NCBI GenBank assembly: GCA_963781885.1
Contig: CAWAHW010000002.1
Coordinates: 531,119-595,118, forward strand
DNA: 64,000 bases
Reading direction: 5' to 3'
From: an uncultured Spirochaetota bacterium
GTDB lineage: Bacteria > Spirochaetota > Spirochaetia > SZUA-6 > Fen-1364
Shown here one piece after another: positions 1-64,000 of the stretch. The notes below the pieces were generated by a model. That model saw only the letters and a list, made by a program, of their open reading frames with translations, searched no databases and had not been told where the DNA came from. The translations under genes and the position numbers were made by a program. Numbering within the stretch: position 1 is the stretch's first letter; each line of letters begins with the position of its first letter.

Positions 1-105
1 GCGCTCGTCGACCCGCGCGCCATGGCGGCGCGCCAGTACAAGGTCATCACCGACAATGCCATCGCGTTCCGACGGCTCGTGCAGGACGCGCGGAGCCGCA
101 CCTGA
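1..105 (+). CDS. 3' end of upstream gene, partial (34 C-terminal codons; function not assignable)
   Basis: Open frame from the window edge to TGA at 103-105. TGATG overlap with the kdgK start, consistent with translational coupling. Confidence 0.3.
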   Translation, partial: ALVDPRAMAARQYKVITDNAIAFRRLVQDARSRT

Positions 106-1133
106 TGGCAAAAAAGGTCGTCCTCTTCGGGGAGCTCCTCATGCGGCTGGCGCCGAAAGGCGTCGACAGGTTCGTGCAGGCGGAGGAGTTCGACGTCCGC
201 TACACCGGCGCCGAGGCGAACGCCGGTGTGTCGCTCGTCAATTTCGGCATGGAAGCCTATGCCGTATCAAAGGTGCCGGACACCGAGATCGGCCAGGCCT
301 GCATCAACTACCTGAGCCGGTTCCGGGTCAACACGGACCACGTGGCGCGCGGCGGGGAGCGGCTGGGCATCTTCTTCCTGGAGACCGGCGCGGCCCAGCG
401 CGCCTCGAAGATCATCTACGACCGCGGGCACAGCGCCATCCGCGATTCAACACCGTCCGACTACGATTGGGAGCGCATCTGCGAAGGCAAGGACTGGTTT
501 CATTTCTCCGGCACCGCGCCGGCGCTCGGCGAGGGGGTGCAGAGGGTGCTGGAGGACGGCCTGGTCGTCGCCCGGCGGCGGGGGCTCACGGTCAGCTGCG
601 ATCTGAACTACCGGGCAAAGCTATGGTCGCCGGCCGAGGCCCAGCGCGTGATGACCGGGTTCATGCGCCACGTCGACGTGCTCATCGGCAACGAGGAGGA
701 CGCGGAGAAGGTATTCGGCATCGCGGCGCCCGGCAGCGACGTGGGCAAGGGAAAGATCGTCGGCGACTCCTATCGCCACGTCGCCGTGGAGCTCGTGCGG
801 CGTTTCGGGTTCCAGAAGGTGGCCACGACCCTGCGGGAGAGCGTTTCCGCGTCCGTGAACGGGTGGGCGGCCATGCTGTCCGACGGCACGACGCATGTCA
901 CGAGCCGCCGCTACGAGATCGCCCCAATCGTGGATCGGGTGGGCGCCGGCGACTCCTTCACCGGCGGTCTCATCTTTGCGCTCCTGTCGGGCTACGACCT
1001 GCAACGCAGCGTCGATTTCGCCGCGGCAGCATCCTGCCTGAAACATTCGATCGCCGGGGACTTCAATCTCGCTTCCGTCCGGGAGGTGGAGGCGCTGATC
1101 GCCGGTGAAGCGTCGGGAAGGGTGCAGAGATGA
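105..1133 (+). CDS. kdgK: 2-dehydro-3-deoxygluconokinase (PfkB-family sugar kinase)
   Basis: 342-aa ORF. PfkB ribokinase-family signature including the C-terminal GAGDSF motif; N-terminal MAKKVVLFGELLMRLAP is typical of KdgK. Confidence 0.8.
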   Translation: MAKKVVLFGELLMRLAPKGVDRFVQAEEFDVRYTGAEANAGVSLVNFGMEAYAVSKVPDTEIGQACINYLSRFRVNTDHVARGGERLGIFFLETGAAQRASKIIYDRGHSAIRDSTPSDYDWERICEGKDWFHFSGTAPALGEGVQRVLEDGLVVARRRGLTVSCDLNYRAKLWSPAEAQRVMTGFMRHVDVLIGNEEDAEKVFGIAAPGSDVGKGKIVGDSYRHVAVELVRRFGFQKVATTLRESVSASVNGWAAMLSDGTTHVTSRRYEIAPIVDRVGAGDSFTGGLIFALLSGYDLQRSVDFAAAASCLKHSIAGDFNLASVREVEALIAGEASGRVQR

Positions 1134-1209
1134 AAGGGGTCACCGCGCAGGCTCGAAGCCTGCCATGGGCTAAAGGCACCGGCCGCTGACGGCAGGGGAG
1201 GAGAAACCA

Positions 1210-2037
1210 ATGGGCTCGATGGAAGGCATGCGTGTCCTCGTGACAGGGGCGGGCACGGGGATCGGGAAGGGAATCGCGGAAGAGTTTGCGCACGAAGGGG
1301 CAACCGTGGTGCTCCATTATTCGCACAGCTCGGCCGGGGCAATCGCCGCGGCGCACGCCATCGTTGCCGCCGGCGGAAAGGCGGAGGCGATGCCCGCGGA
1401 CTTTTCCCGACGCGACGAGGTGCGGGGGCTTGCCGCGCGCGCGCTTTCATTCCTGGGGGGAATCGACGTCCTGGTCAACAACGCCGGGGTGTCCCTCACA
1501 TTGCCCTTCGAGCAGGTCACCGGCGAGCAGTTCGACCTGCTCTATGCCGTGAATGTCAGCGCGCCCTTTTTCCTCACGCAGGCGCTCCTTCCGCGTCTCT
1601 GCGAGTCGAAGAACGCGTCGGTCATCAACCTGAGCTCCATCCACGCCTACGAGGGCGCCCCCGAGTACGCCGTCTACGCGGGCACGCGCGGTGCCATCCT
1701 GGCTTTCACGCGGGAGCTCGCCATCGAGCTCGCACCGCTCGGCATACGGGTGAACGGCATCGCCCCGGGATCGACCAACGTGGAAAGCCATCGGAAGGTC
1801 GCGTCGAGCGCCGAGCTCGAAGCGGAGGGCCGGGGGATACCCGTCGGCAGGCTTGGAACGCCGCAGGACATGGGCAAGGTCGCCGTATTCCTCGCGTCGG
1901 AGGGAGCGCGCTTCATCGTCGGACAGACCATCGTGGTCGACGGCGGCACCATCTCGTGGATGCCGTTCGGGGAGCAGTTCCGACGCCGTGCGCCGAAAGA
2001 GTACCGCCTGGGCCAGGGCTACGTGCCGGGGATGTAG
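1210..2037 (+). CDS. SDR-family oxidoreductase (KduD/2-deoxygluconate-dehydrogenase-like)
   Basis: TGAGTGIG Rossmann motif, NNAG, Tyr-based active-site region. GGAGGAG RBS 6 nt upstream of ATG. Confidence 0.8.
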   Translation: MGSMEGMRVLVTGAGTGIGKGIAEEFAHEGATVVLHYSHSSAGAIAAAHAIVAAGGKAEAMPADFSRRDEVRGLAARALSFLGGIDVLVNNAGVSLTLPFEQVTGEQFDLLYAVNVSAPFFLTQALLPRLCESKNASVINLSSIHAYEGAPEYAVYAGTRGAILAFTRELAIELAPLGIRVNGIAPGSTNVESHRKVASSAELEAEGRGIPVGRLGTPQDMGKVAVFLASEGARFIVGQTIVVDGGTISWMPFGEQFRRRAPKEYRLGQGYVPGM

Positions 2038-2080
2038 GGTGGCGGCGGCAGGCGTCAGGCCTGCCGCCACTGTCGGATCT

Positions 2081-2983
2081 CTACAACAGCTCGTTCGCCG
2101 TGAGCGCCCGCTTGATCTCGGTCGCCTGCTCGGGGCCCATGGGCTCCAGCGGCGCGAGCGCCTTGCCCGCGCCGATGCCCATGAGCGAGGCGGCGTGCTT
2201 GAAGCCCGTTACCCAGCTCGCCGGCCCGCCGACAAGCGGCGCGCGCACGGGCTGCAACTTGGCGAATAGCCGCGTCACGGCCTCCCAATCCGCCCGTGTG
2301 GCCGCATCGAAAAGCCGCACGAACAGCGCAGGGGCGATGTTGGCCGTCCCCGGCACGATGCCCGCGGCGCCTGCCTTCAGCTCTTCCACCAGCGTGACCT
2401 CGTCACCGGCAAGCACGGAAAGTCCCACATCCTTGCCGCGTTTCACGAGATCGCGGAAATAGGCGACGTCGCCCGAGCTTTCCTTGCAGTACCGTATCCA
2501 TCCGCGCCGCGCCATGTCGCAGACCATTCCCACGTCCAGCGCGACACCCGTGCTCTGGGGGATGTTGTAGGCGATCATCTCCATGTCGCCGGCCGCCTCG
2601 CGCGCCGCGGCGTAAAGACGAAGCTGCTCGGAGGCGCTCCTGGCTGCAATGTAGAAGCTTGGTGTCAGGACGAAGCCGCGGCACCCGACCTGGCGCAGCA
2701 CGCGCACCTTCTCGATGACGCGGGAGGCCGACGTCTCCATGACGCCCGTCACGAGGCTCGTTTTCGATCCGCACTCGTCGTATGCGATCTCCGCCAAGCG
2801 CTGCCATTCCGCGAACGTGAGGAGGGGTCCTTCACCCGCGGTGCCCCCGGCGAAAATCCCGCGCACACCCGCGGCGATGAGCCGGCGTATCAGGGACCGC
2901 AGCCCCTGCTCGTCCACCCGCTCCTGCGCATTGGTGGGTGTGATGATGGGAACGACGACGCCATGCAGAGACTGTTTGTCCAC
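2081..2983 (-). CDS. Dihydrodipicolinate synthase/N-acetylneuraminate lyase family aldolase
   Basis: 300-aa ORF with DHDPS-family motifs (GTTGE, YNIP, conserved Lys region). GTG start at 2983 preceded by a GGGAGG RBS. Confidence 0.75.
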   Translation of the reverse strand: MDKQSLHGVVVPIITPTNAQERVDEQGLRSLIRRLIAAGVRGIFAGGTAGEGPLLTFAEWQRLAEIAYDECGSKTSLVTGVMETSASRVIEKVRVLRQVGCRGFVLTPSFYIAARSASEQLRLYAAAREAAGDMEMIAYNIPQSTGVALDVGMVCDMARRGWIRYCKESSGDVAYFRDLVKRGKDVGLSVLAGDEVTLVEELKAGAAGIVPGTANIAPALFVRLFDAATRADWEAVTRLFAKLQPVRAPLVGGPASWVTGFKHAASLMGIGAGKALAPLEPMGPEQATEIKRALTANELL

Positions 2984-3028
2984 GATAACCTCCCTGGAGC
3001 GCCGGGCTTCAGACCGGGCGCGCCGGCA

Positions 3029-4174
3029 TCATGACGAAAGCGGGTATCGCCCCGCGTTCCTCACCTCGTCGCACATGGCAACGATATTCTGAGGCGGCAC
3101 ATCGGGCTGGATGCAGTGCACGGCCGCGGCGACATAGCCGCCCCCCGGGGCAAGATCGCCGATGCGGCGCCGGACCTCGGCGCGCACGTCAGCTTCGCTG
3201 CCGTGGGGAAGGACGGTCTGGGTATCGATGGCGCCGCAGAAGGAGAGCCGGCCGCCGAACTCCCGTTTCAGACGGGCGGTGTCGGCGAGGTCCTTTGCCG
3301 AGACCTGCACGGGGTTCAGCAGGTCGACACCGACATCGGCCAGGTCCCCGATGAGCGGATAGATGTTGCCGCAGGAATGGAAGAAGACCTTCGCGCGGGT
3401 ACCCTCGTGAATCGCCGCGAGCGTCTCCGCCTGGTGGGGCTTGACGAGCCGTCGGTATAGCGCGGGCGCCATGAATGTCGAGTCCTGCGTGCCCAGGTCA
3501 TCGCCCGTGAGTGCGATGTCGACAAAGTCTCCCACCTGACGGAAGAGCTCGCGGAGATACGGGATCATGCGGATCTTGAACTCGTGCATGAGCGCAAGGA
3601 AGAAGTCCTCGTCCGCCGCCAGATCCATCAGGCACTCGGAAAGGCCCCGCATGAGGTATGCCTGCTCGAAGAGAGTGACGCCCGTCATGAGGATGCAGGC
3701 TTTGCCGGACTGCTGGATCGCCCGGCAGCGCGCGGCCAGGCCTTCGAAACGGGACGGCGCCGACAGATCGGGCCAGGGGTAACGGGGCAGATCCTCAATG
3801 CGCGCGTTGCGCAGCGGAGGCTCGATCACCTCGAAGTAGCCGGTGCCCGGGTTGCGCGTCCAGGTGCAGCCCCAGTCGTCGACCAGCTCGTCCGGCGAGA
3901 CGTCGCGGCGAAGCGTGGATGCCGCGGGACCGGGCACGCAGGGGCGGCCGTCCGAGCCCAGGCGCTCCATCACCGCCTCGTCCATCCACGTGTACTGGAA
4001 TTGCCGCGATATCCAGCGCAGGGGACCCGGCTCGATGCCAAGGTGCCTCGCAAGACGCGGGTAGCCGGGCCCCAGGACCGTGGTGGCACCCGACGTTCCG
4101 ATGAAGAGAGGGACCCGGTCCGGCTCCTCGTGATTCAGCGCCATCGCCACGCGTTCGCGCGACGTCATGCCCAT
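3029..4174 (-). CDS. Uroporphyrinogen decarboxylase (URO-D) family protein (MtaA/CmuA-like), paralog 1
   Basis: The ORF-track frame extends to 4381, but the real start is ATG at 4174 (MGMTSRERV) with a GGAGAGGAG RBS. URO-D/MtaA-type N-terminus and C-terminal motifs. Confidence 0.75.
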   Translation of the reverse strand: MGMTSRERVAMALNHEEPDRVPLFIGTSGATTVLGPGYPRLARHLGIEPGPLRWISRQFQYTWMDEAVMERLGSDGRPCVPGPAASTLRRDVSPDELVDDWGCTWTRNPGTGYFEVIEPPLRNARIEDLPRYPWPDLSAPSRFEGLAARCRAIQQSGKACILMTGVTLFEQAYLMRGLSECLMDLAADEDFFLALMHEFKIRMIPYLRELFRQVGDFVDIALTGDDLGTQDSTFMAPALYRRLVKPHQAETLAAIHEGTRAKVFFHSCGNIYPLIGDLADVGVDLLNPVQVSAKDLADTARLKREFGGRLSFCGAIDTQTVLPHGSEADVRAEVRRRIGDLAPGGGYVAAAVHCIQPDVPPQNIVAMCDEVRNAGRYPLSS

Positions 4175-4199
4175 TTGTGTCTCCTCTCCCCGCGCCGGC

Positions 4200-5327
4200 C
4201 TAGTAGGTCCCCATGGCAAGGCCCTTGTCCACGAAGTGCCGGTAGGTGGGGTAATCGACAAGGCTCGACACGCTGTGGTCCACCTGCAGGATGTACCCGC
4301 TGCCGGCCATTGCTCCGGGAAGCTTGCGTGAAAGCTCCGCATCGACCACGGAAAGGTCATTCGTCTCCAGGGTCCGCGCATCCATGCCGCCGATCAGCGC
4401 GATCCTGTCCCCCACGTCCTTCTTGATCTTCAGCAGATCCATGCCGGCCTTCGTCTCGATCGGCTGGAGGCAGTCGATGCCCGCCTCCAGGAGGGACGGC
4501 AGCAGCGCTTCAACGAAGCCGTCGCAGTGGAGGATCACGGGAAGCCCCCGGCTGTGCGCGAAGTCGAAGAGTCTCTTGTGCGCGGGAAAAACGATCTGGC
4601 GATACATCGCGGGAGACATGAAGGGCTTGTTCTTGAACCCCAGGTCATCCCACACCCAGAGGCCATCGGGCAGGCCTTCTTTCGCGAAGAGTTGCTCAAG
4701 CAACCGGATCGTGACCGTGGCAAAGAGGTCGGCCATCTCGGTTACCCATGGCTCGTCGAGCGCCATCCCCATGAGCAGGTACTCGTGCCCGCACATGGGT
4801 GACATGAGGTCGAAGGCGCCGACGACCCCGCAGGAGAGAAAGAGCTCCTGCCGGGCGCATTTCTCCCTCATCTGCCGGTAGCGGTCGGAGCGGATGCGGC
4901 GGGAATCCAGGCTGAGATTCGTGAGGTGCGGCTTGATGTGCTCCTCCCACCCCGCCCGGTCGCGCACCGTGAAGTCAACGTGCTCGGGAGCGCCCGACCC
5001 GTTCTTCAGCCAGCGCAGGAAGGCGCCGTTTCCGTCGCGGATCAGCTTTGCCGTGTCCGTTTCCTCCACGACGGCTTGCCCGGCGTCAAGGTCGGCCACC
5101 AGCTCCAGCACATTGCCCGGCATGGGAGTGATTTCCCCGCTTGTGCGACGGACGTCCAGGCCGAAATGATCGCTCACGTCCTCAGGCGCCTTGTACCAGC
5201 CCTGAGCGCACCACGTGTCGGCCGTCTCCCGCCAGAAGACTTCGAAGAGACCCACCCTGTCCACGGGCTGATGCTTCAGGATCCTCGAGATGCGCTCCCT
5301 GCTCGTGAGGGGGGAAGCCTTTTTCAT
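4200..5327 (-). CDS. Uroporphyrinogen decarboxylase (URO-D) family protein, paralog 2
   Basis: Start MKKASPLTSRERI at 5327 (the ORF-track frame extends to 5534). ATGA start/stop overlap with the upstream gene. URO-D family conservation (HCDG, GGMD regions). Confidence 0.75.
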   Translation of the reverse strand: MKKASPLTSRERISRILKHQPVDRVGLFEVFWRETADTWCAQGWYKAPEDVSDHFGLDVRRTSGEITPMPGNVLELVADLDAGQAVVEETDTAKLIRDGNGAFLRWLKNGSGAPEHVDFTVRDRAGWEEHIKPHLTNLSLDSRRIRSDRYRQMREKCARQELFLSCGVVGAFDLMSPMCGHEYLLMGMALDEPWVTEMADLFATVTIRLLEQLFAKEGLPDGLWVWDDLGFKNKPFMSPAMYRQIVFPAHKRLFDFAHSRGLPVILHCDGFVEALLPSLLEAGIDCLQPIETKAGMDLLKIKKDVGDRIALIGGMDARTLETNDLSVVDAELSRKLPGAMAGSGYILQVDHSVSSLVDYPTYRHFVDKGLAMGTY

Positions 5328-6415
5328 GGTGTTCGATCTCCTCTTTTTCGTGTCAGGGACGGCGATGCCCCCATCATGCGCGCGGCGAGGTGCTCGATGG
5401 GTGTTCGCGGTCCCCGGAAAAATCGCACGGTGCTCACGTCGTCGTACCGGTTTCTGCCGGTGTCCCCGCCGATGGCGGGCGCGTGATACTCCAGCTCGCT
5501 GAAGCTGCCCAGGGCCGCATTGTTCACGGCGCATGCCTGCACGGCGCAGGCGGGCGGACCGGATCGCGGCGTGTCGATGTAGAGGAGACCCGGGTCCACC
5601 GCGAAATCCCGCACGATGAGATCGGCGCGCCCGCCGTTCCCGTGCAGGTAGCCCACGCGACCCGTGACCGATTCAGGGGGCAGCCCGATCTTCTTGTCTC
5701 CCTGTCCCCGCATCGCCCACTGGACGAGCGCCTGCTGCCGCCCCACGTCCTCCGCGGGGATGAGACCGAAAAAAAGGACCGGTTCGGGGCGATCTTTCAC
5801 GCCGAAGAGCATCACCCCGCCGTGGGGAAGCTGCAGGAGGTTCCAGAGCCCCACGGGGGTGCGCGGCGCGAGCTGCGTGACCTCGAGGGTGCAGCGCAGG
5901 GTGTAGCCGCAGGACAGGATCCCCTGCACCGGCAGATCGTTGCGCACGGCATCCGGGTCCATCGCTTCGACGCTTTTTGAAAGCGACAGCCCGACATCCT
6001 CGGCTGTGCGAAACGAGTGGAGGGAGAAGGAGGTGGACATGACCAGGCGTGTCGCCTCCCGGCGGCAGGTGAAGCTGCCGGGATCGAATACGCGGGGCTG
6101 GAAGTAGCCTTCCTCCCTTGGGTAGCGCGGGAGGAAGAAATCCGCTTCGGGTGCAATCCAAGTGCGGTCACCGCCGGTATTGCACCATGCGCCTGATTCG
6201 AAGAGACGGCGCGCGCTGTCCGTCCGGTCCAGCGCGGAATTGTTCCAGAGGAAGCCCTCCTCCTCGGTTCCGGGAAAGACGCCCAGCACGCGCGCCCCAT
6301 GGGGGAGCACGACGACGCGTGCGCCGTCCGGTGCACGGAGGATCTCGGCGGGCTTGCCTGCCTCGGCCAGCCGCGCGGCCAGGGCGGCGGTAGCCCCGTC
6401 AGACTTTGACGCCAT
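5324..6415 (-). CDS. Hypothetical protein (no recognisable family), translationally coupled to the URO-D paralog
   Basis: 363-aa ORF with protein-like composition. Start ATG at 6415, 13 nt after the upstream stop; its TGA overlaps the next ATG (ATGA). Confidence 0.5.
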   Translation of the reverse strand: MASKSDGATAALAARLAEAGKPAEILRAPDGARVVVLPHGARVLGVFPGTEEEGFLWNNSALDRTDSARRLFESGAWCNTGGDRTWIAPEADFFLPRYPREEGYFQPRVFDPGSFTCRREATRLVMSTSFSLHSFRTAEDVGLSLSKSVEAMDPDAVRNDLPVQGILSCGYTLRCTLEVTQLAPRTPVGLWNLLQLPHGGVMLFGVKDRPEPVLFFGLIPAEDVGRQQALVQWAMRGQGDKKIGLPPESVTGRVGYLHGNGGRADLIVRDFAVDPGLLYIDTPRSGPPACAVQACAVNNAALGSFSELEYHAPAIGGDTGRNRYDDVSTVRFFRGPRTPIEHLAARMMGASPSLTRKRGDRTP

Positions 6416-7367
6416 TCACGACGTTCGGCGGCTTGCCCCCGCGCAGCATGACGGCCACGGTCTCCGCGACGTCCGTGCGGAGCTTCAGACCCGAGGTCGG
6501 GCTGCCGGAGGCGCAGTGCGGGTTGATGAGCACGTTGTCGAGCTTCGCGAGCGGATGACCCGTCGGGATGGGCTCGGGATCCGTGACGTCCAGGGCGGCC
6601 CCCGCAAGGTGACCGCTCTGCAGCGCGGCGACAAGGTCGTCCGTCTTCACGAGTGTCCCGCGGGAGACATTGACCAGGAGCGAGCCGCGCTTCATCTTCG
6701 CGATGGACTGCGCGTTTATCATCTGCCGCGTCTCCGGCGTGCTCGGGCAATGGAGCGACACGAGGTCGCTCTGCGCGAAGAGCTCCTCCCGCGTCACGGG
6801 GATGAAGCCGTCCTTCTTGATGCGCCGCGCCTCCACGTGGGGGTCGGCCACGATGACGCGGCACTTGAACGGCGCCAGGCGGAGAGCCACCTCGCGGCCG
6901 ATGCGGCCGTAGGCAACGATGCCGACGGTCATGTCCTTCAACGCGCGCATGTCCTTGATGTCCACCGCGAGACTCCAGCTTCCCGCGCGGATGCGCATCG
7001 CGTTCTGGCTGATGCGCCGCGTCATCTCCAGGATCATCGCCAGGGCGTGATCGGCAACCTCGTTCGTGCAATAGTCCGGCACGTTGCAGACGGGTATCTT
7101 CTTCGCCGCGGCCGCGGCGAGATCGACATTGTCCACCCCGATGCCGTAGCGCACGATGACGCGGCACTTCTGCATCGCAGCGATCACCTCCGCGGTGACG
7201 GGAGCGAACTGCGTGATCACGTAGTCGGCGTCTTTCACCAGCGCAACGAGGCCCGGCTTTTCCTTGCCGGTCTTCAGCGAGGTGAACTGGCAGCCCAGCG
7301 GCTCCAGTATTCCCTTTTCGATGTCCAGGACGTCAAAACCATAATCCGTCACGGCGACGATCGGCAT
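6399..7367 (-). CDS. D-isomer-specific 2-hydroxyacid dehydrogenase (PGDH/glyoxylate reductase-like)
   Basis: 322 aa. NAD-binding GxGxxG (AYGRIGREVA), catalytic-domain motifs, C-terminal GAALDV..EP. Confidence 0.8.
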   Translation of the reverse strand: MPIVAVTDYGFDVLDIEKGILEPLGCQFTSLKTGKEKPGLVALVKDADYVITQFAPVTAEVIAAMQKCRVIVRYGIGVDNVDLAAAAAKKIPVCNVPDYCTNEVADHALAMILEMTRRISQNAMRIRAGSWSLAVDIKDMRALKDMTVGIVAYGRIGREVALRLAPFKCRVIVADPHVEARRIKKDGFIPVTREELFAQSDLVSLHCPSTPETRQMINAQSIAKMKRGSLLVNVSRGTLVKTDDLVAALQSGHLAGAALDVTDPEPIPTGHPLAKLDNVLINPHCASGSPTSGLKLRTDVAETVAVMLRGGKPPNVVNGVKV

Positions 7368-7377
7368 GTTTCTTCTC

Positions 7378-8163
7378 TCACTTTCCCACGACAGGGTTGC
7401 GCAGCACGCCGATGCCCTCGATCTCCACCTCGAAGACGTCCCCCGGCCGCAACCACGTGGGCGGCGTCTGGGCGAATGCGCATCCGGCCGGGGTGCCCGT
7501 GGAAAGGACGGAGCCCGGCAGGAGCGTCATTCCCTGGGACAGGTAGCTCACCAGGAAGGCGACGTCGAAGATGAGGTCCGCGGTGGAGGCGTCCTGCATC
7601 GTCTTTCCGTTGAGTCTCCCCTGGATGTGGAGATGCGTTGGATCGAGCTCCGTCTCGATCCAGGGACCAAGGGGACAGAAGGTATCGAACGATTTTGCCC
7701 GCGACCATTGGCCGTCCTTGTTCTGCACGTCGCGGGCGCTCACGTCGTTCGCGCAGGTGTAGCCGAAGACGTACTTCAGCGCATCCTTGCGGTCCACGTT
7801 CCGCGCCGGCTTTCCGATCACGACGGCGAGCTCGGACTCGTAGTCGATCTGGCCGGGTGCGACGTGGGGAAGGACGATGGGCGACCCGGGATCGGTGACG
7901 CAGGAGGAGGACTTCATGAAGAGCAGCGGTTCCGTCGGGGGCGCCTCTCCGCCTTCGGCCGCGTGCGCCTTGTAGTTCCTGCCGAAGCAAAGAAGATTGA
8001 CGGGGATGAGGGGCGCCAGGAGCTTCACGTCCGCCATCGGCAAGGGGCGGCCGTCCTTTTTCCAGTTGCCGAAAATGTCCCCGGCGATGGGCTGGGCCTT
8101 GTCGCCCTCCAGGATCGCGTGGACTACCGCGCCCTTGGCCGTTCGAATGCGTGAGATTTTCAT
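7378..8163 (-). CDS. Fumarylacetoacetate hydrolase (FAH) family protein
   Basis: 261 aa. FAH-fold motifs (YESELAVVIGK, GTPAG). Confidence 0.8.
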   Translation of the reverse strand: MKISRIRTAKGAVVHAILEGDKAQPIAGDIFGNWKKDGRPLPMADVKLLAPLIPVNLLCFGRNYKAHAAEGGEAPPTEPLLFMKSSSCVTDPGSPIVLPHVAPGQIDYESELAVVIGKPARNVDRKDALKYVFGYTCANDVSARDVQNKDGQWSRAKSFDTFCPLGPWIETELDPTHLHIQGRLNGKTMQDASTADLIFDVAFLVSYLSQGMTLLPGSVLSTGTPAGCAFAQTPPTWLRPGDVFEVEIEGIGVLRNPVVGK

Positions 8164-8444
8164 GCTGCCTCCGTCGTCATGACACCGGCTGAGATATTCC
8201 CCGGTACACTATTCCAACAGCCCCGAATGTCAACGGACGGCCCGCCCGCACTCTATAGAAATGTCCCTCTGGTTCAGGCAGCTCACCGCATTCCACGGTG
8301 TTGACAGCTGCTCCGCATTCGTCGACATTCGAAAGGCTCCAAACGGCCCTCGCGCGGGCCCCATGGACAAGATACGTAATCCGGTCCCGGCCGCCACGCG
8401 GCGCGGCATGCCGGGATGCGTGAGGGCAGGGAAAGGAGACCGGC

Positions 8445-8894
8445 ATGATCGCCGACACGCTTGCGAACGCGGGATTGTACAAGGGCCTCGGCGGGCGCAT
8501 CGCCCGCGCCCTGGATGTCCTGGGCAGCAAAGATTTCCGTTCCATGGAGCCGGGCAGGATCGAGGTGGATGGTTCGTCACTGTTCTACATGGTCCAGATG
8601 TACACGACGAAACCGCGGGAAAAAGGGGAGTGGGAATCGCATCCGAAATATGTCGACGTGCAGTACGTGGTGGACGGCGTCGAGCGCATCGGCTGGGCTC
8701 CCCCGTCGCGGCTGTCGGTCGTCACACCCTACGACGGGGAATCGGATGCAACACTTTATGCCGGTGACGGCGATTTCGTGCTTCTGCCGCCGGGGTCATT
8801 CATGATCCTGTGGCCGGGAGACGCGCACATGCCGGGAACGTCGGTGGACCGGCCCCTGCCGGTGCGCAAAGTCGTTGTGAAAGTGCTGCTGTAG
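8445..8894 (+). CDS. YhcH/YjgK/YiaL family protein (DUF386; NanQ/EbgC/YiaL-like)
   Basis: 149 aa; the family's length and conserved His/Asp positions. AAAGGAG RBS. Confidence 0.75.
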   Translation: MIADTLANAGLYKGLGGRIARALDVLGSKDFRSMEPGRIEVDGSSLFYMVQMYTTKPREKGEWESHPKYVDVQYVVDGVERIGWAPPSRLSVVTPYDGESDATLYAGDGDFVLLPPGSFMILWPGDAHMPGTSVDRPLPVRKVVVKVLL

Positions 8895-8907
8895 CGGCGG
8901 CTCCGGT

Positions 8908-10152
8908 TCAGGTGCCGGCCAGCCAGGAATACGGCTTCTCGATGGAGTCTTTCACACTCCGCAGGAAGCGCGCCGCCGGCGCCCCGTCGACAAGGCGGTG
9001 GTCGAATGTCAGGCTCAGCACGACCATGCGTCGTATGGCGACCGTTCCCGCATCCGCATCGGTGACGACCTGCCGGGCGACGATGCGCCCCACGCCGAGC
9101 ACGGCGCATTCCGGCAGGTTGATGATCGGTGTGAATGCATCGATGTCGTAGGCGCCGAGATTCGTGATTGTGAATGTCCCGCCGCGCAGGTCCTCTGCCG
9201 CCACGCGGCCCTCTCGGGTCGCCTCCACAAGGTGCGCGGAGACTTCAGCGATCTGTCGCAGACTCTTTCCCTGCACCGACCTGATCACGGGGACCAGGAG
9301 GCCTCGCTCCGTGTCGACCGCGAGCCCCACGTTCACCTCGGGCGGCCGCACGATCTCGTTACCCTCGAGGCGCGCATTGCACGCGGGGTGCTCCCGCAGC
9401 GCGCGGGCCGCGATGAGGATGAGCATGTCATTGTAGGTCGGCACGACGGGCGCGCCTTCCTTCTTGAACATCGCGCGCAGCCGTACCATCTCCGTGGCAT
9501 CCGCCTCCGTGGTGAGCGTCACCGCCGCGGTGGTCTGCGCGCTTGCGGCCATCCTCTGCGCGATCACCCGGCGCGGGCCGCTGATCGGCGCTGCGGCTGC
9601 GGGCACGGGGCCTGCGGCAGCCCCAACGTCCGCGCCGGCCCGCGCGGCCTGCCGCACGTCGCGTTCCACGATGCGGCCCGTCCGGCCCGAACCGCCGAGT
9701 GTCTCCCAGGCCACGCCCAACTCCCCGGCGACGCGCTTTGCGCGCGGGCTGATGGCGGGACGCCCGGTCTGTGTCGGGGCGGCGCGCGGTATTGCCGCCG
9801 CGGCGGTTGGGGCGGCCGCAGGCGCGGCAGCGGCGGGCGCGGGGACAGCGATTTCCGCCGGGGCTTCGGTGGCGGCAGGCGCGCCCGCCGGCTTCGGTTT
9901 GGCTTCACCCGGCGCGAGCAGATAGGCCAGAAGCGTGCCGACCGGCACCGCCTTTCCCTTGGGAGGGCATTCCGGGGGGATATAGAGGATGCCGCTTTCC
10001 AGAGCCTCACACTCCTGGATCGCCTTGTCGCTCTCCACCTCGAAGAGGATCTCTCCCGCCGTGACGGTGTCGCCCTCGTTTTTGCGCCAGCCGGCGAGCG
10101 CCCCCTCCTCCATGTTCCACCCCAGGCGGGGCATCACGATTTCGAATGCCAT
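8908..10152 (-). CDS. Dihydrolipoamide acyltransferase (E2) of 2-oxoacid (pyruvate/acetoin) dehydrogenase complex
   Basis: N-terminal lipoyl domain (EVESDKA), Ala/Pro linker, peripheral-subunit-binding domain, C-terminal catalytic DHRxxDG. Confidence 0.8.
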   Translation of the reverse strand: MAFEIVMPRLGWNMEEGALAGWRKNEGDTVTAGEILFEVESDKAIQECEALESGILYIPPECPPKGKAVPVGTLLAYLLAPGEAKPKPAGAPAATEAPAEIAVPAPAAAAPAAAPTAAAAIPRAAPTQTGRPAISPRAKRVAGELGVAWETLGGSGRTGRIVERDVRQAARAGADVGAAAGPVPAAAAPISGPRRVIAQRMAASAQTTAAVTLTTEADATEMVRLRAMFKKEGAPVVPTYNDMLILIAARALREHPACNARLEGNEIVRPPEVNVGLAVDTERGLLVPVIRSVQGKSLRQIAEVSAHLVEATREGRVAAEDLRGGTFTITNLGAYDIDAFTPIINLPECAVLGVGRIVARQVVTDADAGTVAIRRMVVLSLTFDHRLVDGAPAARFLRSVKDSIEKPYSWLAGT

Positions 10153-10165
10153 CCCATGCCCCCGA

Positions 10166-11148
10166 TCACTCGGCCAGCAGGTCGCGCACCGCCTTCACCA
10201 CGGTGCGTGTCTCCGGAACCACGTCCTGGAAAAGGGAGGGGCTGTACGGAGCGGGGCAGGAGAGCCCCGTGAGCCTCGCCACCGGCGCGTCAAGGTCGTC
10301 GAAACCCTTCTCCATCACCTGCGTGGCGATCTCCGCCGCCGCGCCGCACGGAGCGAAGTCCTCGTCCACCACGAGCAGCCGGCCCGTCTTTTCACGGACG
10401 TGAGGACGGTGTCGATGTCAAGCGGCGCGAGGCTGCGCGGATCGATCACTTCGATGCTGATTCCTTCCTTGGAAAGCTCCTCAGCCGCCTCGAGTGCCTT
10501 CTTCACCATGAAGGCGATCCCGACCACGGTTGCATGCGTGCCTTCCCGCGCAACCGCCGCCTTTCCGAACGGCACGAGGTGCTCGCCGTCCGGCACGGGC
10601 CCCTTCAGGTTGAGCAAATTCTTGTGCTCCAGGAAGAGGACCGGGTCGTCGCATCGGATGGACGTCTTGAGGAGCCCTTTTGCGTCGGCGGGCGTGGTCG
10701 GCATGACGACGCGAAAGCCGGGCACATGCATGAAGAAGGGGTAGTAGTTGCCCGAGTGATGCGCCGCGTTGAAGGGCGCGACGCCGACGCATCCGCGCAC
10801 GACAATCGGCATCTTCAGGCGCCCGCCGCTCATCCACTGGAGCTTCGCCATCTGGTTGAACATGTCGCCGAAGGCGTCGGTGAGAAAGTCGATGAACATG
10901 AAATCCACGATCGGCCGCGCGCCGCTTGCCGCCGCGCCGGTGCACAGGGCGGTGAAGCCGCGCTCCGAGATGGGGGTATCGCGCAGGCGCTCTTCTCCAT
11001 AGAGGGCGTGGAGGCCGACGGTCGTATTGAAGTTGCCGCCCCGCGCCCCGATGCCTTCGCCCACCACGAAGATCCGGGAGTCCCGGGCCATTTCCTCTGC
11101 AAGACCCTCGCGGGCCGCGTCGACAAAGCTCATTTCGCGCATCTGCAT
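10166..11148 (-). pseudogene. 2-oxoacid dehydrogenase E1 beta subunit, frameshifted (one nt missing in the A4/T4 run at ~10389-10392; possibly sequencing error)
   Basis: The 277-aa ORF is E1beta until ...TSVK and then reads junk. The authentic C-terminus (VVDEDFAPCGAAAEIATQVMEKGF...) is the 68-aa ORF 10166-10372 in another frame. Confidence 0.7.
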
Positions 11149-11149
11149 C

Positions 11150-12137
11150 TCATCCTTCGGCGTACACGTGACTCATGACCGATCCGGGCTCGGGCAGGGG
11201 GCTCGCCAGCGCAAAGGCAGCCGCCTCCTCCGCCATTTGCTTCACCTCGGCATCGATGGCGTCCAGCTCTTTCTTCGTGGCCACCGCGCCGGCGACGATC
11301 TTCGCCCCCAGCAGCCCGATCGGGTCACGGCTCTTCCATTCCGCGACCTCCTCCTGCGTGCGGTAGCCGGCGTCGCGCATGCCTTCAGAGTGCGCGCGCG
11401 TGCGGTAGGTCTTGCATTCGATGAGGGTCGGACCCTCTCCGGCGCGTGCGCGCCGGACCGCCTCCCCGGCCGCCTGCCAGACCGCGAGCACGTCGTTGCC
11501 GTCCACCTCGACGCCGGGAAGCCCATAGGCCGCGGCGCGCGACGCGACGCTGGTGTTCTTCGTCGCCTTTTTGTACGGCACCTCGGTGGCGTACATGTTG
11601 TTCTCGCAGACGAAGATCGGCGGGGATGTCCCACGCCGCGGCGAGATTGATGCCCTCGTGGAAGGAGCCATTGTTTGTCGCCCCGTCGCCAAAGAAGGCC
11701 ACTCCGACGCGGTCGATTTTCAGGATCTTCGCCGCATAGCCGGTGCCCGCGGCAAGGGTGATGCTGGGTCCGACGATGCCGCTGGAGCCCATGAACCCTA
11801 TTTCCGGCTTGAAGATGTGCATGCTCCCGCCGCGGCCGCCCGAGCAGCCGGTCGCCCTGCCGAGCACCTCGGCAAAAAGCTCGCGCGGCGGCACGCCCTT
11901 GGCCAGCGCGTGCCCGTGGCCCCGGTGCGTGCTGAATACGCAGTCATCGCTTCGCAGGTGCGCGCAGACCCCGGTGGCGACCGCCTCCTCGCCGATGTAG
12001 GTGTGCACGCCGCCGTACAGCTTGCCCGCCGCATACATCTTCACGAGCTGCTCTTCACAGCGACGAAGGACGAGCATCGTGCGGTACAGGGCGAGCATCT
12101 GTTCCTTGGTGAGAGCGGGTATCTTTTTCTTGGCCAT
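11150..12137 (-). pseudogene. 2-oxoacid dehydrogenase E1 alpha subunit (TPP-binding), frameshifted in the G4/C4 run at ~11625-11628
   Basis: N-terminal part (MAKKKIPALTKEQ...GDGATNNGSFHEGINLAAAWDIP) lies in frame 11385-12449. C-terminal part (PPIFVCENNMYA...) is ORF 11150-11692. The two join with a 1-nt shift. Confidence 0.7.
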
Positions 12138-12172
12138 TCCGGCGTTCCTCCCGGGCTTCGTGCCCGCAGATT

Positions 12173-12991
12173 TCAGTTGATCTTCGTGACGCCGGCCTGG
12201 CCGCCGGCGTTCATGGCGGTGTTGCCGCCGTCGAAGGGGAAGAGGACGCCCGTGATCCAGGCGGATGCGTCCGACGCGAGCAGCAGCGCGATGCCCTTCA
12301 CGTCCTCCGGCTGCCCGAATCTGCCTATGGGGATGCCCTCCTGCATACGCTTTTCGATCTCCGGATTCGCCGCCCATAAGCCCTGGAGGCCGGCGTTGGT
12401 GACCTGCGCGGGAAGGATCGCGTTCACGCGGACGCCGCGCCCGGCCCATTCGGTGCTCAGCTCCCGGGTCATCTCCGCGACGGCGCCCATGCCGACGCTG
12501 TAGGCGAAGTTGCCGCGGCCCAGCGCGGTGAGGCTCGCGATGGAGCCCATCATGATGATGCTGCCCTTGCCCTGTCTCAGCATCCGGTGACCCGCCTCCT
12601 GCGCGCAGCAGAAGCGTGCAACGGTGAGACCCATGACGACCTGCTGGTAGTGCTCAAGGTCGATCTCCTCCGCCGAGCAGCGGTAGCCCGGGCCGACGAG
12701 CGCGGCGCAGATGTCGATGCGGCCGTATTCCTTGTCCAGTGCCGCGTAGACCGCCTTGATGTCCTCCACCTTTGTCATGTCGCCGGGCACGACGAGCACC
12801 TTGCGCCCGAGTTTTTTCGCATAGTCGGCAGTCGCCGCAATGCCCGCCACGTTGCTGTGCCGGGGAAGGAGCAGGTCCGCCCCCGCCTCTGCAAACGCCA
12901 TCGCCATTGCCTGGCCCATGCCCGATGCGGCCCCGGTGACGAGGGCGACGCGGCCGTGTAAGTCAAACATGTCCAGTACCGTGCGCGCCAT
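12173..12991 (-). CDS. SDR-family oxidoreductase
   Basis: Start MARTVLDMFDLHGRVALVTGAASGMG at 12991, internal to the ORF-track frame. SDR motifs. Confidence 0.75.
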   Translation of the reverse strand: MARTVLDMFDLHGRVALVTGAASGMGQAMAMAFAEAGADLLLPRHSNVAGIAATADYAKKLGRKVLVVPGDMTKVEDIKAVYAALDKEYGRIDICAALVGPGYRCSAEEIDLEHYQQVVMGLTVARFCCAQEAGHRMLRQGKGSIIMMGSIASLTALGRGNFAYSVGMGAVAEMTRELSTEWAGRGVRVNAILPAQVTNAGLQGLWAANPEIEKRMQEGIPIGRFGQPEDVKGIALLLASDASAWITGVLFPFDGGNTAMNAGGQAGVTKIN

Positions 12992-13109
12992 GGTGTACCT
13001 CCGCGTATTGTATGCTCGGTGACGGAACAATGCTAAGGTAGCCAAAGCGATTTGCCCACGCAAGGGACAATTCTAAAGAGTCGGCCAGGAAATCCCGGAG
13101 GAGGCCTCC

Positions 13110-14183
13110 ATGACTTCGCGCGAAAGGGTCCTTTCCGCGCTCCATCACGTCCAGCCGGACGTCACACCCTGCGACTATTTCTCCACGCCGGAGATACAGC
13201 GCGGTCTCCTGGATCGCCTGCGTGTCTCGTCGGAGGAGGCGCTGCTGGACCGGCTGGGGGTGGACATCCGCTACGTCGCGCCGCCCTACACGGGACCGCG
13301 GCTTCCCTCCTACGATGACGGCTCGGAGACGGACATATGGGGGATCCGCAAGAAGCCGATGCCGAACGACTACGGCGATTATGCGGAGCCCGTGGGACTT
13401 CCCTATGCGGGCTGGACCACGGTGGAGGAGGCCGCGGTTTTTCCCTGGCCGAGCCCGGACTGGTACGACTATTCTGCAATGCCCGCCCTCTGCGCGCGCT
13501 ATCCCCATCGTGCCGTGGCGGTCGGCGGCTTCGGGATACAGGATTTCATCAACGGCACCGCATTTGGGCGCGGCGTGGAGCAGGTGCTTCTCGATATCGC
13601 CCTCGATGACCCGGTGTACCTCTTCATCGTGGAGAAAAGGCACCGTTTCGCCCTCCAGCACATCGACAGGATACTCACGGCGGCAAAGGGAAGGATCGAC
13701 CTCGTCCTCTGCGGCGATGATTTCGGCAGTCAGCGCGGCACGCTCATCTCCCCGACGTCCTTCGACACCCTGTTCGCGCCGCGCAAGAAGGAGTTCTTCG
13801 ACATGGTCCATTCCCACGGCGCGAAGGTCACGCATCACTGCTGCGGATCCAGCCGCGCGTTCTTCCCCCGGTTCATTGCGCTGGGCATGGACAGCATCCA
13901 GACGATACAGCCGCGCGCCGAAGGCATGAACCCCTACACGCTCAAGGCGGAGTTCGGCGGCCGCATCTGCCTGCACGGGGCGGTGGATGTCCAGGGATGG
14001 CTGCAGCACACGAAGCCCGACATGATCCGAAGCGAGGTGCACCGGCTCATGGACGAGGTGGGCAGCGGCGGCGGGTACATCCTCGCTCCCAGCCACAACC
14101 TGCAGCCGGACACGCCCATCGAAAACGTGCTGGCCGTCTATTCCGCCGTGGCCGAGCGCCGGGGCGACCCGAAGCTCGCGTAG
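13110..14183 (+). CDS. Uroporphyrinogen decarboxylase (URO-D) family protein, paralog 3
   Basis: 357 aa. Same family as 3029-4174 and 4200-5327 (MTSRERVLSALHH..., HCCG, GGGYILAPSHN). Confidence 0.75.
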   Translation: MTSRERVLSALHHVQPDVTPCDYFSTPEIQRGLLDRLRVSSEEALLDRLGVDIRYVAPPYTGPRLPSYDDGSETDIWGIRKKPMPNDYGDYAEPVGLPYAGWTTVEEAAVFPWPSPDWYDYSAMPALCARYPHRAVAVGGFGIQDFINGTAFGRGVEQVLLDIALDDPVYLFIVEKRHRFALQHIDRILTAAKGRIDLVLCGDDFGSQRGTLISPTSFDTLFAPRKKEFFDMVHSHGAKVTHHCCGSSRAFFPRFIALGMDSIQTIQPRAEGMNPYTLKAEFGGRICLHGAVDVQGWLQHTKPDMIRSEVHRLMDEVGSGGGYILAPSHNLQPDTPIENVLAVYSAVAERRGDPKLA

Positions 14184-14242
14184 GAAAGCGGGCGCGCGCG
14201 AAGGTCGCCGAGAGGACATTTCAAAAGAGTTGCGCGGGCACC

Positions 14243-14255
14243 GTCAATGATTGAC
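14243..14255. promoter_or_regulatory. 13-bp palindrome GTCAATgATTGAC, candidate GntR/FadR-type operator overlapping a TTGACA -35-like hexamer
   Basis: Near-perfect inverted repeat of the GT-N-AC type, ~45 nt upstream of the Ldh_2 gene and near the GntR regulator. Confidence 0.35.
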
Positions 14256-14297
14256 AACCGGCACGGGAGACTCGACAGTTGGCCCAGGAGAACCACG

Positions 14298-15377
14298 ATG
14301 AGTGCTGGCCCGCGGAGGATTCGCGTCCGGGATCTCGAAACGATCTGCCGGGACGCCATGAGGAAAGCCGGTCTGTCGGATCAGGATGCCGCGATCACGA
14401 CCGATGTGCTGGTGACCACCGACACGTGGGGTGTTCACACCCACGGCACGAAACAGCTGCGGGCGCTCCTGAAGAACTTCCGCGACGGCAAGATGGACCT
14501 TGCCGCATCGGCGGAGCTGGTTGGCCAGGGCACGTCGTGGGCCCTGTATGACGGGCACCGGTCCATGCCGATGGTGACCTCGAAGCGCGCCATGGGCACG
14601 GCCATCGAGAAGGCCCGCGCCACGGGTATTGCATGGGTCGGCGTGCGCAACAGCGGGCATTTCGGCGCGGCCGGATACTATGCGAACATGGCAGCGCAGG
14701 AGGGCATGCTCGGGCTCAGCATGTGCAATGTCGACCCGGGTGTTGCCGTGCCGGGTTCCCGCGGACCCGTCCTGGGGACGAACCCGCTGGCGTATGCGGT
14801 TCCGGCAGGAAAAGAGAAGCCGGTCTTTCTCGACATTGCCACCAGCGTCGTTGCGGCAGGGAAGGTGTATGCCGCGCAGGCTGCCGGGAAACCCATCCCC
14901 GAGGGCTGGCTCATCGACAAGGACGGGCTTCCGACCACCGACCCGGCGGGCTACCCCCTCGTCGGCGCGCTCATGCCCATGGCAGGCCACAAGGGATACG
15001 GCATCGCGCTCATGATCGAGGTCCTGACGGGAGTGCTGTGCGGGGGGGCTGTCCGGGACAACATCGTGAGCTGGGTGAATGGCCCCGCGCCGGTGAACCA
15101 GTCCCTCGCGTTCCTTGCCATCGACGTTTCGATGGGCATGCCGCGGGAGGATTTCGGCGGCCGCATGGATGCGTTGATTCGCGGCATCCGCGGCGCGCCG
15201 CGGGCGGTCAACGCGGACCGCATCTACCTGCCCGGTGAAAAGGAATGGGACAACCGGGAGAGGGCGCTCCGTGACGGCATCCTCCTGCCGGCCGATGTCG
15301 TGGCAAGCCTCGACGGCCTGGCGCAGGATTTTTCCCTCTCCACCAGCCGTTTTTTCAGCGTCGTTGACACCGCGTGA
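14298..15377 (+). CDS. Malate/L-lactate dehydrogenase family (Ldh_2) oxidoreductase (YiaK/2,3-diketo-L-gulonate reductase-like)
   Basis: Start ATG 14298 with an AGGAG RBS. Ldh_2-family conservation (HGTKQL, GHFGAAG, MAGHKGYG). Confidence 0.75.
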   Translation: MSAGPRRIRVRDLETICRDAMRKAGLSDQDAAITTDVLVTTDTWGVHTHGTKQLRALLKNFRDGKMDLAASAELVGQGTSWALYDGHRSMPMVTSKRAMGTAIEKARATGIAWVGVRNSGHFGAAGYYANMAAQEGMLGLSMCNVDPGVAVPGSRGPVLGTNPLAYAVPAGKEKPVFLDIATSVVAAGKVYAAQAAGKPIPEGWLIDKDGLPTTDPAGYPLVGALMPMAGHKGYGIALMIEVLTGVLCGGAVRDNIVSWVNGPAPVNQSLAFLAIDVSMGMPREDFGGRMDALIRGIRGAPRAVNADRIYLPGEKEWDNRERALRDGILLPADVVASLDGLAQDFSLSTSRFFSVVDTA

Positions 15378-15390
15378 GCCGGGGGATAGA

Positions 15391-16135
15391 TTGAATGGCG
15401 GGAGGGCGGCCATCAGTACGTCCGTGAAACCTCATTACCGCACCGCGACACTCACGCCTGTCCCTCGCAGCTCCCTCGCGCTGGAAGTGGCAAAGAAATT
15501 GCGGCGCGAGATCCTCACCGGTCACATCAAGCCCGGCGAGCGCATCCTCGAGCAGGAAATATCCGAGGTGATGCAGACCAGCCGCGGCCCGGTGCGCGAT
15601 GCGCTGATACGGCTGGAGCACGAGGGGCTGGTGGTGCGGGAGCCGAATCGGAGCGCCGTCGTCGCGAGCATGACCGTGGACGACGTGGAGGAGGTCTGCA
15701 GCCTGCGTCAGTCCCTGGAGGTGCTCGCGCTGCGCTACTCCATCGACCGTGCCCAGGAGGACGATCTCCAGCGGCTCCACGCGGTCATCGGCCTTTTTGA
15801 TGAGTGCCTCAAGGACAGCTTCACCCTTGAGCGCGCGGTGGACTCTGGACCTGCGCTTCCACGAGGAGTTCGTGCGCTCCGCGCGGCATGACCGCGTCCT
15901 TTCCATGTGGCAGAGCATCAAGCCCCAGATCTGGTTCCTGATCTTTTCGCGCAACGCATTCGCCCTGGAAAACTTCCGCGAAGCATCGCCTTCCCATGCG
16001 GAGCTCGTGGATTCGATCGAGCGCCAGGACTACGAGACGGCGAAGAACAATCTCTCCCGGCACCTGCAGATCGACTACGCGGCTCTCATCAACATCTACC
16101 AGAAGATACACGAGCCCGACGGGACGCCGCGGTGA
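15391..16135 (+). pseudogene. GntR-family (FCD/FadR-type) transcriptional regulator, frameshifted at ~15844 (extra T)
   Basis: wHTH N-terminus (LALEVAKKLRREILTGHIKPGERI...) is in one frame. The FCD domain (LDLRFHEEFVRSARH...) is in the +1 frame. Start codon uncertain (TTG 15391 or GTG 15424). Confidence 0.6.
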
Positions 16136-16905
16136 TCCCCGACACTGCCTCTTCCGTCCGTGACGCCCGCGTGGCGCCGGGCAGCCTCGCCGTCTTCTGG
16201 CTCGGGCAGGCAGGCTTTCTCTTCAAGACCCCCGCGGGCAGTATCGTCTGCGTCGACCCCTATCTCAGTGACAGCGTGGAGAGGCTTGCCGGTTTTCGCC
16301 GGATCATGGCGAGCGTCATGGCGCCGGAGGACCTCGCGGTGGACGTGATGCTCATCACGCACCACCACGAGGATCACCTGGACATCGACGCGCTGCCCGT
16401 CGTCGCGCGGCGCACCGAGGCGCGTTTCGTGGCCCCGGGGGAAAGCGTGAAGAGGCTGCGGGAGATCGGCCTGCCGCCGGATCGCATCACGGAGGTCCGT
16501 CCCGGAAGCGTCACGGATCTGGGCTGCGTGACGGTGCGGACGGTTTTTGCGGACCATGGGACGCTGGCGCCCGATGCAGTGGGATTCGTGCTGGATTTCG
16601 GCTTCGTGCGAGTCTACATCACCGGCGATACCGCCTACCGGCCGGCCTCCATGGCAGAGGTCATGCGTCTCCGCCCGCAGGTCATCATCCCGGTGATCAA
16701 CGGCGCCTACGGCAACATGGGGTCGGCTGATGCCGCCGCCCTGACCCGCGACACGGGCGCGCGCGTTGCCATCCCCTGCCACTTCTGGACCTTCGTCGAG
16801 CACGGCGGGGATCCGGCTGCTTTCCTGGCGGCCTGCCGGGAGGAGGCGCTTTCCGCGCGTGTGGAGCTGATCACCCAGGGCAGAAGTTTCTCCTGGGTGT
16901 CGTGA
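16132..16905 (+). CDS. MBL-fold metallo-hydrolase (UlaG-like)
   Basis: HHHEDH metal-binding motif. GTG start at 16132 overlapping the GntR stop (GTGA). Confidence 0.7.
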   Translation: MIPDTASSVRDARVAPGSLAVFWLGQAGFLFKTPAGSIVCVDPYLSDSVERLAGFRRIMASVMAPEDLAVDVMLITHHHEDHLDIDALPVVARRTEARFVAPGESVKRLREIGLPPDRITEVRPGSVTDLGCVTVRTVFADHGTLAPDAVGFVLDFGFVRVYITGDTAYRPASMAEVMRLRPQVIIPVINGAYGNMGSADAAALTRDTGARVAIPCHFWTFVEHGGDPAAFLAACREEALSARVELITQGRSFSWVS

Positions 16906-16926
16906 GCGGCCCGCGCTGAACGCTTC

Positions 16927-17355
16927 CTACAGCGCCTTCAGCGCCTCTGCGTTCAGGGTCGCGATGCCGTTCTTCTCCAGTATCTGCAGGGCGCGCTCGC
17001 GGTCGTCGATGCGGCAGATGACGATGGCATTCTCCCGCGTCTTCTCGACGTACGCGTACATGTATTCCACGTTCACGTTGTCCTGGTCGAGCACCTCCAG
17101 GATGCGGGCAAGCCCGCCGGGCTTGTCTTCCACTTCCACCGCGATCACCTCCGTGACCTGCGCGACGAATGCGCGGGTCTTCAGCACGGCGAGGCAGCGG
17201 TCGGGGTTGTCGACGATGATGCGCAGGACGCCGAAATCCGCCGTGTCGGCCAGGGACAGGGCGCGGATGTTTATCTTTTCATGGGACAGCGTGCGGGTGA
17301 CCTCGGCGAGCCTCCCCTTGCTGTTCTCCAGGAAGACGGAAATCTGCTTCACGGG
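16927..17355 (-). CDS. ACT-domain protein (partner of PaaK-like ligase)
   Basis: 143-aa tandem-ACT protein (MPVKQISVFLENSKGRLAEV...). It is the real gene inside the 591-aa GC-artifact ORF. Confidence 0.7.
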   Translation of the reverse strand, partial: PVKQISVFLENSKGRLAEVTRTLSHEKINIRALSLADTADFGVLRIIVDNPDRCLAVLKTRAFVAQVTEVIAVEVEDKPGGLARILEVLDQDNVNVEYMYAYVEKTRENAIVICRIDDRERALQILEKNGIATLNAEALKAL

Positions 17356-17411
17356 CATACGTGACCTCCCTGCGGTGTGAGGATCGGGGCGGGCGCCCCG
17401 GGGGACTGTCT

Positions 17412-18674
17412 TCAGATCTTGCGCTTGTCGATGATGCGCCGGGCCTTTCCCTCGCTGCGGGCGATGCTCTTGGGCTCCACGAGCTTCACCCGGGTATGGA
17501 TGTTGAGCGACGCGTACAGGTCGCCTTCCAGCTTCTTTTCCATTCCCTCGAGATTCCTGATCTCGTCCGAGAACAGCGCCTCGTTCATCTCCACCTGCAC
17601 CTCCAGCTCGTCGAGCTGGTCGCGCCGCTCCACAATGAGCTGGTAATGCGGCTCCACGCCCTCTCCCTTGAGTATAATCTCCTCGATCTGCGAGGGGAAC
17701 ACGTTCACCCCGCGGATGATGAGCATGTCGTCCGTGCGGCCGAGCACGCGGTGCATGCGCACCGTGGTCCTCCCGCATGCGCAGGGGCTCCTGTCCAGGT
17801 AGGTGATGTCGCGCGTGCGGTAGCGGAGCACGGGCGTGCCTTCCTTCGTGAGGGTCGTGATGACCAGCTCCCCCTTCTCCCCGTCGGGGAGCACGCGGCC
17901 GGTGGCAGGGTCGATGATCTCGGGGTAGAAGAGGTCCTCGTTCACGTGGAGGCCCTTCTGATGCTCGCATTCCATGGCGACGCCCGGGCCGATGATCTCC
18001 GTGAGGCCGTAGATGTCGATGGCGACGACGTGCAGCTTCGCCTCGATCTCCGTGCGCATGCTTTCGCTCCACGGCTCGGCGCCGAAGAAACCCGCCTTCA
18101 GCCCGATCGACCCCAGGTCCAGGCCCTCCTCCCGTGCCGCCTCCGCGAGAAAAAGCGAGTAGGAGGGCGTGCAGGCAAGGACGGTGGACTTGAAATCCCG
18201 CAGGATCGCAAGCTGCCTCTTCGTGTTGCCGCCCGAGATGGGGATCACCGTGGCGCCGATCTTCCGCGCCCCGTAGTGCACCCCCAGGCCGCCCGTGAAA
18301 AGCCCGTAGCCGTAGGCGTTCTGCACGATGTCGTGCCGCGTGGTTCCCCCCGCGGCAAGCGTGCGCGCCATGGCCTCTGCCCAGACCTCGATGTCGCCTG
18401 CCGTGTAGGCATCGACGACCGGCGTGCCCGTGGTCCCGGAAGAGGTGTGGATCTCCACGATCTCCCTTAGTGCCACCGCGAGGAGGCCGTAGGGATAGAC
18501 CTCGCGCATCTCGTCCTTTGTCGTGAAGGGCAGCTTGCGGATGTCGGCGATGCCCTGGATATCCTGCGGCTTCACGCCGGCATCGCTCATCTTCTTGCGA
18601 TAGAAGGGCACGCGCCGGTACAACACGTCCACCAGGCGCCCGAGCTTCTCCCCGTGGTGCGACGCGAGAGCCAC
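17412..18674 (-). CDS. paaK: Phenylacetate-CoA ligase-like (PaaK family) adenylate-forming enzyme
   Basis: PaaK-family motifs (TSSGTTG, YGLTE, C-terminal lid). The N-terminus looks ~15 aa short relative to the paralog (GTG start), with an out-of-frame ATG plus AGGAGG at 18702. Confidence 0.7.
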
Positions 18675-18769
18675 GGCGACAACGATTCGGAATCAAGATC
18701 ATCGCTTTATTTTCCTCCTAAGGATAGAGGTGCCGTGGAGTCCAGCCGTTCCAGATCATCGCACTCCTC

Positions 18770-19198
18770 CTACAGGCGGTAGATTTCCGCGTCCGAGATC
18801 AGGTGTATCCCCGAGCCTTCCAGTGCGCGCTCCGCTTCGGGGAACTTCTCCACCTCGAAGACGATGGCCGCCCTGCTGCCCTCCTCGATCACGAATCCGT
18901 AGCAGTCCTCCACGTTCACGCGCGCCGCGGAGAGATTCACGAGCAGCCGGTGCATCGCCCCGGGGGCATCGTCGATCATCGCGACGAGGATGCGCCGCTT
19001 CGTCACCGTGAAGCGCGCTTCTCTCAGCGCGGCAAGCCCCTTGTCCGGGTCGTTCACGAGGACGCGCACGACGCCGAACTCGCCCGTGCTCGCCATCGAC
19101 ACGGCCCTGATGTTGAGACCCGCGTCTGAAAGCACGCGGGTGATCTTCTCCAGCTTTCCCTGCTCGTTGACGACGAAAATCGACAGGTGGAATGCCAT
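18770..19198 (-). CDS. ACT-domain protein (second copy)
   Basis: 142 aa. Paralog of 16927-17355. Confidence 0.7.
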   Translation of the reverse strand: MAFHLSIFVVNEQGKLEKITRVLSDAGLNIRAVSMASTGEFGVVRVLVNDPDKGLAALREARFTVTKRRILVAMIDDAPGAMHRLLVNLSAARVNVEDCYGFVIEEGSRAAIVFEVEKFPEAERALEGSGIHLISDAEIYRL

Positions 19199-19199
19199 C

Positions 19200-20507
19200 T
19201 CAGCACCCCTTCCCGGACTGGGTCCGGCGGTCGATCACGCGCACCGCCTTGCCTTCCGTCGCGGGCAGGTTGCCCGCCTCCAGCAGCCGCACGACGGGCG
19301 TCACCCCGATCTCATCCCGCAGCGCGGCGACCGCCCTGCCCTGGAGCGCCTCGAGGTGAGAGAGGGTCCCCTGGAACTGGTCGCTCTCAAGCTCGACGCT
19401 GATGTGGAGCTTGTCCATGTAGTTTTCCTCGTGGATCTCGATGAGGTAATTCGCGCCGATGCCGGGGATGCGGAGCAGGGTCTGCTCGATCTGGAGGGGG
19501 AAGATGTTCACGCCGTTGATGATCATCATGTCATCGGACCGGCCTTGGATCCGGTCGATGCGGCGATGGGTGCGTCCGCACGGACAGACGCCCGGGATGA
19601 ACCGCGTGAGGTCGCGCGTGCGGTAGCGCAGGAGCGGCGTGCCCGTCCTGTTGAGGGAAGTGAGGACGAGCTCGCCGCATTCCCCTTCCTCCACCGGCAG
19701 CCCCGTTGCCGGGTCCACGATCTCTGCGAGGAAATTGTCCTCCCAGAGGTGCATGCCGGACTGCGCGGGACACTCGAAGGCCACGCCGGGCCCGCACATC
19801 TCCGAAAGGCCGTAGGAGTTGTACGCCTTGATGTTCCAGGTCTGCTCGATCCTTCGGCGCGTCTCCTCGGTGTGCGGCTCGGCGCCGACGAACGCCATGC
19901 GCACCGAAAGGTCGCGCGCCGGGTCGAGCCCCATCTCGCTCACGTGCGCGGCAAGACGCAGGGCATAGCTGGGAAGGATGTGGATCGCGGTGGTCTTGAA
20001 CTCCTTCATGAACCAGATCTGCCTCTTGCTGTTGCCCGGGCCGACCGGGATGGTCATGGCGCCCAGCTTTTCCGCGCCATAGTGGAAGCCGAGGCCTCCC
20101 GTGAAGAGCCCGTACCCCATGATGTTCTGGAAGACGTCGGTGGAACGCATGCCCGCCATGTACATGCAGCGCGCCACGAGGTCCTGCCACGCGGCGATGT
20201 CCTCCCGCGTGTGGTAGATCACCGTCGGGTTTCCCGTGGTCCCGGAGGAGGAGTGCAGCCGCACGACCTTCTCCAGCGGCACGGCGAGGAATCCGTACGG
20301 GAAGCTGCTGCGCAGGTCCTCCTTCGTCGTGAAAGGGAGGCGGCGGACGTCATCAAGCTGCTTCACTTCCGGCAGCGGCTTTCCGTCGAAAAGCGCCCGA
20401 TAGAAGGGCGCATTCGCCGCGCCCCGCAGCGCGGTCGAAAGACGGTCAAGCTGCAGCCGCTCCAGCTCCGGTCGGTTCAGGGTTTCCAGGGTCGAATCCC
20501 AGTACAT
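19200..20507 (-). CDS. paaK: Phenylacetate-CoA ligase-like (PaaK family) enzyme, second copy
   Basis: Start MYWDSTLETL at 20507 (the ORF frame extends to 20561). PaaK motifs (SSSGTTG, YGLSE). Confidence 0.75.
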   Translation of the reverse strand: MYWDSTLETLNRPELERLQLDRLSTALRGAANAPFYRALFDGKPLPEVKQLDDVRRLPFTTKEDLRSSFPYGFLAVPLEKVVRLHSSSGTTGNPTVIYHTREDIAAWQDLVARCMYMAGMRSTDVFQNIMGYGLFTGGLGFHYGAEKLGAMTIPVGPGNSKRQIWFMKEFKTTAIHILPSYALRLAAHVSEMGLDPARDLSVRMAFVGAEPHTEETRRRIEQTWNIKAYNSYGLSEMCGPGVAFECPAQSGMHLWEDNFLAEIVDPATGLPVEEGECGELVLTSLNRTGTPLLRYRTRDLTRFIPGVCPCGRTHRRIDRIQGRSDDMMIINGVNIFPLQIEQTLLRIPGIGANYLIEIHEENYMDKLHISVELESDQFQGTLSHLEALQGRAVAALRDEIGVTPVVRLLEAGNLPATEGKAVRVIDRRTQSGKGC

Positions 20508-20646
20508 GCATGACCGCACCTGCGTGCGGATTCCTCCTCGGCATACAGTCTGCATCCACAAATGAACTGAATGACGGTGTATACTGGGAAAGCATGTTTA
20601 TGCAAGTGAGCGGCACATTCAGGAAGAACCGCGGAATGGATGGACG

Positions 20647-21267
20647 ATGAGCGACAACGAAGCGCGCCGTGCATGCATCGTGCTGTCACCGGCAGGGGCG
20701 GTCTGGGAGCAGCGGTCCCTGCTCCTCCTCCACGGCCGCGGCGACACGGCGCGCGGCTTTATCGCTCATTGGAGGCCGCTGGTGGACGAGGGATGGACGC
20801 TCGTCGCGCCGGTTTCGTCGCAGGCGTGTGCGTCCGGCGGCTTCTGCTGGGACGACACGGAGCTGGCCCGGCGCGAGATACGCGCGCACCTGGACGACTG
20901 CCGGCGGCTGCGCGGCATCGACGTCGGCGGCATGGTGATGGCAGGGACATCGCAGGGAGCGCATCTTGCCCTGGAGCTCGCCACGGAGGCGGGCGTGCCG
21001 GCGCTCTGCGCGTTTCCTTCTTTTCCCGCCGGATACGACGTGTCGCGTCTCACGTCCCTGCCGGGTCGTATTCCTGCAGGGTTCATCCTGGCCGCGCAAG
21101 CCGACGGCCGGGACCAAGTGCGGCAGGTGATTGCATCGCTTGAGTCGTCGGGCGTTCCGCTGGTGATTCACGAGATGCCCGGCGTCGGGCGCGACCTGCC
21201 GGAAGGATTCGCCTCGATTGCGGGTGGCGTGCTGATGCGGCTCATCGATGCCGCCGCATCCATCTGA
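20647..21267 (+). CDS. Alpha/beta hydrolase (phospholipase/carboxylesterase family)
   Basis: GTSQG nucleophile elbow, His/Asp region. 206 aa. Confidence 0.7.
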   Translation: MSDNEARRACIVLSPAGAVWEQRSLLLLHGRGDTARGFIAHWRPLVDEGWTLVAPVSSQACASGGFCWDDTELARREIRAHLDDCRRLRGIDVGGMVMAGTSQGAHLALELATEAGVPALCAFPSFPAGYDVSRLTSLPGRIPAGFILAAQADGRDQVRQVIASLESSGVPLVIHEMPGVGRDLPEGFASIAGGVLMRLIDAAASI

Positions 21268-21305
21268 TCACGTGGGGAAGTGCAACATCTCCTCGAAGGC
21301 GATCT

Positions 21306-22604
21306 TCACGGATAGATCCTCGAGATGGTGCGCGGGAAGGGGATGCATTCCCGCAGGTGCTGGCTGCCGCAAATCCAGGCAAGGGTGCGCTCCAGCCCGA
21401 TGCCGTAGCCGGAATGAGGCACGGAGCCGTACTTGCGGAGGTCCAGGTACCAGCCGTACGAGGATTCAGGGAGCTTCTCCTCGTGGATGCGCGCAAGGAG
21501 CTTTTCCAGGATGTCCTCGCGCTGGGAGCCGCCAATGATCTCGCCGTAGCCTTCCGGGGCCAGGAGATCGGAGCAGAGCACGGTCTGCGGATTGGCGGGA
21601 TTCTCCTTCATATAGAAGGCCTTTGCCTTGCGGGGATAGTTCATGACGAAGATCGGCTTGTCGTGCATCTTCGTGATGATCGTCTCGTCCTCCCCCCCCA
21701 GGTCGTCGCCCCACTGGATGGCGCTGCCCTTGGACTGGAGGGTCTTCACGGCGTCGCCGTAGTCCATGCGGATGAAGGGCGGCGTCACCTTCTTCAGGGG
21801 CTCGATGTCACGCTCGATTGCCTTGAGCTCTTCCCCGCAAGAAGCGAGCACGTCGGAGACCACCCTGCTCACCATGTCTTCTTGCAACACCATGTTGTCG
21901 TCGTTGTCCGCGTAGGCCACCTCTGCTTCGAGCATCCAGAACTCGGTGAGATGCCGCCGCGTCTTCGACTTCTCGGCGCGGAATGTCGGCCCGAAATTGA
22001 AGACCTTGCCATACGCCATGCAGGCCGCTTCGAGGTAGAGCTGGCCCGTCTGCGCGAGGTAGGCATCGCCCAGGTCGAAGTAGGGCACGGTGAAGAGCGT
22101 CCCCGCGCTCTCCCCGATGGAACCGGTGAGGATCGGCGTGTCGATGAGCAGGAACCCGCGCTCGTGGAAGAAGGAGCGGAAGGACATGATCGCCTGGTCG
22201 CGGATGCGCATGATGGCGGTCGGCCGGGTGGAGCGCAGCCACAGGTGCCGATTCTCCAGGAGGAAATCGATGCCGTGCTCCTTCTTGGAGATGGGGTAGT
22301 CGTCGGCGGGGTTCTGCACGATCTCGACGCCGCTCACGGTGAGCTCGAAGCCGGAAGGCGCGCGCTCGTCCCGTCGCGCCGTGCCCCGCACAATCACGGA
22401 CGCCTCCATTTTCAGGCCCGTGATGCGCGCGAATGTCTCCGGCCCGCAGCCGGACTCCTCCGCCACGCCCTGGATGCGGCCGGTGCCGTCGCGAAGCTGG
22501 AGGAAGGCGATCTTGCCCTTGGACCGCATGTTGTAGAGCCATCCGCGTATCTCGACCTCGCGGTCGACATGCATTCCGATGTCGGCGATCGATACCACTT
22601 CCAT
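21306..22604 (-). CDS. asnS: Asparagine--tRNA ligase (class IIb aaRS)
   Basis: 432 aa. N-terminal OB anticodon-binding domain and class II motifs 1-3 (FRAE, GLERL). Confidence 0.7.
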   Translation of the reverse strand: MEVVSIADIGMHVDREVEIRGWLYNMRSKGKIAFLQLRDGTGRIQGVAEESGCGPETFARITGLKMEASVIVRGTARRDERAPSGFELTVSGVEIVQNPADDYPISKKEHGIDFLLENRHLWLRSTRPTAIMRIRDQAIMSFRSFFHERGFLLIDTPILTGSIGESAGTLFTVPYFDLGDAYLAQTGQLYLEAACMAYGKVFNFGPTFRAEKSKTRRHLTEFWMLEAEVAYADNDDNMVLQEDMVSRVVSDVLASCGEELKAIERDIEPLKKVTPPFIRMDYGDAVKTLQSKGSAIQWGDDLGGEDETIITKMHDKPIFVMNYPRKAKAFYMKENPANPQTVLCSDLLAPEGYGEIIGGSQREDILEKLLARIHEEKLPESSYGWYLDLRKYGSVPHSGYGIGLERTLAWICGSQHLRECIPFPRTISRIYP

Positions 22605-22640
22605 TCGGTTCTCCTCGGGGGCGCCCGGCGGGCGCGGGTG

Positions 22641-23714
22641 TCACACGAACTCTTCGCGTTCGCGAAGGACGACGATCTCGCCCTTCTGCTCCAGAAGCTG
22701 GATGTACTCCAGGAAATCCTGCTGCGCGCGGTCGAGGTCCGATTTCCTGATCGCGCCAATCGCCTCTTCCTCCAGCCGTATCAGCTCGCGGCGTCGATCC
22801 GAGACCGCGGACAGGAGCCGCTGGCGCGTCTTCTCCTCCGCGCCCTTGATCACGAGCGCGAGCTCTCGGTCGGCATAGTCGCGCATGACCTTCTGCAGAT
22901 CCTTGTCGGGGAGCTGGAAGACAACGTCTATTGTGTAGAGCATCTTGCGGATCTGGTTCGCCGTGTTCGGCTCCAGCTCGGAGAGGATCGCCTGCTCCCG
23001 CGCGGGGTCCATGTAGCGCAGGATCTCCGTGAGGGCGGAGGCGCCGTTCAGCTCCTCGGTCACCGCCGCGGCGACCTTCCGCACCTTGCCGCGCAGCGCC
23101 TCTTCGGTGGCGCGGATGACGTCCGCGTCCACCGTCAGGGTCTTCGCGATGCGGGGAACGATCTCGCGCTGCGCTTCCGGGCTCATGGCCTGCAGGATGC
23201 GCGCCGCGAGCTTGGGCTCCAGGTGCGCGAGGATGAGCGAGGCAACCGGCACCGACTCCTCCCGCAGAAGCGCGATGGCCTGGTGGATGTCGATGTCTTG
23301 CAGAAAGGAGAAGGGCGGGGGCGCCATGTCCTTGCGGACCCTGTCCAGGATTTCCTTCGCCTTCTCCGCGCCGACGGACGCTTCCAGCATCTCCTGCGCC
23401 TTCTCGATGCCGCCGCTCGCGATGAGATCCTTCGTCTCGCGGATGTAGCCGAACTCCTCCATGATCTTGGAGGCGTCCTTCTGGTCGATGCGCTGGGTGC
23501 GGGCGATCTCCCGGGTGATGCCCTCCACCTCTTCGGTGGACATGTGCTTCAGGACGCGTGCCGCCTCGTCCTTGCCGAGGAGCATGAGGAACTGGGCCGC
23601 CTTGCGGTAACCCGCGTCCCGGCTTGTCTCCTTGATGAAACCGCGCAGACTCGGGTCGAGCTTGCCCTTCGCGGCCTTCTGCTCCTTGCGGTATTCGTCG
23701 GCTCCCCGTGGCAT
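22641..23714 (-). CDS. fliG: Flagellar motor switch protein FliG (orphan copy, FliG1-like)
   Basis: Three-domain FliG conservation with a charged C-terminal helix region. Start ATG 23714; the ORF-track start at 23750 is a TTG. Confidence 0.7.
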   Translation of the reverse strand: MPRGADEYRKEQKAAKGKLDPSLRGFIKETSRDAGYRKAAQFLMLLGKDEAARVLKHMSTEEVEGITREIARTQRIDQKDASKIMEEFGYIRETKDLIASGGIEKAQEMLEASVGAEKAKEILDRVRKDMAPPPFSFLQDIDIHQAIALLREESVPVASLILAHLEPKLAARILQAMSPEAQREIVPRIAKTLTVDADVIRATEEALRGKVRKVAAAVTEELNGASALTEILRYMDPAREQAILSELEPNTANQIRKMLYTIDVVFQLPDKDLQKVMRDYADRELALVIKGAEEKTRQRLLSAVSDRRRELIRLEEEAIGAIRKSDLDRAQQDFLEYIQLLEQKGEIVVLREREEFV

Positions 23715-23789
23715 GGCCGCAATACTACCCGCAGGCCGGGGGGAGGTCAATGCGGACCACGGCGGCCACCGTCATCGGTGGCCGCCTTA

Positions 23790-24626
23790 TTACGCCGTCA
23801 TGGTATCCGGGTGCGGCCCGATGCGGGTGCCCGTGTCCAGGGCAGTGATGCGCTGCATGTCCGAATTATCGAGTGAAAAATCGAAGACCTTGCTGTTTTC
23901 CAGGATCCTCTCGCGGTGCACCGACTTCGGAATGATGACGACGCCGAGCTGGAGGTGCCAGCGGAGCACGACCTGCGCGGGTGTCCGGTCGTGCTTGCGC
24001 GCGATTTCCGCGAACACCGCGTTGTCCAGACTGCGTCCCCGGGTGAGCGGAGACCATGCCTCGTGCCGGATCCCCGTTCTCTGGTCGTAGTCCAGCAGGT
24101 CCTTCTGCACGAGGAAGGGATGGAACTCCACCTGGTTCACGGCCGGCGTGATGGACGAACCTGATTTCAGGTCTTCCAGGTGATGCGTGAGGAAATTGCT
24201 TACTCCAATGGCGCGCGTCTTGCCGTCGGCCAGCAGCTTCTCCAGGGCCTTCCAGGTGTCCTTGTACTTTCCCTTGATGGGCCAGTGGATGAGATACAGG
24301 TCGACGACGTCGACGCCCAGCAAGCGGCGGCTCGCGTCGAATGCCGCGAGCGTCTCCTTGTAGCCCTGGTCCGTGTTCCACACCTTTGTCGTGATGAAGA
24401 CCTTGTCCCGCGGCACGCCGCTGTCCCTGAGGGCGCGGCCCACGTCCGCCTCATTGGCGTACAGGGCGGCCGTGTCGATGTGCCGGTAGCCGATCTCCAG
24501 CGCCCAGCGCACCGCATGCTCGGTTTCCTTTCCCGGCGGCGACTTGAAAACGCCCAGCCCGACCCAGGGGATTTGCACCCCATTGTTCAGACGCACGGTC
24601 GACGTGAGATTCATATTTGTTTCCAT
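23790..24626 (-). CDS. Aldo/keto reductase (DkgA/2,5-diketo-D-gluconate reductase-like)
   Basis: AKR catalytic tetrad context (DTAALY, IHWP, GVSNF). 278 aa. Confidence 0.8.
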   Translation of the reverse strand: METNMNLTSTVRLNNGVQIPWVGLGVFKSPPGKETEHAVRWALEIGYRHIDTAALYANEADVGRALRDSGVPRDKVFITTKVWNTDQGYKETLAAFDASRRLLGVDVVDLYLIHWPIKGKYKDTWKALEKLLADGKTRAIGVSNFLTHHLEDLKSGSSITPAVNQVEFHPFLVQKDLLDYDQRTGIRHEAWSPLTRGRSLDNAVFAEIARKHDRTPAQVVLRWHLQLGVVIIPKSVHRERILENSKVFDFSLDNSDMQRITALDTGTRIGPHPDTMTA

Positions 24627-24784
24627 ACGCTATAAGGAAACAACTTTCGCGGGCATCGTCCAGCGCCGCTCCCGCGCCATAGGTCGGGCCGCGAACGCCG
24701 TCGCCGGCGCCACTTCCACAACGCCGTCGGTCGCTTGCCGAATGCCGCCGGCGCATTGATACTTACCGTACGGAGGAGTGCCGA

Positions 24785-25489
24785 ATGGCGCAAATCGTGG
24801 CGATTTCCGGTGCGGCAGGAGGGCTGGGTCCGACCGTCGCGCGCGCGTTCCTCGATGCGGATGCGACACTGGCGGTTGCCGGTCGGAATGCGTCGCGGCT
24901 CGCGCAGATGCTCGAGGATATCGGGGCGCCACCCGCGCGGAGGCTCGCGACAGCCGCCGATCTCGCCGATCCGGAGGCCGCGCGCGCGTGGGCGGCGGCC
25001 GTGGCGGAAAGATTCGGCAGGGTCGACGTCGTTCTTCACCTGGTGGGCGGTTATGCCGGCGGCGGCGCGCTTTCTGACCTGCAAATGGCCGACTGGCAGA
25101 AGCTCGAATCGATGCTCGTGCTCACGACATTCAGCGTCGTGCGGGCGTTCGCCGGGCCATTGAAGGCGGGCGGCGCGGGAAGGTTCGTTGCCGTCAGCTC
25201 CCTGAAGGCGCAGGCGCCGACGGCGAAAAGCGCGCTTTACGCAGCGGCAAAGGCCGCGTCGGATGCCCTGGTGCTCGCGCTCGCAGATGAGCTGCGGGGA
25301 TCGGGGGCAACGGCGAATCTCGTGGTCGTCGATTCGATCGAGCCGCCGGAGAGCGCCGGTGCGGCAGCGCGCAAGCCGTATGGAAAGGCCACCCCCGCCG
25401 CCGAGATTGCAAAGGCAATGATGTATCTCTGCTCGCCGGAAGCGGCGACGATCAACGGCATCCGTCTGCCGCTGACCGGCAGAGGATGA
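24785..25489 (+). CDS. SDR-family oxidoreductase (atypical)
   Basis: Rossmann GAAGGLG motif. GGAGGAG RBS. Confidence 0.65.
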   Translation: MAQIVAISGAAGGLGPTVARAFLDADATLAVAGRNASRLAQMLEDIGAPPARRLATAADLADPEAARAWAAAVAERFGRVDVVLHLVGGYAGGGALSDLQMADWQKLESMLVLTTFSVVRAFAGPLKAGGAGRFVAVSSLKAQAPTAKSALYAAAKAASDALVLALADELRGSGATANLVVVDSIEPPESAGAAARKPYGKATPAAEIAKAMMYLCSPEAATINGIRLPLTGRG

Positions 25490-25501
25490 AGGGAGCGTTG
25501 C

Positions 25502-26353
25502 ATGGAGCATCGGAGTTATGGCAGGACCGGTGAGAGCCTGTCGGTCGTGGGATTCGGCGGGATCTGCGTCATGGACGAAAAGCCGGCAACGGCCGCGCGC
25601 ATGGTGGGCGAAGCCATCGATCGGGACGTGAATTATTTCGACGTTGCCCCGAGCTACGGGGACTCTGAGGAGAAGCTGGGCCCGGCGCTTGCGCCGTACC
25701 GTGCGAAGGTCTTCCTTGCGTGCAAGACCGGCAAGCGCGACGCGGCCGGCGCGCGGCAGGAGTTGGAGGCGTCGCTCGGGAGGTTGAAGACCGACCGCTT
25801 CGACCTCTACCAGCTTCACGCCGTCACGACGCGGGAAGAGGTGCAGACCATACTCGGTCCGGGCGGCGCCCTGGAGGCTTTCCAGAAGGCGCGCACGCAG
25901 GGCCTCGTGCGCCATCTCGGTTTTTCCGCGCATTCGGAGGAGGCCGCCCTCCTGCTCATGGACGCGTTCGATTTCGACAGCATCCTCTTCCCGTTCAACT
26001 GGGCATGCTGGCTGAAGGGAGGCTTCGGGCGGCCGGTCCTCCAGCGCGCCAGGGAAAAGGGGCTCGCGCGGCTGGCGCTGAAGACGCTGGCAAAGCGGAA
26101 ATGGCGCGACGGTGAGGAGAAGGACTGGCCCAAATGCTGGTACAAGCCGGTGGAGTCCTATGAAGAAGCCGAGGTGGCCACCCGGTTCACGCTTTCCATG
26201 CCGGTGACCGCCGGCGTAAGTCCCGGCCATATCGAGCTCTTCCGCTGGATGTGCGACGCGGCGGAAAAGCTCGGACCCTTGGCGGAAGCGGACGAACAGG
26301 CGCTGGAAACCGCGGCTGCCGGGCTTGAGGTGATCTTCCCCGAGGCGAGCTGA
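25502..26353 (+). CDS. Aldo/keto reductase family oxidoreductase
   Basis: AKR-fold motifs. 283 aa. Confidence 0.7.
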
Positions 26354-26424
26354 ACGCGCCGATTGAACGCCGACTCGAAGCGGCGCGTTGCCCGCGCGCG
26401 CCGCCGGCATTACCTTTCATCACC

Positions 26425-28431
26425 GTGAACCGACTTGCCGGGGAGCTGAGCCCCTACCTGCTCCAGCACGCCGACAACCCCGTGAACTGGCACCCCTGGG
26501 GGGAGGAGGCATTCGCGGCGGCGCGTCGGGACGACAAGCCGGTCTTCCTTTCAATCGGATACTCAACCTGCCACTGGTGCCACGTGATGGAGCACGAATC
26601 ATTTTCAGACCCTGAAGTCGCGGCTCTCATGAACGACGCCTTCGTCTCCATCAAGATCGATCGGGAGGAGAGACCCGACCTGGACGCGCATTTCATGCGC
26701 GTCTGCCAGATGCTCACCGGCGCCGGCGGATGGCCTCTCACCGTCATCGTGACCCCGGACCGCAAGCCGTTTTTCGCCGGCACGTACATTCCCCGCGACA
26801 ATTCGTCCGGGCGCATGGGCATGATGGAGCTCGTCCCGCGCATCCGCGAGCTCTGGACGACGCAGAGAAAAAGCATCGATGAGTCGGTGGAATCCATCAT
26901 GGCCGCGCTGGCGCGTCCGGATGCGGAGGAGCCAGGCGACTTTTCGCCCGGCCCTTCCGTCATTGTGGAAGCGGCCCGGTCCCTCTCGGCGCGCTTCGAC
27001 GGCAGGAATGCCGGTTTCGGCGGCGCACCCAAGTTTCCCATGCCGACGCTCATCGGCCTCCTGCTGCGCGCCTGGCGACGCGGCGGGAACGCGGAAACGC
27101 TCGCCATGGCGGAGCGGACGCTTGCGGCCATGCGGCGCGGCGGCATCTACGACCAGGTCGGCTTCGGCTTCCATCGCTACTCCACCGACGAGCGCTGGCA
27201 CGTTCCCCATTTCGAGAAGATGCTCTACGACCAGGCGCTGCTCTGCCTGGCGTACACCGAGGCATGGCAGGCCGTTGGAAAGGATCTCTACCGGCGGACC
27301 GCCTTGGAAATCTGCTCCTACGTGCTGCGCGATCTTCGCCTCCCGGGAGGGGCGTTCGCCACCGCGGAGGATGCCGACAGCGAAGGGGTCGAGGGCAGGT
27401 TCTACGCGTGGACCGAGAAGGAGCTGCGATCGGTGCTAGGTGACGGCGATTTCGAGCTCCTGTCGCGGCGCTACATCCTGCGGGAGCCTGCCGACGCGCA
27501 GATCATCCTCCACCGGTTCCCGTCGGACGACGCGCCCCCTGATGCGCGCGAGGCGGCCCTGCGGGAGGCCCGCGCGCGCCGCGTGCGGCCCCTCCGCGAC
27601 AACAAGGTCCTTGCCGACATGAACGGCCTCATGATTGCCGCCCTCGCGCGCGCGGGCCGGCTCTTCGACGAGCCGTCCCTGGTGGAGGCGGCAGCGGCCG
27701 CCGCTCGCTTCGTGCGCGGAGGCATGACGGGCGAAGACGGCACGCTCCTGCACCGGTACCGGGACGGCGTGGCGGGCATCCCGGCATTCGCCGACGATCA
27801 CGCATTCATGGCCTGGGGAATGCTCGAGCTTTTCGAAGCAGGCTTCGATGCCGCGTGGCTGGAGGAAGCCGTGCATCTGACGGACGCGCTGATCGCCGGA
27901 TTCTGGGACGATGAGACGGGCGCCTTCTTCCAGACCTCCGGTTCCGTCGAAAAGGGAATCGCGCGCATGAAGTCGTTCACCGACGGCGTGATCCCCTCCG
28001 CCAACGCGGTCGCCCTCATGTTGTTCGTGAAGCTCAACCGGATCACGGGAAGGTCGGACTACCAGGAGAAGGCTGACGCGCTCATGCGCTGCGTGCCGGG
28101 CGATGCCGTGGACTCATCGATCTCCTACTCCCACCTGCTCAGTGCAGCCGATTACGCGGCCGGCCCCACGGCGGAAGTGGTGATCGTCGGAGACCCCGCT
28201 GCGACGGACACGCGTGCCATGCGCGAAGCCTTCCGACGCGTCTATGCCCCGAATGCCGTCATCATGGTGAAGCGTGCCACCGGTGATGCACTGCTGGATC
28301 GGCTGGCTCCGTTCACCTCTTCCCTGCGGCAGGTTGCCGGCAGGGCGACCGCATACGTCTGCCGCGACTTCACCTGCTCGCTCCCCGCCACCGACCCATC
28401 TCTAGCGGTACGTGGGCTCGCTGTCGACTGA
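26425..28431 (+). CDS. Thioredoxin-domain protein, DUF255/YyaL family (N-acylglucosamine-epimerase-like fold)
   Basis: N-terminal [18 protein letters not shown] with CHWCH. 668 aa. GTG start. Confidence 0.75.
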
Positions 28432-29475
28432 GGGCTCCGGCGGCTCGGCGGCGATCTCCTTCTCCACCTGCCGGTAGATGTCTTCCAGTATTTCCGCAAG
28501 CGGCAGGGGCCGGCTGTACAGGGGAGCGCACGCCTCCCGCCCGGTGTCGAGGCTCGCGTTTCCCACCGCGTCGGGCACGCAGTCCAGCGCCTTCTGACCG
28601 GCAAGAACGGCGGAGAGCGTTCCGAGCATGACGATGCACTCCTGGAGCGCCTGCTCGTAGAGGTCGAGGAAGCTCGCCGTTGACCGATCCGCTTCACTGC
28701 AGGGGTGGCACCACCCGGCGTGCCCGAGATTGAGGAAGTCGAAACCCTCGGGAACGGTGCGGGGATGGATAAGCCCCAGCCGCCGCATCTTGAACCCGTC
28801 CTTGCGGTCCTGCTTGTATGCCAGGGGAACGAGATCGGGATTCAGGTGATTCGTCATCTTGTAGAAGTAAATCGCATCGTGGTAGGCGTTCTGGATGCGC
28901 AGCCTGTCGCGGCTCTTGTAGTTGTAGGTCGGGTAGGTGGCGTTCAGCGCCTTCACGAGCGTCTTGATGACGGGGTAGGGAAGATTCACGCCGCAGCGGA
29001 CGAGCGAGAGATAGTCGAAGTCCGCCGGCGCCTTGCCGAATCGTTCCTGGAGCACCAGGACGTCGAGTATCCTCTCCAGGAATGGGTGGGCGTGGTAGAG
29101 CCTCCTGCTCGCCTCTTCCCGCGCGCTGGCCGCCCCGGCAAAGTAGCCGATGAAGGGGTGTGCCTTGCGGTCCAGCGGCGCATGCGTGGCGAAACCGAGT
29201 ATGTAAGCGGCAAGCTCCGAGCCGGGACCGGCGGACAGCCGCAGCGCCTCCCGCGCCAGCTCCCGCACGAATGTGCCGTAGCCATGCCGATGGAGCGCCA
29301 CCCCGTAGCGCAGCCCCGTCGGCATGGTGCGCTGGTTGTGGTAGAAGAAGTCCGGCCCCTGCGCGCCGAATCTGAAGAGGTTGCCGTGTGCCGCGAGCAT
29401 CTCCTCCCCCCGATCGCCGAGCGCGCCGCGAAGAGCTTCCTCCGCAAAGAGGAGGTGGGCGAAATGGGAGGGCAT
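28402..29475 (-). CDS. Zinc-dependent phospholipase C family protein (putative)
   Basis: Start [11 protein letters not shown] at 29475. Pattern of conserved His residues. Converges on the previous gene with a 30-bp overlap. Confidence 0.5.
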
Positions 29476-29522
29476 ACAGTCAACATTACCACGGCCGCCG
29501 GTGCCTTTCACGCACGCGGCAC

Positions 29523-29550
29523 TTGACTTTTTGTCTCCCGCCGATAGTAT
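29523..29550 (+). promoter_or_regulatory. sigma70-type promoter for tRNA-Phe (TTGACT -17- TAGTAT)
   Basis: -35 TTGACT at 29523-29528, 16-17 nt spacer, -10 TAGTAT at 29545-29550. The tRNA starts ~11 nt downstream. Confidence 0.55.
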
Positions 29551-29561
29551 GTGCCGATATC

Positions 29562-29634
<73 letters not shown>

Positions 29635-29655
29635 GAATTCCCTGACCGGCAGAAA

Positions 29656-31146
29656 TCACACCCGTTTTCCGAACATCCTCGCGGCGCTCACGGCGGCATT
29701 CCATCCCTCGATCAACGCCGCGCGGGTGGTCCCGTCCATCGCGGGGGTGAAGACAGCGTCCGGCTGCCAGATCGTCGACAGCTCCTCCCGCGACGTCCAC
29801 AGGCCGCTTGAAAGACCGGCCGCGAATGCCGCGCCCAGCGCCGTCGTCTCGAAGCTGCGGGGACGAACGAGCGGCATGTCGAGGATGTCGGCCTGGAACT
29901 GCATGAGGAACGGGTTCATCGACGCGCCGCCGTCCACCCGCACCGACTGTATGCTCTGACCGGCGTCCGCCTCCATCGCTTCCACGAGGTCCCGGGTCTG
30001 GTAGGCGATGCTCTCAAGGGCGGCGCGCACCACCTGCTCCTGCCGGGTGCCGCGCGTGATGCCGAAAAGCGCCCCGCGCGCATCGGGGTCCCAGTGCGGC
30101 GCGCCCAGGCCGACGAATGCCGGCACGAAATACACCCCGCCGGTATCGGCCACGGCACGCGCCATGAGGTCCGACTCCGCGGCGCTGGAGAGGATGCGCA
30201 GCTCGTCGCGCAGCCACTGCACCACCGCGCCGCCGATGAACACGGAGCCCTCCAGCGCGTACTCCCTGCCGCTGCCGAGGTCCCAGGCGATCGTCGTCAG
30301 GAGCCGGTTGCGCGACTCCACGGGTGCGCCGCCCGTGAAGAGAAGACAGAAGCAGCCGGTGCCGTAGGTCACCTTCACGGCACCCGGCTGCAGGCAGGCC
30401 TGGCCCAGCAGCGCGGCCTGCTGATCGCCGAGCACGCCGCGGACGGGTATCTCGGTGCCGAAGAGCTGCGCCGGGGCAACGCCGAAGTCGCCGGCGGACG
30501 TGGTCACCTCGGGGAGGATCGCGGCGGGCACCTCCAGGGAGGAGAGAATCTCGGAGTCCCAGCAGCCCTTGTGGATGTCGAAGAGGAGCGTCCGCGACGC
30601 GTTGGACGGATCCGTGAGGTGCCGCCCCGTGAGCATGCGGACGAGCCACGAATCCACCGTGCCGAAGCAGACATCGCCGGCCACCGCCTTCTCGCGAAGC
30701 CGGGGAATGTTCTGCAAGGCCCACATGATCTTCGTGCCGGAGAAATACGGGTCGAGGAGGAGGCCCGTGCGGCGGGTGATGGTCCGCTCCAGGTCGCGCG
30801 CGTGCAGGGCCTGGCAAATCTCGGTCGTGCGCCTGTCCTGCCAGACCAGCGCCGGGCAGAGGGGCGCGCCGGTCGCCCTGTCCCAGAAGACGGCCGTTTC
30901 GCGCTGGTTGGCGATGCCGATGGCCGCGATCCGGCCGGGCTCCACGCGCGCCTGTGCCACCGCCTCGCGCGCGGCGGCAAGCTCCGTCTCCCAGATCTCC
31001 ATCGGGTCGTGCTCGACCCATCCCGGCTTGGGATAGTGCTGGGTGAGCGGTTTCTGGGAGATGCCCAGGGGGCGCCCCTCCCGGTCGAAGACGATCGCGC
31101 GCGAGCTGGTGGTGCCCTGGTCGAGAGCGAGGATGCAGTTGCGCAT
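29656..31146 (-). CDS. glpK: Glycerol kinase
   Basis: 496 aa. FGGY-family signature with a glycerol-kinase N-terminus (ALDQGTTSSRAIVFD). Confidence 0.85.
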   Translation of the reverse strand: MRNCILALDQGTTSSRAIVFDREGRPLGISQKPLTQHYPKPGWVEHDPMEIWETELAAAREAVAQARVEPGRIAAIGIANQRETAVFWDRATGAPLCPALVWQDRRTTEICQALHARDLERTITRRTGLLLDPYFSGTKIMWALQNIPRLREKAVAGDVCFGTVDSWLVRMLTGRHLTDPSNASRTLLFDIHKGCWDSEILSSLEVPAAILPEVTTSAGDFGVAPAQLFGTEIPVRGVLGDQQAALLGQACLQPGAVKVTYGTGCFCLLFTGGAPVESRNRLLTTIAWDLGSGREYALEGSVFIGGAVVQWLRDELRILSSAAESDLMARAVADTGGVYFVPAFVGLGAPHWDPDARGALFGITRGTRQEQVVRAALESIAYQTRDLVEAMEADAGQSIQSVRVDGGASMNPFLMQFQADILDMPLVRPRSFETTALGAAFAAGLSSGLWTSREELSTIWQPDAVFTPAMDGTTRAALIEGWNAAVSAARMFGKRV

Positions 31147-31181
31147 GCCCTCAGTATATCAGTGCCTTGCCGCTTGCGCGA

Positions 31182-31886
31182 TCAGCGGGCGACGGGCGCG
31201 GACGGGTAGGGGCCGGAAAGGACGCCGTAGCCTGCATCGGCGTTCCATACAAAAACGCGGAACTGGAAGCCGCCGGCGAACGCCGGGGAGCTTGCCGCGA
31301 TCGACGAGACGGCAAGCGGCGCATTGGAGGCCCCGAGGGGATAGGCGGCCATGAACTTCCCATCGTTCCCGTAGACCCATATCTCCGCGTTCTTGCCTGC
31401 CCCCGTCACGTTGATGAGCCCGTTCTCCACGCGCGCGGTGGGATACTTTGCATTCGCGGCGAACGTCGTGCGGGCCGGCACGGTGAGCGTATCCTCCACG
31501 GTGTCGCCGCCGCTGTTCTGGAGAACCACCCGGTAGTCCCCGCTGGGGAAGGGGGTCGTGCCGGGCATGGCGATGGACGTGCTGCCGATCCAGTTTTCGC
31601 CCTCCGCCACCGCGCTTACCCAGGCGGTGCTGTCCACCTTCCAGAAAAGCTCGGCGTCGTCGTTGATCACGTAGAATGCGCTGAGGTTTTCCATGCCGTC
31701 GGGATCGCTGGCCACGAGAAAGACGCCGAGCGTTTCGGCATTCACGCCCGTGGCCGGGTCGTGCGTGTAGATCACCCGGCCGTAGACGCGCGAAAGCTCG
31801 GGAGGCTTGCCCGAGCATCCCGCCAGGACGGCAAGACACGTCAGAAGCGCGCCTGCAATGACGCCGAGCAGGACTGGTCGCTTCAC
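31182..31886 (-). CDS. Lipoprotein, function unknown
   Basis: Signal peptide with an LAGC lipobox. 234 aa. 4-nt overlap with the upstream gene. Confidence 0.6.
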   Translation of the reverse strand: MKRPVLLGVIAGALLTCLAVLAGCSGKPPELSRVYGRVIYTHDPATGVNAETLGVFLVASDPDGMENLSAFYVINDDAELFWKVDSTAWVSAVAEGENWIGSTSIAMPGTTPFPSGDYRVVLQNSGGDTVEDTLTVPARTTFAANAKYPTARVENGLINVTGAGKNAEIWVYGNDGKFMAAYPLGASNAPLAVSSIAASSPAFAGGFQFRVFVWNADAGYGVLSGPYPSAPVAR

Positions 31887-33001
31887 AGGCCTTCCAGGAC
31901 CGCCGTTCGCCGGCAGTCGGAGAGCCGGCGCCGCAGGTAGTCGTGGTCGAGCTCGAGGTCCTTCACGAGCTGGAGGAAAAGCTCATTGGGCACCAGATTC
32001 TGCTCCGTAAAGAGGAAGAGAAGCGCCTTTTCCGCGATACAGGAGACGCGGAGGGAGTTCATGCCGATCTCGTCGTAGGAGCTTGCAAACTGCGCGTACA
32101 ACCGGGACCGGGGGAGATTGCACTTCACCAGGCCCAGCTCTTCACGCAACTGGTGCGGCTCGCCCCGCGACGCCTGCTCGCCCAGGGGCTTCAGGATCAG
32201 GTAGGTGTATTCCTTGCCGGGCAGGTGGTGATGGTCGTCGCATCGCGTGCAGTAGTTCGGCTCGCGCGGATCGTCGCTCGCCCGGTCGCCGCCGATCACG
32301 AGCAGGGGATCGAAATAGAGCGCCGGGCACTCGTAGCCGTCCACCGTATAAAAGCGGTAGGTATAGAAGGAATCCTGGAGGCACTCGGGATGCTCGCAGT
32401 AGGCGGTGAGGGGGAAAACGTCGGTGGCGGTATCCAGGAGCAGGCGCGCCGTCGTGTTGAATATCTCCCGGCGGAAGTTCAGGACGAGCGACGGAAAGAT
32501 GAAGGAGAGGCCGCGCGCGCGGGAGGCGTTCTGCACGACGTAGGCAAGACGCTCCTCGTAAAAGGAAGCCTCGTCGATCACCCAGGTCCCTGCCTCGGGG
32601 TGTTCCGCCATGACGCGCTCCAGGTCGAAGGAGTTGGCGATCTCGGCGATGTTCGTGCCGCAGCGGACGTAGCCGCCGCGGTAGGGCAGGGCGTCGGGAG
32701 GGTAGTCGGGGAAACGCTTGGCGTCCAGCGCGGAGCGGATGAAGAAGACGATGCGCCTGTCCGCCCCGTCCGTGCGCGTCTGCTCGGCGGCGGCGCCGGT
32801 CTTGCGCCGGGCCACCTCGGAATCCCGCCAGATGCGCGCCGAGAACTCCGTCTTGCCCGATCCCATGGAGCCGATCACGAGGATCCGGCGGGACGGCCGG
32901 GAGAAATCGAAATGGTTGAAGGAATGGTGCACCTTCACCTCGGGGAAACCGAGGCTTTTCAGGAAGGTCTGCGTATCACGGCTGTCGGTTCCCGCGTCCA
33001 T
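31883..33001 (-). CDS. P-loop NTPase, thymidine-kinase-like core with Cys/His-rich C-terminal extension (hypothetical)
   Basis: GSMGSGKT Walker A, VIDEASF Walker B, and Cys/His pairs (CEHPEC, CTRCDDHHH). 372 aa, about twice the length of a canonical TK. Confidence 0.5.
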   Translation of the reverse strand: MDAGTDSRDTQTFLKSLGFPEVKVHHSFNHFDFSRPSRRILVIGSMGSGKTEFSARIWRDSEVARRKTGAAAEQTRTDGADRRIVFFIRSALDAKRFPDYPPDALPYRGGYVRCGTNIAEIANSFDLERVMAEHPEAGTWVIDEASFYEERLAYVVQNASRARGLSFIFPSLVLNFRREIFNTTARLLLDTATDVFPLTAYCEHPECLQDSFYTYRFYTVDGYECPALYFDPLLVIGGDRASDDPREPNYCTRCDDHHHLPGKEYTYLILKPLGEQASRGEPHQLREELGLVKCNLPRSRLYAQFASSYDEIGMNSLRVSCIAEKALLFLFTEQNLVPNELFLQLVKDLELDHDYLRRRLSDCRRTAVLEGL

Positions 33002-33031
33002 GCGGTTGGAGAATAGACCCCGCGGCCGGCG

Positions 33032-33172
33032 TGGTCAATGGCAAGCAGTTCTCATTTTGGACCTTCCTATGGATACGAAACTGCATGGGCGCTCTGAAAT
33101 TGCCCGCATATCGTGGGACAAAATGAGAACTGCATCCCTCGGTCACCATTGCGAGAGTTGCTGGTCAATGGC
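33032..33172. repeat. Structured intergenic element: 14-bp perfect inverted repeat (CAGTTCTCATTTTG/CAAAATGAGAACTG) flanked by an 11-bp direct repeat TGGTCAATGGC
   Basis: Read directly: IR arms at 33046-33059 and 33119-33132; direct repeats at 33032-33042 and 33162-33172. Confidence 0.5.
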
Positions 33173-33177
33173 GCGCT

Positions 33178-36100
33178 TCAAAAGAGGGGGAGCTGTCGGC
33201 TTTTGCGTCGCCGATTCGGCAGCGTGCTGCGGAGAGAGAGGGGGATGTCGCCGATGAAACGCGACGGAAGGCATTCACGGAGCTGGCCGTACACGCGGCG
33301 CCTCGCGCAATGGCTGATGAAGAGCCGGTCGCCCGCGCGCGTCATGGCCACGTAGAAGAGCCGCCGTTCCTCTGCCAGGTCGTCCGGCAGAGGGGTGATG
33401 CCTTCCTCGGCTCCCGCGATGAAAACGACCGGGAACTCCAGGCCTTTCGCCGCGTGGAACGTGAGGAGCGTCACCTTCTGCGCGGGGCGCGGCCCCTCGC
33501 TCTCCCGTGCGCACAGAGACACGTGTGAGAGAAAACCGGGCAGGTCGGTCCCGAAGCGCGCGGCGCTGGACCTGATGGTCTCTTCGCCGAGGGTGATATC
33601 CGGCACCGTCCGATCCAGCGGTATGGCCGTCTGCATCACCAGGTCCAGCGCCGCGCAGATTCCGGCGTCCGCCGCGGTGCGGGCCATCAGCGCGCCATTC
33701 GCCAGGATCGCGTCCAGGGCTCCCGTCGTGCCGGTGCGCTTCTCGTGCCGGCGGAGGATGTGGAGCGCCACCGCGTCCGCCGGGTCGGCGGCGAGATTGA
33801 GCGCGGCGATCAGGGCATCGAAGGGTTCATCGTCGGCGAGCGGCGCATTGGAGGCGACTGCAAGAGGAAGCCCGGCCTCCTGCAGGGACGGCAGCAAGGC
33901 ATCCCGGACGGCGCGGGTGCGAAAAAGCACGGCGATGTCGGAAAAGGCATACCCGGTCGCTTCCCGCCCGCGTGCGGCGTCGACGGAGACGGAGTCCACT
34001 CCTCCGACGAGGCCCCGAATTTCACCCGCGATGAAGCGTCCTTCCTCTTCCGGGTCGCTCACCGCGGCGACGCGTATCGCCTGCCCCGGGCCACGGACCG
34101 CCGACAGCAAAGGGCCGTCCTGCCCGCGATCCCTCGCGATGACGGCCGCGGATGCCTCCACGATGCAAGCGCTCGACCGGTAATTGCGTCCAAGGGAATA
34201 AGACTCCGACCGTGAGAGAAGGGCAAAACGCTGGAAGAGCTCCCGGTCCGATCCGCGGAATCCGTAGATGGCCTGGTCGGGATCGCCGATGCAGAACACG
34301 GCCCCCACGTGCGCCGCGAGAAGCTCCAGCAGCGCGAACTGCGGCGTATTGATGTCCTGCAGCTCGTCCACGGCAACGGCGCAGAAGCGCCGGCCGATCG
34401 ATGCACAGAGGGACGAATCTGCCCGGAGAATACCGACGAGCTTTCCCACGAGGCCCGCGATGTCGACGCAGCCTGCCCCGGCGATTTCCGTCTCGTAGGC
34501 GGCAATCGCCGCCGCCAGGTCGGGGTCCGGCAGGGCTTTACCCTCCCACGCGCTTTCCATGGCGGTGGAAAGCCCGCGGATGCGGGTGGCTGGCTCGGCC
34601 GGAAAAAGCATTTCCAGATGCGCACGCCGCCGCGCGGGCGTGACCACGCTGGGTGAGGAGAGGATCGAGCTCGCGGAGGAGCGACCAGCTGAATGAATGG
34701 AACGTTGCCACGGTCGCGTCGGCCGCACGGGCCGGCGCCAGCCGGGCGAGTCTTTCGGAAAGCTCTCCGGCCGCTCGGGTCGTGAAGGTGAGGGCAAGGC
34801 CCCTGCCGCTGCCGCCATCGCCGCGCCCGCTCGCCTGCGCGAGCCAGTGGGTGAGGAGCCGGGTCTTTCCCGACCCGGGCCCCGCGCTCACGACGATGCG
34901 CGGCGCCGCACTTTCCACGATGGCGCGCTGCGCCGCGTCGAGTGCATCGACAGGCACCGAAGTTGCAGGTCCGCGTCCCGCGGCGCGGTCTGCGTCGCCG
35001 CGCGGCGACACGGCAGCCTGCACCCGGCGCGCGGACCGCCGGACTGCGGGGAAAAGCTCGTCCTGGCCGCGCAGCCGTTCCCGCTCATCGTCGCCGAACA
35101 CCCGTATGACGCCGAACTCGCCGTCGTAGCCGGGCCGCGCATCGATCCTGCCTTCCCGCATGCGGGTCACCGCTTCTGCCAGCAGGGCGCCGTGTCGGCG
35201 TCGGATGTCCTCGACCGGTGCGTCCAGCAGGAGGCCGTACTCGCTGCCGAACGCGCCCACGATGCGCGCGTAGGCGGAGACGACCGCGCGCGAGCCGACC
35301 CCCGCGCCGGCAAGCTCCGCGAGAAGCTCGGCAAGCGGGATGAGGGAATGAAAACCTTCGCCGGGTCGCGGCGGCGCGGGTGCCGCACGGTCGGCAAGGG
35401 CCATCACGCGGCTCAGCACGCCGATCGTGAGGGGCGTGCCGCACACCGGGCACATCCCCCCCGCCTCCCGCGAGCGCGCGGGCTCCCAGCAGATGCCGCA
35501 CGTGCGGTGGCCGTCGAGGTGGTACTTGCCTTCCTCGGGATAGAACTCGCAGGTGCCCAGGAATCCGTGCCCGGTGCGAAGCGCATCCGTTACCCCGCGC
35601 CAGCTGGGCTCGGTGTCCAGGAGATTGGCCTCCCGGCCGAGATTCGGCGGCGAGTGCGCGTCGGAGTTGGAGACCAGCCGGTAACGGTCCAGCGCGCTCC
35701 ATCTCCAGTTCATGGCGGGGTCGGAGGAGAGGCCTGTCTCCAGCGCGAAGATGTACGGCGTGAGCTCCTCGAAACAGTCCTCGATGCGGTCGAAGCCGGA
35801 CTTCGACCCGAAGAGGGAGAACCAGGGCGTCCAGATGTGCGCCGGTATCAGGAAGGAGTCCGGGTTTGTTTCCAGGAGCAGCGACAGCAGGTCTTTTGGA
35901 TCGAGCCCGAGTATCGGCCTGCCGTCGGAGGCGATGTTGCCAATGCGCGCGAGCTTCGCGGCAAGATGCCGTGCATCCTCCAGCGTCGGCACGCCGATGA
36001 GGCTGTGCACCTTGTGCACGACGCCGTGCTTCCTGTAGATGGAGCTGATCTCGGTCGTGGGGAGAAAGCGCACGTCCCGGTCCGCCGGTGCGGCGCCTTC

Positions 36101-36322
36101 CAGCGGTGAATCCCGCGGGGGATCCTTCAGGACGTAGAGACCGTCACGCTCCACGAGGGATTCGCTGAGCTCCGCGAACCACTGGGGATGCGTGAAGTCC
36201 CCCGTGCCGACGATGTCGATTCCCTTGACCCGGGCCCAACGATGGAACCCATTCAGGTCCGCCTCCCTGCTCGTGGCCCGGGAATACCGGGAATGCACGT
36301 GCAGGTCGGCGACGAGCCTCAT
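33178..36322 (-). pseudogene. PHP-domain (COG1379-like, Zn-ribbon) fused to UvrD/PcrA-type helicase, frameshifted at ~34640-34700
   Basis: N-terminal PHP (MRLVADLHVHSRYS), CxxC...CxxC ribbon, then Walker A GPGSGKT and TFHSF in the frame ending at 34538. Remaining helicase motifs (DELQD, GDPDQ, SxGRNYRS, VALTRA-like) lie in frame 33178-34818. Confidence 0.65.
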
Positions 36323-36912
36323 ACGCTCTTTGCGAAGATCGTCCTGATTTCTTCCTTTGCGCCGTCCAGCACCTCGCCGTATTTCACGTCGAGCTGGGAC
36401 AGGTATTGGCGCACCATGCTCTGGAACTCGGGGTCCTGGGCGGGGTTGATCTTCACCTGTCTTCCCATCTGCCGGGAAAGATCCTCTTCCTTCTTGCGGA
36501 GCTTCGGCCCGTATTGCTTCTCAATGGCTTCCACCAGCCGCTTGCGCTCGCCGAGGTATTCCTTGAAGAAGCCGTCGAGCTGGCTGAAGATCATGCCCAC
36601 CTTCTTCGCGTCGGTCACGGCGGAGGCAATGGCATCGCCCAGGCGCTTCGTGTCCTTTGCGCCGAAGTCGTCCACCGGGAGCACGAGGTTGGCGAGGAGT
36701 GACTGCATGAGGCCCTCGCGGACGAGCTTGCCCGTGGCCGGCTCATATGCCTTCAGCGCCGGCTTCAGGTCGAAGGCCGGGTCGTCGAGCACCTTGAAGG
36801 CGAGCTTCTTGCCCTCGTCGCGGAGACGATTCGCCTCCAGGAGCTCCTTGTTGGCTTCGATATCCTTCGAGTTTTCCATGGCGATTTCAAGCGCCGATTT
36901 TATCGTTCCCAT
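36319..36912 (-). CDS. Hypothetical alpha-helical protein
   Basis: Start MGTIKSALEI at 36912 with a GGGAG RBS. 197 aa. 4-nt overlap with the helicase start. Confidence 0.5.
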   Translation of the reverse strand: MGTIKSALEIAMENSKDIEANKELLEANRLRDEGKKLAFKVLDDPAFDLKPALKAYEPATGKLVREGLMQSLLANLVLPVDDFGAKDTKRLGDAIASAVTDAKKVGMIFSQLDGFFKEYLGERKRLVEAIEKQYGPKLRKKEEDLSRQMGRQVKINPAQDPEFQSMVRQYLSQLDVKYGEVLDGAKEEIRTIFAKSV

Positions 36913-36961
36913 GTTTTCACTCCCTGTCAGGAAAGAAATGTACCCGGGGCATCGCAAGGAA

Positions 36962-37559
36962 TCAAGCCCGGCCCCGCGCGCGTGGTGTCATGATCGTCTC
37001 AGTGTCGGTGACGATGCCGTCCACGCGCTGATCGCTCGGCCCATGCGGCACCGCCTCCACGAGCTGAAAGGAGAAACAGACGGCAATGACGGCAATCGCA
37101 GGGGAAACCCGGCGCGCATCGAGCAGGAATCGGTCGTAGTAGCCCTTGCCGCGCCCCAGCCTGTTGCCGTCGCGGTCGAAGGCGAGCCCCGGGGCTGCCA
37201 CCAGCGGACGCGCCGCGCGCGATGGATCCATCGCCGGCCACGACGGGTCGGGCACGGGGATGCCCCAACGGTCGCGGGGAAGCTCGACGGCGCGAGGCGG
37301 GAGTATCAGGAACACGGATATCGTCACCGACGATGCGCGGCACGGCCACAGCCTTGCCCTGGCCGCGCGCGGCGGCAATGAGGGGCGCCGTGTCCAGCTC
37401 GCGCGGCATGGACAGGAAGGCGAGAACGAGGTCTGCCGCCGCCCATTCGCCAGTCGCCGCAAGGCGCGCGGCGACGCGGGCGCTCCGTTCGGCACGCGCG
37501 GCGGGAGAAAGCGCGGCGAGCGCCGCCGTCATGGCGGTGCGCATTTCGGGCTTGTTCAT
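36962..37559 (-). pseudogene. 5-formyltetrahydrofolate cyclo-ligase (MTHFS), frameshifted at ~37320
   Basis: N-terminus (MNKPEMRTAMTAALAALSP...PRIVGDDI) is in frame 36999-37643. C-terminus (GLAFDRDGNRLGRGKGYYDRFL...VDGIVTD) is in frame 36962-37495. Confidence 0.65.
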
Positions 37560-37589
37560 GCTACAGTCATACGGGTGAGGAGGCAGGCG

Positions 37590-39343
37590 ATGCAAGAGCG
37601 CACGCAACGGACCGCGGCACGCGCGGCGGCAGCAATTCGCCAAGCCCGGATCTCTGGGACAGGGTCCGTGAAAGCGTCATCGGCCGCAACGCATCGCTTC
37701 TGACACCGTTCGGAAGAAGACGCCTCACGTATGCCGACCACACGGCGTCGGGACGCGCGGTCACGTTCATCGAGGACTACATACGGGACGTCCTGGCCGA
37801 GTACGGAAACACGCACACGGAGGACGACGCCACCGGGACCATCACCTCCGAGAGGCTGCGCGAGGCGGAGGCGTCTATCAAGCGTCTCGTGCACGCGGGG
37901 CCCGCGCACAAGATCATCTGCGTGGGCGCGGGGACGACTGCCGCCGTCCATCAGCTCCAGCAGATACTGGGAATCTACCTGCCGCCGGCGGGCAGGGACA
38001 TGTTCGACAAGCTCCTGAAGGCGGGCCTTCCCGCCGCGGACGGCGCGCTGCTGCGCGAGCGTCTGGAGGCGGCCCGGCCCGTGGTCTTCGTGGGCCCGTA
38101 CGAGCACCATTCGAACGAGGTCTCCTGGCGGGAGTGCTTCGCTGAGGTGGTCGAGATCGAGCTCACGGCTGGCGGGCTCGTGGACCTCGACGATCTGCGC
38201 GCCAAGGTGGCGCGGCCGGTCTACGCGCAGCGGCGGAAGATCGGCGCGTTTTCCGCGGCATCGAACGTCTCAGGGGTGAGGACGCCGGTCCGCGAGGTCG
38301 CGCGCATCCTGCACGAAGCAGGAGCGCTTGCATTCTTCGATTTCGCCGCCAGCGCGCCGTATGACGTGGTCGATATGAGCGATGCGAGCGGCCCTTTGGA
38401 CGCCGTCTATTTCTCGCCGCACAAGTTTCTCGGGGGGCCGGGGAGCTGCGGGGTGCTGATCATCCACGAAAGCATCTACCGCGCCGACCTTCCGCCCACC
38501 GTCGGGGCCGGCGGCACGGTGGACTTCGTGAACTTTGACGGCCAGGCCTACAGCCCCGACATCGAGGTCCGGGAAAAACCCGGCACGCCGGGCATCCTCC
38601 AGACGCTCCGAGCCGCGCTCGCCATGGAGCTGAAGGAAGCGCTCGACCCCGCGCGGATCGCCCGGCGGGAGGAGGAGTTGTGCCGGCGCGCCCACGCGCG
38701 GCTTTCGGCGCATCCGGCCATCGACCTGATCGGCAATGTGGCACCCGAGCATCGGCTGCCCATATTCTCCTTCAATATCCGGGTGGGCACCTCGTGGCTG
38801 CACCCGCGTTTCGTGGCGACGCTCCTGAACGACCTCTTCGGCATCCAGAGCAGGGCAGGATGCTCCTGCGCCGCCCCGTACGGGCATCGCATCCTCCACA
38901 TCGACACGCGCACCTCCCAGGAGCTTCGCCGCTCCATCATGCGCGGCAATGTCGGCCTGAAGCCGGGCTGGGCGCGCGTCAATTTCCATTTCCTCCACGA
39001 CGACGCGGAGGTGGACTTCATCTGCGATGCGATACTTTTCATCGCCGACCACGGGAAGCGCTTCCTGCCCTTCTACAAGTTCGATGTCCACACCGGCACC
39101 TGGCGGCATGTGGGCAGTGTGCCGGCCCCCAGGGCCTTCGGTATCCAGGCTGCCCTTGACGGCGCGCGGGCCGAAGATGCGCATGACGCGCCGGAGCCCG
39201 ACCTCGTCCGGCTGTTCGAAGGCTATCTCGAAGAAGCTGCCGCGCTCGTCGAAGCGGGTAGCACCTCCTGGCGGGACGATGAGCTGAAAAAGACCGAAGA
39301 AGACCTGATACCATTCGTCTACATGGGAGACGATGCACGGTGA
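37590..39343 (+). pseudogene. Aminotransferase class V-fold PLP-dependent enzyme, frameshift in the C-run at ~37646-37648
   Basis: ATG 37590 with a GAGGAGG RBS gives MQERTQRTAARAAAAIRQA. A -1 nt shift then continues into PDLWDRVRESVIGRNAS...TYADHTASGRAV...SPHKFLGGPGS (the 37889-39343 frame extended upstream). Confidence 0.65.
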
Positions 39344-39418
39344 GCCCGCTTCCAACACCCTCCACAGGCTCGGAGCAACAGCTCCCAATGGATCGATTGA
39401 CGAAAGGAGAACGTGATC

Positions 39419-40699
39419 ATGGCAGGATCGATGCTTTCATTCCCCCCTGGCTTTCTCTGGGGCACGGCCTCCGCCGGCTATCAGGTCGAGGGCGGCAACA
39501 CCACGTCGGACTGGACGGACTGGGAGAATGAGCCGGGGAGGATCGCTGCGGGCCAGAAGTCGGGGCGCGCCTGCGATTGGTGGTCGGGCGAGCGCTGGAA
39601 AGAGGACTTTGACAGAGCCGCTGCCGACGGGCAGCGCACGCACCGGCTGTCGGTGGAATGGAGCCGCATCGAGCCCGAACCGGGCAAATGGGACATGGAC
39701 GCCCTGGATCGCTACCGGCGCATGATCGTCGGGCTGCGCGACCGGGGCATGGAGCCCATGGTGACGCTCCATCACTTCGTGAACCCGCGCTGGGTCATGG
39801 AGCGTCAGGCGTGGGAGTCTCCCGCGATCGTGCCGCTCTTCGAGGCCTACACGCGCAAGGTCGTCGCGGCGCTGAAAGACGTTGTGAAGCTCTGGTGTAC
39901 GATCAATGAGCCGAACGTGCTGATGCTCTCTGGTTGGGTGGAGGGAAGCCACCCTCCCGGCAAGAAGAAGCTCGGGCTTGCGATGGAGGTCGCGCGCAAC
40001 ATCCTGCGCGCCCACGCCGCCTGCTACCGGGCCATCCATGAGCTGCAGCCGGATGCGCAGGTCGGGCTTCCCATCCATTTCCGTCCCCTCACGGCCGCGC
40101 GATCTTTCTTCCTGGACCGATGGGTGGCACGCAAGCAATTTGACCTTTTCAGCTCGGTTTTTCCCGATGCCATCCGCACGGGACGCGTCCGCGGCATCCT
40201 CGGCTCAACGGCGGTGCCCGAAGCGAAAGGGACGATGGATTGGTTCGGTCTCAACTATTACACGGCGGATGTCATCACCTTCGACCTGCGCAAGCCGGGC
40301 CAGCTTTTCGGAAGCCGCGCATTTCCCCCGGGAGCAGAGTTGGACGAGGCAGGAGAGTTCGCGTACTACCCTGCCGGGCTTGCGTGGTCGCTGGATTGGG
40401 TGCGGCGAACGCTGGGCCTTCCGATCTACATTACGGAGAATGGCTTTGGCGACAGACAGGATACGATGAGGCCGCGCTACATCCTCGGCCATTTGCGGGA
40501 GGTCTGGCGTCATATCCAGGCGGGGGGAGACGTGCGGGGCTACTATCATTGGTCGCTCATCGACAACTTCGAATGGGAACGGGCCTGGACGCACAGGTTC
40601 GGGCTGTACGCGATGGACCCGGAAACCCTCGTGCGGACCCCGAGAAAATCCGCCCGCCTCTATGCCGAGAATCTGCAAGGCGGACGGCATCTCCCCTGA
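39419..40699 (+). CDS. Glycoside hydrolase family 1 (beta-glucosidase-like)
   Basis: GH1 catalytic NEP (TINEPN) and ITENG motifs. ATG 39419 with an AAGGAGA RBS. Confidence 0.8.
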   Translation: MAGSMLSFPPGFLWGTASAGYQVEGGNTTSDWTDWENEPGRIAAGQKSGRACDWWSGERWKEDFDRAAADGQRTHRLSVEWSRIEPEPGKWDMDALDRYRRMIVGLRDRGMEPMVTLHHFVNPRWVMERQAWESPAIVPLFEAYTRKVVAALKDVVKLWCTINEPNVLMLSGWVEGSHPPGKKKLGLAMEVARNILRAHAACYRAIHELQPDAQVGLPIHFRPLTAARSFFLDRWVARKQFDLFSSVFPDAIRTGRVRGILGSTAVPEAKGTMDWFGLNYYTADVITFDLRKPGQLFGSRAFPPGAELDEAGEFAYYPAGLAWSLDWVRRTLGLPIYITENGFGDRQDTMRPRYILGHLREVWRHIQAGGDVRGYYHWSLIDNFEWERAWTHRFGLYAMDPETLVRTPRKSARLYAENLQGGRHLP

Positions 40700-40753
40700 G
40701 ATGGTGTCACGCTATGCCCCCGAGCTGGCGGAGGGCTTTTTCGAAGACGTGAA

Positions 40754-41566
40754 ATGAAAAGCAGGGCCACGTCGAGGGATTGGCTCCCTCTTGCACGGGG
40801 ACGCAGGGGCGCGCAGGAGGTCCCGACGGGCGAGGCATTCCGCCCGGAGTGGATCGATTTCGAGCGGGGCATCCGCGTGGGCAATCTCCAGCCGCATGAG
40901 CGCATCACGCAGATCCTCAAGCACCGGTTGGAGGACGACCATGGCACGGGCTTCGTGACGGACCGGTGGGGCCGCGGGGTTTACTGGCAGTGGATCTGCT
41001 GGCTGCCGCGCGCTGACCGCGAGGCAAAGCCTGTATCGAATACGATCAACTTCGGCTGCGCGAAGCTCTACATTTCGGTCGATCGTTCGCTGCGCATCTT
41101 CCAATGCGGTCTTGCCGTCGAACGGGGATTCGCCGGCGGCACACCCTCGTTCCCGGGCATCCTCCTGCAGCCGGACTGGGACTGGCACCGGCTCATGAAG
41201 CAATGCGCTGACGGCACGGCCGTGGACGTCGAGCTGCGCCGTCTGGTCAACCGCGAAGGATTCACGGCGGCCATTGTCGGCGCCGGCGGCAGGACCTGGA
41301 CGGGCAAAGAGCTCACCTCGGCGCGCCAGATCCGGGAGGCGGCGCGCAAGGCTCCCCGCGACGCCTGGAGCGGCTTCGACGTGTACTATCCGATGCCGGA
41401 ATCCGAGGTGCGCGCCGCCAGCGGCTTCGATCTCGTGCAGGGCATCCTCGGCGCGTTCGCCGAGGTGGTGCCGGTCATGAACGCCTGCATGCAGGTGACC
41501 CTCGCGTCCCGGGCTATTTCTTCTGGGCCCGGATCGGCGACTCCTTCAGGAAAGACGCGAGGATAA
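40754..41566 (+). CDS. Hypothetical protein (Trp-rich; no family recognised)
   Basis: 270-aa ORF with protein-like composition, immediately downstream of GH1. Confidence 0.45.
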   Translation: MKSRATSRDWLPLARGRRGAQEVPTGEAFRPEWIDFERGIRVGNLQPHERITQILKHRLEDDHGTGFVTDRWGRGVYWQWICWLPRADREAKPVSNTINFGCAKLYISVDRSLRIFQCGLAVERGFAGGTPSFPGILLQPDWDWHRLMKQCADGTAVDVELRRLVNREGFTAAIVGAGGRTWTGKELTSARQIREAARKAPRDAWSGFDVYYPMPESEVRAASGFDLVQGILGAFAEVVPVMNACMQVTLASRAISSGPGSATPSGKTRG

Positions 41567-42734
41567 CGGCAACAACGGTCAGGCCCGCCAGTGTCAGGAG
41601 CGATCCGCTCATCGAGCCCGACGGCGCCTTGAAGGCGTCCATGCCGAAGATGAACACGATGCCCGAGATCTGGCCCATGACGACCATGAGGGTGTTCGAC
41701 GTTCCCTCGGGGGCCGGCAGCGTCATCTCCGCGCCGTACTGGAAACCGATGGGTCCCGCGCTCAGGAGGAACAGCCCGAAGACGAACGCCGAGGCGAGCA
41801 GCAGCCACCACGTCGTGGCGAATGTGAGGCCGATGAGCCCCGGCAACAGCCCCGCGAGTGCAAGGATGATGAATGGCTTGCGGCGGCGGATCGAATCGGA
41901 GACCAGGGGAATGACAATGGCCCCGATGATGCCGCCGATCAGCATGATGCCGCCGGCAAGACCCGCCTGCGCCGTGGTGAAACCCCGGGGACCGACGATC
42001 TCTTCGATCCAGGTCGTCACGCCGTTGAACATGCCCAGCCCGATGAAGAAGATCACGAGCAGGAGGATGAAGTCCCTCTGCTTCATCATGTGCCGCAGCC
42101 CGTCGAAGACGAGCGCGCGCGCTTCCTCTTCCTTGGGGCCGGGAGGGGTCGGCGGGTGCTCGCGCGCGACGATGATGAAGAACACGGCGGCTGCCACCGC
42201 GACGAAACCGTTGATCAGGAGCATCTCCTGCATGCCATAGGCGTTCATGAGCATGGGCGTCACGATGAGCGCGGCCAGTATCCCCAGGTAGATCGACAGC
42301 GTGCCCAGCCCGACGGCGGTGCCCCGTTCGCCCGCGGCGAACCATCGACCGCAGAGCTTCGTGATCGCCCCGACGATCAGCGGCTGTCCCACCGCGATGC
42401 CGATCTGCGAAATGAAGACAAGCGTGAAGTTGTTCGCGAACACGCCGCGGGTGACGGCGAAGATCGCCGTGAGCGCCGCGCCGAGGGAAACCGAGCGGCG
42501 AAATCCCCACGAATCGATGAGGAGCGCGCTGGGCAGGAATATGAGGATGTAGACGGCCATGAAGATCAGGGAGAGAAGGCCGATGGCGATGTCGGAGGTC
42601 CCATAGAACTTCATCGCGTCGCTCGTGATGGGAGCGAACGTGATCCAGAGGCCTTGGTTCATGGCCATGACGAACATGAAAGCAACCAGGATCAGCCACC
42701 GATAACCGTACGTCCGAACGGCCCCGACTTCCAT
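41514..42734 (-). CDS. MFS transporter
   Basis: 406 aa, 12 predicted TM helices. MFS loop motifs. Confidence 0.75.
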   Translation of the reverse strand: MEVGAVRTYGYRWLILVAFMFVMAMNQGLWITFAPITSDAMKFYGTSDIAIGLLSLIFMAVYILIFLPSALLIDSWGFRRSVSLGAALTAIFAVTRGVFANNFTLVFISQIGIAVGQPLIVGAITKLCGRWFAAGERGTAVGLGTLSIYLGILAALIVTPMLMNAYGMQEMLLINGFVAVAAAVFFIIVAREHPPTPPGPKEEEARALVFDGLRHMMKQRDFILLLVIFFIGLGMFNGVTTWIEEIVGPRGFTTAQAGLAGGIMLIGGIIGAIVIPLVSDSIRRRKPFIILALAGLLPGLIGLTFATTWWLLLASAFVFGLFLLSAGPIGFQYGAEMTLPAPEGTSNTLMVVMGQISGIVFIFGMDAFKAPSGSMSGSLLTLAGLTVVAVILASFLKESPIRAQKK

Positions 42735-42867
42735 GACACCCCGCTTTCTCCGGCTCAGATGCCGGCTATTTATTGCCCCCGCCCGCGGGCGAAGACGCCC
42801 AAGTATGAGCTTTTCGGTCAGATTTGTCCAGATTTTCGATCCTTGAGGGACAAAAGGGCGGCGCGGA

Positions 42868-44054
42868 TCAGCTTCCTGCGTCGCCCGCAGGCCTCCGGTT
42901 GCGGACGAGGCGGACGGTGACGACCGTCAGGACAACAAGGAAGCAGTTGAGGCCGAGGTAGAACCAGAAGCCGCCGTGAATGCCGACAGTCTGCGCAAGG
43001 AGCGACATCAGGAAGGGGAAGACAATGGATCCTGCCGCGCCACCGGTTGCGACGGAGCCGACGGCGACGCCGGTCTTGTAGTAGCGCCCCACGACCGTCA
43101 TCAACAGGGGATAGAAACCCGAGAAGCCCAGGCCCGTGAAGAAAAACGCGATGATGACCGCCACCGCGGAATGGACCAGCAGGACGATGAGGAGCATGGC
43201 CGCGGAGAACGAAGTCAGGCCGAGCATCAGCATTTCCTGCCGCCTGCCCTTGTACCAGAAAGAGACCGCGAGCCTGCCGACGAGCAGGCCCACCCAGACC
43301 ACGGCGACGGCGTATGCCCCCTGCGAGGCGGCGGATCCCAGCACCTGCACGAAGAACACGGAAGACCAGGAAAAGACGCCGATCTCCGTGCCGACGTACA
43401 CGAAGAGCGCGAGGATGAGGATGATGAGGAGGGGCTCACGCACGAGACGCAGTCCCGGCTCCTTTCGCTTTCCGCTCACCGGCCGGGGTGCGGGAAATGC
43501 GCGATCCCGAAAAGGACCGCGATGATGATGAGGAGGATGCCCGCGGCGAGAAAAACGGCGAGCATCGATACACCCGCGCCCGAGACGTAGCCGACGGCCG
43601 CGGGCCCGATGATCGCCCCGACGCAGAACGCCGCGTGGAGCAGGTTCATGAGCCTGCTTTGGCCGTTTCGCTCGATATGGATGATCTCCAGATTCGCCGT
43701 CACCTCCATGGAGCCCTGGCAGAGACCGATCGCGAATGCGAAGGCGAGGTTGGGCCAGGGGGAGGGGACGCGGCCGAACAGCGAGACACCGATGGCCCCG
43801 GCGACAAGGCCGACCACGATCACGACCTTCGCCGGGACGCGCTGGATGATGACGCCGCTCAGGAATGCCGAAAGCAGGTACCCCACGGCGCTTCCCGCCA
43901 GCACGATGCCGGTGACCGTGTATGACCAGTGATAGTCGCGGATGAGCTGGGGGAGTGAGGCGCCGGCGATGGTGAAGATCATGCCGAAGCCCATGAAGCC
44001 CGCGAGGAAGAGGACGTAGAGGCGGCGGCTTGCCGCATCGAGTTTTCCGATCAT
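42868..44054 (-). pseudogene. MFS transporter, frameshifted in the G4/C4 run at ~43481-43490
   Basis: TM1-6 in frame 43476-44096 (start MIGKLDAASRR with an AAGGAAG RBS). TM7-12 in the tail of frame 42868-44625. Confidence 0.6.
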
Positions 44055-44147
44055 GTGTGTTTCTTCCTTCATAAGCGAACGGAGCGGCAAGGTCAAGCGC
44101 CATGGGTCGCCGATGAAAGACCACGGTCGTGACCGAATGAGCCGCGG

Positions 44148-44176
44148 TTGAGTTATGTCCGGATTTGTGATATATC
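44148..44176 (+). promoter_or_regulatory. Candidate promoter of the cytochrome-metVF operon (TTGAGT -17- TATATC), overlapping a CRP/FNR-like half-palindrome TGTGATATATCAGA
   Basis: Read directly. TSS predicted near 44183. GAGGAG RBS at 44200-44205 before ATG 44221. Confidence 0.35.
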
Positions 44177-44220
44177 AGAACTTGACCTTCCGAAATCCTC
44201 GAGGAGTCAGGATCCACCAG

Positions 44221-45387
44221 ATGTTGCGCGCGAGGCGTGTTCTGCTCTGCGGCATCACCATGACGCTCATTGTCCTGGGGTTGCCGTCGTATGCCCAGAG
44301 CGATGCCACGTCCGCGGCCTCGTCGCAGGCCTCCACCAGGTCGGCGCCGGCGCCGACCGCCCCTTCTTCGAAGACTCCCGCGTGGACAAGGGTGCACAGG
44401 GTCGATGATTTCGTGACGGCGGGGGACATTCGCTCGGGCACCGTCCTCTCCGACGCGGACGCGCCGGTTGTCGTCTTCTCCCATGGAAGCCACACCGCCG
44501 CGGGCGTGAGCTGCGAGCAGTGCCACCACACCGGCGTGCAGGGCTTCCAGGCGCCCGCCTGTGCCTCGTGCCACAAGGGAGCCGCGGCGGTGGACGTCAT
44601 GCACGCGGCATGCATCACCTGCCACCAGCGCACAGGCTCAGGCCCGGTGAGCTGCAACGACTGCCATACGGCGCGCCAGACGAGCCTTGCCGGCGTCTAC
44701 CGCTTCGAGCTTTCCGACGTCGTCCGGGGGCCGCTGTTCATCGCCGCGTGGGCGCTCTTCGTTCTGGGTTTCGCGTGGCGCATCCTTCAGTTCAGCCGTC
44801 TCACGCGCGCAACCCGTTCGCGCCTCACCGCGCCGTTGCCGTCGGTTTCCGCGGAGTGGAGCGGCGCCGCCAACGATCGCGGCTTCTTCGCGCGGCTGCG
44901 GCGCTGGGTGCGCGGTACGATATTCGGCACGCATCCCGTCATGGGTGTGGTGAGCCTCCTCTTCCACCTCCTCCTGGTGCTTCTGCCCCTTCTTCTTCCG
45001 GCGCACAACATCCTCTTCGCGCTGACCTTCCGCGTGAGCCTGCCCACGCTCCCCGAGCCCTTCATGGACAAGGCCACACTCGGGCTTCTGGCGATCGGTG
45101 TCTTCTTCCTGGCGCGCCGCATCTTCTCCCCCCGGATACGGGCGCTCAGCACCCTACGCGACTACCTCGTGCTCCTGCTCGTTGCCGCCCCGTTCGTCAC
45201 CGCATACATGGCCTACCACCATTGGCTGGACTACCGCACGGTGCTCGTGACGCACATGATCGTCGGTGAAATACTCATTGCGCTGATCCCCTTCACGAAG
45301 CTCGGGCACATGCCCTTCCTGATCTTCGCCCGGTTTTTCGTGTCCGGCGAATACTCCTGGAGACCGGGGAAGCGGAGGTGGAGATGA
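44221..45387 (+). CDS. Periplasmic tetraheme cytochrome c3 domain fused to NarI/DsrM/HmeC-type dihaem-b membrane anchor
   Basis: Sec signal (MLRARRVLLCGITMTLIVLGLPSYA). Four CxxCH (CEQCHH, CASCHK, CITCHQ, CNDCHT). C-terminal 5-TM domain with conserved His in TM helices, typical of the nitrate reductase gamma family. Confidence 0.7.
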   Translation: MLRARRVLLCGITMTLIVLGLPSYAQSDATSAASSQASTRSAPAPTAPSSKTPAWTRVHRVDDFVTAGDIRSGTVLSDADAPVVVFSHGSHTAAGVSCEQCHHTGVQGFQAPACASCHKGAAAVDVMHAACITCHQRTGSGPVSCNDCHTARQTSLAGVYRFELSDVVRGPLFIAAWALFVLGFAWRILQFSRLTRATRSRLTAPLPSVSAEWSGAANDRGFFARLRRWVRGTIFGTHPVMGVVSLLFHLLLVLLPLLLPAHNILFALTFRVSLPTLPEPFMDKATLGLLAIGVFFLARRIFSPRIRALSTLRDYLVLLLVAAPFVTAYMAYHHWLDYRTVLVTHMIVGEILIALIPFTKLGHMPFLIFARFFVSGEYSWRPGKRRWR

Positions 45388-45776
45388 GCGGACATTCCGT
45401 GGACGCGAAGACACTCCAGAGGATCTCCCGGGTCGTGGAGGGGAAGAAGGACATGATCCGCCTCTCGCTCCAGGCCTGCGTCCACTGCTCGCTGTGCGCG
45501 GAGAGCTGCTTCCTGTACCGCCAGAGCGGCGGGGACCCGACGTACACGCCGGCGTACAAGGCCATCAACACGATCGGAAAGATCGCAAAAAGCAGGGGCA
45601 GGCTTTCGGACGATGCCTACGAGCGGATCCGCGAGCTTGCCTGGGACAAATGCGTTCTCTGCATGCGCTGCTACTGCCCCATCGGCATCAGCGTTCCCTC
45701 CCTCATCGCCGCGGCGCGCAGCGCCTGTCGAGAGAAAGGGGTGCACCGCTGGTACACGACAAGGAGGAACGCATGA
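45378..45776 (+). CDS. 2x[4Fe-4S] ferredoxin-like protein (HdrC / HdrD-N-terminal-like)
   Basis: CVHCSLCAESC and CVLCMRCYCP cluster motifs. 132 aa. Overlaps both neighbours (10 nt upstream, ATGA downstream). Confidence 0.65.
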   Translation: MEMSGHSVDAKTLQRISRVVEGKKDMIRLSLQACVHCSLCAESCFLYRQSGGDPTYTPAYKAINTIGKIAKSRGRLSDDAYERIRELAWDKCVLCMRCYCPIGISVPSLIAAARSACREKGVHRWYTTRRNA

Positions 45777-46177
45777 AGGGAAGAAGGGCGTTTTTCGTGC
45801 TTCTCGCATTCGCACTCGGAACGTGCGCGCCGGCGATCTTTGCGGACCCCCCCGCCGTTCTCATGCTCGCAAAGGCGAAGGTCTTCGGCTCGCTCAGCAG
45901 GCCCGCGGTGCGCTTTACGCACGGCGCCCACGGCACCATCCAGGGGGTGAGCTGCCTCACGTGCCATCACGTGTACAAGGACGGGAAAAACGTCCTCGAC
46001 CTCGCCCAGCTCACGGTCGGCAATCCCGCGATACGCTGCGAGACGTGCCACGCGAGCCCGCGCGACCTTGAATCGTCCTTTCACAAGTTGTGCATCACCT
46101 GCCACGACACCGCGAAGGCGCAGGGCAAGGTGACCGGTCCGCGCGACTGCGGCGACTGTCACGCGTGGGACAGGTGA
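45773..46177 (+). CDS. Tetraheme cytochrome c3 (periplasmic)
   Basis: AAGGAGG RBS, signal peptide MKGRRAFFVLLAFALGTCAPAIFA, four CxxCH (CLTCHH, CETCHA, CITCHD, CGDCHA). 134 aa. Confidence 0.75.
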   Translation: MKGRRAFFVLLAFALGTCAPAIFADPPAVLMLAKAKVFGSLSRPAVRFTHGAHGTIQGVSCLTCHHVYKDGKNVLDLAQLTVGNPAIRCETCHASPRDLESSFHKLCITCHDTAKAQGKVTGPRDCGDCHAWDR

Positions 46178-46189
46178 GCAGGGGGGAAT

Positions 46190-46880
46190 ATGGTCAAAGC
46201 GAAACCAAAACCGCTCGGTGAGATATTCGACAGGGTGAAGGGCTACCGGCGCGTCCTGATCGTCGGCTGCGGCGGATGCACCTCGGTCTGCCTTGCCGGG
46301 GGACAGCGCGAGTCGCTCGCCCTCGCCGACGAGCTTTCTGCCTGTGCGCGCGCGGCGCGCGTGCCCCAGCAGTACGCGACGTTCGTCACCGAAAGGCAGT
46401 GCAACGCCGAGTTCGTCGACGAGATCGGGGAGCGGGCCGCCAACTGCGACTGCCTGATCTCCCTGGCGTGCGGGGCCGGTGCGGGGCTCCTGGCGGACGC
46501 GTTCCCTTCGCTTCCGATGTTCCCCGGCCTGGACACGATGTTCGTCGGCGTGGACCGCGACGTGGGCTTCTACGAGGAGCGCTGCAGGACCTGCGGCACC
46601 TGCGTCCTGGGCGACACGGGAGGGATATGCCCGGTCACGCGCTGCTCCAAGGGCGTCCTGAACGGGCCTTGCGGCGGCACACGGGAGGACGGCTCCTGCG
46701 AGCTTGCCGACGGCATCCGCTGCGCCTGGCACGATATATATGACAGGCTGAAAGCGCAGGGGCGTCTTTCCCAGATGCTCATCGTGCGGCCTCCCATGGA
46801 GTGGGTCGACCGGGGTGTGCGGACCCTCATCCAGAAGGGCTACGAAGGCGCGGTACGCCGCCAGAACGGGCTGAGGGGGA
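46190..46880 (+). CDS. metV: MetV (methylene-THF reductase small subunit, MTHFR_C Zn/FeS domain); 3' end uncertain
   Basis: N-terminus MVKAKPKPLGEIFDRVKGYRRVLIVGCGGCTSVC plus downstream Cys clusters match acetogen MetV. The ORF-track frame runs to 47332 as Arg-rich junk overlapping metF, so a late frameshift or mis-called stop is likely. Confidence 0.55.
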
Positions 46881-46886
46881 TGCCCA

Positions 46887-47813
46887 ATGAAGTCGGGCAG
46901 CAATCTGGAAAAGGTGCTTTCGGCAGGGCATTTCGCCGTGACGGCGGAGCTCGGCCCGCCGCCGGGCGCCGACGTGGATTTCGTCGCCAAGAAGGCGGAG
47001 CTGCTGCGCGGCGCCGTCGACGCGGTGAATGTCACCGACAACCAGACCGCCGTGGTCCGCATGTCCAGCCTCGCGGTGTCGGCGCTGCTGGTCGGGATGG
47101 GCATCGAGCCGGTCATGCAGATGGTGTGCCGCGACAGAAACCGCATCGCCATGCAGAGCGATGTCTTCGGCGCCTCGGCGCTGGGCATCCGCAACCTCAC
47201 CTGTCTCATGGGGGACCACCAGGCCTTCGGCAACCAGACCGGCGCAAAGAAGGTGTACGACGTCGACTCCGTCCAGTTGATCTCCATCGTGAAGCGCATG
47301 CGCGACGAGCGGAAGATCCTGGGCAGCGATGAAGAGATCCTCGGCAGCGTGCCGATGTTCATCGGCTGTGCGGCCAATCCCTTTGCCAAGCCGTACGAGT
47401 TCCGCGCCCTGCGTCTTGCGAAAAAGGTGGAGGCGGGCGCGGACTACGTGCAGACGCAGTGCGTCTACGACGTGAAGATGTTCGCCGAATGGATGAAGGC
47501 GGTCCGCGACCTCGGCGTCCACACGAAGTGCCGCATCCTGGCGGGGGTGACGCCCCTGAAGTCGGCCGGCATGGCGCGCTACATGGCCGAGCAGGTCCCC
47601 GGCATCATCATCCCGCCCGAGATCATCGCGCGCTTGGCCGCGGCCCCCAAGGGCAAGGGCGCCGAGGTGGGGCTCGCCATTTGCGCCGAGATCATCGAGC
47701 AGCTGCGCGCCATCGAGGGCGTGGCCGGCATCCATATCATGGCAATCGAGTGGGAGCAGAAGGTCCGCGAGATCGTCCAGACGGCCACGCTGCTTCCGCG
47801 GCCCGTCGTGTGA
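46887..47813 (+). CDS. metF: 5,10-methylenetetrahydrofolate reductase
   Basis: 308 aa. MetF TIM-barrel motifs (FAVTAELGPP, CRDRN, AGADYVQTQ). Confidence 0.8.
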   Translation: MKSGSNLEKVLSAGHFAVTAELGPPPGADVDFVAKKAELLRGAVDAVNVTDNQTAVVRMSSLAVSALLVGMGIEPVMQMVCRDRNRIAMQSDVFGASALGIRNLTCLMGDHQAFGNQTGAKKVYDVDSVQLISIVKRMRDERKILGSDEEILGSVPMFIGCAANPFAKPYEFRALRLAKKVEAGADYVQTQCVYDVKMFAEWMKAVRDLGVHTKCRILAGVTPLKSAGMARYMAEQVPGIIIPPEIIARLAAAPKGKGAEVGLAICAEIIEQLRAIEGVAGIHIMAIEWEQKVREIVQTATLLPRPVV

Positions 47814-47915
47814 GCCATCACCGCGAAGGACGGTTCCCCGACGGCGTCGCGCCCGGGGCCCCGCCCCTCATCGGCGCAGTGCCCGCCCTTCCGCGCGCGC
47901 GGCTTTCATGGTAGC

Positions 47916-48890
47916 GTGGACTCCATGGACGGGGCAGACGCGCGCGGCAACGACAGGCTGGAGCCGGACGACCTGCAGGAAATCGTCGTCGCGTGCGACA
48001 GGGACGGGATCATCCTGTCCTGGAACCGGGCGGGCGAGGAGATCACCGGTTTCCTGCACGACGACGTCATCGGCTATCACCTTGATGCCGTCATAGCCCC
48101 AGAGTCGCGCCAGTTCCTCGACCAGATCCTCACGGTGGAGAGGAGCGGATCGCTGCTTCCCGGTCTCCCCGTGCGCCTGCAGACGAGCTTCGGCTGGGTG
48201 GTGCCGGCGGAGGTGACATCGGTGCCCCGGCGCGGCGCCGACGGCTGGCTGCTCATCTTCCGCGATACGACGCTGAAGGTGCAGCTCCAGGAGCATCTCG
48301 ACCGCCTGGACGTGCTCTACCGCGGTCTGGTGGAGGATTCACCCGACATCATCTACGTGCTCGATGAGCGCGCGCGCGTGCTTTTCATCAACGACACGGT
48401 GGAAAAGCTCCTCGGCTATTCAAAAAGGGAGATCATCGGCAATGATCTCATCGAGCTCGTCCATCCCGACGATCGCCAGCAGGCGTACTGGCCCCTGCGG
48501 GAAAGACGCCACGCGGACCGCGCGACGCGCAACCTCCGCCTGCGCTTCCTCACCCGCGCGGGACGGCAGCGGCGCTATGACCTTGATTTCATCTACATCT
48601 CCCTGACGGCGGTCGGCCTGGGGTCGAACAGGCTGGGGGCGCAGCCGCGCGGCGAGCCGGGCGGCGCGCTGGGAACCCAGGGCGTGGCGCGCGACGTCAC
48701 GGATCTCGTCATGCTGAACGAGTTTTCGCGACAGGCGGAGCTCATCCTGCCTGTCTGTTCGATCTGCCACAGGATCCGCGTGACGTCGGGCAGCACCGTG
48801 GAATGGCTGCCGCTTTCCGACTACCTGACGCGCAGGACGGGTGTACTTTTTTCCCACACCTACTGCCCCGACCACGTACCCGCGCAATAG
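47916..48890 (+). CDS. PAS-domain sensor protein (two PAS domains) with C-terminal Cys/His-rich tail
   Basis: PAS S-box features. C-terminal CSICHRIR...SHTYCPDH. No kinase or DNA-binding output domain. Confidence 0.6.
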   Translation: MDSMDGADARGNDRLEPDDLQEIVVACDRDGIILSWNRAGEEITGFLHDDVIGYHLDAVIAPESRQFLDQILTVERSGSLLPGLPVRLQTSFGWVVPAEVTSVPRRGADGWLLIFRDTTLKVQLQEHLDRLDVLYRGLVEDSPDIIYVLDERARVLFINDTVEKLLGYSKREIIGNDLIELVHPDDRQQAYWPLRERRHADRATRNLRLRFLTRAGRQRRYDLDFIYISLTAVGLGSNRLGAQPRGEPGGALGTQGVARDVTDLVMLNEFSRQAELILPVCSICHRIRVTSGSTVEWLPLSDYLTRRTGVLFSHTYCPDHVPAQ

Positions 48891-48924
48891 GCGTTTCCGG
48901 TTGCTTCGCTTTTTTCGGCGACCC

Positions 48925-48953
48925 TTGACAAATCTAGTAACTCGTCGTATATT
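48925..48953 (+). promoter_or_regulatory. Strong sigma70 promoter (TTGACA -17- TATATT) upstream of padR
   Basis: Consensus -35, 17-nt spacer, near-consensus -10, in an AT-rich island. ATG at 48987. Confidence 0.6.
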
Positions 48954-48986
48954 TTAAATAACTACTAACTTGTAGAGTAGAAAACG

Positions 48987-49571
48987 ATGTCGGTACGAAA
49001 TGCGATTCTCGGTCTTCTCTCGCAAAAATCCCAGCATGGCTACATGCTACGCGCCGCTTTCGAGTCGCTTGTCGGCGGCGAGGAAATTTGGGACGTGAAG
49101 CCTGCGCAGATCTATACGACCCTCGCGCGTCTTGAGGAAAGCGGGCTCGTCCGGCAGGACGGTATCGACCAGGACGCGGGGCCGGAAAAGCGCGTCTACT
49201 CCCTCACCCCGGAAGGAAAAAAGGAGCTTGCATCCTGGTTCGCCGCAGGGGTGGAGGAGGAGCGCCAGCGCGACGAGTTCTTTGTCAAGCTCATGCTGAG
49301 CATGCGCGCGGAAGGGGCAAACCCCGTCGCGGTGATCCAGGCGCAGCGCGGCACGCTGTACCAGGAGATGCACGACCTGACGGCGCGGCGCACGAAGGCC
49401 GATCCGAAACGCGAGCTTGCCACCATCTTCCTCCTGGACAAGACCCTCATGCACATCGAGGCGGACCTGCGGTGGCTGGACATGGTGGAGGCGCGCCTGG
49501 ACGACATGGATCGCCAGGCCGCGGCCCCGCTCGCCGCGCGGCCGCGCGGAAGACCCAGAAAATCATCGTAA
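48987..49571 (+). CDS. PadR-family transcriptional regulator
   Basis: wHTH N-terminus (AILGLLSQKSQHGYML...PAQIYTTLARLEESG). 194 aa. Confidence 0.75.
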   Translation: MSVRNAILGLLSQKSQHGYMLRAAFESLVGGEEIWDVKPAQIYTTLARLEESGLVRQDGIDQDAGPEKRVYSLTPEGKKELASWFAAGVEEERQRDEFFVKLMLSMRAEGANPVAVIQAQRGTLYQEMHDLTARRTKADPKRELATIFLLDKTLMHIEADLRWLDMVEARLDDMDRQAAAPLAARPRGRPRKSS

Positions 49572-49596
49572 GCGGAAAACTGCAAAAGGAGCCGGT

Positions 49597-50334
<738 letters not shown>

Positions 50335-50343
50335 GAGACGTTC

Positions 50344-52911
50344 ATGGGTATACAACTGACACTCGCGGCGCGCTACCTCGCGGGCCGCCGCCTTCGCGCA
50401 ATTCTCACGACCCTTGCCGTCATCTTCGGCGTCCTCGTGCTTTTCGGCATGAACATCATCGTGCCGACCATGATGCAGGCGGTGCAGTCCACCATGATGG
50501 CCGCCTCCGACCAGGTCGACGTGACCGCGACGCTCACGACGGGTGAATCATTTGCCGCCGCCGCTGTGGACAAGGTCCGGGCGGTGAGCGGCGTGCGCGC
50601 CGCGCAGGGAATCCTGGAGCGGCCGGTGAATCTTCCCGCCGATTTCTTCGATCACAATCCTGCCACGCCCGACAAGGTGTCCGTGCTGTCCCTCATCGGC
50701 ATCGACCCGGCGCGCGCCCGCGGCGTGCGGCCGTACCCCCTGAGCGGAGGCCGCTTCCTCGAACCGACGGACGGAGCGGCGGCGGTCATATCCGCCAGTC
50801 TCGCGCAGTCGCTCGGCATCTCGCTGGGCGGCTCGTTCGCGCTGCCGACGGTGCAGGGACTCGTCCAGCTCACCGTCGTCGGGCTTCGTGCCCCGCGCGC
50901 CGTGCCCGGCAACGAGGAGGTGCTCGTGACGCTGCCCGAGGCGCAGCAGCTCCTTTCTGCCGAAGGCCAGATCAACACCATCGAGGCGAACTATGACGCA
51001 ACCGATGCGGCGCGCCGTGCACAGATCAAGGACGCCGTCCAGGCGGCCCTGGGAAGCTCGTTCACGCTCGGTACCCTTTCCGACACGAGCAGCCTCTATG
51101 GATCGCTGGGGGCAGCGCGAATCGGCTTCACCGCGTTCGGCATCCTCGCACTCTTCATGGGCGCCTTCATCATTTTCAACACCTTCCGCACGATCGTGGC
51201 CGAGCGCCGCCGTGACATGGGCATGCTGCGCGCAATCGGCGCAAGCCACCGCACCGTTGTTGGGATCTTCATCCTGGAAGGGCTGATCCAGGGTGTCCTG
51301 GGAACGGCGCTGGGGATGCTCTTCGGCTACCTTCTCGCCCTTGCGGCCACCGCGTCGCTGGGCCCGCTGCTTAGCCAGTACGTGCATTTGACGATGGGGC
51401 TGCCGATCGTCTCCCCGGGCATCGTCATCGTCTCCGTCGTCGTGGGCATCGGGGTGACGCTCGCGGCAGGCCTCTTCCCCGCGCTCGCCGCGCGCAAGGT
51501 GACGCCGATCGAGGCGCTGCGTCCCTCCACGGATGCCGCGGTCTACCGCCGCGCAATCGGCGGCAGCGCCATCGCGGGCATCGTCCTCGTGGTTCTGGCT
51601 CTCGTGGCGCTTGCCTCCGGCTCCATGAGCATCCTCGCGCTGGGCATGATCATGTTCATGGTGGGCATCGTGCTCCTGGCGCCCGCGCTGGTGCGGCCGC
51701 TCTCCCTGGTGTTCGGTGCGCTGCTGGCGCGCCTCTTTGCCCGGCAGGGGACGGGAACCCTCGCGCAGCAGAACCTCGCGCGCCAACCCTCCCGCGCGGC
51801 GGTGACGGCAAGCACGACCATGATCGCACTGGCCATCATCGTGGCCATGGGGGGCATGATGGCAAGCGTCTCCGCGGGATTCCTGGAGATCCTGCGCACG
51901 AGCCTGGGCAGCGACTACCTCTTCGTGCCCCCGGCCGTCGCGGTCTGGCAGAACGACGTCGGCGCCTCCGGCTCGCTCGCCGATTCCCTGCGAAAAATCG
52001 ACGGGGTGGACCACGTGAGCACCCTCCGCTACGCCTCCACGATCCTCGATTCCGGTGCAACCCGCAACACCGCCGCGCTCCTCGGCATCGAGCCGAAGGA
52101 GTTCCCGCTCGTTTCCTCCCTGGCGTTTACCGATGGCTCGTCGGAAAAGGCGTTTGCCGCCCTTGCGGACGGGCGGGGCATTATCGCCAATCCCATGCTC
52201 GCCGCGTCGCTGGGCTTGAAGGTGGGCGGCACCGTTTCACTGGACACGGCGGAAGGCAGGAAGGACTACCAGGTCGTCGGCATCGCCACGGACTTTCTCG
52301 ATGCGAAAATTGCCGCCGCCTTCGTGTCGCAGGCGAGCCTCGCCCGGGACTTCCACAAGACCGAGGACGTTCTCATCCAGCTCAACCTGAAGCGCGGTGC
52401 CGATGCCGCGGCTGCCGGGGCGGCCATCCGTGCAGCCGGGGCTCAATTCCCCCAGTTCTCCATCGTCCAGGGCAAGGACTACTACACGCAGATGAGCGGG
52501 CTTTTCACCGTGATCTTCACCGCCCTGTACGTGCTGTTTGCATTCCTCGCCTTGCCCTCACTCCTCACGATGCTCAATACGCTGGCGATCTCCGTGATCG
52601 AACGCACCCGCGAGATCGGGATGCTGCGCGCCGTCGGCACGACCCGGCGGCAGGTGAGCCGCACGGTGCTCGCCGAATCGCTGCTGCTGGCGGCCCTCGG
52701 CACCCTGTTCGGACTGGTTGCCGGCGTGTACCTCGGGTATCTCCTGGTCAGGGGCATGGCGTCGGCCGGCTTCCCAACGCCGTACGTGTTTCCGGCGGCG
52801 GGAGTAATCGCCGCGGTTGTGATCGGACTGGTATTCGGGGCCCTTGCCGCAATCATCCCGGCGCGAAAGGCCGCCGCCCTGGAAATCGTTGACGCCCTCC
52901 GGTTCGAATAA
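50344..52911 (+). CDS. ABC transporter permease, FtsX-like (two MacB_PCD/FtsX repeats)
   Basis: 855 aa, two FtsX modules each with 4 TM helices. Confidence 0.75.
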   Translation: MGIQLTLAARYLAGRRLRAILTTLAVIFGVLVLFGMNIIVPTMMQAVQSTMMAASDQVDVTATLTTGESFAAAAVDKVRAVSGVRAAQGILERPVNLPADFFDHNPATPDKVSVLSLIGIDPARARGVRPYPLSGGRFLEPTDGAAAVISASLAQSLGISLGGSFALPTVQGLVQLTVVGLRAPRAVPGNEEVLVTLPEAQQLLSAEGQINTIEANYDATDAARRAQIKDAVQAALGSSFTLGTLSDTSSLYGSLGAARIGFTAFGILALFMGAFIIFNTFRTIVAERRRDMGMLRAIGASHRTVVGIFILEGLIQGVLGTALGMLFGYLLALAATASLGPLLSQYVHLTMGLPIVSPGIVIVSVVVGIGVTLAAGLFPALAARKVTPIEALRPSTDAAVYRRAIGGSAIAGIVLVVLALVALASGSMSILALGMIMFMVGIVLLAPALVRPLSLVFGALLARLFARQGTGTLAQQNLARQPSRAAVTASTTMIALAIIVAMGGMMASVSAGFLEILRTSLGSDYLFVPPAVAVWQNDVGASGSLADSLRKIDGVDHVSTLRYASTILDSGATRNTAALLGIEPKEFPLVSSLAFTDGSSEKAFAALADGRGIIANPMLAASLGLKVGGTVSLDTAEGRKDYQVVGIATDFLDAKIAAAFVSQASLARDFHKTEDVLIQLNLKRGADAAAAGAAIRAAGAQFPQFSIVQGKDYYTQMSGLFTVIFTALYVLFAFLALPSLLTMLNTLAISVIERTREIGMLRAVGTTRRQVSRTVLAESLLLAALGTLFGLVAGVYLGYLLVRGMASAGFPTPYVFPAAGVIAAVVIGLVFGALAAIIPARKAAALEIVDALRFE

Positions 52912-52918
52912 CAGGCAC

Positions 52919-52950
52919 GACGACCCGGGTCTTTCCGTGTCGTCTCCCGT
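52919..52950. terminator. Putative bidirectional terminator hairpin between convergent operons
   Basis: GACGAC...GTCGTC stem around a 14-nt loop, followed by a T/C-rich tract. Located between the permease stop (52911) and the macB stop (52962). Confidence 0.3.
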
Positions 52951-52961
52951 TTCCCCTGCCG

Positions 52962-54956
52962 CTATTCGAAATGCAGAGCCTGGATGGGATCCATGCGTGA
53001 CGCCTTGCGCGCCGGGTAGATCCCGAAGAACAGCCCGACGGCGATCGAGAACCCGATGGCGAGGCCCACGGTGCCGATCGTGACGGACACGGCCATGCCG
53101 CCGACCTTGCTGATGAGCTGTGCCGCGATTGCTCCCAGTGCCCACCCCAGCAAGCCCCCCAGGCCGGAGAGGATGATCGCCTCCACGAGGAACTGCGCCA
53201 TGACGTCCCGCCGCCGCGCCCCGAGCGATTTCCTGATGCCGATCTCGCGCGTGCGCTCCGTGACGGACACGAGCATGATGTTCATGATGCCGATGCCGCC
53301 GACCAGGAGGCTGATTCCGCCGATGGCGCCCAGCAACAGCGTCATGATCTGCGATGTCTCCTGCACGGTCTGGAGCACGTCCTGCTGCGTGACGATGGAG
53401 AAGTCGTCGTCGGCTCCCGGCTGGATGCCGTGCCGGCGTTCCAGAAGCGCCGTGACGTCGGCCTTCACCTGATCGAGGTGGTCCTTGTCCACCGCGGTCA
53501 CGCCGATGCTCCGCGTGTCCTTCTGGTGGCGGAATCGGGCGTACATGACGGTGAAGGGGATGATCACCGTGTCGTCCTCGCTGAAGAACCCACCCCCCGC
53601 TCCCTTCTGCTTCAGCACGCCGATGACCTTGAAGCTCACGCCGGCGATCTTGATCGTCTTGCCGACCGGGTCCTCGTCGCCGAAGAGGTTCGTGACAATG
53701 TCGACGCCGATCACCGCCACGGCGCGGCTGGAGCGGTAGTCCTCCTCGGTGAAAAAGGAGCCGTTCTCCACCGTCCAGTTGCGCACGAGCGAATAGTCGG
53801 CAGTGGTCCCGACAACCGATGTCTGCCAGTTGTTCTTCTGATACTTCAGGGTTTCCCGGACGCTCACCTCGGATTCCACGCCGGAGATGTTCGCCACGCC
53901 CGCCTTGATTGCTGTCGCATCATCCACGGTGAGCGTGCTCATGGAGCCGAAACCCGCGCGCACGCCGCCCACCCTTGTGCTGCCTGGCGTGATGGTGAGG
54001 AAGTTGCTGCCCAGGCCCTGGATGCGCTGGGTGACGCCCGCCGTCGCGCCCTGGCCGACGGAGACCATGGCGATCACCGCCCCGACGCCAATGAGGATGC
54101 CCAGAATCGTGAGCACGGCGCGCATCTTGTTCTGGACAAGGGCCCGCGCGGCCGAGCGCACGTTCTCCCAGAGCTCGCCGGGGCTGAAGACGCCGCGCCT
54201 CTTTCTTTCGCCGTGCGCCGTGGCGCGCTGGATCTTGCCCACGTCGATCCCCACGCCCTGGATCTGCTTCGGGTCGGGGATCGCCTCGTCGGAAACGATC
54301 ACACCGTCCTTGAACTTCACCAGGCGCCGCGCATAGGCCGCCACGCTCTCCTCGTGCGTCACCATCAGGATCGTGATCCCCGCGCGGTTGAGGCTCAGGA
54401 AGATGTCCATGATCTCGTCGCTCATGCGGCTGTCGAGATTTCCCGTCGGCTCGTCGGCCAGGATCAGCGCGGGCGAGTTCACCAACGAGCGCGCAATGGC
54501 GACGCGCTGCTGCTCGCCACCGGAGAGCTCGCTGGGAGTGTGGTGCCCCCGCAGGGGAAGGCCCACTGCTTCCAGGAGCGCGTGCGCGGGGGTGACCCGT
54601 CGCCGCTCGCCGGTGTAGATGAGCGGCAGCTCGATGTTGCGCTCCGCGCTGGTGCGCGGCAGGAGGTTGAAGCCCTGGAAGACGAAGCCGATGGAGCAGC
54701 TCCGCACGGCGGCGAGCTGGTCGTCGTTCATGGTGGACACGTCGGTGCCGTCAAGGACGTAGCTGCCGCTGGTGGGGTGGTCGAGGCAGCCCAGGAGGTT
54801 GAGGAAGGTGCTCTTGCCCGAGCCCGACGGTCCCATGACCGCCACGAACTCCCCCTCCTCCAGGGTGAAGGAGACGCCCTTCAGCGCCTGAACCTCCACG
54901 GTCCCCGTGTCATAGGTCTTTGTCAGGTTCTCGGTCACGATCAAAGGGCGTCCCAT
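52962..54956 (-). CDS. macB: MacB-type efflux ABC transporter, fused ATPase-permease
   Basis: N-terminal ABC ATPase (GPSGSGKST, LSGGEQQRVAIARSL), C-terminal FtsX permease. 664 aa. Confidence 0.8.
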   Translation of the reverse strand: MGRPLIVTENLTKTYDTGTVEVQALKGVSFTLEEGEFVAVMGPSGSGKSTFLNLLGCLDHPTSGSYVLDGTDVSTMNDDQLAAVRSCSIGFVFQGFNLLPRTSAERNIELPLIYTGERRRVTPAHALLEAVGLPLRGHHTPSELSGGEQQRVAIARSLVNSPALILADEPTGNLDSRMSDEIMDIFLSLNRAGITILMVTHEESVAAYARRLVKFKDGVIVSDEAIPDPKQIQGVGIDVGKIQRATAHGERKRRGVFSPGELWENVRSAARALVQNKMRAVLTILGILIGVGAVIAMVSVGQGATAGVTQRIQGLGSNFLTITPGSTRVGGVRAGFGSMSTLTVDDATAIKAGVANISGVESEVSVRETLKYQKNNWQTSVVGTTADYSLVRNWTVENGSFFTEEDYRSSRAVAVIGVDIVTNLFGDEDPVGKTIKIAGVSFKVIGVLKQKGAGGGFFSEDDTVIIPFTVMYARFRHQKDTRSIGVTAVDKDHLDQVKADVTALLERRHGIQPGADDDFSIVTQQDVLQTVQETSQIMTLLLGAIGGISLLVGGIGIMNIMLVSVTERTREIGIRKSLGARRRDVMAQFLVEAIILSGLGGLLGWALGAIAAQLISKVGGMAVSVTIGTVGLAIGFSIAVGLFFGIYPARKASRMDPIQALHFE

Positions 54957-54966
54957 GTTGCTCTCC

Positions 54967-56308
54967 TCATCTCATCATCGGACCGAGGATCCCGCCGAGC
55001 CCGCCGTCCGGGGGGCCGCCGGGGCCCCCGGTCTGCTGCGCTGCCTGCGTGCTCGTGCTCGTCGCGGTGCCCGCGCTCTTTTTCGTCGTGACCACCTCCT
55101 GACCCTCGTCGAGTCCCGCGATGATCTGGGTCTTCGACCCGTCGGTTGCGCCGATCTGCACATCCCACGCCACGGCCTTGCCCCCGTCGATGATCGTCAC
55201 CGTGCTCTCTCCGTTTGTTGTCTTGATTGCCGAGGCGGGGAGGGTGAGGACGTGGGTGAGGGACACCACGGCGATATCGGCATCGGCATTCATGCCCCAG
55301 AGGAGCTCGCCATCGGGATTCGGCACCTCGATGGTGGCCGCGAACGTGGAGACATTGCTCGACGTCGTCGCTTTCAGATCCATGGACTTCACCCTGCCCC
55401 TGAACTCCATGTTGGGAAAGGCAGATTGCGTGACCGAGACCGGCTGTCCGATCTTGACCGAGGGTGCGTCGTTCTCATTCACCGCCGCAACGAGCAGCAT
55501 GGGGCTCGGGTCGATGATGGAGGCAATGGCGGTGCCCGTGGTGACGATATCGCCGACCTCCACGTCGAGCTCCGCGACCGTGCCTGCCCGGGGTGAGCGG
55601 ATGACCGTCGAGTCGAGGACGATCTTCGCCACTTGCCGGTTGTAGTCGGCCGTGGCGACCGCCGCCTCCTGTGCCTGCAGGCTTGCCGCGGTCGATTGGG
55701 CCTTCACGTTCGCGTAGGAAAGACGGGCGGATTCACATTCGGCCTTTGCCGTGGCGAGCGCCCGTTCCGCTTGCGTGAGCGTGCTCTTTGCCGCAAGTCC
55801 TTTGTCCGTCAACGCCTTCGTGCTGTCGTAGCTTTCCTGCGCGCTCGCCTCGGCGGCCTCTGCCGTTGCGAGCGTTGCCTCTGCCGCCGCGAGGTCCAGG
55901 CCCGCGGGCTTCGCCTCAAGGTTCGACAAGCGCGGCACGCTGCGACTGGTACGTCGCCTCGGCGCTCTTGAGGGCAAGATCGAGACCCGTGGGATCGATC
56001 TCCGCAATCGGCTGGTCCGCGGCCACCTTTTGGCCGACGGCGACGAACAGCCTCACGATCTTGCGCGTCGGCATATTGGAGTCGGGCCGTATGGTGATGC
56101 GGGTGGCCGGCTCGAGCTGACCCGATGCGCTCACCGTGGTCTGGATGTCCCCCCGCGTGACCTTGACCGTCGACACGGCAGCCTGCGTCGACCCGGTCTT
56201 CGCCGCGCCTGTGGAAGGGAAGAGCGTTCCCCGCAAGAACCAGAGTCCCACCCCTGCCACGACCAGTACGCAGGCCGCGATCAGAAGCCCCTTACCCCGC
56301 TTTTTCAT
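54967..56308 (-). pseudogene. macA: HlyD/MacA-family periplasmic adaptor, frameshifted at ~55935
   Basis: N-terminus with signal anchor (MKKRGKGLLIAACVLVVAG...) is in ORF 55916-56308. Coiled-coil, beta-barrel and MP domains are in frame 54967-56007. Confidence 0.65.
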
Positions 56309-56326
56309 GATTTCCTCCTTGATGAT

Positions 56327-57748
56327 CTAGTTTCCCAGCGCCGCATCCAGGGCGAGCGCGGCCAGCTGCGCGTCGCTCTTCGCATTGGCCAGGTTGACCT
56401 GCGCCGTGGTCAACGCCACGGAAGCAGTCAGGACGTCCAGGTTGGAAAGCACGCCGTTGGCGAACCGGAGCTGGGCAAGGTCGTCCTGGCTCTGCGCCAG
56501 CTCCATGCTCGCCTGCGCGAGATCCGCGCGGGCCCGCAGGTCGCGCAGCGACGAGACGGCGTTCTTCACGCCCGTGCTGATGCTGGCAACGAGCTTGTCC
56601 TGCTGGATCTTCAGCGCCTGATTCTGAAGCTGCGCTTGTTGCACCGCCGCTGCTGTGGCCCCCGCATCCAGGATGGGAAGGCTTAAGGTAAGCGCCGCCC
56701 CCCAGCCCGTGCTCGTGGAGACAGGGCTCGCCCAGCTCATGTTGAAATCCACCGACCCGTTGGCTTTCACGACCAGCGCGCCCTGGGCCTTCGCACGTGC
56801 TACGGAGATGTCAGCGGACGCGATGTTGAGCGCCGACTGCTTCAGCTCCGATCGCTGCGCCAGCGCCTTCTTCACCGCCTCCGCGACGTCCATCGTGGGA
56901 ACGGCCACGTCCCCCACCTCGGCAACGTCGTACTGCCGATCGAGCGGCCAGCCCACGACGGCGGACAGGAGCTCGCGGTCGATGCCCAGCGTGTCCTGCG
57001 CCTTCTGCAGGTCGAGGTCCGCCTGGGTCCGGTTGATCTGGGCCTGCCTCAGGTCGATCTGGCTGGCGCTCTGCGCGTCGTAGAGCGCCTGGGTCTTTCG
57101 GAGCTCTTCCACCCGCTGCGCGAGTGACTTTTTCAGTATGTCGATCTGCCTCTGCTGGGCGAGCAGCGTGTAGTAGGCCTGCTTCACCTGATAGACGATC
57201 GTCTTCTGGTTTGCATCCTCGCTGGACTGCGTGACCTGCAGGGCAAGGGAAGCCTGCTGGACGGTGGCGCTGCCGCTGCCCCTGGGGTAGCCATCCCAGA
57301 GGGTCGTGCTCGCTCCCAGGTGCAGCGTCGTGGACTGGTCGAGCGCGGAATCTTCCAGCAGCGTCTGCGACACGCTGGCGCTCAATGTGGAAGAGAGGGG
57401 GGCGCTCGCGGCGACGCCTGCATCCGCCGTGTCGTACGGGCTGCCGGCGATCGTGCCGTTGCTGCGCGTGGTGCCGGCTTCGGAATGGCTCACGCCGCCG
57501 GTTCCGCTGAGGCTGAACGAGTTTGCGGCGGCCGCGGCGTCGTATGTCGCCTGCGCGCTGCCCCGGGCAGCGCGGGAAGCCCTGATATCGGGTCCGTTGG
57601 CAAGCGCCTGATCGACGCACTGGGTGAGGGTCAGGCTGTCCGCGAATATCGGAAGGGAGAAGAAGAGCATCAGGACGACCACGAGAGTCGTGACCCTCAC
57701 CCCCTGCGTCGAGCGTGCGGTGAAGAGACCATGTGTCGTCTTCGTCAT
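56327..57748 (-). CDS. TolC-family outer membrane efflux protein
   Basis: Signal peptide, then two TolC repeats with a coiled-coil-rich Ala/Gln/Leu composition. Start MTKTTHGLF is internal to the ORF-track frame. Confidence 0.7.
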   Translation of the reverse strand: MTKTTHGLFTARSTQGVRVTTLVVVLMLFFSLPIFADSLTLTQCVDQALANGPDIRASRAARGSAQATYDAAAAANSFSLSGTGGVSHSEAGTTRSNGTIAGSPYDTADAGVAASAPLSSTLSASVSQTLLEDSALDQSTTLHLGASTTLWDGYPRGSGSATVQQASLALQVTQSSEDANQKTIVYQVKQAYYTLLAQQRQIDILKKSLAQRVEELRKTQALYDAQSASQIDLRQAQINRTQADLDLQKAQDTLGIDRELLSAVVGWPLDRQYDVAEVGDVAVPTMDVAEAVKKALAQRSELKQSALNIASADISVARAKAQGALVVKANGSVDFNMSWASPVSTSTGWGAALTLSLPILDAGATAAAVQQAQLQNQALKIQQDKLVASISTGVKNAVSSLRDLRARADLAQASMELAQSQDDLAQLRFANGVLSNLDVLTASVALTTAQVNLANAKSDAQLAALALDAALGN

Positions 57749-57890
57749 GGTCAGAATGTAGCGGGGTCGTTTCCAGAGTTGATGAAGTCGGGGCAAAAGC
57801 TCTGTGAAACCCGGGTAAAGACTTCGTAAACTGTGCAAAACCACGGCCCCATGCCCTTGCGCATCGAGCCCTCGAGGGTACATTGGGACC

Positions 57891-59660
57891 ATGACGAAAG
57901 GGGTCATGCAGCGGTCCGCGCCGATCCTCATCGCGATTCTCCTGCTGGCAGGAGGCGCCACGCTCGGCGTGCTGCAGGTGCGCTGGGTCGGCATCGCCTC
58001 CCGCGCGGAGGAGGAGCGCCTCCGTCGCGCGCTGGAGCTCGGGGCTGTACAGACGGCAGGGGATGCGGAGGAAGAGGTCCGGGTCATCCTGTCCCTGACG
58101 CGGATCTCTGCCGCCGACTTTGAGACGCAGAGCTGGAGCCAGATCGAGGCGGGCCTGGGCCTCTGGTACGCAAACGCCCGTTTCCCCGATCTGTTGCGCG
58201 CCTTCTCGATCGTGACCGACTCTCCTGCATCGGCGGTGCGCACCTATTCCCGGACCCAGGCCCGGCTGGTTGCCTCGGTGTTGCCCGCCGATGTCATGAA
58301 GGTGCTTTCCGAGGCGCAGTCCGCCGGAGCACGGTCCAACGGAGGGCAGCGATCGTGGCCTTCCGTCATGCTCGAGGCGAACAGACGCATCATCGCGCTT
58401 CCCGTACCCGGCGCGGACAACCAGGGCGCCGCGTCAGCGGGTTTCGTCATCATCGAGCTGGACACGAGCGTGTTCTACGAAAAGGTCCTGCCGTACTTCG
58501 TCGCCGTCGACCTTGGTGATTTCCTCTATAGAATCGTTGCGTCGGACAAGACGGTTCTCGCGGAGTCCAGCGGCCCTTTCACCAACCGGCAGCCCGAGAC
58601 CGCCGTGGGCGTGAGCAGCCTGCCCGTGCTGGGGGGGCCCTTTCACGGGCAGGTGCCCGCCGCCCCCGGCGCGGGCTCGAACGGCTCAATTTCCGTCGAC
58701 CCTCTCCTCCAGTTGTGGCTGGAGAGGGCCTCGGGAGCCCAAAGCGCCCGGGTCATGCCGCCGGACATCGGATTCTCTAGTGATGCGGAGGCCACCCTCC
58801 AGGTCTTCTACCCAAAGGCGAGCCTCGATGCCACGATGAAGCTGCGCCAGGCGCTCAACATCAGTATCAGCCTCGGCATCCTGTCCCTGCTCATCGTGAG
58901 CATGCTCGTGCTCTGGCGCCTGTACCGGCGGAGCCTCAGCCTCCGCGCGAGCGAGCAGGAATTCGTCGCCTCCATCAGTCACGAGCTGCGCACCCCCATC
59001 TCCGTCATCCAGGCGACGTCGCAGAACCTTGCGCGCGGCGTGGTGAGCGACCCCGCCCGACAGCAGCGCTACGCGGAGGTGATTCATGGCCAGATCAGGA
59101 GGCTGTCGGGCATGGTGGAAAGCATCCTCCTCTACGCCGGGCTCCAGTCGGGCAGAGGGCGGCCGCCCGGCCTGTCCGACATCGACCTCCCCACATTCGT
59201 TCAGGACCTCTTTCAGCCCCTGTGGTACCTGGCCCAGGAGCGGGGCTCCCGGGTGAAGCTGGATACCGCGGGCATGCCGGCCCGCATCTGCTCCGACCGC
59301 GTGGCAATCGGGTTGATACTGGAGAACCTCGTGGTGAATGCCATCCGGCATGCGGATCCGGGCGAGATACGGGTGAGCATCACGGCGACGGAGGGACGCA
59401 TCCTGGTGATCGCAGTTGAGGACGATGGACCCGGTATCCCGGCGCGCGAGCAGTCCCGTGTCTTCGAGCCGTTCACGCGCGGAGAGCGCAGCGTGCGCGA
59501 CCAGAAGCCGGGAAGCGGTCTCGGGCTGCATCTGGTCAAGCGCGTCACCGCGCTCCTGGGGGGGAAGGTGAGCCTCCAGAGCCCGTACCGGTCGGGAGCG
59601 CAGGGCGGGTGCAGATTCGTGGTGAGCCTGCCGTTCGAGGAGCCGAGCCGTGGCGACTAG
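57891..59660 (+). CDS. Sensor histidine kinase
   Basis: N-terminal TM plus periplasmic domain, second TM. HisKA (SISHELRTP) and HATPase (DDGPGIP, GSGLGL) motifs. Confidence 0.8.
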   Translation: MTKGVMQRSAPILIAILLLAGGATLGVLQVRWVGIASRAEEERLRRALELGAVQTAGDAEEEVRVILSLTRISAADFETQSWSQIEAGLGLWYANARFPDLLRAFSIVTDSPASAVRTYSRTQARLVASVLPADVMKVLSEAQSAGARSNGGQRSWPSVMLEANRRIIALPVPGADNQGAASAGFVIIELDTSVFYEKVLPYFVAVDLGDFLYRIVASDKTVLAESSGPFTNRQPETAVGVSSLPVLGGPFHGQVPAAPGAGSNGSISVDPLLQLWLERASGAQSARVMPPDIGFSSDAEATLQVFYPKASLDATMKLRQALNISISLGILSLLIVSMLVLWRLYRRSLSLRASEQEFVASISHELRTPISVIQATSQNLARGVVSDPARQQRYAEVIHGQIRRLSGMVESILLYAGLQSGRGRPPGLSDIDLPTFVQDLFQPLWYLAQERGSRVKLDTAGMPARICSDRVAIGLILENLVVNAIRHADPGEIRVSITATEGRILVIAVEDDGPGIPAREQSRVFEPFTRGERSVRDQKPGSGLGLHLVKRVTALLGGKVSLQSPYRSGAQGGCRFVVSLPFEEPSRGD

Positions 59661-60426
59661 GAAACCTGCAACCCGCCGCCCCGCGGCGACCGCGAAAAGG
59701 CCGGCGCGGCCGCGCGCACGCATCCTCGTGGTCGAAGACGAGGAAGGCCTGGTGCTCGCCCTGGAGGATGCCCTCCGCGGCGAGGGCTTCGAGGTGCGCG
59801 CCGCCACGGACGGCGTGAGCGGCCAGCGCGAGGCATCGACGGGCCGCCACGACCTTCTCATCCTCGACGTGATGCTCCCCGGCCGCGACGGATTCCAGGT
59901 CTGCCAGAACCTTCGCGCCGAGGGCGTCCGGATTCCCATCCTCATGCTGACGGCGCGCGGCACGACGATCGACATCGTCATGGGACTGCGCCTCGGCGCA
60001 GATGACTACCTCACGAAGCCCTTCGATACGCAGGTGCTCCTGGCGCGCGTCCAGGCGCTGCTCCGCCGCTCCACGGGTGCCGCGATGCCTTCCGGCGGGG
60101 AGGCGGAAGGCGCTGCCGAACCGGGCGTGCTGCGCTTCGGGGAGTTCAGCCTCGACACCGAGCGCATGCAGCTCCTCCGCGGCAACGAGCTGATTCCCCT
60201 CAACGTGCAGGAGTTCCGCCTCCTTGTCGTTTTTCTCCGGCACCCTGACCGTGTGCTGAGCAGGGACACGCTTCTTTCAGAAGCATGGGGCTACGACGCG
60301 GAAACGACGACGCGGACCGTGGACGTGCATATTGGATGGCTGCGGCAGAAGCTCGGGGAAAAGGATTTCCCCCGGCACCTCATTACGGTGCGCGGCTTCG
60401 GCTACAAGCTCATTCTGAACCCGTGA
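59650..60426 (+). CDS. OmpR-family response regulator
   Basis: Receiver domain (ILVVEDE, D in LLILD, K in LTKPF) plus wHTH. GTG start overlapping the kinase stop. Confidence 0.75.
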   Translation: MATRKPATRRPAATAKRPARPRARILVVEDEEGLVLALEDALRGEGFEVRAATDGVSGQREASTGRHDLLILDVMLPGRDGFQVCQNLRAEGVRIPILMLTARGTTIDIVMGLRLGADDYLTKPFDTQVLLARVQALLRRSTGAAMPSGGEAEGAAEPGVLRFGEFSLDTERMQLLRGNELIPLNVQEFRLLVVFLRHPDRVLSRDTLLSEAWGYDAETTTRTVDVHIGWLRQKLGEKDFPRHLITVRGFGYKLILNP

Positions 60427-60469
60427 CCGCCGGAGAGCGCGCCGGCGGCGGCCGGAGGTTCCTGACGCC

Positions 60470-61009
60470 ATGATCGCGCCTGTTCTCACAATCGCCTCCA
60501 TCCTCGCGGGCTTCTACCTCGTCTTCTACGTCTTTTTTCCGCTCGGGCGGGGTGCCATCTACTTTCCCAGCACCCCCGAGAAGACCCTCCTCTTCGTGAC
60601 ACTGTTGCGGGTCTTGCCCGGGGAGAGGGCCGCGGACCTGGGCGCAGGAGACGGACGGGTCGTCATTGCGCTCGCGCAAAGCGGCGCCGAGGCGCATGGA
60701 TTCGAGATAAACCCGGCCCTTGTGCTCATTGCGAAGCGGAACATCCGCCGCGCCGGTCTGCGCGGCAGGGCCTTCATCCACTGGAGGAGCTTCTGGCGCG
60801 CGGACCTTTCACGATTCGACGTGCTCACCGTCTTTCAGGGAAGCTTCATCATGAAGAGACTGGAGGCCAAGGTTCGCAGGGAGCTCTCACCCGGGGCGCG
60901 CATCGTCTCCGACTACTGGGGCTTTCCCACCATGGCACCGGAGAGCCTTCACGACACGGTCGTCTGCTATCGGATCCCCGACGCCCCGTCAGCTACAGGA
61001 CGCGGTTGA
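60470..61009 (+). CDS. Class I SAM-dependent methyltransferase (small, membrane-anchored)
   Basis: DLGAGDGRV SAM motif I. N-terminal TM helix. 179 aa. Confidence 0.55.
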   Translation: MIAPVLTIASILAGFYLVFYVFFPLGRGAIYFPSTPEKTLLFVTLLRVLPGERAADLGAGDGRVVIALAQSGAEAHGFEINPALVLIAKRNIRRAGLRGRAFIHWRSFWRADLSRFDVLTVFQGSFIMKRLEAKVRRELSPGARIVSDYWGFPTMAPESLHDTVVCYRIPDAPSATGRG

Positions 61010-62007
61010 ACCACGACAACGAGAGCAGCGCCATCATGAGCAGCAGGCCGCAGGCCACCGCCGTGAGGAGCGCGGTGATCTCCGTCTGCGACTTTTCCAG
61101 CTCCAGCCGCGAGCCGAGCGACCGGTAGATGCTGCGAAGCTCCCCGGCGCTGCTCGCCTTGTAGTAGCTGCCACCGGTGATCAGGGCGATCTTTCGAAGC
61201 GTCGGCTCGTCCAGGATGGCGTGAAACGAGAATCCTTCGAAACCGACCATGGCGCCTCCACGGGTGCCGACCCCGACGGTGAAAACGCGCACCCCGAGAT
61301 TGGCCGCTTGCTCGGCCGCGTCGAGAGGGTCCGGACCCTGGTTGCTCTGGCCGTCGCTCAGGAGGACGATTGCCGCGCTCCTGTCGCTGCCGGGCGCGAC
61401 GGCCGGTGTCTGCTGATCCGTCGCGGCGACCAGCGGCGCGTCCGCCGAATCCGCCGCATCGCTCGAAGGCTTTGGGAAAAGCGCCTCCAGCGCGGTGATG
61501 ATCCCGCTCCCGATCGCCGTGAACATCTGCGGACGCAGCCTGTCGATGCCCTCCAGGACCTGTGTCTTGTCCGTGGTCGGCGGCTGGACGAGGAACGCCG
61601 ATCCGCTGAAGGCGACGATGCCGACGCGCACGCCGCGCGGCTCGCCATTCACGAACGACGTTGCGGCATCCTTCACGGCTTCCATGCGGTTGGGCCTGAT
61701 GTCCCTCGCCCTCATGCTCCCCGACACGTCGATCGACAGGATCACGGTCCCCCGGTTCGCGGGCAGCGTGATGGTCAGGGAGGGCCGCGACAGGGCAAGG
61801 ATGCCGACCGTCACGCCAAGCAGGAACAGCACGGGAGGCGCGTGCCGGCGGAATCCGGGTCCCCGTCCCTGCGCGTCCTTCACATCGGCAAATGTCGCAT
61901 GGCGCCGCGCGATCCTTGCCCGACGTCTGCCGGGCAAGCAGATAGGCAATGACCAGGACGGGAATGAGCGCGAGCAGCCAGAGCATCCCGGGCCACGCGA
62001 AAGTCAT
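60993..62007 (-). pseudogene. vWA-domain protein (BatA-like), frameshifted at ~61932 (extra C)
   Basis: N-terminal TM plus AYLLAR is in one frame. RRRARIARRHATF... and the vWA MIDAS region (DVSGSM) are in frame 60993-61949. Removing one nt restores the BatA-typical L.RRRRR. Confidence 0.6.
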
Positions 62008-62122
62008 GTCCCTCAAAAATACTTCGCCGGTGCGGAAATGGCAGGAAAGAAGAGCAAGTCACCACCGCGCGGGCAGGCTCACGTGAAGACGGTGCGCCCC
62101 GGTCCGCGGGATCCGGGACGCG

Positions 62123-62920
62123 TCAGGCCTTGAGAGGTTTCAGGGCGCTGCGCACCGTCGAGGCGATGATGGCCGCTGCCACCACCACGCCGCAGGCGAC
62201 CGCCGCCACGAACACTACGTGGCTTGCAGGGGTCGCGTCAGCCGATCGCTTCAGGACGATTCCCGCCAGAGCCCAAAGCACCACCAGACTGTAGCCCACG
62301 TCCCGCCGGGTCGCCAGGACTGCAACCGTGATGAGGGCCGCCACGATAATCACCGCAACCGTCCATACCTCCGGCCGCAGGCCGAAACCGTTCCAGCCCG
62401 CCTTCACCAGGAAAGCCGTCACGTCGGCAATCGTCGCAACGGTTATCCATCCGAGGTAGATGCTGAAGGGCACTCGGAAGAACCACCTCTCCGCTCCGCC
62501 GGCGCGCGTGCGGCCCGTCCGCAGCCTCACGTAGACGGCGAGCAGCGACGCAAGGATCACCAGCATCGCCAGGACCGACACCCCGACCAACTGATAGTGC
62601 CACAGCAGAAGCCATGCGACATTGGCAGCCGATGACAGAGCAAACAGCCAGCCGATCTGCCGGGTCCCCTCGGGGACGGCCTGGCCGGCAGAAAACAGGC
62701 CGCGCGCCTGCGCAATCGTGAAAAGCAGGAGCAGGAGGTAGATCACGCCCCAGATCGAGAAAGTAAGCCCCGCGGGCACAAAGAGATTGGGGATGCTATC
62801 AGAGAGCGCGCCGGTGAGCCGACCGTTGATTCCGACCGTCGATGCGAGCGTGTTCACGACGAGGACAGCCAGGAAAGAGATGATGTTGACAACCTGAATG
62901 ATCTTCATGTTCGTTTTCAT
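62123..62920 (-). CDS. Integral membrane protein, function unknown
   Basis: About 8 predicted TM helices. Start codon ambiguous (ATG 62920 or 62908; GTG 62956). Confidence 0.5.
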   Translation of the reverse strand: MKTNMKIIQVVNIISFLAVLVVNTLASTVGINGRLTGALSDSIPNLFVPAGLTFSIWGVIYLLLLLFTIAQARGLFSAGQAVPEGTRQIGWLFALSSAANVAWLLLWHYQLVGVSVLAMLVILASLLAVYVRLRTGRTRAGGAERWFFRVPFSIYLGWITVATIADVTAFLVKAGWNGFGLRPEVWTVAVIIVAALITVAVLATRRDVGYSLVVLWALAGIVLKRSADATPASHVVFVAAVACGVVVAAAIIASTVRSALKPLKA

Positions 62921-63037
62921 GTCTCGAGAATACCATTGCCGTCCCGTTTCGGGCACTCCAAATCCGGCCCGGGTGAGAAAGGCGGCGTCAGCGCCGCCGA
63001 TGCTTCCCGGGCCAAACGAGCCGTGATCCGCAGACGC

Positions 63038-64000
63038 CTAGAAGGCGAGGTCAAAAGCGGCGCTGATGGTGTAAGGGGAGCCGCTCGTCTTTGTTCCGGA
63101 AAAAGGATAGGCGAAGTACAGATTGAGGTCCGCCAGATCGAAAACATCTATGTAAATTCCTATTCCGGTGGACCCGAGAAAGCCGCTGGCCGTGTTGCTG
63201 GATTCCTGAAGATAGCCATTGTAGTAGGCGGTATCGACAAAGGCAAATAGTGCCGGCTCCAGGTCCCGCCATACGATCGCCGGGCCCACGACGCGCAGCT
63301 CCAGGTTGTTGATCAATTTCAGTCCGGTGGCGTAGTTTCCGTCATCCAGTCCATGAATCGTCGTGCTGTTTCCTGCGCGCACGTATCTTCCGCCAAAGCT
63401 TTCAAAGACGAAGACGGGAACCGAGCTCCCGCCGGCATAGTCAACGCCGACATAGTCGGCAAGATACCCGCTTAGAAGGTTCATGTTGGGGTCAGACGCG
63501 GTGGATTTGGCAAACAGCGTTTGATACAACTTGAGCGTCGCATTGAAGCGATAGTAGTCGGAGCCTCCGATCGTGTTGAAGAAAAAGCTCGGGCCCCATT
63601 CCGCGGACGCTTCGCCGTATATGCCCTGCTCCGTCTTGTGAACGGGGTCGACGGCAACCGTGTTCAGCGAGAGGCCGGCAAGCAGCGCGTTGGAAAGGAT
63701 CTGGGTCTTGTCGGGGAAGGTGGAATCGTTGAGAAGCGAAGACTGCTGGCCCCATTCTGTCGATACGGAGTTGTAGTCGTAGTGGACCCTGTAGAAAAGA
63801 AAGCCCTCCAGGAGGTTTCTTTTTTGGCCCGGGTTCCACAAAATGCCTTGACGGATGCCAATGTCATTGACGAACTCGGCCTGATCGTAGGTCGTCGGTG
63901 AGTTTCCCCCGCTCGTCGGGCCCAGGATGTTGACAAAACCGGTCTGCGTGTAGCTCGCCGATGTGTTTCCTCCCGTAAAGGGGCCCGTGTAGTGGCTTCC
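63038..64000 (-). CDS. Outer-membrane beta-barrel protein, 5' partial (runs off the window end)
   Basis: Alternating amphipathic beta-strand pattern with a C-terminal Phe. The frame is open from 63841 to the window edge at 64000. Confidence 0.55.
   Translation of the reverse strand, partial: GSHYTGPFTGGNTSASYTQTGFVNILGPTSGGNSPTTYDQAEFVNDIGIRQGILWNPGQKRNLLEGFLFYRVHYDYNSVSTEWGQQSSLLNDSTFPDKTQILSNALLAGLSLNTVAVDPVHKTEQGIYGEASAEWGPSFFFNTIGGSDYYRFNATLKLYQTLFAKSTASDPNMNLLSGYLADYVGVDYAGGSSVPVFVFESFGGRYVRAGNSTTIHGLDDGNYATGLKLINNLELRVVGPAIVWRDLEPALFAFVDTAYYNGYLQESSNTASGFLGSTGIGIYIDVFDLADLNLYFAYPFSGTKTSGSPYTISAAFDLAF

Follow-up and report, generated by a model that had tools for sequence, protein, structure and literature searches.

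Three URO-D paralogs in a spirochaete sugar-acid locus are candidate corrinoid-dependent methyltransferases

A sugar-acid/2-oxoacid catabolic locus of an uncultured Spirochaetota bacterium encodes three paralogs of the URO-D superfamily, here named UROD_A, UROD_B and UROD_C. All three are metal-dependent TIM-barrel enzymes, probably with zinc as the metal, and belong to the methyltransferase branch of that superfamily. Judging from sequence comparisons, we see an even chance that each is a substrate-specific methyltransferase in a corrinoid-dependent pathway which demethylates O-methylated sugars or sugar acids and whose corrinoid module is encoded at another site. This proposal builds on the placement of the proteins by family and fold, on the conservation of their metal motif and of their gene neighbourhood, and on the corrinoid links of their relatives. 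If true, it would mean sugar demethylation without O2, a reaction for which the one enzyme known to date is an oxygen-dependent P450.

Gene content and conservation of the locus

The genes of the window (the whole 64 kb stretch of DNA analysed here) were assigned by Pfam and NCBIfam profile searches (Table 1), which recovered the three URO-D paralogs where the first-pass annotation had placed them and confirmed the catabolic setting that it had described, a setting kept as synteny in many phyla.

Table 1. Features of the locus, with coordinates in the window
Feature	Coordinates	Strand	Evidence
PfkB-family 2-keto-3-deoxy-sugar-acid kinase (kdgK-like)	105..1133	+	Pfam PfkB 107 bits
SDR oxidoreductase 1	1210..2037	+	adh_short_C2 196 bits
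DHDPS/NanA-family aldolase, final gene of minus-strand operon	2081..2983	-	PF00701 140 bits
UROD_A	3029..4174	-	PF01208 79.8 bits (cut-off 23.9)
UROD_B	4200..5327	-	PF01208 70.7 bits
DUF6786 protein, 363 aa	5324..6415	-	homologs carry PF20583
D-isomer-specific 2-hydroxyacid dehydrogenase (2-HADH)	6399..7367	-	PF02826 199 bits, PF00389
FAH-family hydrolase	7378..8163	-	PF01557 239 bits
YhcH/YjgK/YiaL (DUF386) family protein	8445..8894	+	TIGR00022 107 bits (cut-off 45.5)
Lipoyl-bearing E2 acyltransferase, PDH-like 2-oxoacid dehydrogenase complex	8908..10152	-	PF00198, PF00364, PF02817
E1 alpha/beta component	10169..12107	-	homologous to fused 688-aa E1 of other loci
SDR oxidoreductase 2, divergent from UROD_C gene	12173..13063	-	adh_short_C2 154 bits
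UROD_C	13110..14183	+	PF01208 68.7 bits
Ldh_2-family 2-hydroxyacid dehydrogenase	14247..15377	+	PF02615 370 bits
GntR/FCD regulator	15451..16102	+	GntR domain, truncated FCD domain (Pfam)
Metallo-beta-lactamase-fold (MBL) hydrolase, candidate lactonase	16147..16905	+	Lactamase_B_2, Lactamase_B_3

Within the minus-strand operon, the stop codon of the DUF6786 gene and the start codon of UROD_B overlap as ATGA, the one junction of the operon of this kind although several had been reported. The 2-HADH and DUF6786 genes overlap by 17 nt and the remaining gaps are 10, 25 and 45 nt, the last of these, between UROD_A and the aldolase gene, exceeding the maximum of 25 nt given initially. The DUF6786 protein had been regarded as having no recognisable family; beyond its family assignment, its AF2 model (pLDDT 92) matched galactose mutarotases in Foldseek (E about 1e-6, TM about 0.4), and by this model it is a galactose-mutarotase-like beta-sandwich protein.

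The kdgK-like kinase aligns with the kinase portion of an NCBIfam model for fused KDPG aldolase and kinase (499 bits). Its partner aldolase, Eda, was not found in the 64 kb window; since the locus runs to the left edge of the window, further locus genes may lie upstream, and the Eda gene may be among them. The DHDPS-family aldolase falls under all NCBIfam equivalog cut-offs and the E2 protein is likewise under such cut-offs, while the FAH-family hydrolase stays below those of both TIGR02303 (HpaG-C-term; 186.8 bits, cut-off 276.4) and NF053535 (2,4-didehydro-3-deoxy-L-rhamnonate hydrolase; 183.7 bits, cut-off 500), two of the named models closest to it. The models closest to SDR oxidoreductase 2, gluconate 5-dehydrogenase and KduD, are also below cut-off. 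Two names in the first-pass annotation had to be given up: the Ldh_2 protein, called YiaK-like, scores 126 bits against the 316 required by NF009750 and higher with sulfolactate, ureidoglycolate and malate dehydrogenase models, and the MBL hydrolase, called UlaG-like, reaches 52 bits with the UlaG equivalog model, whose cut-off is 306.

Several gene boundaries were set by tblastn. The YhcH/YiaL gene was located by its 70% identity with a DUF386 protein from another locus (L002). The E1 gene is broken into four frame segments (frames -3, -1, -2, -1), with the Pfam domain E1_dh spread over two ORFs, Transketolase_C truncated and short homopolymers at two of the frame breaks; it is either a pseudogene or split by assembly indels. 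The GntR gene is frameshifted near 15843, where the match to its orthologs passes from frame 2 to frame 3, and the MBL ORF as listed begins at 15907, the match to orthologs spanning 16147-16884.

The neighbourhood was compared across 81 loci around UROD_A homologs, from at least six bacterial phyla (Spirochaetota, Planctomycetota, Verrucomicrobiota, Chloroflexota, Acidobacteriota and others), and in many of these phyla the surrounding genes are carbohydrate enzymes. The commonest neighbour is Ldh_2 (38 of the 81 loci), and KdgK orthologs (28), 2-HADH (27), UROD_B orthologs (27, often immediately upstream of the UROD_A gene), FAH (23), SDR, Eda and a GH36-like hydrolase also recur; DHDPS and MBL genes are present in 15 and 14 loci, respectively. 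The recurring core order is UROD_B, UROD_A, Eda, KdgK, and a single sugar locus can hold up to five URO-D paralogs (L009, L050). As the same neighbourhood surrounds UROD_A homologs in several phyla, the clustering is not due to chance.

Family, fold and metal motif of the paralogs

UROD_A, UROD_B and UROD_C share 27-29% mutual identity (UROD_A with UROD_B 27%, with UROD_C 29%), and each has its own conserved ortholog group. UROD_A orthologs are 60-91% identical across phyla; the UROD_B cluster comprises 29 ORFs, 27 of which match UROD_B best, with a mean identity of 67%; UROD_C orthologs, one of them in Salinispira pacifica, are 65-90% identical and have GH28, beta-helix, GFO/IDH/MocA and ROK genes among their neighbours.

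The top-scoring NCBIfam models for all three paralogs are of the MtaA/MtbA type, at 37-46 bits against equivalog cut-offs of 235-600 for MtaA, MtbA and MtsA, the methylcobamide:CoM methyltransferases. The paralogs are neither MtaA/CmuA equivalogs (37-43 bits, cut-off 235) nor HemE, whose model TIGR01464 (cut-off 303) gave no match to UROD_A and UROD_C and 18.7 bits for UROD_B. Sequence and fold comparisons alike gave MtaA (4ay7) as the closest solved structure, which has the same TIM-barrel fold and is the top structural match of the UROD_A AF2 model (pLDDT 91; E 5.7e-15), albeit at only 17% identity and a TM of 0.63-0.70.

The metal motif reads H266-S-C268...H353-C354 in UROD_A, H267-C-D269...H351 in UROD_B and H243-C-C245...H329 in UROD_C, and its H-x-C aligns with the H-x-C of MtaA. 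His266 and His353 (UROD_A numbering) are invariant across the three ortholog groups. Two positions beyond His266, 90% of group A and 100% of group C have Cys and 89% of group B have Asp, a pattern that fits a metal ligand. An N-terminal motif similar to the D-R-x-P of the MtaA-type enzymes is a further likeness. The paralogs differ from these enzymes in the third metal ligand position, which is His (with an adjacent Cys in group A only) instead of Cys, in the replacement of the motif Cys by Asp in group B, and in an additional beta-rich insertion at about residues 54-118; moreover, their hosts are bacterial polysaccharide degraders without a CoM context, and their genes are set within sugar-acid operons.

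Corrinoid links in relatives

As with the MtaA-type enzymes, homologs of the paralogs are linked or fused to corrinoid proteins. A protein that aligns with UROD_A along its whole length at 38% identity (P0438; E 1.4e-68) is fused to B12-binding_2 and B12-binding domains with a DxHxxG motif, and has the HSCG, NPVQVSA and AAAVH motifs in common with UROD_A. In a Planctomycetaceae locus (L022), whose UROD_A ortholog is 62% identical, the order is UROD_B, UROD_A, corrinoid protein, MTHFR with DUF5981, and Pterin_bind. An Anaerolineales locus (L055) carries a 56%-identical UROD_A ortholog in a sugar operon that lies on one strand and includes a corrinoid protein gene, in the order UROD_A, D-lyxose isomerase, DHDPS, FGGY, URO-D, aldose-epimerase-like, 2-HADH, corrinoid protein. 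A 44%-identical homolog in Desulfosarcina widdelii lies amid MttB, corrinoid protein and Pterin_bind genes. URO-D genes immediately upstream of corrinoid proteins are as similar to the three paralogs as these are among themselves, and one corrinoid-linked URO-D gene has a RACo activator nearby. In a neighbor-joining tree rooted on E. coli HemE and drawn without support values, UROD_A, UROD_B and UROD_C each have corrinoid-linked or corrinoid-fused genes on either side of them, with HemE as a distant outgroup.

The window itself is free of such genes, as had been noted: Pfam scans of its high-GC3 ORFs found no B12-binding, RACo, pterin-methyltransferase or haem genes, tblastn with two corrinoid-protein queries found no corrinoid-protein genes, and no cobalamin riboswitch was found in the 64 kb. 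A corrinoid protein lies within 10 kb of the UROD gene in 3 of 88 loci, one of them holding only a 44%-identical homolog. By a rough estimate about one such co-location among the 88 would be expected by chance, so that the weight falls on gene arrangement and on the fusion and not on the count. Generic corrinoid-protein loci contained no sugar genes. Corrinoid protein and MeTr modules 74-80% identical to those of the Planctomycetaceae locus also stood by themselves, URO-D genes being absent within 10 kb (L092), and the module can thus be located apart from URO-D genes. That the window lacks a corrinoid-protein gene, from which the first-pass annotation had argued for a novel decarboxylation or methyl transfer, is no proof of a non-corrinoid function: the fusion, the two loci and the tree bracketing of all three paralogs speak for a corrinoid link. 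The observation that this annotation had named as evidence against its reading, a corrinoid protein encoded elsewhere as in a classical methyltransferase system, was made in part, namely in the orthologous loci L022 and L055.

Proposed role and competing readings

In the proposed mechanism, UROD_A, UROD_B and UROD_C would act as methyl donor:corrinoid methyltransferases (MT I type), each taking the methyl group off an O-methylated sugar or sugar acid, or possibly a methyl ester, and loading it onto Co(I) in a small corrinoid protein. From there a pterin-binding methyltransferase would move the methyl to tetrahydrofolate, for oxidation by MTHFR. We infer that the proteins of the window still use a corrinoid protein, that transfer runs from substrate to corrinoid and that a carbohydrate donates the methyl group; candidate donors are 4-O-methyl-glucuronate, methyl-esterified galacturonate and O-methyl-deoxyhexoses. 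The sugar, which the GH36-like hydrolase present in other genomes would release, would after demethylation enter the oxidative or 2-keto-3-deoxy-acid routes encoded beside the paralogs, which may involve the mutarotase-like DUF6786 protein, the SDR dehydrogenases and the candidate lactonase, and then KdgK with Eda, the DHDPS-family aldolase, or an SDR with the FAH-family hydrolase; 2-HADH and Ldh_2 would handle hydroxy-acid products. The corrinoid protein, the methyl-tetrahydrofolate methyltransferase and the activator would be encoded elsewhere, here as in most genomes, and shared by several paralogs.

This scheme resembles the three-component corrinoid O-demethylases of acetogens and Desulfitobacterium (MT I, corrinoid protein, MT II and activating enzyme), which have several substrate-specific URO-D-family methyltransferase paralogs per genome, and whose transfer of methyl to tetrahydrofolate fits the gene order of the Planctomycetaceae locus. 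O-demethylating anaerobes have multiple MT I isoenzymes, which the number of paralogs per sugar locus recalls. The known substrates of these systems are, however, aryl methyl ethers with a good phenolate leaving group, whereas the context of the paralogs, known from sequence alone, points to carbohydrates and their clusters usually lack a corrinoid protein and activator. We found no biochemical precedent in the literature for corrinoid-dependent cleavage of alkyl (sugar) methyl ethers. The same role, making a methylated sugar available to central catabolism by removing its methyl ether, is filled in marine Bacteroidota by the cytochrome P450 6-O-methyl-D-galactose demethylase, which is unrelated in fold and chemistry and works by O2-dependent oxidative demethylation to formaldehyde (PMC6292453, PMC9400963), in contrast to the O2-independent transfer to Co(I) and tetrahydrofolate proposed here. 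Non-phosphorylative routes for deoxy-sugars and pentoses use a 2-keto-3-deoxy-acid 4-dehydrogenase and an FAH-family hydrolase (PMC6336799, PMC11199699). The SDR, FAH, MBL-fold, DHDPS and KdgK proteins, with Eda in relatives, match the families of these and of the KdgK/Eda semi-phosphorylative routes, but none of them reaches an equivalog cut-off, the clusters lack a classical dehydratase, and the published routes contain no URO-D protein.

In the main competing reading, which we regard as rather unlikely, the paralogs would derive from corrinoid methyltransferases and now be corrinoid-free, the metal site serving as a Lewis acid for a new sugar-acid reaction. Dehydration of an aldonate to a 2-keto-3-deoxy acid, isomerisation of a (keto)uronate or elimination of methanol from an O-methyl uronate or aldonate would be candidates, with the product supplying KdgK/Eda, the DHDPS aldolase and the FAH hydrolase. 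Such a function would agree with the lack of a nearby corrinoid gene in the window and in most of the 88 loci, with the harder His/Asp/His site of group B, with conserved Trp, Arg, Lys and Asp residues that would suit sugar-acid binding, and with a core gene order like that of dehydratase-aldolase-kinase operons. No classical sugar-acid dehydratase or uronate isomerase (enolase superfamily, IlvD/EDD, UxuA, UxaA, UxaC, KduI) was found among the conserved neighbours or in nine fully Pfam-annotated contexts, an argument weakened by the fact that a dehydratase, like the corrinoid protein, could be encoded elsewhere. A corrinoid-free function would, however, leave unexplained the fusion in P0438, the canonical methyltransferase, corrinoid protein, MTHFR, MeTr order of L022 and the corrinoid protein within the L055 sugar operon, and no URO-D-fold dehydratase or isomerase is known among the activities of the superfamily (listed in PMC10418091).

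It is distinctly improbable, in our view, that the paralogs are ordinary corrinoid-dependent methyltransferases with a non-carbohydrate methyl donor or acceptor (methoxylated aromatics, methylated amines or thiols, or a thiol as for an MtaA-like MT II) which merely share an operon with sugar-acid genes. Relatives do occur beside MttB, S-methyl_trans and RACo genes in loci of classical methyl transfer, MtaA-type MT II genes of methanogens are typically unlinked to corrinoid protein genes, and zinc enzymes that alkylate thiols typically have Cys in the metal site. Against this stand the tight translational coupling amid carbohydrate enzymes, as at the ATGA overlap with the mutarotase-like DUF6786 gene, the GH36-like, Eda, KdgK, Ldh_2 and FAH synteny kept across phyla, and the GH28, beta-helix and ROK genes adjoining UROD_C orthologs.

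Very unlikely, and the least credible reading, is a cofactor-free, HemE-like decarboxylation of a sugar-acid-derived carboxylate, such as a beta-keto acid from Ldh_2 or 2-HADH, a novel decarboxylation for which, as put forward by the first-pass annotation, we obtained no positive support: the paralogs share with HemE the Pfam family, the fold and the GHG-position His, D75 and R77 are kept in all three ortholog groups, Ldh_2 is the most frequent neighbour and E. coli offers a precedent for a YiaK, kinase, decarboxylase sequence of steps, but identity to HemE is 13-17%, its model and the tree set it far apart, the H-x-C metal motif kept by the paralogs has no counterpart at the aligned position of HemE, haem genes are lacking around the paralogs, the Ldh_2 protein does not resemble YiaK, and the substrates of the downstream enzymes are C6 2-keto-3-deoxy acids, not pentoses.

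Gene content of the URO-D locus

We called genes in the window, where GC is about 66% and shadow ORFs are numerous, by GC3 filtering together with Pfam and NCBIfam scans, which confirmed the gene list of the first-pass annotation, positions included. Outside the locus, the window carries unrelated housekeeping, efflux and signalling genes.

Positions of the genes of the URO-D locus and of other features in the window
Feature	Position	Strand	Remark
KdgK/PfkB	105-1133	+	
SDR	1210-2037	+	
DHDPS	2081-2983	-	minus-strand operon
UROD_A (URO-D)	3029-4174	-	minus-strand operon; PF01208 79.8 bits
UROD_B (URO-D)	4200-5327	-	minus-strand operon; PF01208 70.7 bits
363-aa ORF (hyp363)	5324-6415	-	minus-strand operon
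2-Hydroxyacid dehydrogenase (2-HADH)	6399-7367	-	minus-strand operon
FAH	7378-8163	-	minus-strand operon
YhcH/YjgK/YiaL gene	8445-8894	+	TIGR00022 107 bits vs 45.5
PDH-like E2	8908-10152	-	
PDH-like E1	10169-12107	-	four reading-frame segments
SDR	12173-13063	-	
UROD_C (third URO-D)	13110-14183	+	PF01208 68.7 bits
Ldh_2	14247-15377	+	
GntR/FCD regulator	15451-16102	+	frameshifted near 15843
MBL-fold hydrolase	end 16905	+	start probably near 16147, not 15907
Two PaaK-like acyl-CoA ligase genes	16927-20561	-	AMP-binding + AMP-binding_C_2
Ligase ORF with fused ACT-domain pair	16927-18702	-	
Separate ACT-domain gene (142 aa)	18770-19198	-	
5-Formyl-THF cyclo-ligase	36962-37495	-	
Truncated MFS transporter gene	43476-44096		
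Multihaem class III cytochrome c family protein	44155-45387	+	between MFS transporter genes
MetV-like (DUF5981-type) segment and MTHFR (MetF) gene	46517-47813	+	segment directly upstream of MTHFR
Two MacB-type ABC efflux systems	49417-60426		with HlyD + OEP
OEP ORF	56327-58243	-	
Histidine kinase ORF	57891-59660	+	

The minus-strand operon had been described as joined by ATGA stop/start overlaps with gaps of 25 nt or less. The ATGA overlap is present at a single junction, between hyp363 and UROD_B, which are translationally coupled; the 2-HADH and hyp363 genes overlap by 17 nt, and the gap between UROD_A and the DHDPS gene is 45 nt. On its left side the locus runs up to the window edge, and the window has no Eda aldolase, the companion of kdgK in related loci, which suggests that part of the locus may lie outside.

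Although hyp363 had been thought to lack a recognisable family, it probably belongs to DUF6786, to judge from its homologs: those at 42-54% identity carry PF20583, against which hyp363 itself scores 18.9 bits (gathering score 27), and one of them is named as a DUF6786 family protein. The structural model of hyp363 (pLDDT 92) has a galactose-mutarotase beta-sandwich fold, matched at a low TM of about 0.4. The literature that we searched held nothing on DUF6786.

Two more specific names did not survive the NCBIfam comparison. The Ldh_2 protein, described as like YiaK (3-dehydro-L-gulonate 2-dehydrogenase), reaches 126 bits against the 316 of NF009750 and scores higher on sulfolactate, ureidoglycolate and malate dehydrogenase models, all below cut-off, and the MBL-fold hydrolase, described as like the UlaG lactonase, reaches 52 bits against the 306 of NF008688; membership of the YhcH/YjgK/YiaL family holds. 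On these scores we rejected a pathway of the E. coli yiaK-S / ula type for 2,3-diketo-L-gulonate or ascorbate. Inositol or methyl-inositol (pinitol) catabolism was also rejected, the Pfam families of IolB (cupin), IolD (TPP enzyme) and IolE (AP_endonuc_2) having been sought in the window and among the conserved neighbours and not found. The KdgK/Eda route and the SDR plus FAH non-phosphorylative routes (PMC6336799, PMC11199699) involve similar surrounding genes, none of which reaches an equivalog cut-off here.

The reported absence of haem and corrinoid genes nearby was upheld across the 64-kb window by Pfam scans of its ORFs and, for the corrinoid protein, by tblastn. The same ORF scans detected no pterin methyltransferase in the window, Rfam searches of the window and of eight representative loci gave no match to the cobalamin riboswitch, and tblastn with the reductive corrinoid activator (RACo) protein of locus L132 retrieved no homolog in the window or at the URO-D loci of other genomes.

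URO-D paralogs and their predicted metal site

All three paralogs pass the PF01208 gathering threshold (23.9 bits). They share 27-29% pairwise identity and represent three separate, tightly conserved ortholog groups, with homologs 60-91% identical to UROD_A, homologs 65-90% identical to UROD_C (the isolate Salinispira pacifica included) and a mean identity of 67% among UROD_B orthologs. By their profile scores they fall outside every curated equivalog family: the HemE model TIGR01464 does not match UROD_A or UROD_C and gives 18.7 bits for UROD_B (cut-off 303), while the MtaA/CmuA/MtbA models (TIGR01463, NF040654, NF041608) give 37-46 bits for all three against cut-offs of 235-600. The AF2 model of UROD_A (pLDDT 91) shows the TIM barrel of URO-D proteins, into which a beta-rich stretch is inserted at about residues 54-118, and its structural matches (13-17% identity, E 1e-15 to 1e-9) are led by MtaA (4ay7), with HemE structures following.

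Fourteen residues are identical across the three ortholog groups, each at least 90% conserved within every group, among them (UROD_A numbering) D19, D75, R77, W101, W134, D219, D226, H266, K303, D317 and H353. Two positions after H266, groups A and C have Cys and group B has Asp (H-x-C versus H-x-D); in alignments the H-x-C falls on the MtaA zinc motif, which has no counterpart at that place in HemE. At the third motif position, where the MtaA/CmuA motif (H-x-C ... C) has Cys, we found an invariant His, with an adjacent Cys in group A alone. Taken together, the model scores, the fold match and this conserved motif place the paralogs, as judged from sequence and predicted structure, in the methyltransferase branch with a predicted metal site, and not among HemE-like decarboxylases. 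The family is large, with 1,046 clusters at 50% identity for E <= 1e-30 and 4,832 for E <= 1e-10, and the sources of the 1,046 clusters are nearly all uncultured PVC-group bacteria, Spirochaetota, Chloroflexota and Acidobacteriota.

Carbohydrate context of the URO-D genes across phyla

Scanning a UROD_A alignment against one genome per GTDB species returned 79 loci, nearly all from MAGs, the sole isolate being Desulfosarcina widdelii (44% identity). The closest belongs to a fen Spirochaetaceae MAG (91%), other Spirochaetota follow at 71-75%, and further homologs occur in Planctomycetota, Verrucomicrobiota, Lentisphaerae, Kiritimatiellae, Chloroflexota and Acidobacteriota. All ORFs lying within 10 kb were then grouped into clusters, with shadow ORFs taken out, and representatives of the clusters were annotated (n = 81 loci). 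The most frequent neighbours were Ldh_2 (38/81) and SDR (37/81), followed by Eda, the KDPG aldolase (29), KdgK (28), UROD_B and 2-HADH (27 each), FAH (23), a GH36-like hydrolase of about 690 aa (20), DHDPS (15), MBL (14), a UxaE-like epimerase and E2 (13 each), an FSA/TAL-like aldolase (12), GntR/FCD (two clusters, 12 and 9), fused E1 (9) and DUF6786 (8). In some Planctomycetes these genes form one long operon in the order GntR > KdgK > ADH > 2HADH > Ldh2 > GH36 > URODB > URODA > SDR > Eda > Eda > KdgK > DUF6786 > MBL > SDR > FAH. Contexts annotated with Pfam also hold RhaT-family transporters, GH2, CBM9 and GFO/IDH/MocA proteins, and UROD_C orthologs adjoin GH28/rhamnogalacturonase-type, beta-helix, GFO/IDH/MocA and ROK genes. 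The co-occurrence of URO-D with sugar-acid genes suggested by the single locus is thus borne out over 81 loci in several phyla, and, given the recurrence of sugar-enzyme neighbours across phyla and the contexts of UROD_C orthologs, the carbohydrate association of these genes is conserved far beyond chance. In the literature searched we found no mention of URO-D proteins in connection with sugar loci, polysaccharide utilisation, rhamnose or pectin.

Two further arrangements were observed. A Thermoguttaceae MAG (L001/L083, 3807-11140) has the order GntR > URO-D > 964-aa CBM9 protein > GH31/GH36-like hydrolase > UROD_A ortholog, a hint that the substrate of the pair is a sugar set free from a glycan of plant type (xylan-like). 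In UROD_A loci (L006, L033, L045, L047, L049, L050, L057, L058 and others) three genes recur together, for a UxaE-like epimerase (about 584 aa, weak PF16257 match), an FSA/TAL-like aldolase (about 225 aa) and an SDR; this triad is absent from the window.

The conserved neighbours in the 81 UROD_A loci include no member of the classical sugar-acid dehydratase, uronate isomerase or KduI families, and for this reason the URO-D proteins were first considered as supplying that step, a reading also favoured by the order URODA > Eda > KdgK, which mimics dgo-type operons. If so, a URO-D enzyme would provide the 2-keto-3-deoxy-acid-forming step that known families in the clusters do not.

Corrinoid proteins in related loci and the proposed role of the paralogs

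A homolog of 648 aa, P0438, is 38% identical to UROD_A over its full length, closer to it than UROD_B or UROD_C, and shares with it the HSCG, NPVQVSA and AAAVH motifs. P0438 is fused to B12-binding_2 and B12-binding domains with a DxHxxG motif; its contig is short and the gene context uninformative. Using tblastn with the B12 domain on 88 URO-D loci and the window, we detected a corrinoid protein in three loci (L022, L055 and L068) and in neither the other 85 nor the window. In L022 (UROD_A ortholog, 62%) the order is URODB > URODA > corrinoid protein > MTHFR+DUF5981 > Pterin_bind, which by analogy is the canonical layout of a demethylase handing methyl groups to tetrahydrofolate. In L055 (56%) the corrinoid protein is the last gene of a same-strand, tightly spaced sugar operon (URODA > D-lyxose isomerase > DHDPS > FGGY kinase > URO-D > aldose-epimerase-like > 2-HADH > corrinoid protein). 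In L068, from D. widdelii (44%), the URO-D gene lies amid two MttB genes, a corrinoid protein and Pterin_bind. This methyl-transfer cluster also holds serine-dehydratase-type genes, and on the same sequence (NZ_AP021875.1, 3289-3382 and 8022-8122) we noted a tRNA-Sec gene and an Rfam match to PYLIS_3, the mttB pyrrolysine insertion sequence, inside the first MttB gene.

In the reverse direction, scanning a corrinoid-protein alignment against metagenomes gave 80 loci; in about 20 of them a URO-D gene is close by, in most cases as the gene immediately preceding the corrinoid protein. These 80 are generic methyl-transfer loci without sugar genes or close UROD_A orthologs, and the scan revealed no dedicated "sugar" subfamily of corrinoid proteins. 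In a distant corrinoid-linked relative, L132, RACo, an MtaA-like URO-D and a homocysteine-type methyltransferase lie alongside; RACo was found solely there. Compared with UROD_A, B or C, the corrinoid-linked URO-D genes reach 120-186 bits, the score of UROD_A itself being 128 bits with UROD_C and 85 bits with UROD_B. In a neighbour-joining tree rooted on E. coli HemE and built without support values, HemE is a distant outgroup, clade A groups with the D. widdelii gene, adjoining the fused P0438, the sisters of clade C are the corrinoid-linked L095, L097 and L137, and the sister of clade B is the corrinoid-linked L110. Corrinoid protein and MeTr modules 74-80% identical to those of L022 also occur with no URO-D within 10 kb (L092), indicating that the corrinoid module can stand apart from URO-D genes. 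As the co-location count (3/88) is near a rough chance estimate, the weight of the corrinoid evidence lies in how the genes are arranged, in the fusion and in the bracketing seen in the tree.

From this evidence, the most economical reading would place all three paralogs within the corrinoid-methyltransferase radiation, still using a corrinoid protein encoded elsewhere, and their conserved setting, with a glycosidase, a mutarotase-like protein and enzymes of sugar-acid metabolism around them, implies a carbohydrate as methyl donor. They probably derive from MtaA/O-demethylase-type methyltransferases and work in the same manner; as their role we propose, at about even confidence or slightly less, a corrinoid-dependent, O2-independent demethylation of O-methyl sugars. 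The metal site would polarise the C-O bond of a methyl ether or ester, as zinc acts on methanol in MtaB, Co(I) of the corrinoid protein would accept the methyl group, a pterin methyltransferase and MTHFR would move it into the C1 pool, and the demethylated sugar would be oxidised and cleaved by the neighbouring enzymes. The multiple paralogs per locus (up to five) might then differ in methyl-sugar specificity. Against this reading stand the 85 loci and the window, in which the corrinoid protein is missing and no activator lies nearby, and the lack of a precedent in our searches for corrinoid-dependent cleavage of sugar methyl ethers. The first-pass annotation had regarded a corrinoid protein plus activator, encoded elsewhere and co-regulated, as contrary to a new activity; a corrinoid protein is present with the L022 and L055 orthologs and in the fused P0438, and missing from the window and most loci.

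The main rival, a corrinoid-independent new activity on sugar acids, is unlikely, and its specific form, in which all three paralogs would have lost corrinoid dependence to become metal-dependent dehydratases, isomerases or methanol-lyases acting on sugar acids directly, slightly more so. The dehydratase reading was downgraded to this position once the corrinoid fusion and the L022 and L055 arrangements were found. In the listed activities of the URO-D superfamily there are decarboxylation and alkyl transfers and nothing else (PMC10418091). A corrinoid-independent activity would be a new reaction type for this fold. An ordinary methyltransferase acting on a non-carbohydrate substrate is improbable, given the carbohydrate setting of the genes. 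Of the decarboxylation or methyl transfer proposed initially, the motif, the fusion and the tree favour the latter, and HemE-like decarboxylation is very improbable, the paralogs differing from HemE in failing its equivalog model and in having no haem genes around them, either in the window or among the conserved neighbours of UROD_A homologs.

Methyl ethers and methyl esters are found on the polysaccharides of plants, algae and microbes, examples being 4-O-methyl-glucuronate in xylan, pectin with its methyl esters, and the O-methyl forms of fucose, rhamnose, xylose and galactose. We know of no carbohydrate demethylase other than an O2-dependent P450. In the literature searched we found no description of the way in which anaerobes take methyl groups off sugars and nothing on corrinoid-dependent sugar demethylation; the sole carbohydrate demethylase found in it was a P450, which depends on O2 (PMC6292453). 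If the corrinoid reading is true, such an enzyme would fill this gap, polysaccharide methyl groups would pass to tetrahydrofolate and not to free methanol, with a bearing on how much methanol is available to the methylotrophic methanogens of peat, soils and sediments, and a function would be assigned to a large unannotated family (the 1,046 clusters). On either reading, the conserved operon, which reaches about 16 genes, points to a pathway of carbohydrate catabolism that has not been described before. Probably, a known enzyme system here serves a new class of substrate, within a catabolic operon that is shared by several phyla and likewise undescribed; this offers, on the basis of comparative genomics, a concrete lead on the handling of methylated sugars by anaerobes.

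Reading frames and other features of the window

The E1 gene, a single fused alpha-beta protein of about 688 aa in other loci, is broken here near 11625, 11160 and 10390, with short homopolymers (CCCC, AAAA) at two of the breaks, and the GntR/FCD gene consists of two frame segments, the FCD domain continuing in another frame. Since fragmentation is heavy in L002, a related locus from a long-read MAG, assembly indels and true pseudogenes are equally likely explanations for both. About 30 kb from the URO-D locus, the MetV-like/MTHFR genes and the cyclo-ligase constitute C1/folate machinery of anaerobe type. Each of the two PaaK-like ligase genes comes with an ACT-domain pair, one fused and one separate. 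The bin at 42-44 kb has an unusual AT skew (0.232), and GC falls to 0.598 at 62001-64000, against about 0.65-0.69 elsewhere. The efflux systems adjoin a histidine kinase/response regulator pair, and the OEP and kinase ORFs overlap as listed, one start being probably wrong.

Follow-up and report, generated by a model that had tools for sequence, protein, structure and literature searches.

A Tmc-like cytochrome module encoded with MetV and MetF in an uncultured spirochaete: a putative membrane-anchored methylene-THF reductase

Which electron carrier serves a MetVF-type methylene-THF reductase when its genes share an operon with a haem-b membrane protein and exported cytochromes c3? This question is raised by a five-gene cluster in the 64-kb stretch of spirochaete DNA analysed here (the window). 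In acetogens the methylene-THF couple, at -200 mV, needs a redox partner (PMC8760232, PMC8578096), and none of the four published reductase types has an integral haem-b anchor in that place (PMC8760232). The initial annotation of this locus proposed a membrane-bound, cytochrome-linked MetVF enzyme and described such a membrane link as hypothesised only. This is no longer purely so: membranes of Sporomusa ovata catalyse H2-dependent methylene-THF reduction, and the type IV enzyme of this organism is membrane-associated and takes electrons from a periplasmic hydrogenase, but a dedicated anchor was not identified there (PMC9430772). Searching the literature, we found no published description of a Tmc-like module with MetVF.

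Results

The five genes lie in the same direction on the plus strand (44221-47813) in the order g1, g2, g3, MetV, MetF. All members of the tight array reported earlier are present, and we verified the domains of each. An ATGA overlap joins g1 to g2 (45384-45387) and another joins g2 to g3 (45773-45776); a 12-nt gap precedes MetV, and MetF starts 12 nt past the frame-corrected MetV stop. Every start is preceded by a Shine-Dalgarno-like GGAGG or GGGGG. As far as the sequence can tell, junctions this tight point to an operon with translational coupling. A gene start at 44148 was rejected as belonging to a spurious out-of-frame ORF; the start at 44221 agrees with the homologues.

The first gene, g1 (44221..45387, +; 388 aa), encodes a tetrahaem cytochrome c3 that is preceded by a Sec signal peptide and fused to a five-TM dihaem-b anchor of the TmcC/HmcE type, and the same architecture occurs in homologues from independent assemblies. 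The signal peptide (aa 1-25, 44221..44295, +) is a hydrophobic N-terminal segment ending in ...SYAQ/S and is kept in homologues. The predicted periplasmic c3 domain (44446..44685, +) has four CxxCH motifs (aa 98, 114, 131 and 145) and four further His as their distal ligands; it matches Pfam Cytochrom_CIII (E=6.6e-9) and is TmcA-like (E=4e-9). Hydropathy and positive-inside analysis of the membrane domain (44710..45384, +) predicts five helices (TM1 167-189, TM2 240-258, TM3 285-303, TM4 312-333, TM5 340-369) with an N-out/C-in orientation.

The anchor had been called NarI/DsrM/HmeC-type. Its membership of the NarI superfamily stands: the g1 profile matches E. coli NarI (E=4.4e-4), the TM5 pair H345/H363 aligns to NarI H187/H205, and conservation with NarI is highest in the basic cytoplasmic loop RRIFSPRIRAL, while the Pfam NarI score (16.5) falls below the curated cut-off of 22.9. 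The DsrM/HmeC assignment does not hold. A family profile search detected no DsrM similarity, and profile scores place g1 with TmcC (NCBIfam, E=2.3e-43, profile positions 3-209 of 218) and HmcE (E=2.8e-32), with a TmcC score of 148 bits that is below the curated cut-off of 240. Five histidines (H249, H262, H333, H345 and H363) are invariant across 75 homologues. All five are common to genuine Tmc/Hmc-type anchors, whose predicted topology is alike.

The second gene, g2 (45384 from an ATG, or 45378 from a GTG, to 45776, +; 130 aa), encodes a 2x[4Fe-4S] protein with two Cys clusters (C34xxCxxCxxxC and C92xxCxxCxCP) and a Fer4_8 match (E=1e-9). It matches HmcF (E=5e-25) and TmcB (E=3e-22) and, more weakly, DsrK (E=4e-7); all three matches are confined to the N-terminal ~125 aa. 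By these profile matches g2 is the N-terminal ferredoxin domain of TmcB/HmcF/DsrK without the CCG catalytic domain, and not the HdrC-like protein first suggested. Neither a signal peptide nor a TM helix was found in it. Together with the N-out/C-in anchor and a natural fusion onto the cytoplasmic C-terminus of an anchor (see below), this predicts a cytoplasmic location for it. The third gene, g3 (45773..46177, +; 134 aa), encodes an exported tetrahaem cytochrome c3 with a signal peptide, four CxxCH motifs and four distal His (Cytochrom_CIII, E=1.7e-9). It is TmcA-like (E=6.8e-19), its 68 bits lying below the curated cut-off of 114. The proposed topology is thus borne out by prediction, with the haems c outside and the Fe-S protein inside.

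MetV (46190..46874, +; ~227 aa frame-corrected), the Fe-S/Zn subunit of MetVF-type methylene-THF reductase, matches PF12225 (E=1e-32) and is 50-79% identical to MetV at related loci. MetF (46887..47813, +; 308 aa), the catalytic flavoprotein subunit, matches PF02219 (E=3e-37) and PDB MTHFR structures (7e-11), and is 56-87% identical to its counterparts at related loci. The HMM searches confirm the identities originally given to both. As assembled, MetV reads GYEGAVRRQ... and its frame stays open to 47332. Comparing reading frames with homologues, we located a 1-nt insertion or frameshift at GGCGCGG (46847..46853, +). MetV proteins of relatives are 223-250 aa long and end in ...GYEGRY..., and dropping one base at ~46850 restores GYEG-RYAARTG-stop (stop at 46872-46874). 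GC3 is 0.41 in the apparent extension, 0.86 in real MetV and 0.92 in MetF in the overlapping frame.

If the frameshift were real, the locus would be defective in this genome, a decaying pseudogene cluster making no functional complex. The lack of an in-frame stop and a tail that departs from the homologues after GYEG speak for such decay. However, the damage is limited to the last ~7 residues of MetV, and g1, g2, g3 and MetF are intact with strong coding bias (GC3 0.84-0.92). Moreover, at least three further genes in the window are split alike (a UvrD-like helicase, an MFS transporter and an E1 dehydrogenase), and close relatives carry intact UvrD and MFS genes, a pattern that points to assembly indels. 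We regard decay as improbable; the frameshift is probably an assembly indel.

We then asked how far the arrangement extends beyond this contig. MetV and/or MetF lie within 4.5 kb of the anchor gene at 61 of the 80 loci encoding an anchor relative, in Spirochaetota, Desulfobacterota, Myxococcota and other phyla. Since the gene set recurs at so many loci in several phyla, the linkage exceeds chance. Three gene orders were found: mem-FeS-(c3)-MetV-MetF, MetF-mem-FeS-c3-MetV and c3-MetV-mem-FeS-MetF. The core kept throughout is the anchor, the small Fe-S protein, MetV and MetF. A cytochrome b gene and an Fe-S gene, and not HdrABC or Rnf, are the conserved neighbours of MetVF here; HdrA, HdrB, MvhD and RnfC2 genes were absent from the cluster and from the rest of the 64-kb window. 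In one relative (P0131) the small Fe-S protein is fused onto the cytoplasmic C-terminus of the anchor, and at another locus (L072) such a fused form adjoins MetV. The c3 link seen here is not universal: at least nine spirochaete loci have neither a c3 gene nor a c3 domain, and their anchors retain no more than a signal peptide plus a low-complexity linker.

These loci also bear on whether the two parts are functionally independent neighbours, with a soluble type II MetVF beside a cytochrome module for another acceptor. MetVF enzymes of type II are soluble when purified (PMC8760232), and no FeS-MetV or anchor-MetV fusion occurs among the candidates checked. Against this, the membrane and Fe-S genes stand between MetV and MetF in two of the three orders, so these are not two merely adjacent operons, and the linkage is kept across several phyla. 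The short Fe-S protein (<200 aa) accompanies MetVF at 54 loci and lacks it at 2, both at contig ends with MetV fragments. Conversely, the full-length FeS+CCG form (>=300 aa) occurs at 14 loci without MetVF and at 2 with it, both ORF-calling artefacts or fusions. The truncated Fe-S module would have no catalytic partner without MetVF. Independence is thus very unlikely.

Discussion

Three electron-transfer modules are common to the cluster and to TmcABCD, the type II cytochrome c3 transmembrane complex of Desulfovibrio vulgaris, together with HmcE/HmcF of Hmc. One is a TmcA-like tetrahaem c3 that is exported, another the TmcC/HmcE-like haem-b anchor (E=2e-43), and the third a ferredoxin domain with two clusters on the cytoplasmic side. 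Unlike Tmc, the cluster has an Fe-S subunit without the CCG (HdrB-like) catalytic domain and no TmcD-like gene; MetV and MetF stand in the operon instead, and in this spirochaete subclade one c3 is fused to the anchor. Because the scores fall below the NCBIfam equivalog cut-offs, the profile evidence makes this a sister family of Tmc and not Tmc itself. NarGHI, DsrMK(JOP), HdrDE, HmeCD and mycobacterial EtfD likewise dock a cytoplasmic Fe-S protein onto a 5-TM, N-out dihaem-b anchor, but here a folate-dependent flavoprotein takes the cytoplasmic catalytic role, in place of a molybdoenzyme or CCG disulfide reductase. With the acetogen enzymes MetVF (type II), MetVF-RnfC2 (type III) and MetFV-HdrABC-MvhD (type IV) the cluster shares the catalytic pair MetF (PF02219) and MetV (PF12225), and it meets the same problem of a partner for the -200 mV couple. 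In contrast to these types, it would pair MetVF with a partner from its own operon, an integral membrane haem-b anchor plus haems c in the periplasm.

The core of the initial proposal, a membrane-anchored and cytochrome-linked MetVF, gains support from the conserved synteny, the predicted cytoplasmic location of the Fe-S protein and the cytochrome b/Fe-S neighbours. We consider it fairly probable that the five gene products form one transmembrane redox complex, in which MetV-MetF replaces the CCG (HdrB-like) domain of TmcB on a Tmc-type conduit. Both g3 and the g1 c3 domain would exchange electrons with a pool of cytochrome c3 in the periplasm, which a hydrogenase or formate dehydrogenase located there might, for instance, supply. 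Next in line would be the anchor's two haems b, stacked so as to span the membrane. From there electrons may pass to and from the two [4Fe-4S] clusters of g2 at the cytoplasmic face, the Fe-S centres of MetV and the MetF flavin acting on methylene-THF/methyl-THF. In the reductive direction, two protons would be released outside and two consumed inside per methylene-THF, a redox-loop half-reaction that could build proton-motive force. On established values, the step from H2 (-414 mV) to methylene-THF (-200 mV) yields about -41 kJ per 2 electrons, enough for two charges against roughly 150-200 mV. Since several spirochaete loci lack c3, a c3-fed loop cannot be the universal mechanism. The partnership occurs in dozens of anaerobes from several phyla and looks like an undescribed link between the acetyl-CoA pathway and membrane energy conservation. 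Consistent with this, at a Syntrophaceae locus (L029) the cluster lies directly 3' of CooS/AcsA-AcsB-CdhD-AcsE, inside an acs (CODH/ACS) operon, and at a Rectinemataceae locus (L012) the genes just upstream of it encode a pterin-binding methyltransferase and a MetF::MTHFR_C fusion. For this spirochaete itself such a pathway role is putative: none of ACS/CODH, fhs, folD, hydrogenase and formate dehydrogenase is encoded in the 64-kb window.

The same complex might instead run oxidatively, as a methyl-THF dehydrogenase that exports electrons to periplasmic c3, for H2/formate production, or to menaquinone, serving acetate or methyl-group oxidation and not acetogenic CO2 reduction. This would suit reverse Wood-Ljungdahl oxidisers, syntrophs and methyl-group oxidation. 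Among the carriers, many bear the label Desulfobacterales (Desulfotignum, Desulfobacula, Desulfosudis oleivorans) or Syntrophaceae, groups with a reverse Wood-Ljungdahl pathway or a syntrophic life. The pterin-binding methyltransferase encoded next to the cluster at L012 fits methyl groups entering as methyl-THF. The window itself has URO-D family methyltransferase-like genes and no acs genes, and by established potentials electrons passing from methyl-THF (-200 mV) to menaquinone (-74 mV) would run downhill. However, the URO-D genes, initially proposed as a possible source of methyl groups for the pathway, have no local support for that role: they lie 30-40 kb from the cluster amid sugar and organic-acid genes, and none of the neighbouring genes scanned showed a corrinoid-protein domain. 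The c3-containing form resembles Tmc, for which an inward flow of electrons from H2 oxidised in the periplasm is assumed (PMC5109826), and outward transfer to quinone at a NarI-like periplasmic-side site would dissipate proton-motive force. Nothing in the sequence sets the direction, and we give the oxidative role somewhat less than an even chance.

The loci without c3 also suggest that the core could be coupled to quinone, with c3 as an optional accessory. Through its NarI-type haem-b anchor the complex would then act as a quinol:methylene-THF or methyl-THF:quinone oxidoreductase. The set conserved in all loci holds only the anchor, the small Fe-S protein, MetV and MetF, and members of the NarI superfamily bind quinol. 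On the other hand, no quinone-site residues could be assigned in the anchor, and no quinone biosynthesis genes were seen in the window. Menaquinol (-74 mV) is too weak a reductant for methylene-THF (-200 mV), all the more so if the membrane potential opposes the transfer, so quinone coupling would require either oxidative operation or a quinone of unusually low potential. We find a quinone-coupled core of this kind rather unlikely, and prefer the Tmc-type conduit linked to MetVF, in which quinone may also take part.

Downstream of MetF lies a gene for a PAS-PAS protein (47916..48890, +), recognised by its PAS domains; a motif alignment shows a conserved Cys/His motif at the C-terminus. Its orthologues, 57-72% identical, lie directly 3' of MetF at six related loci (L001, L003, L004, L006, L010 and L053). 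This conserved neighbour in Spirochaetota is a possible regulator and a putative member of the unit.

A five-gene operon joins metV and metF to cytochrome genes

Five co-directional genes lie between 44221 and 47813 on the plus strand of the window, whose G+C content is about 65%, and they show a strong third-position bias (GC3 0.84-0.92). The first, g1 (44221-45387), encodes 388 aa comprising a Sec-type signal peptide, a class III cytochrome c domain and a C-terminal hydrophobic domain with five predicted transmembrane (TM) helices. It is followed by g2 (from an ATG, 45384-45776; 130 aa), which has two ferredoxin-type Cys motifs and neither a signal peptide nor a TM helix, and by g3 (45773-46177; 134 aa), a second exported tetrahaem cytochrome c3. 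MetV is encoded from 46190 (PF12225, E = 9.6e-33) and MetF at 46887-47813 (PF02219, E = 3.1e-37). The two c3 units exceeded the PF02085 cut-off for class III cytochrome c (36.5 and 38.3 bits vs 22.9). Each has four CxxCH motifs, located at aa 98, 114, 131 and 145 in g1, together with four further His as distal ligands, and both are preceded by signal peptides.

The g1/g2 and g2/g3 junctions are ATGA overlaps, and 12 nt separate g3 from metV. A gap of 12 nt also separates the corrected metV stop (see below) from metF, and a purine-rich, Shine-Dalgarno-like motif stands ahead of the start of every gene. The promoter scan did not find a sigma-70 match, and in the terminator scan the terminator-like matches did not rise above background and lay on the wrong strand. 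Checking domains and junctions, we find that the five-gene MetVF/cytochrome operon of the initial annotation is borne out with corrections; its start position, 44148, is that of a spurious ORF in another frame.

Directly 3' of metF lies a gene for a PAS-PAS protein (47916-48890), kept in the related spirochaete loci L001, L003, L004, L006, L010 and L053 (57-72% identity). Its conserved C-terminal motif, C-S-x-C-[HR]-x-I-R ... S-H-T-[YF]-C-P-[DE]-H, may act as a regulatory module that senses metals or redox state. A PAS histidine kinase is also found downstream of the cluster in the Syntrophaceae locus L029.

The metV reading frame probably carries an assembly error

MetF matched PF02219 with 128.9 bits (cut-off 24) over profile positions 2-285 of 287, and its PDB search returned MTHFR matches at 7e-11. 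MetV, which has 16 Cys, scored 112 bits against PF12225 (cut-off 23); a PDB sequence search gave no match for it. The MetV reading frame is broken 7 codons short of its end, and the uncorrected frame stays open until 47332, overlapping MetF by 445 nt. The MetV proteins of 19 related loci have 223-250 aa and a ...GYEGRY... end, and their genes usually share an ATGA overlap with the MetF start. The window MetV diverges after GYEG; skipping one base at about 46850 (GGCGCGG) yields GYEG-RYAARTG-stop and places the stop codon at 46872-46874. GC3 is 0.41 in the apparent MetV extension, compared with 0.86 in MetV proper and 0.92 in MetF, whose frame the extension overlaps.

Frameshifts break a UvrD-like helicase gene (33178-36322), an MFS transporter gene (42868-44096) and an E1 dehydrogenase gene (11150-11692) of the window as well as metV (46847-46853). 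Because several other window genes are split likewise, we read the metV frameshift as probably an assembly indel and not as biology. The helicase (1049 aa) and the transporter (393 aa) are each a single intact gene in the close relative L081, and only the C-terminal half of the E1 dehydrogenase is present in the window. This pattern of broken genes suggests indel errors of a long-read assembly rather than pseudogenisation.

The anchor and the FeS protein resemble Tmc/Hmc subunits

We searched the proteins against families of the type II cytochrome c3 transmembrane complex Tmc and of the related Hmc. The g1 membrane domain matched NCBIfam TmcC (NF045723) at E = 2.3e-43 over profile positions 3-209 of 218, and the second-best family was HmcE. 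Its score was 148 bits (equivalog cut-off 240); the anchor of a genuine Tmc/Hmc-type locus, L061, scored 224 bits. The two c3 units resemble TmcA (NF045722, cut-off 114), g3 scoring 68 bits and the g1 c3 domain 36 bits. With all NCBIfam scores under the equivalog cut-offs, these proteins are taken to form a sister family of Tmc/Hmc, not Tmc proper.

The small FeS protein g2 matched only the N-terminal ~125 residues of HmcF (5e-25), TmcB (3e-22) and DsrK (3.7e-7), the aligned spans being residues ~23-137 of TmcB and 32-155 of HmcF. Searches of its 130 aa with Pfam and NCBIfam did not find a CCG domain, the HdrB-like catalytic domain of these proteins. Judged by these profiles, g2 is a two-cluster ferredoxin domain of the TmcB/HmcF/DsrK type without the CCG domain. 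TmcB consists of a 2x[4Fe-4S] part and a C-terminal CCG domain, whereas g2 corresponds to the N-terminal part only. The sole PDB match of g2 was a weak one, to HdrC (5odc_C, E = 0.12).

The anchor had been assigned to the DsrM/HmeC type in the initial annotation. This type is ruled out, since NCBIfam returned TmcC and HmcE and no DsrM match at all. Compared with DsrMK(JOP), g1 gave no match to DsrM, and g2 shows only the weak DsrK N-domain match and no CCG domain.

Membership of the NarI superfamily (PF02665) was also checked. The g1 domain has five TM helices, an outside N-terminus and His pairs in TM2 (H249/H262) and TM5 (H345/H363). A profile of 75 homologues matched E. coli NarI at E = 4.4e-4, while the single-sequence Pfam score was 16.5 bits, below the cut-off of 22.9. 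The match is colinear and best over the basic cytoplasmic TM3-TM4 loop, RRIFSPRIRAL. H345 and H363, 18 residues apart, align with H187 and H205, the equally spaced haem ligands of NarI. H249, H262, H333, H345 and H363 are invariant in the 75 homologues, and the anchors of genuine Tmc/Hmc-type loci share them. The anchor is accordingly classed as a predicted dihaem-b member of the superfamily. Hydropathy and the positive-inside rule give g1 an N-out/C-in topology, which places the c3 domain in the periplasm and the docking face for the FeS protein in the cytoplasm.

Linkage of the anchor to MetVF is conserved across phyla

Scanning an anchor alignment against 185,579 species-representative genomes, we obtained 281 relatives and retrieved 80 loci, on which linkage was scored by tblastn of the window proteins. 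MetV and/or MetF lie on the same strand within 4.5 kb of the anchor in 61 of the 80 loci; four further loci end at contig ends, two of them in MetV fragments. By submitter labels, the carriers include Spirochaetota, Leptospirales, Syntrophaceae, Desulfobacterales, Desulfohalobiaceae, Myxococcota, Acidobacteriota, Planctomycetaceae and Nitrospinaceae. The Desulfobacterales include MAGs assigned to Desulfotignum, Desulfobacula and Desulfosudis oleivorans.

Could metVF merely stand next to an unrelated cytochrome operon? Three gene orders occur: membrane anchor-FeS-(c3)-MetV-MetF, MetF-anchor-FeS-c3-MetV and c3-MetV-anchor-FeS-MetF. In the second and third, the anchor and FeS genes stand between MetV and MetF, and this splitting speaks against two operons that simply adjoin. 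Whether MetVF is a neighbour can be predicted from how long the FeS protein is. Of the loci with the short, CCG-less form, 54 have MetVF and two do not, both of these being contig-end cases. The full-length Fer4+CCG form (438-460 aa) occurs without MetVF in 14 loci, for example in L061 (Desulfocarbo). A long FeS ORF together with MetVF was seen in only two loci, both ORF-calling artefacts or fusions. The small FeS proteins form a compact family: a search of 1.84 billion representatives gave 206 clusters at 50% identity (E <= 1e-3).

A natural fusion, P0131, joins an anchor (36% identical to g1 residues 167-388, E = 2e-42) to a C-terminal FeS protein. The position of the FeS protein on the cytoplasmic C-terminus of this anchor supports both the contact between g1 and g2 and the topology. 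Anchor::FeS fusions of ~365-375 aa were noted in P0131, L062 (243-1340) and L072 (1854-2951); the last adjoins MetV and c3 in a MAG labelled Nitrospinaceae. Among ten relatives of intermediate length there were no FeS-MetV fusions, the anchor::FeS type being the only fusion seen.

Periplasmic parts and pathway context vary among relatives

The fusion of c3 to the anchor is limited to the closest Spirochaetota (L001-L004, L007 and L053), and lineages beyond these have a separate c3 only. At least nine spirochaete loci are without any c3 (L005, L008, L009, L011, L018, L019, L025, L026 and L038). The c3-less anchors P0041, P0060, P0068, P0078 and P0115 retain a signal peptide and a Ser/Ala/Thr-rich low-complexity linker, which suggests that the haem-c parts on the periplasmic side were lost repeatedly. 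As c3 is absent from some loci, the invariant core consists of the anchor, the small FeS protein, MetV and MetF.

In L029, the cluster directly follows genes for CooS/AcsA, AcsB, CdhD and an AcsE-like pterin methyltransferase, and from this position we take it to be part of the acs operon. Further copies adjoin the acs-embedded cluster in L029 (10754-15474) and L031/L032 (5291-6958), namely a second pair of MetV and MetF, a divergent MTHFR-like gene, and genes of the HdrC-like and HdrB-like (CCG) kinds; several alternative MTHFR partners may coexist in one Syntrophaceae genome. Immediately upstream of the cluster in the Rectinemataceae locus L012 are a pterin-binding methyltransferase and a MetF::MTHFR_C fusion (L012 5461-8383, also in L015 and L016), so two MTHFR systems lie side by side in such genomes. 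The methyltransferase there has 438 aa, with an N-terminal extension of ~190 aa. The pathway genes next to the cluster in L029 and L012 lend additional weight to its link with MetVF. About 3 kb upstream of the cluster in the close spirochaete relative L001 (2497-4767) lies a gene for a NorB-like protein, which combines a COX1 domain of the quinol/cytochrome nitric-oxide reductase type with a NorB cytochrome c-like domain. It hints at respiratory haem proteins in these Spirochaetota.

A candidate respiratory class of methylene-THF reductase

Published MTHFRs fall into type I (MetF), type II (MetVF), type III (MetVF-RnfC2) and type IV (MetFV-HdrABC-MvhD), and in none of these is an integral membrane subunit encoded alongside (PMC8760232). 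Reviews describe the four types as soluble or Hdr-linked, with genomes giving no sign of membrane localisation (PMC8578096, PMC8760232). The window operon shares with types II-IV the pairing of MetF (PF02219) with an adjacent Cys-rich MetV (PF12225). It differs from type IV in that HdrA, MvhD and a CCG domain were not found in the operon or the scanned window ORFs. Inward electron flow has long been hypothesised for cytochrome-containing acetogens (PMC8578096), and H2-driven methylene-THF reduction, the only such membrane chain with experimental backing, was shown functionally in S. ovata membranes, where the anchor was not identified (PMC9430772). Tmc is described as carrying electrons from H2 oxidised in the periplasm to sulfite reduction in the cytoplasm (PMC5109826). 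A figure legend of the D. autotrophicum genome paper names 'MetF-ABC' and two TmcBCA clusters, which its text leaves unconnected. A full-text literature search found no paper joining MetF/MetV to Tmc/Hmc/NarI-type subunits; it did not cover Pereira et al. 2011, and an earlier mention is possible. The cluster appears to be a new combination of known modules.

Comparative genomics supports the cytochrome-linked membrane MetVF predicted in the initial annotation, and from the module identities, topology, conserved ligands and linkage in these data we infer a mechanism and its energetics. The data best support a Tmc-like electron conduit across the membrane, in which MetVF would take the place of the CCG domain as the cytoplasmic catalytic head. 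Electrons would pass from the periplasmic c3 haems through the two haems b, the 2x[4Fe-4S] clusters of g2, the MetV Fe-S centres and the MetF flavin to the methylene-/methyl-THF couple, and the path would be reversible.

The relevant potentials are -414 mV for H2, -200 mV for methylene-THF and -74 mV for menaquinone. With electrons flowing inward from H2 or formate in the periplasm, protons would be set free on the outside and taken up on the inside; the yield of about -41 kJ per 2 electrons would suffice for two charges. Outward flow would fit reverse Wood-Ljungdahl oxidisers, syntrophs and methyl oxidation. As menaquinol is unable to drive the reductive direction, the c3-less forms imply the oxidative direction or another carrier.

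We tentatively propose, at a little under an even chance, that the cluster encodes a respiratory Tmc-MetVF transmembrane complex and that such complexes, widespread among Desulfobacterota, Spirochaetota and further anaerobes, make up a fifth, previously unrecognised class of methylene-THF reductase. If so, methylene-THF would serve as a terminal acceptor when H2 or formate is oxidised in the periplasm, and in reverse the electrons of methyl-THF would reach the periplasm or quinone. Energy coupling of the methylene-THF/methyl-THF step (-200 mV) is a long-standing question in both acetogenesis and reverse Wood-Ljungdahl oxidation. The complex would be the genetically encoded membrane coupling site so far missing from the Wood-Ljungdahl methyl branch, and the interest of the cluster lies in its being a concrete, testable candidate for that site. 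A dedicated haem-b anchor, a ferredoxin connector and periplasmic cytochromes are co-encoded with metVF across phyla, in one lineage within an acs operon. Tmc/Hmc/Dsr-type modules would then be re-usable with a catalytic head other than CCG. Desulfosudis oleivorans, Desulfotignum and Desulfobacula are taxa with cultured members, and if cultured strains carry the cluster the proposal is directly testable. Were it confirmed, ATP yields would have to be recalculated for sulfate reducers, for syntrophs and for possible acetogens or methyl-oxidisers among the spirochaetes of peat and sediments.

Other genes of the window

Outside the operon, the window has genes for sugar and organic-acid metabolism, for transporters, FliG and regulators, and for an efflux system. 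Genes for ACS/CODH, fhs, folD, hydrogenase and formate dehydrogenase were not among the scanned ORFs of the 64 kb. Three URO-D family (MtaA/MtvB-like) genes (3029-4381, 4200-5534 and 13110-14183), suggested at the outset to feed methyl groups into the pathway, stand amid sugar and organic-acid genes. Two of these ORFs overlap by ~180 nt, and their starts are uncertain. The methyl-feeding link is unsupported: the three genes are 30-40 kb distant from the operon, and a scan of genes around them turned up neither a corrinoid-protein (B12-binding) domain nor a pterin methyltransferase. A 270-aa ORF at 40754-41566 shows strong coding bias and no Pfam match, and its position between GH1 glycosidase and MFS genes is kept in L081 (278 aa, no family).
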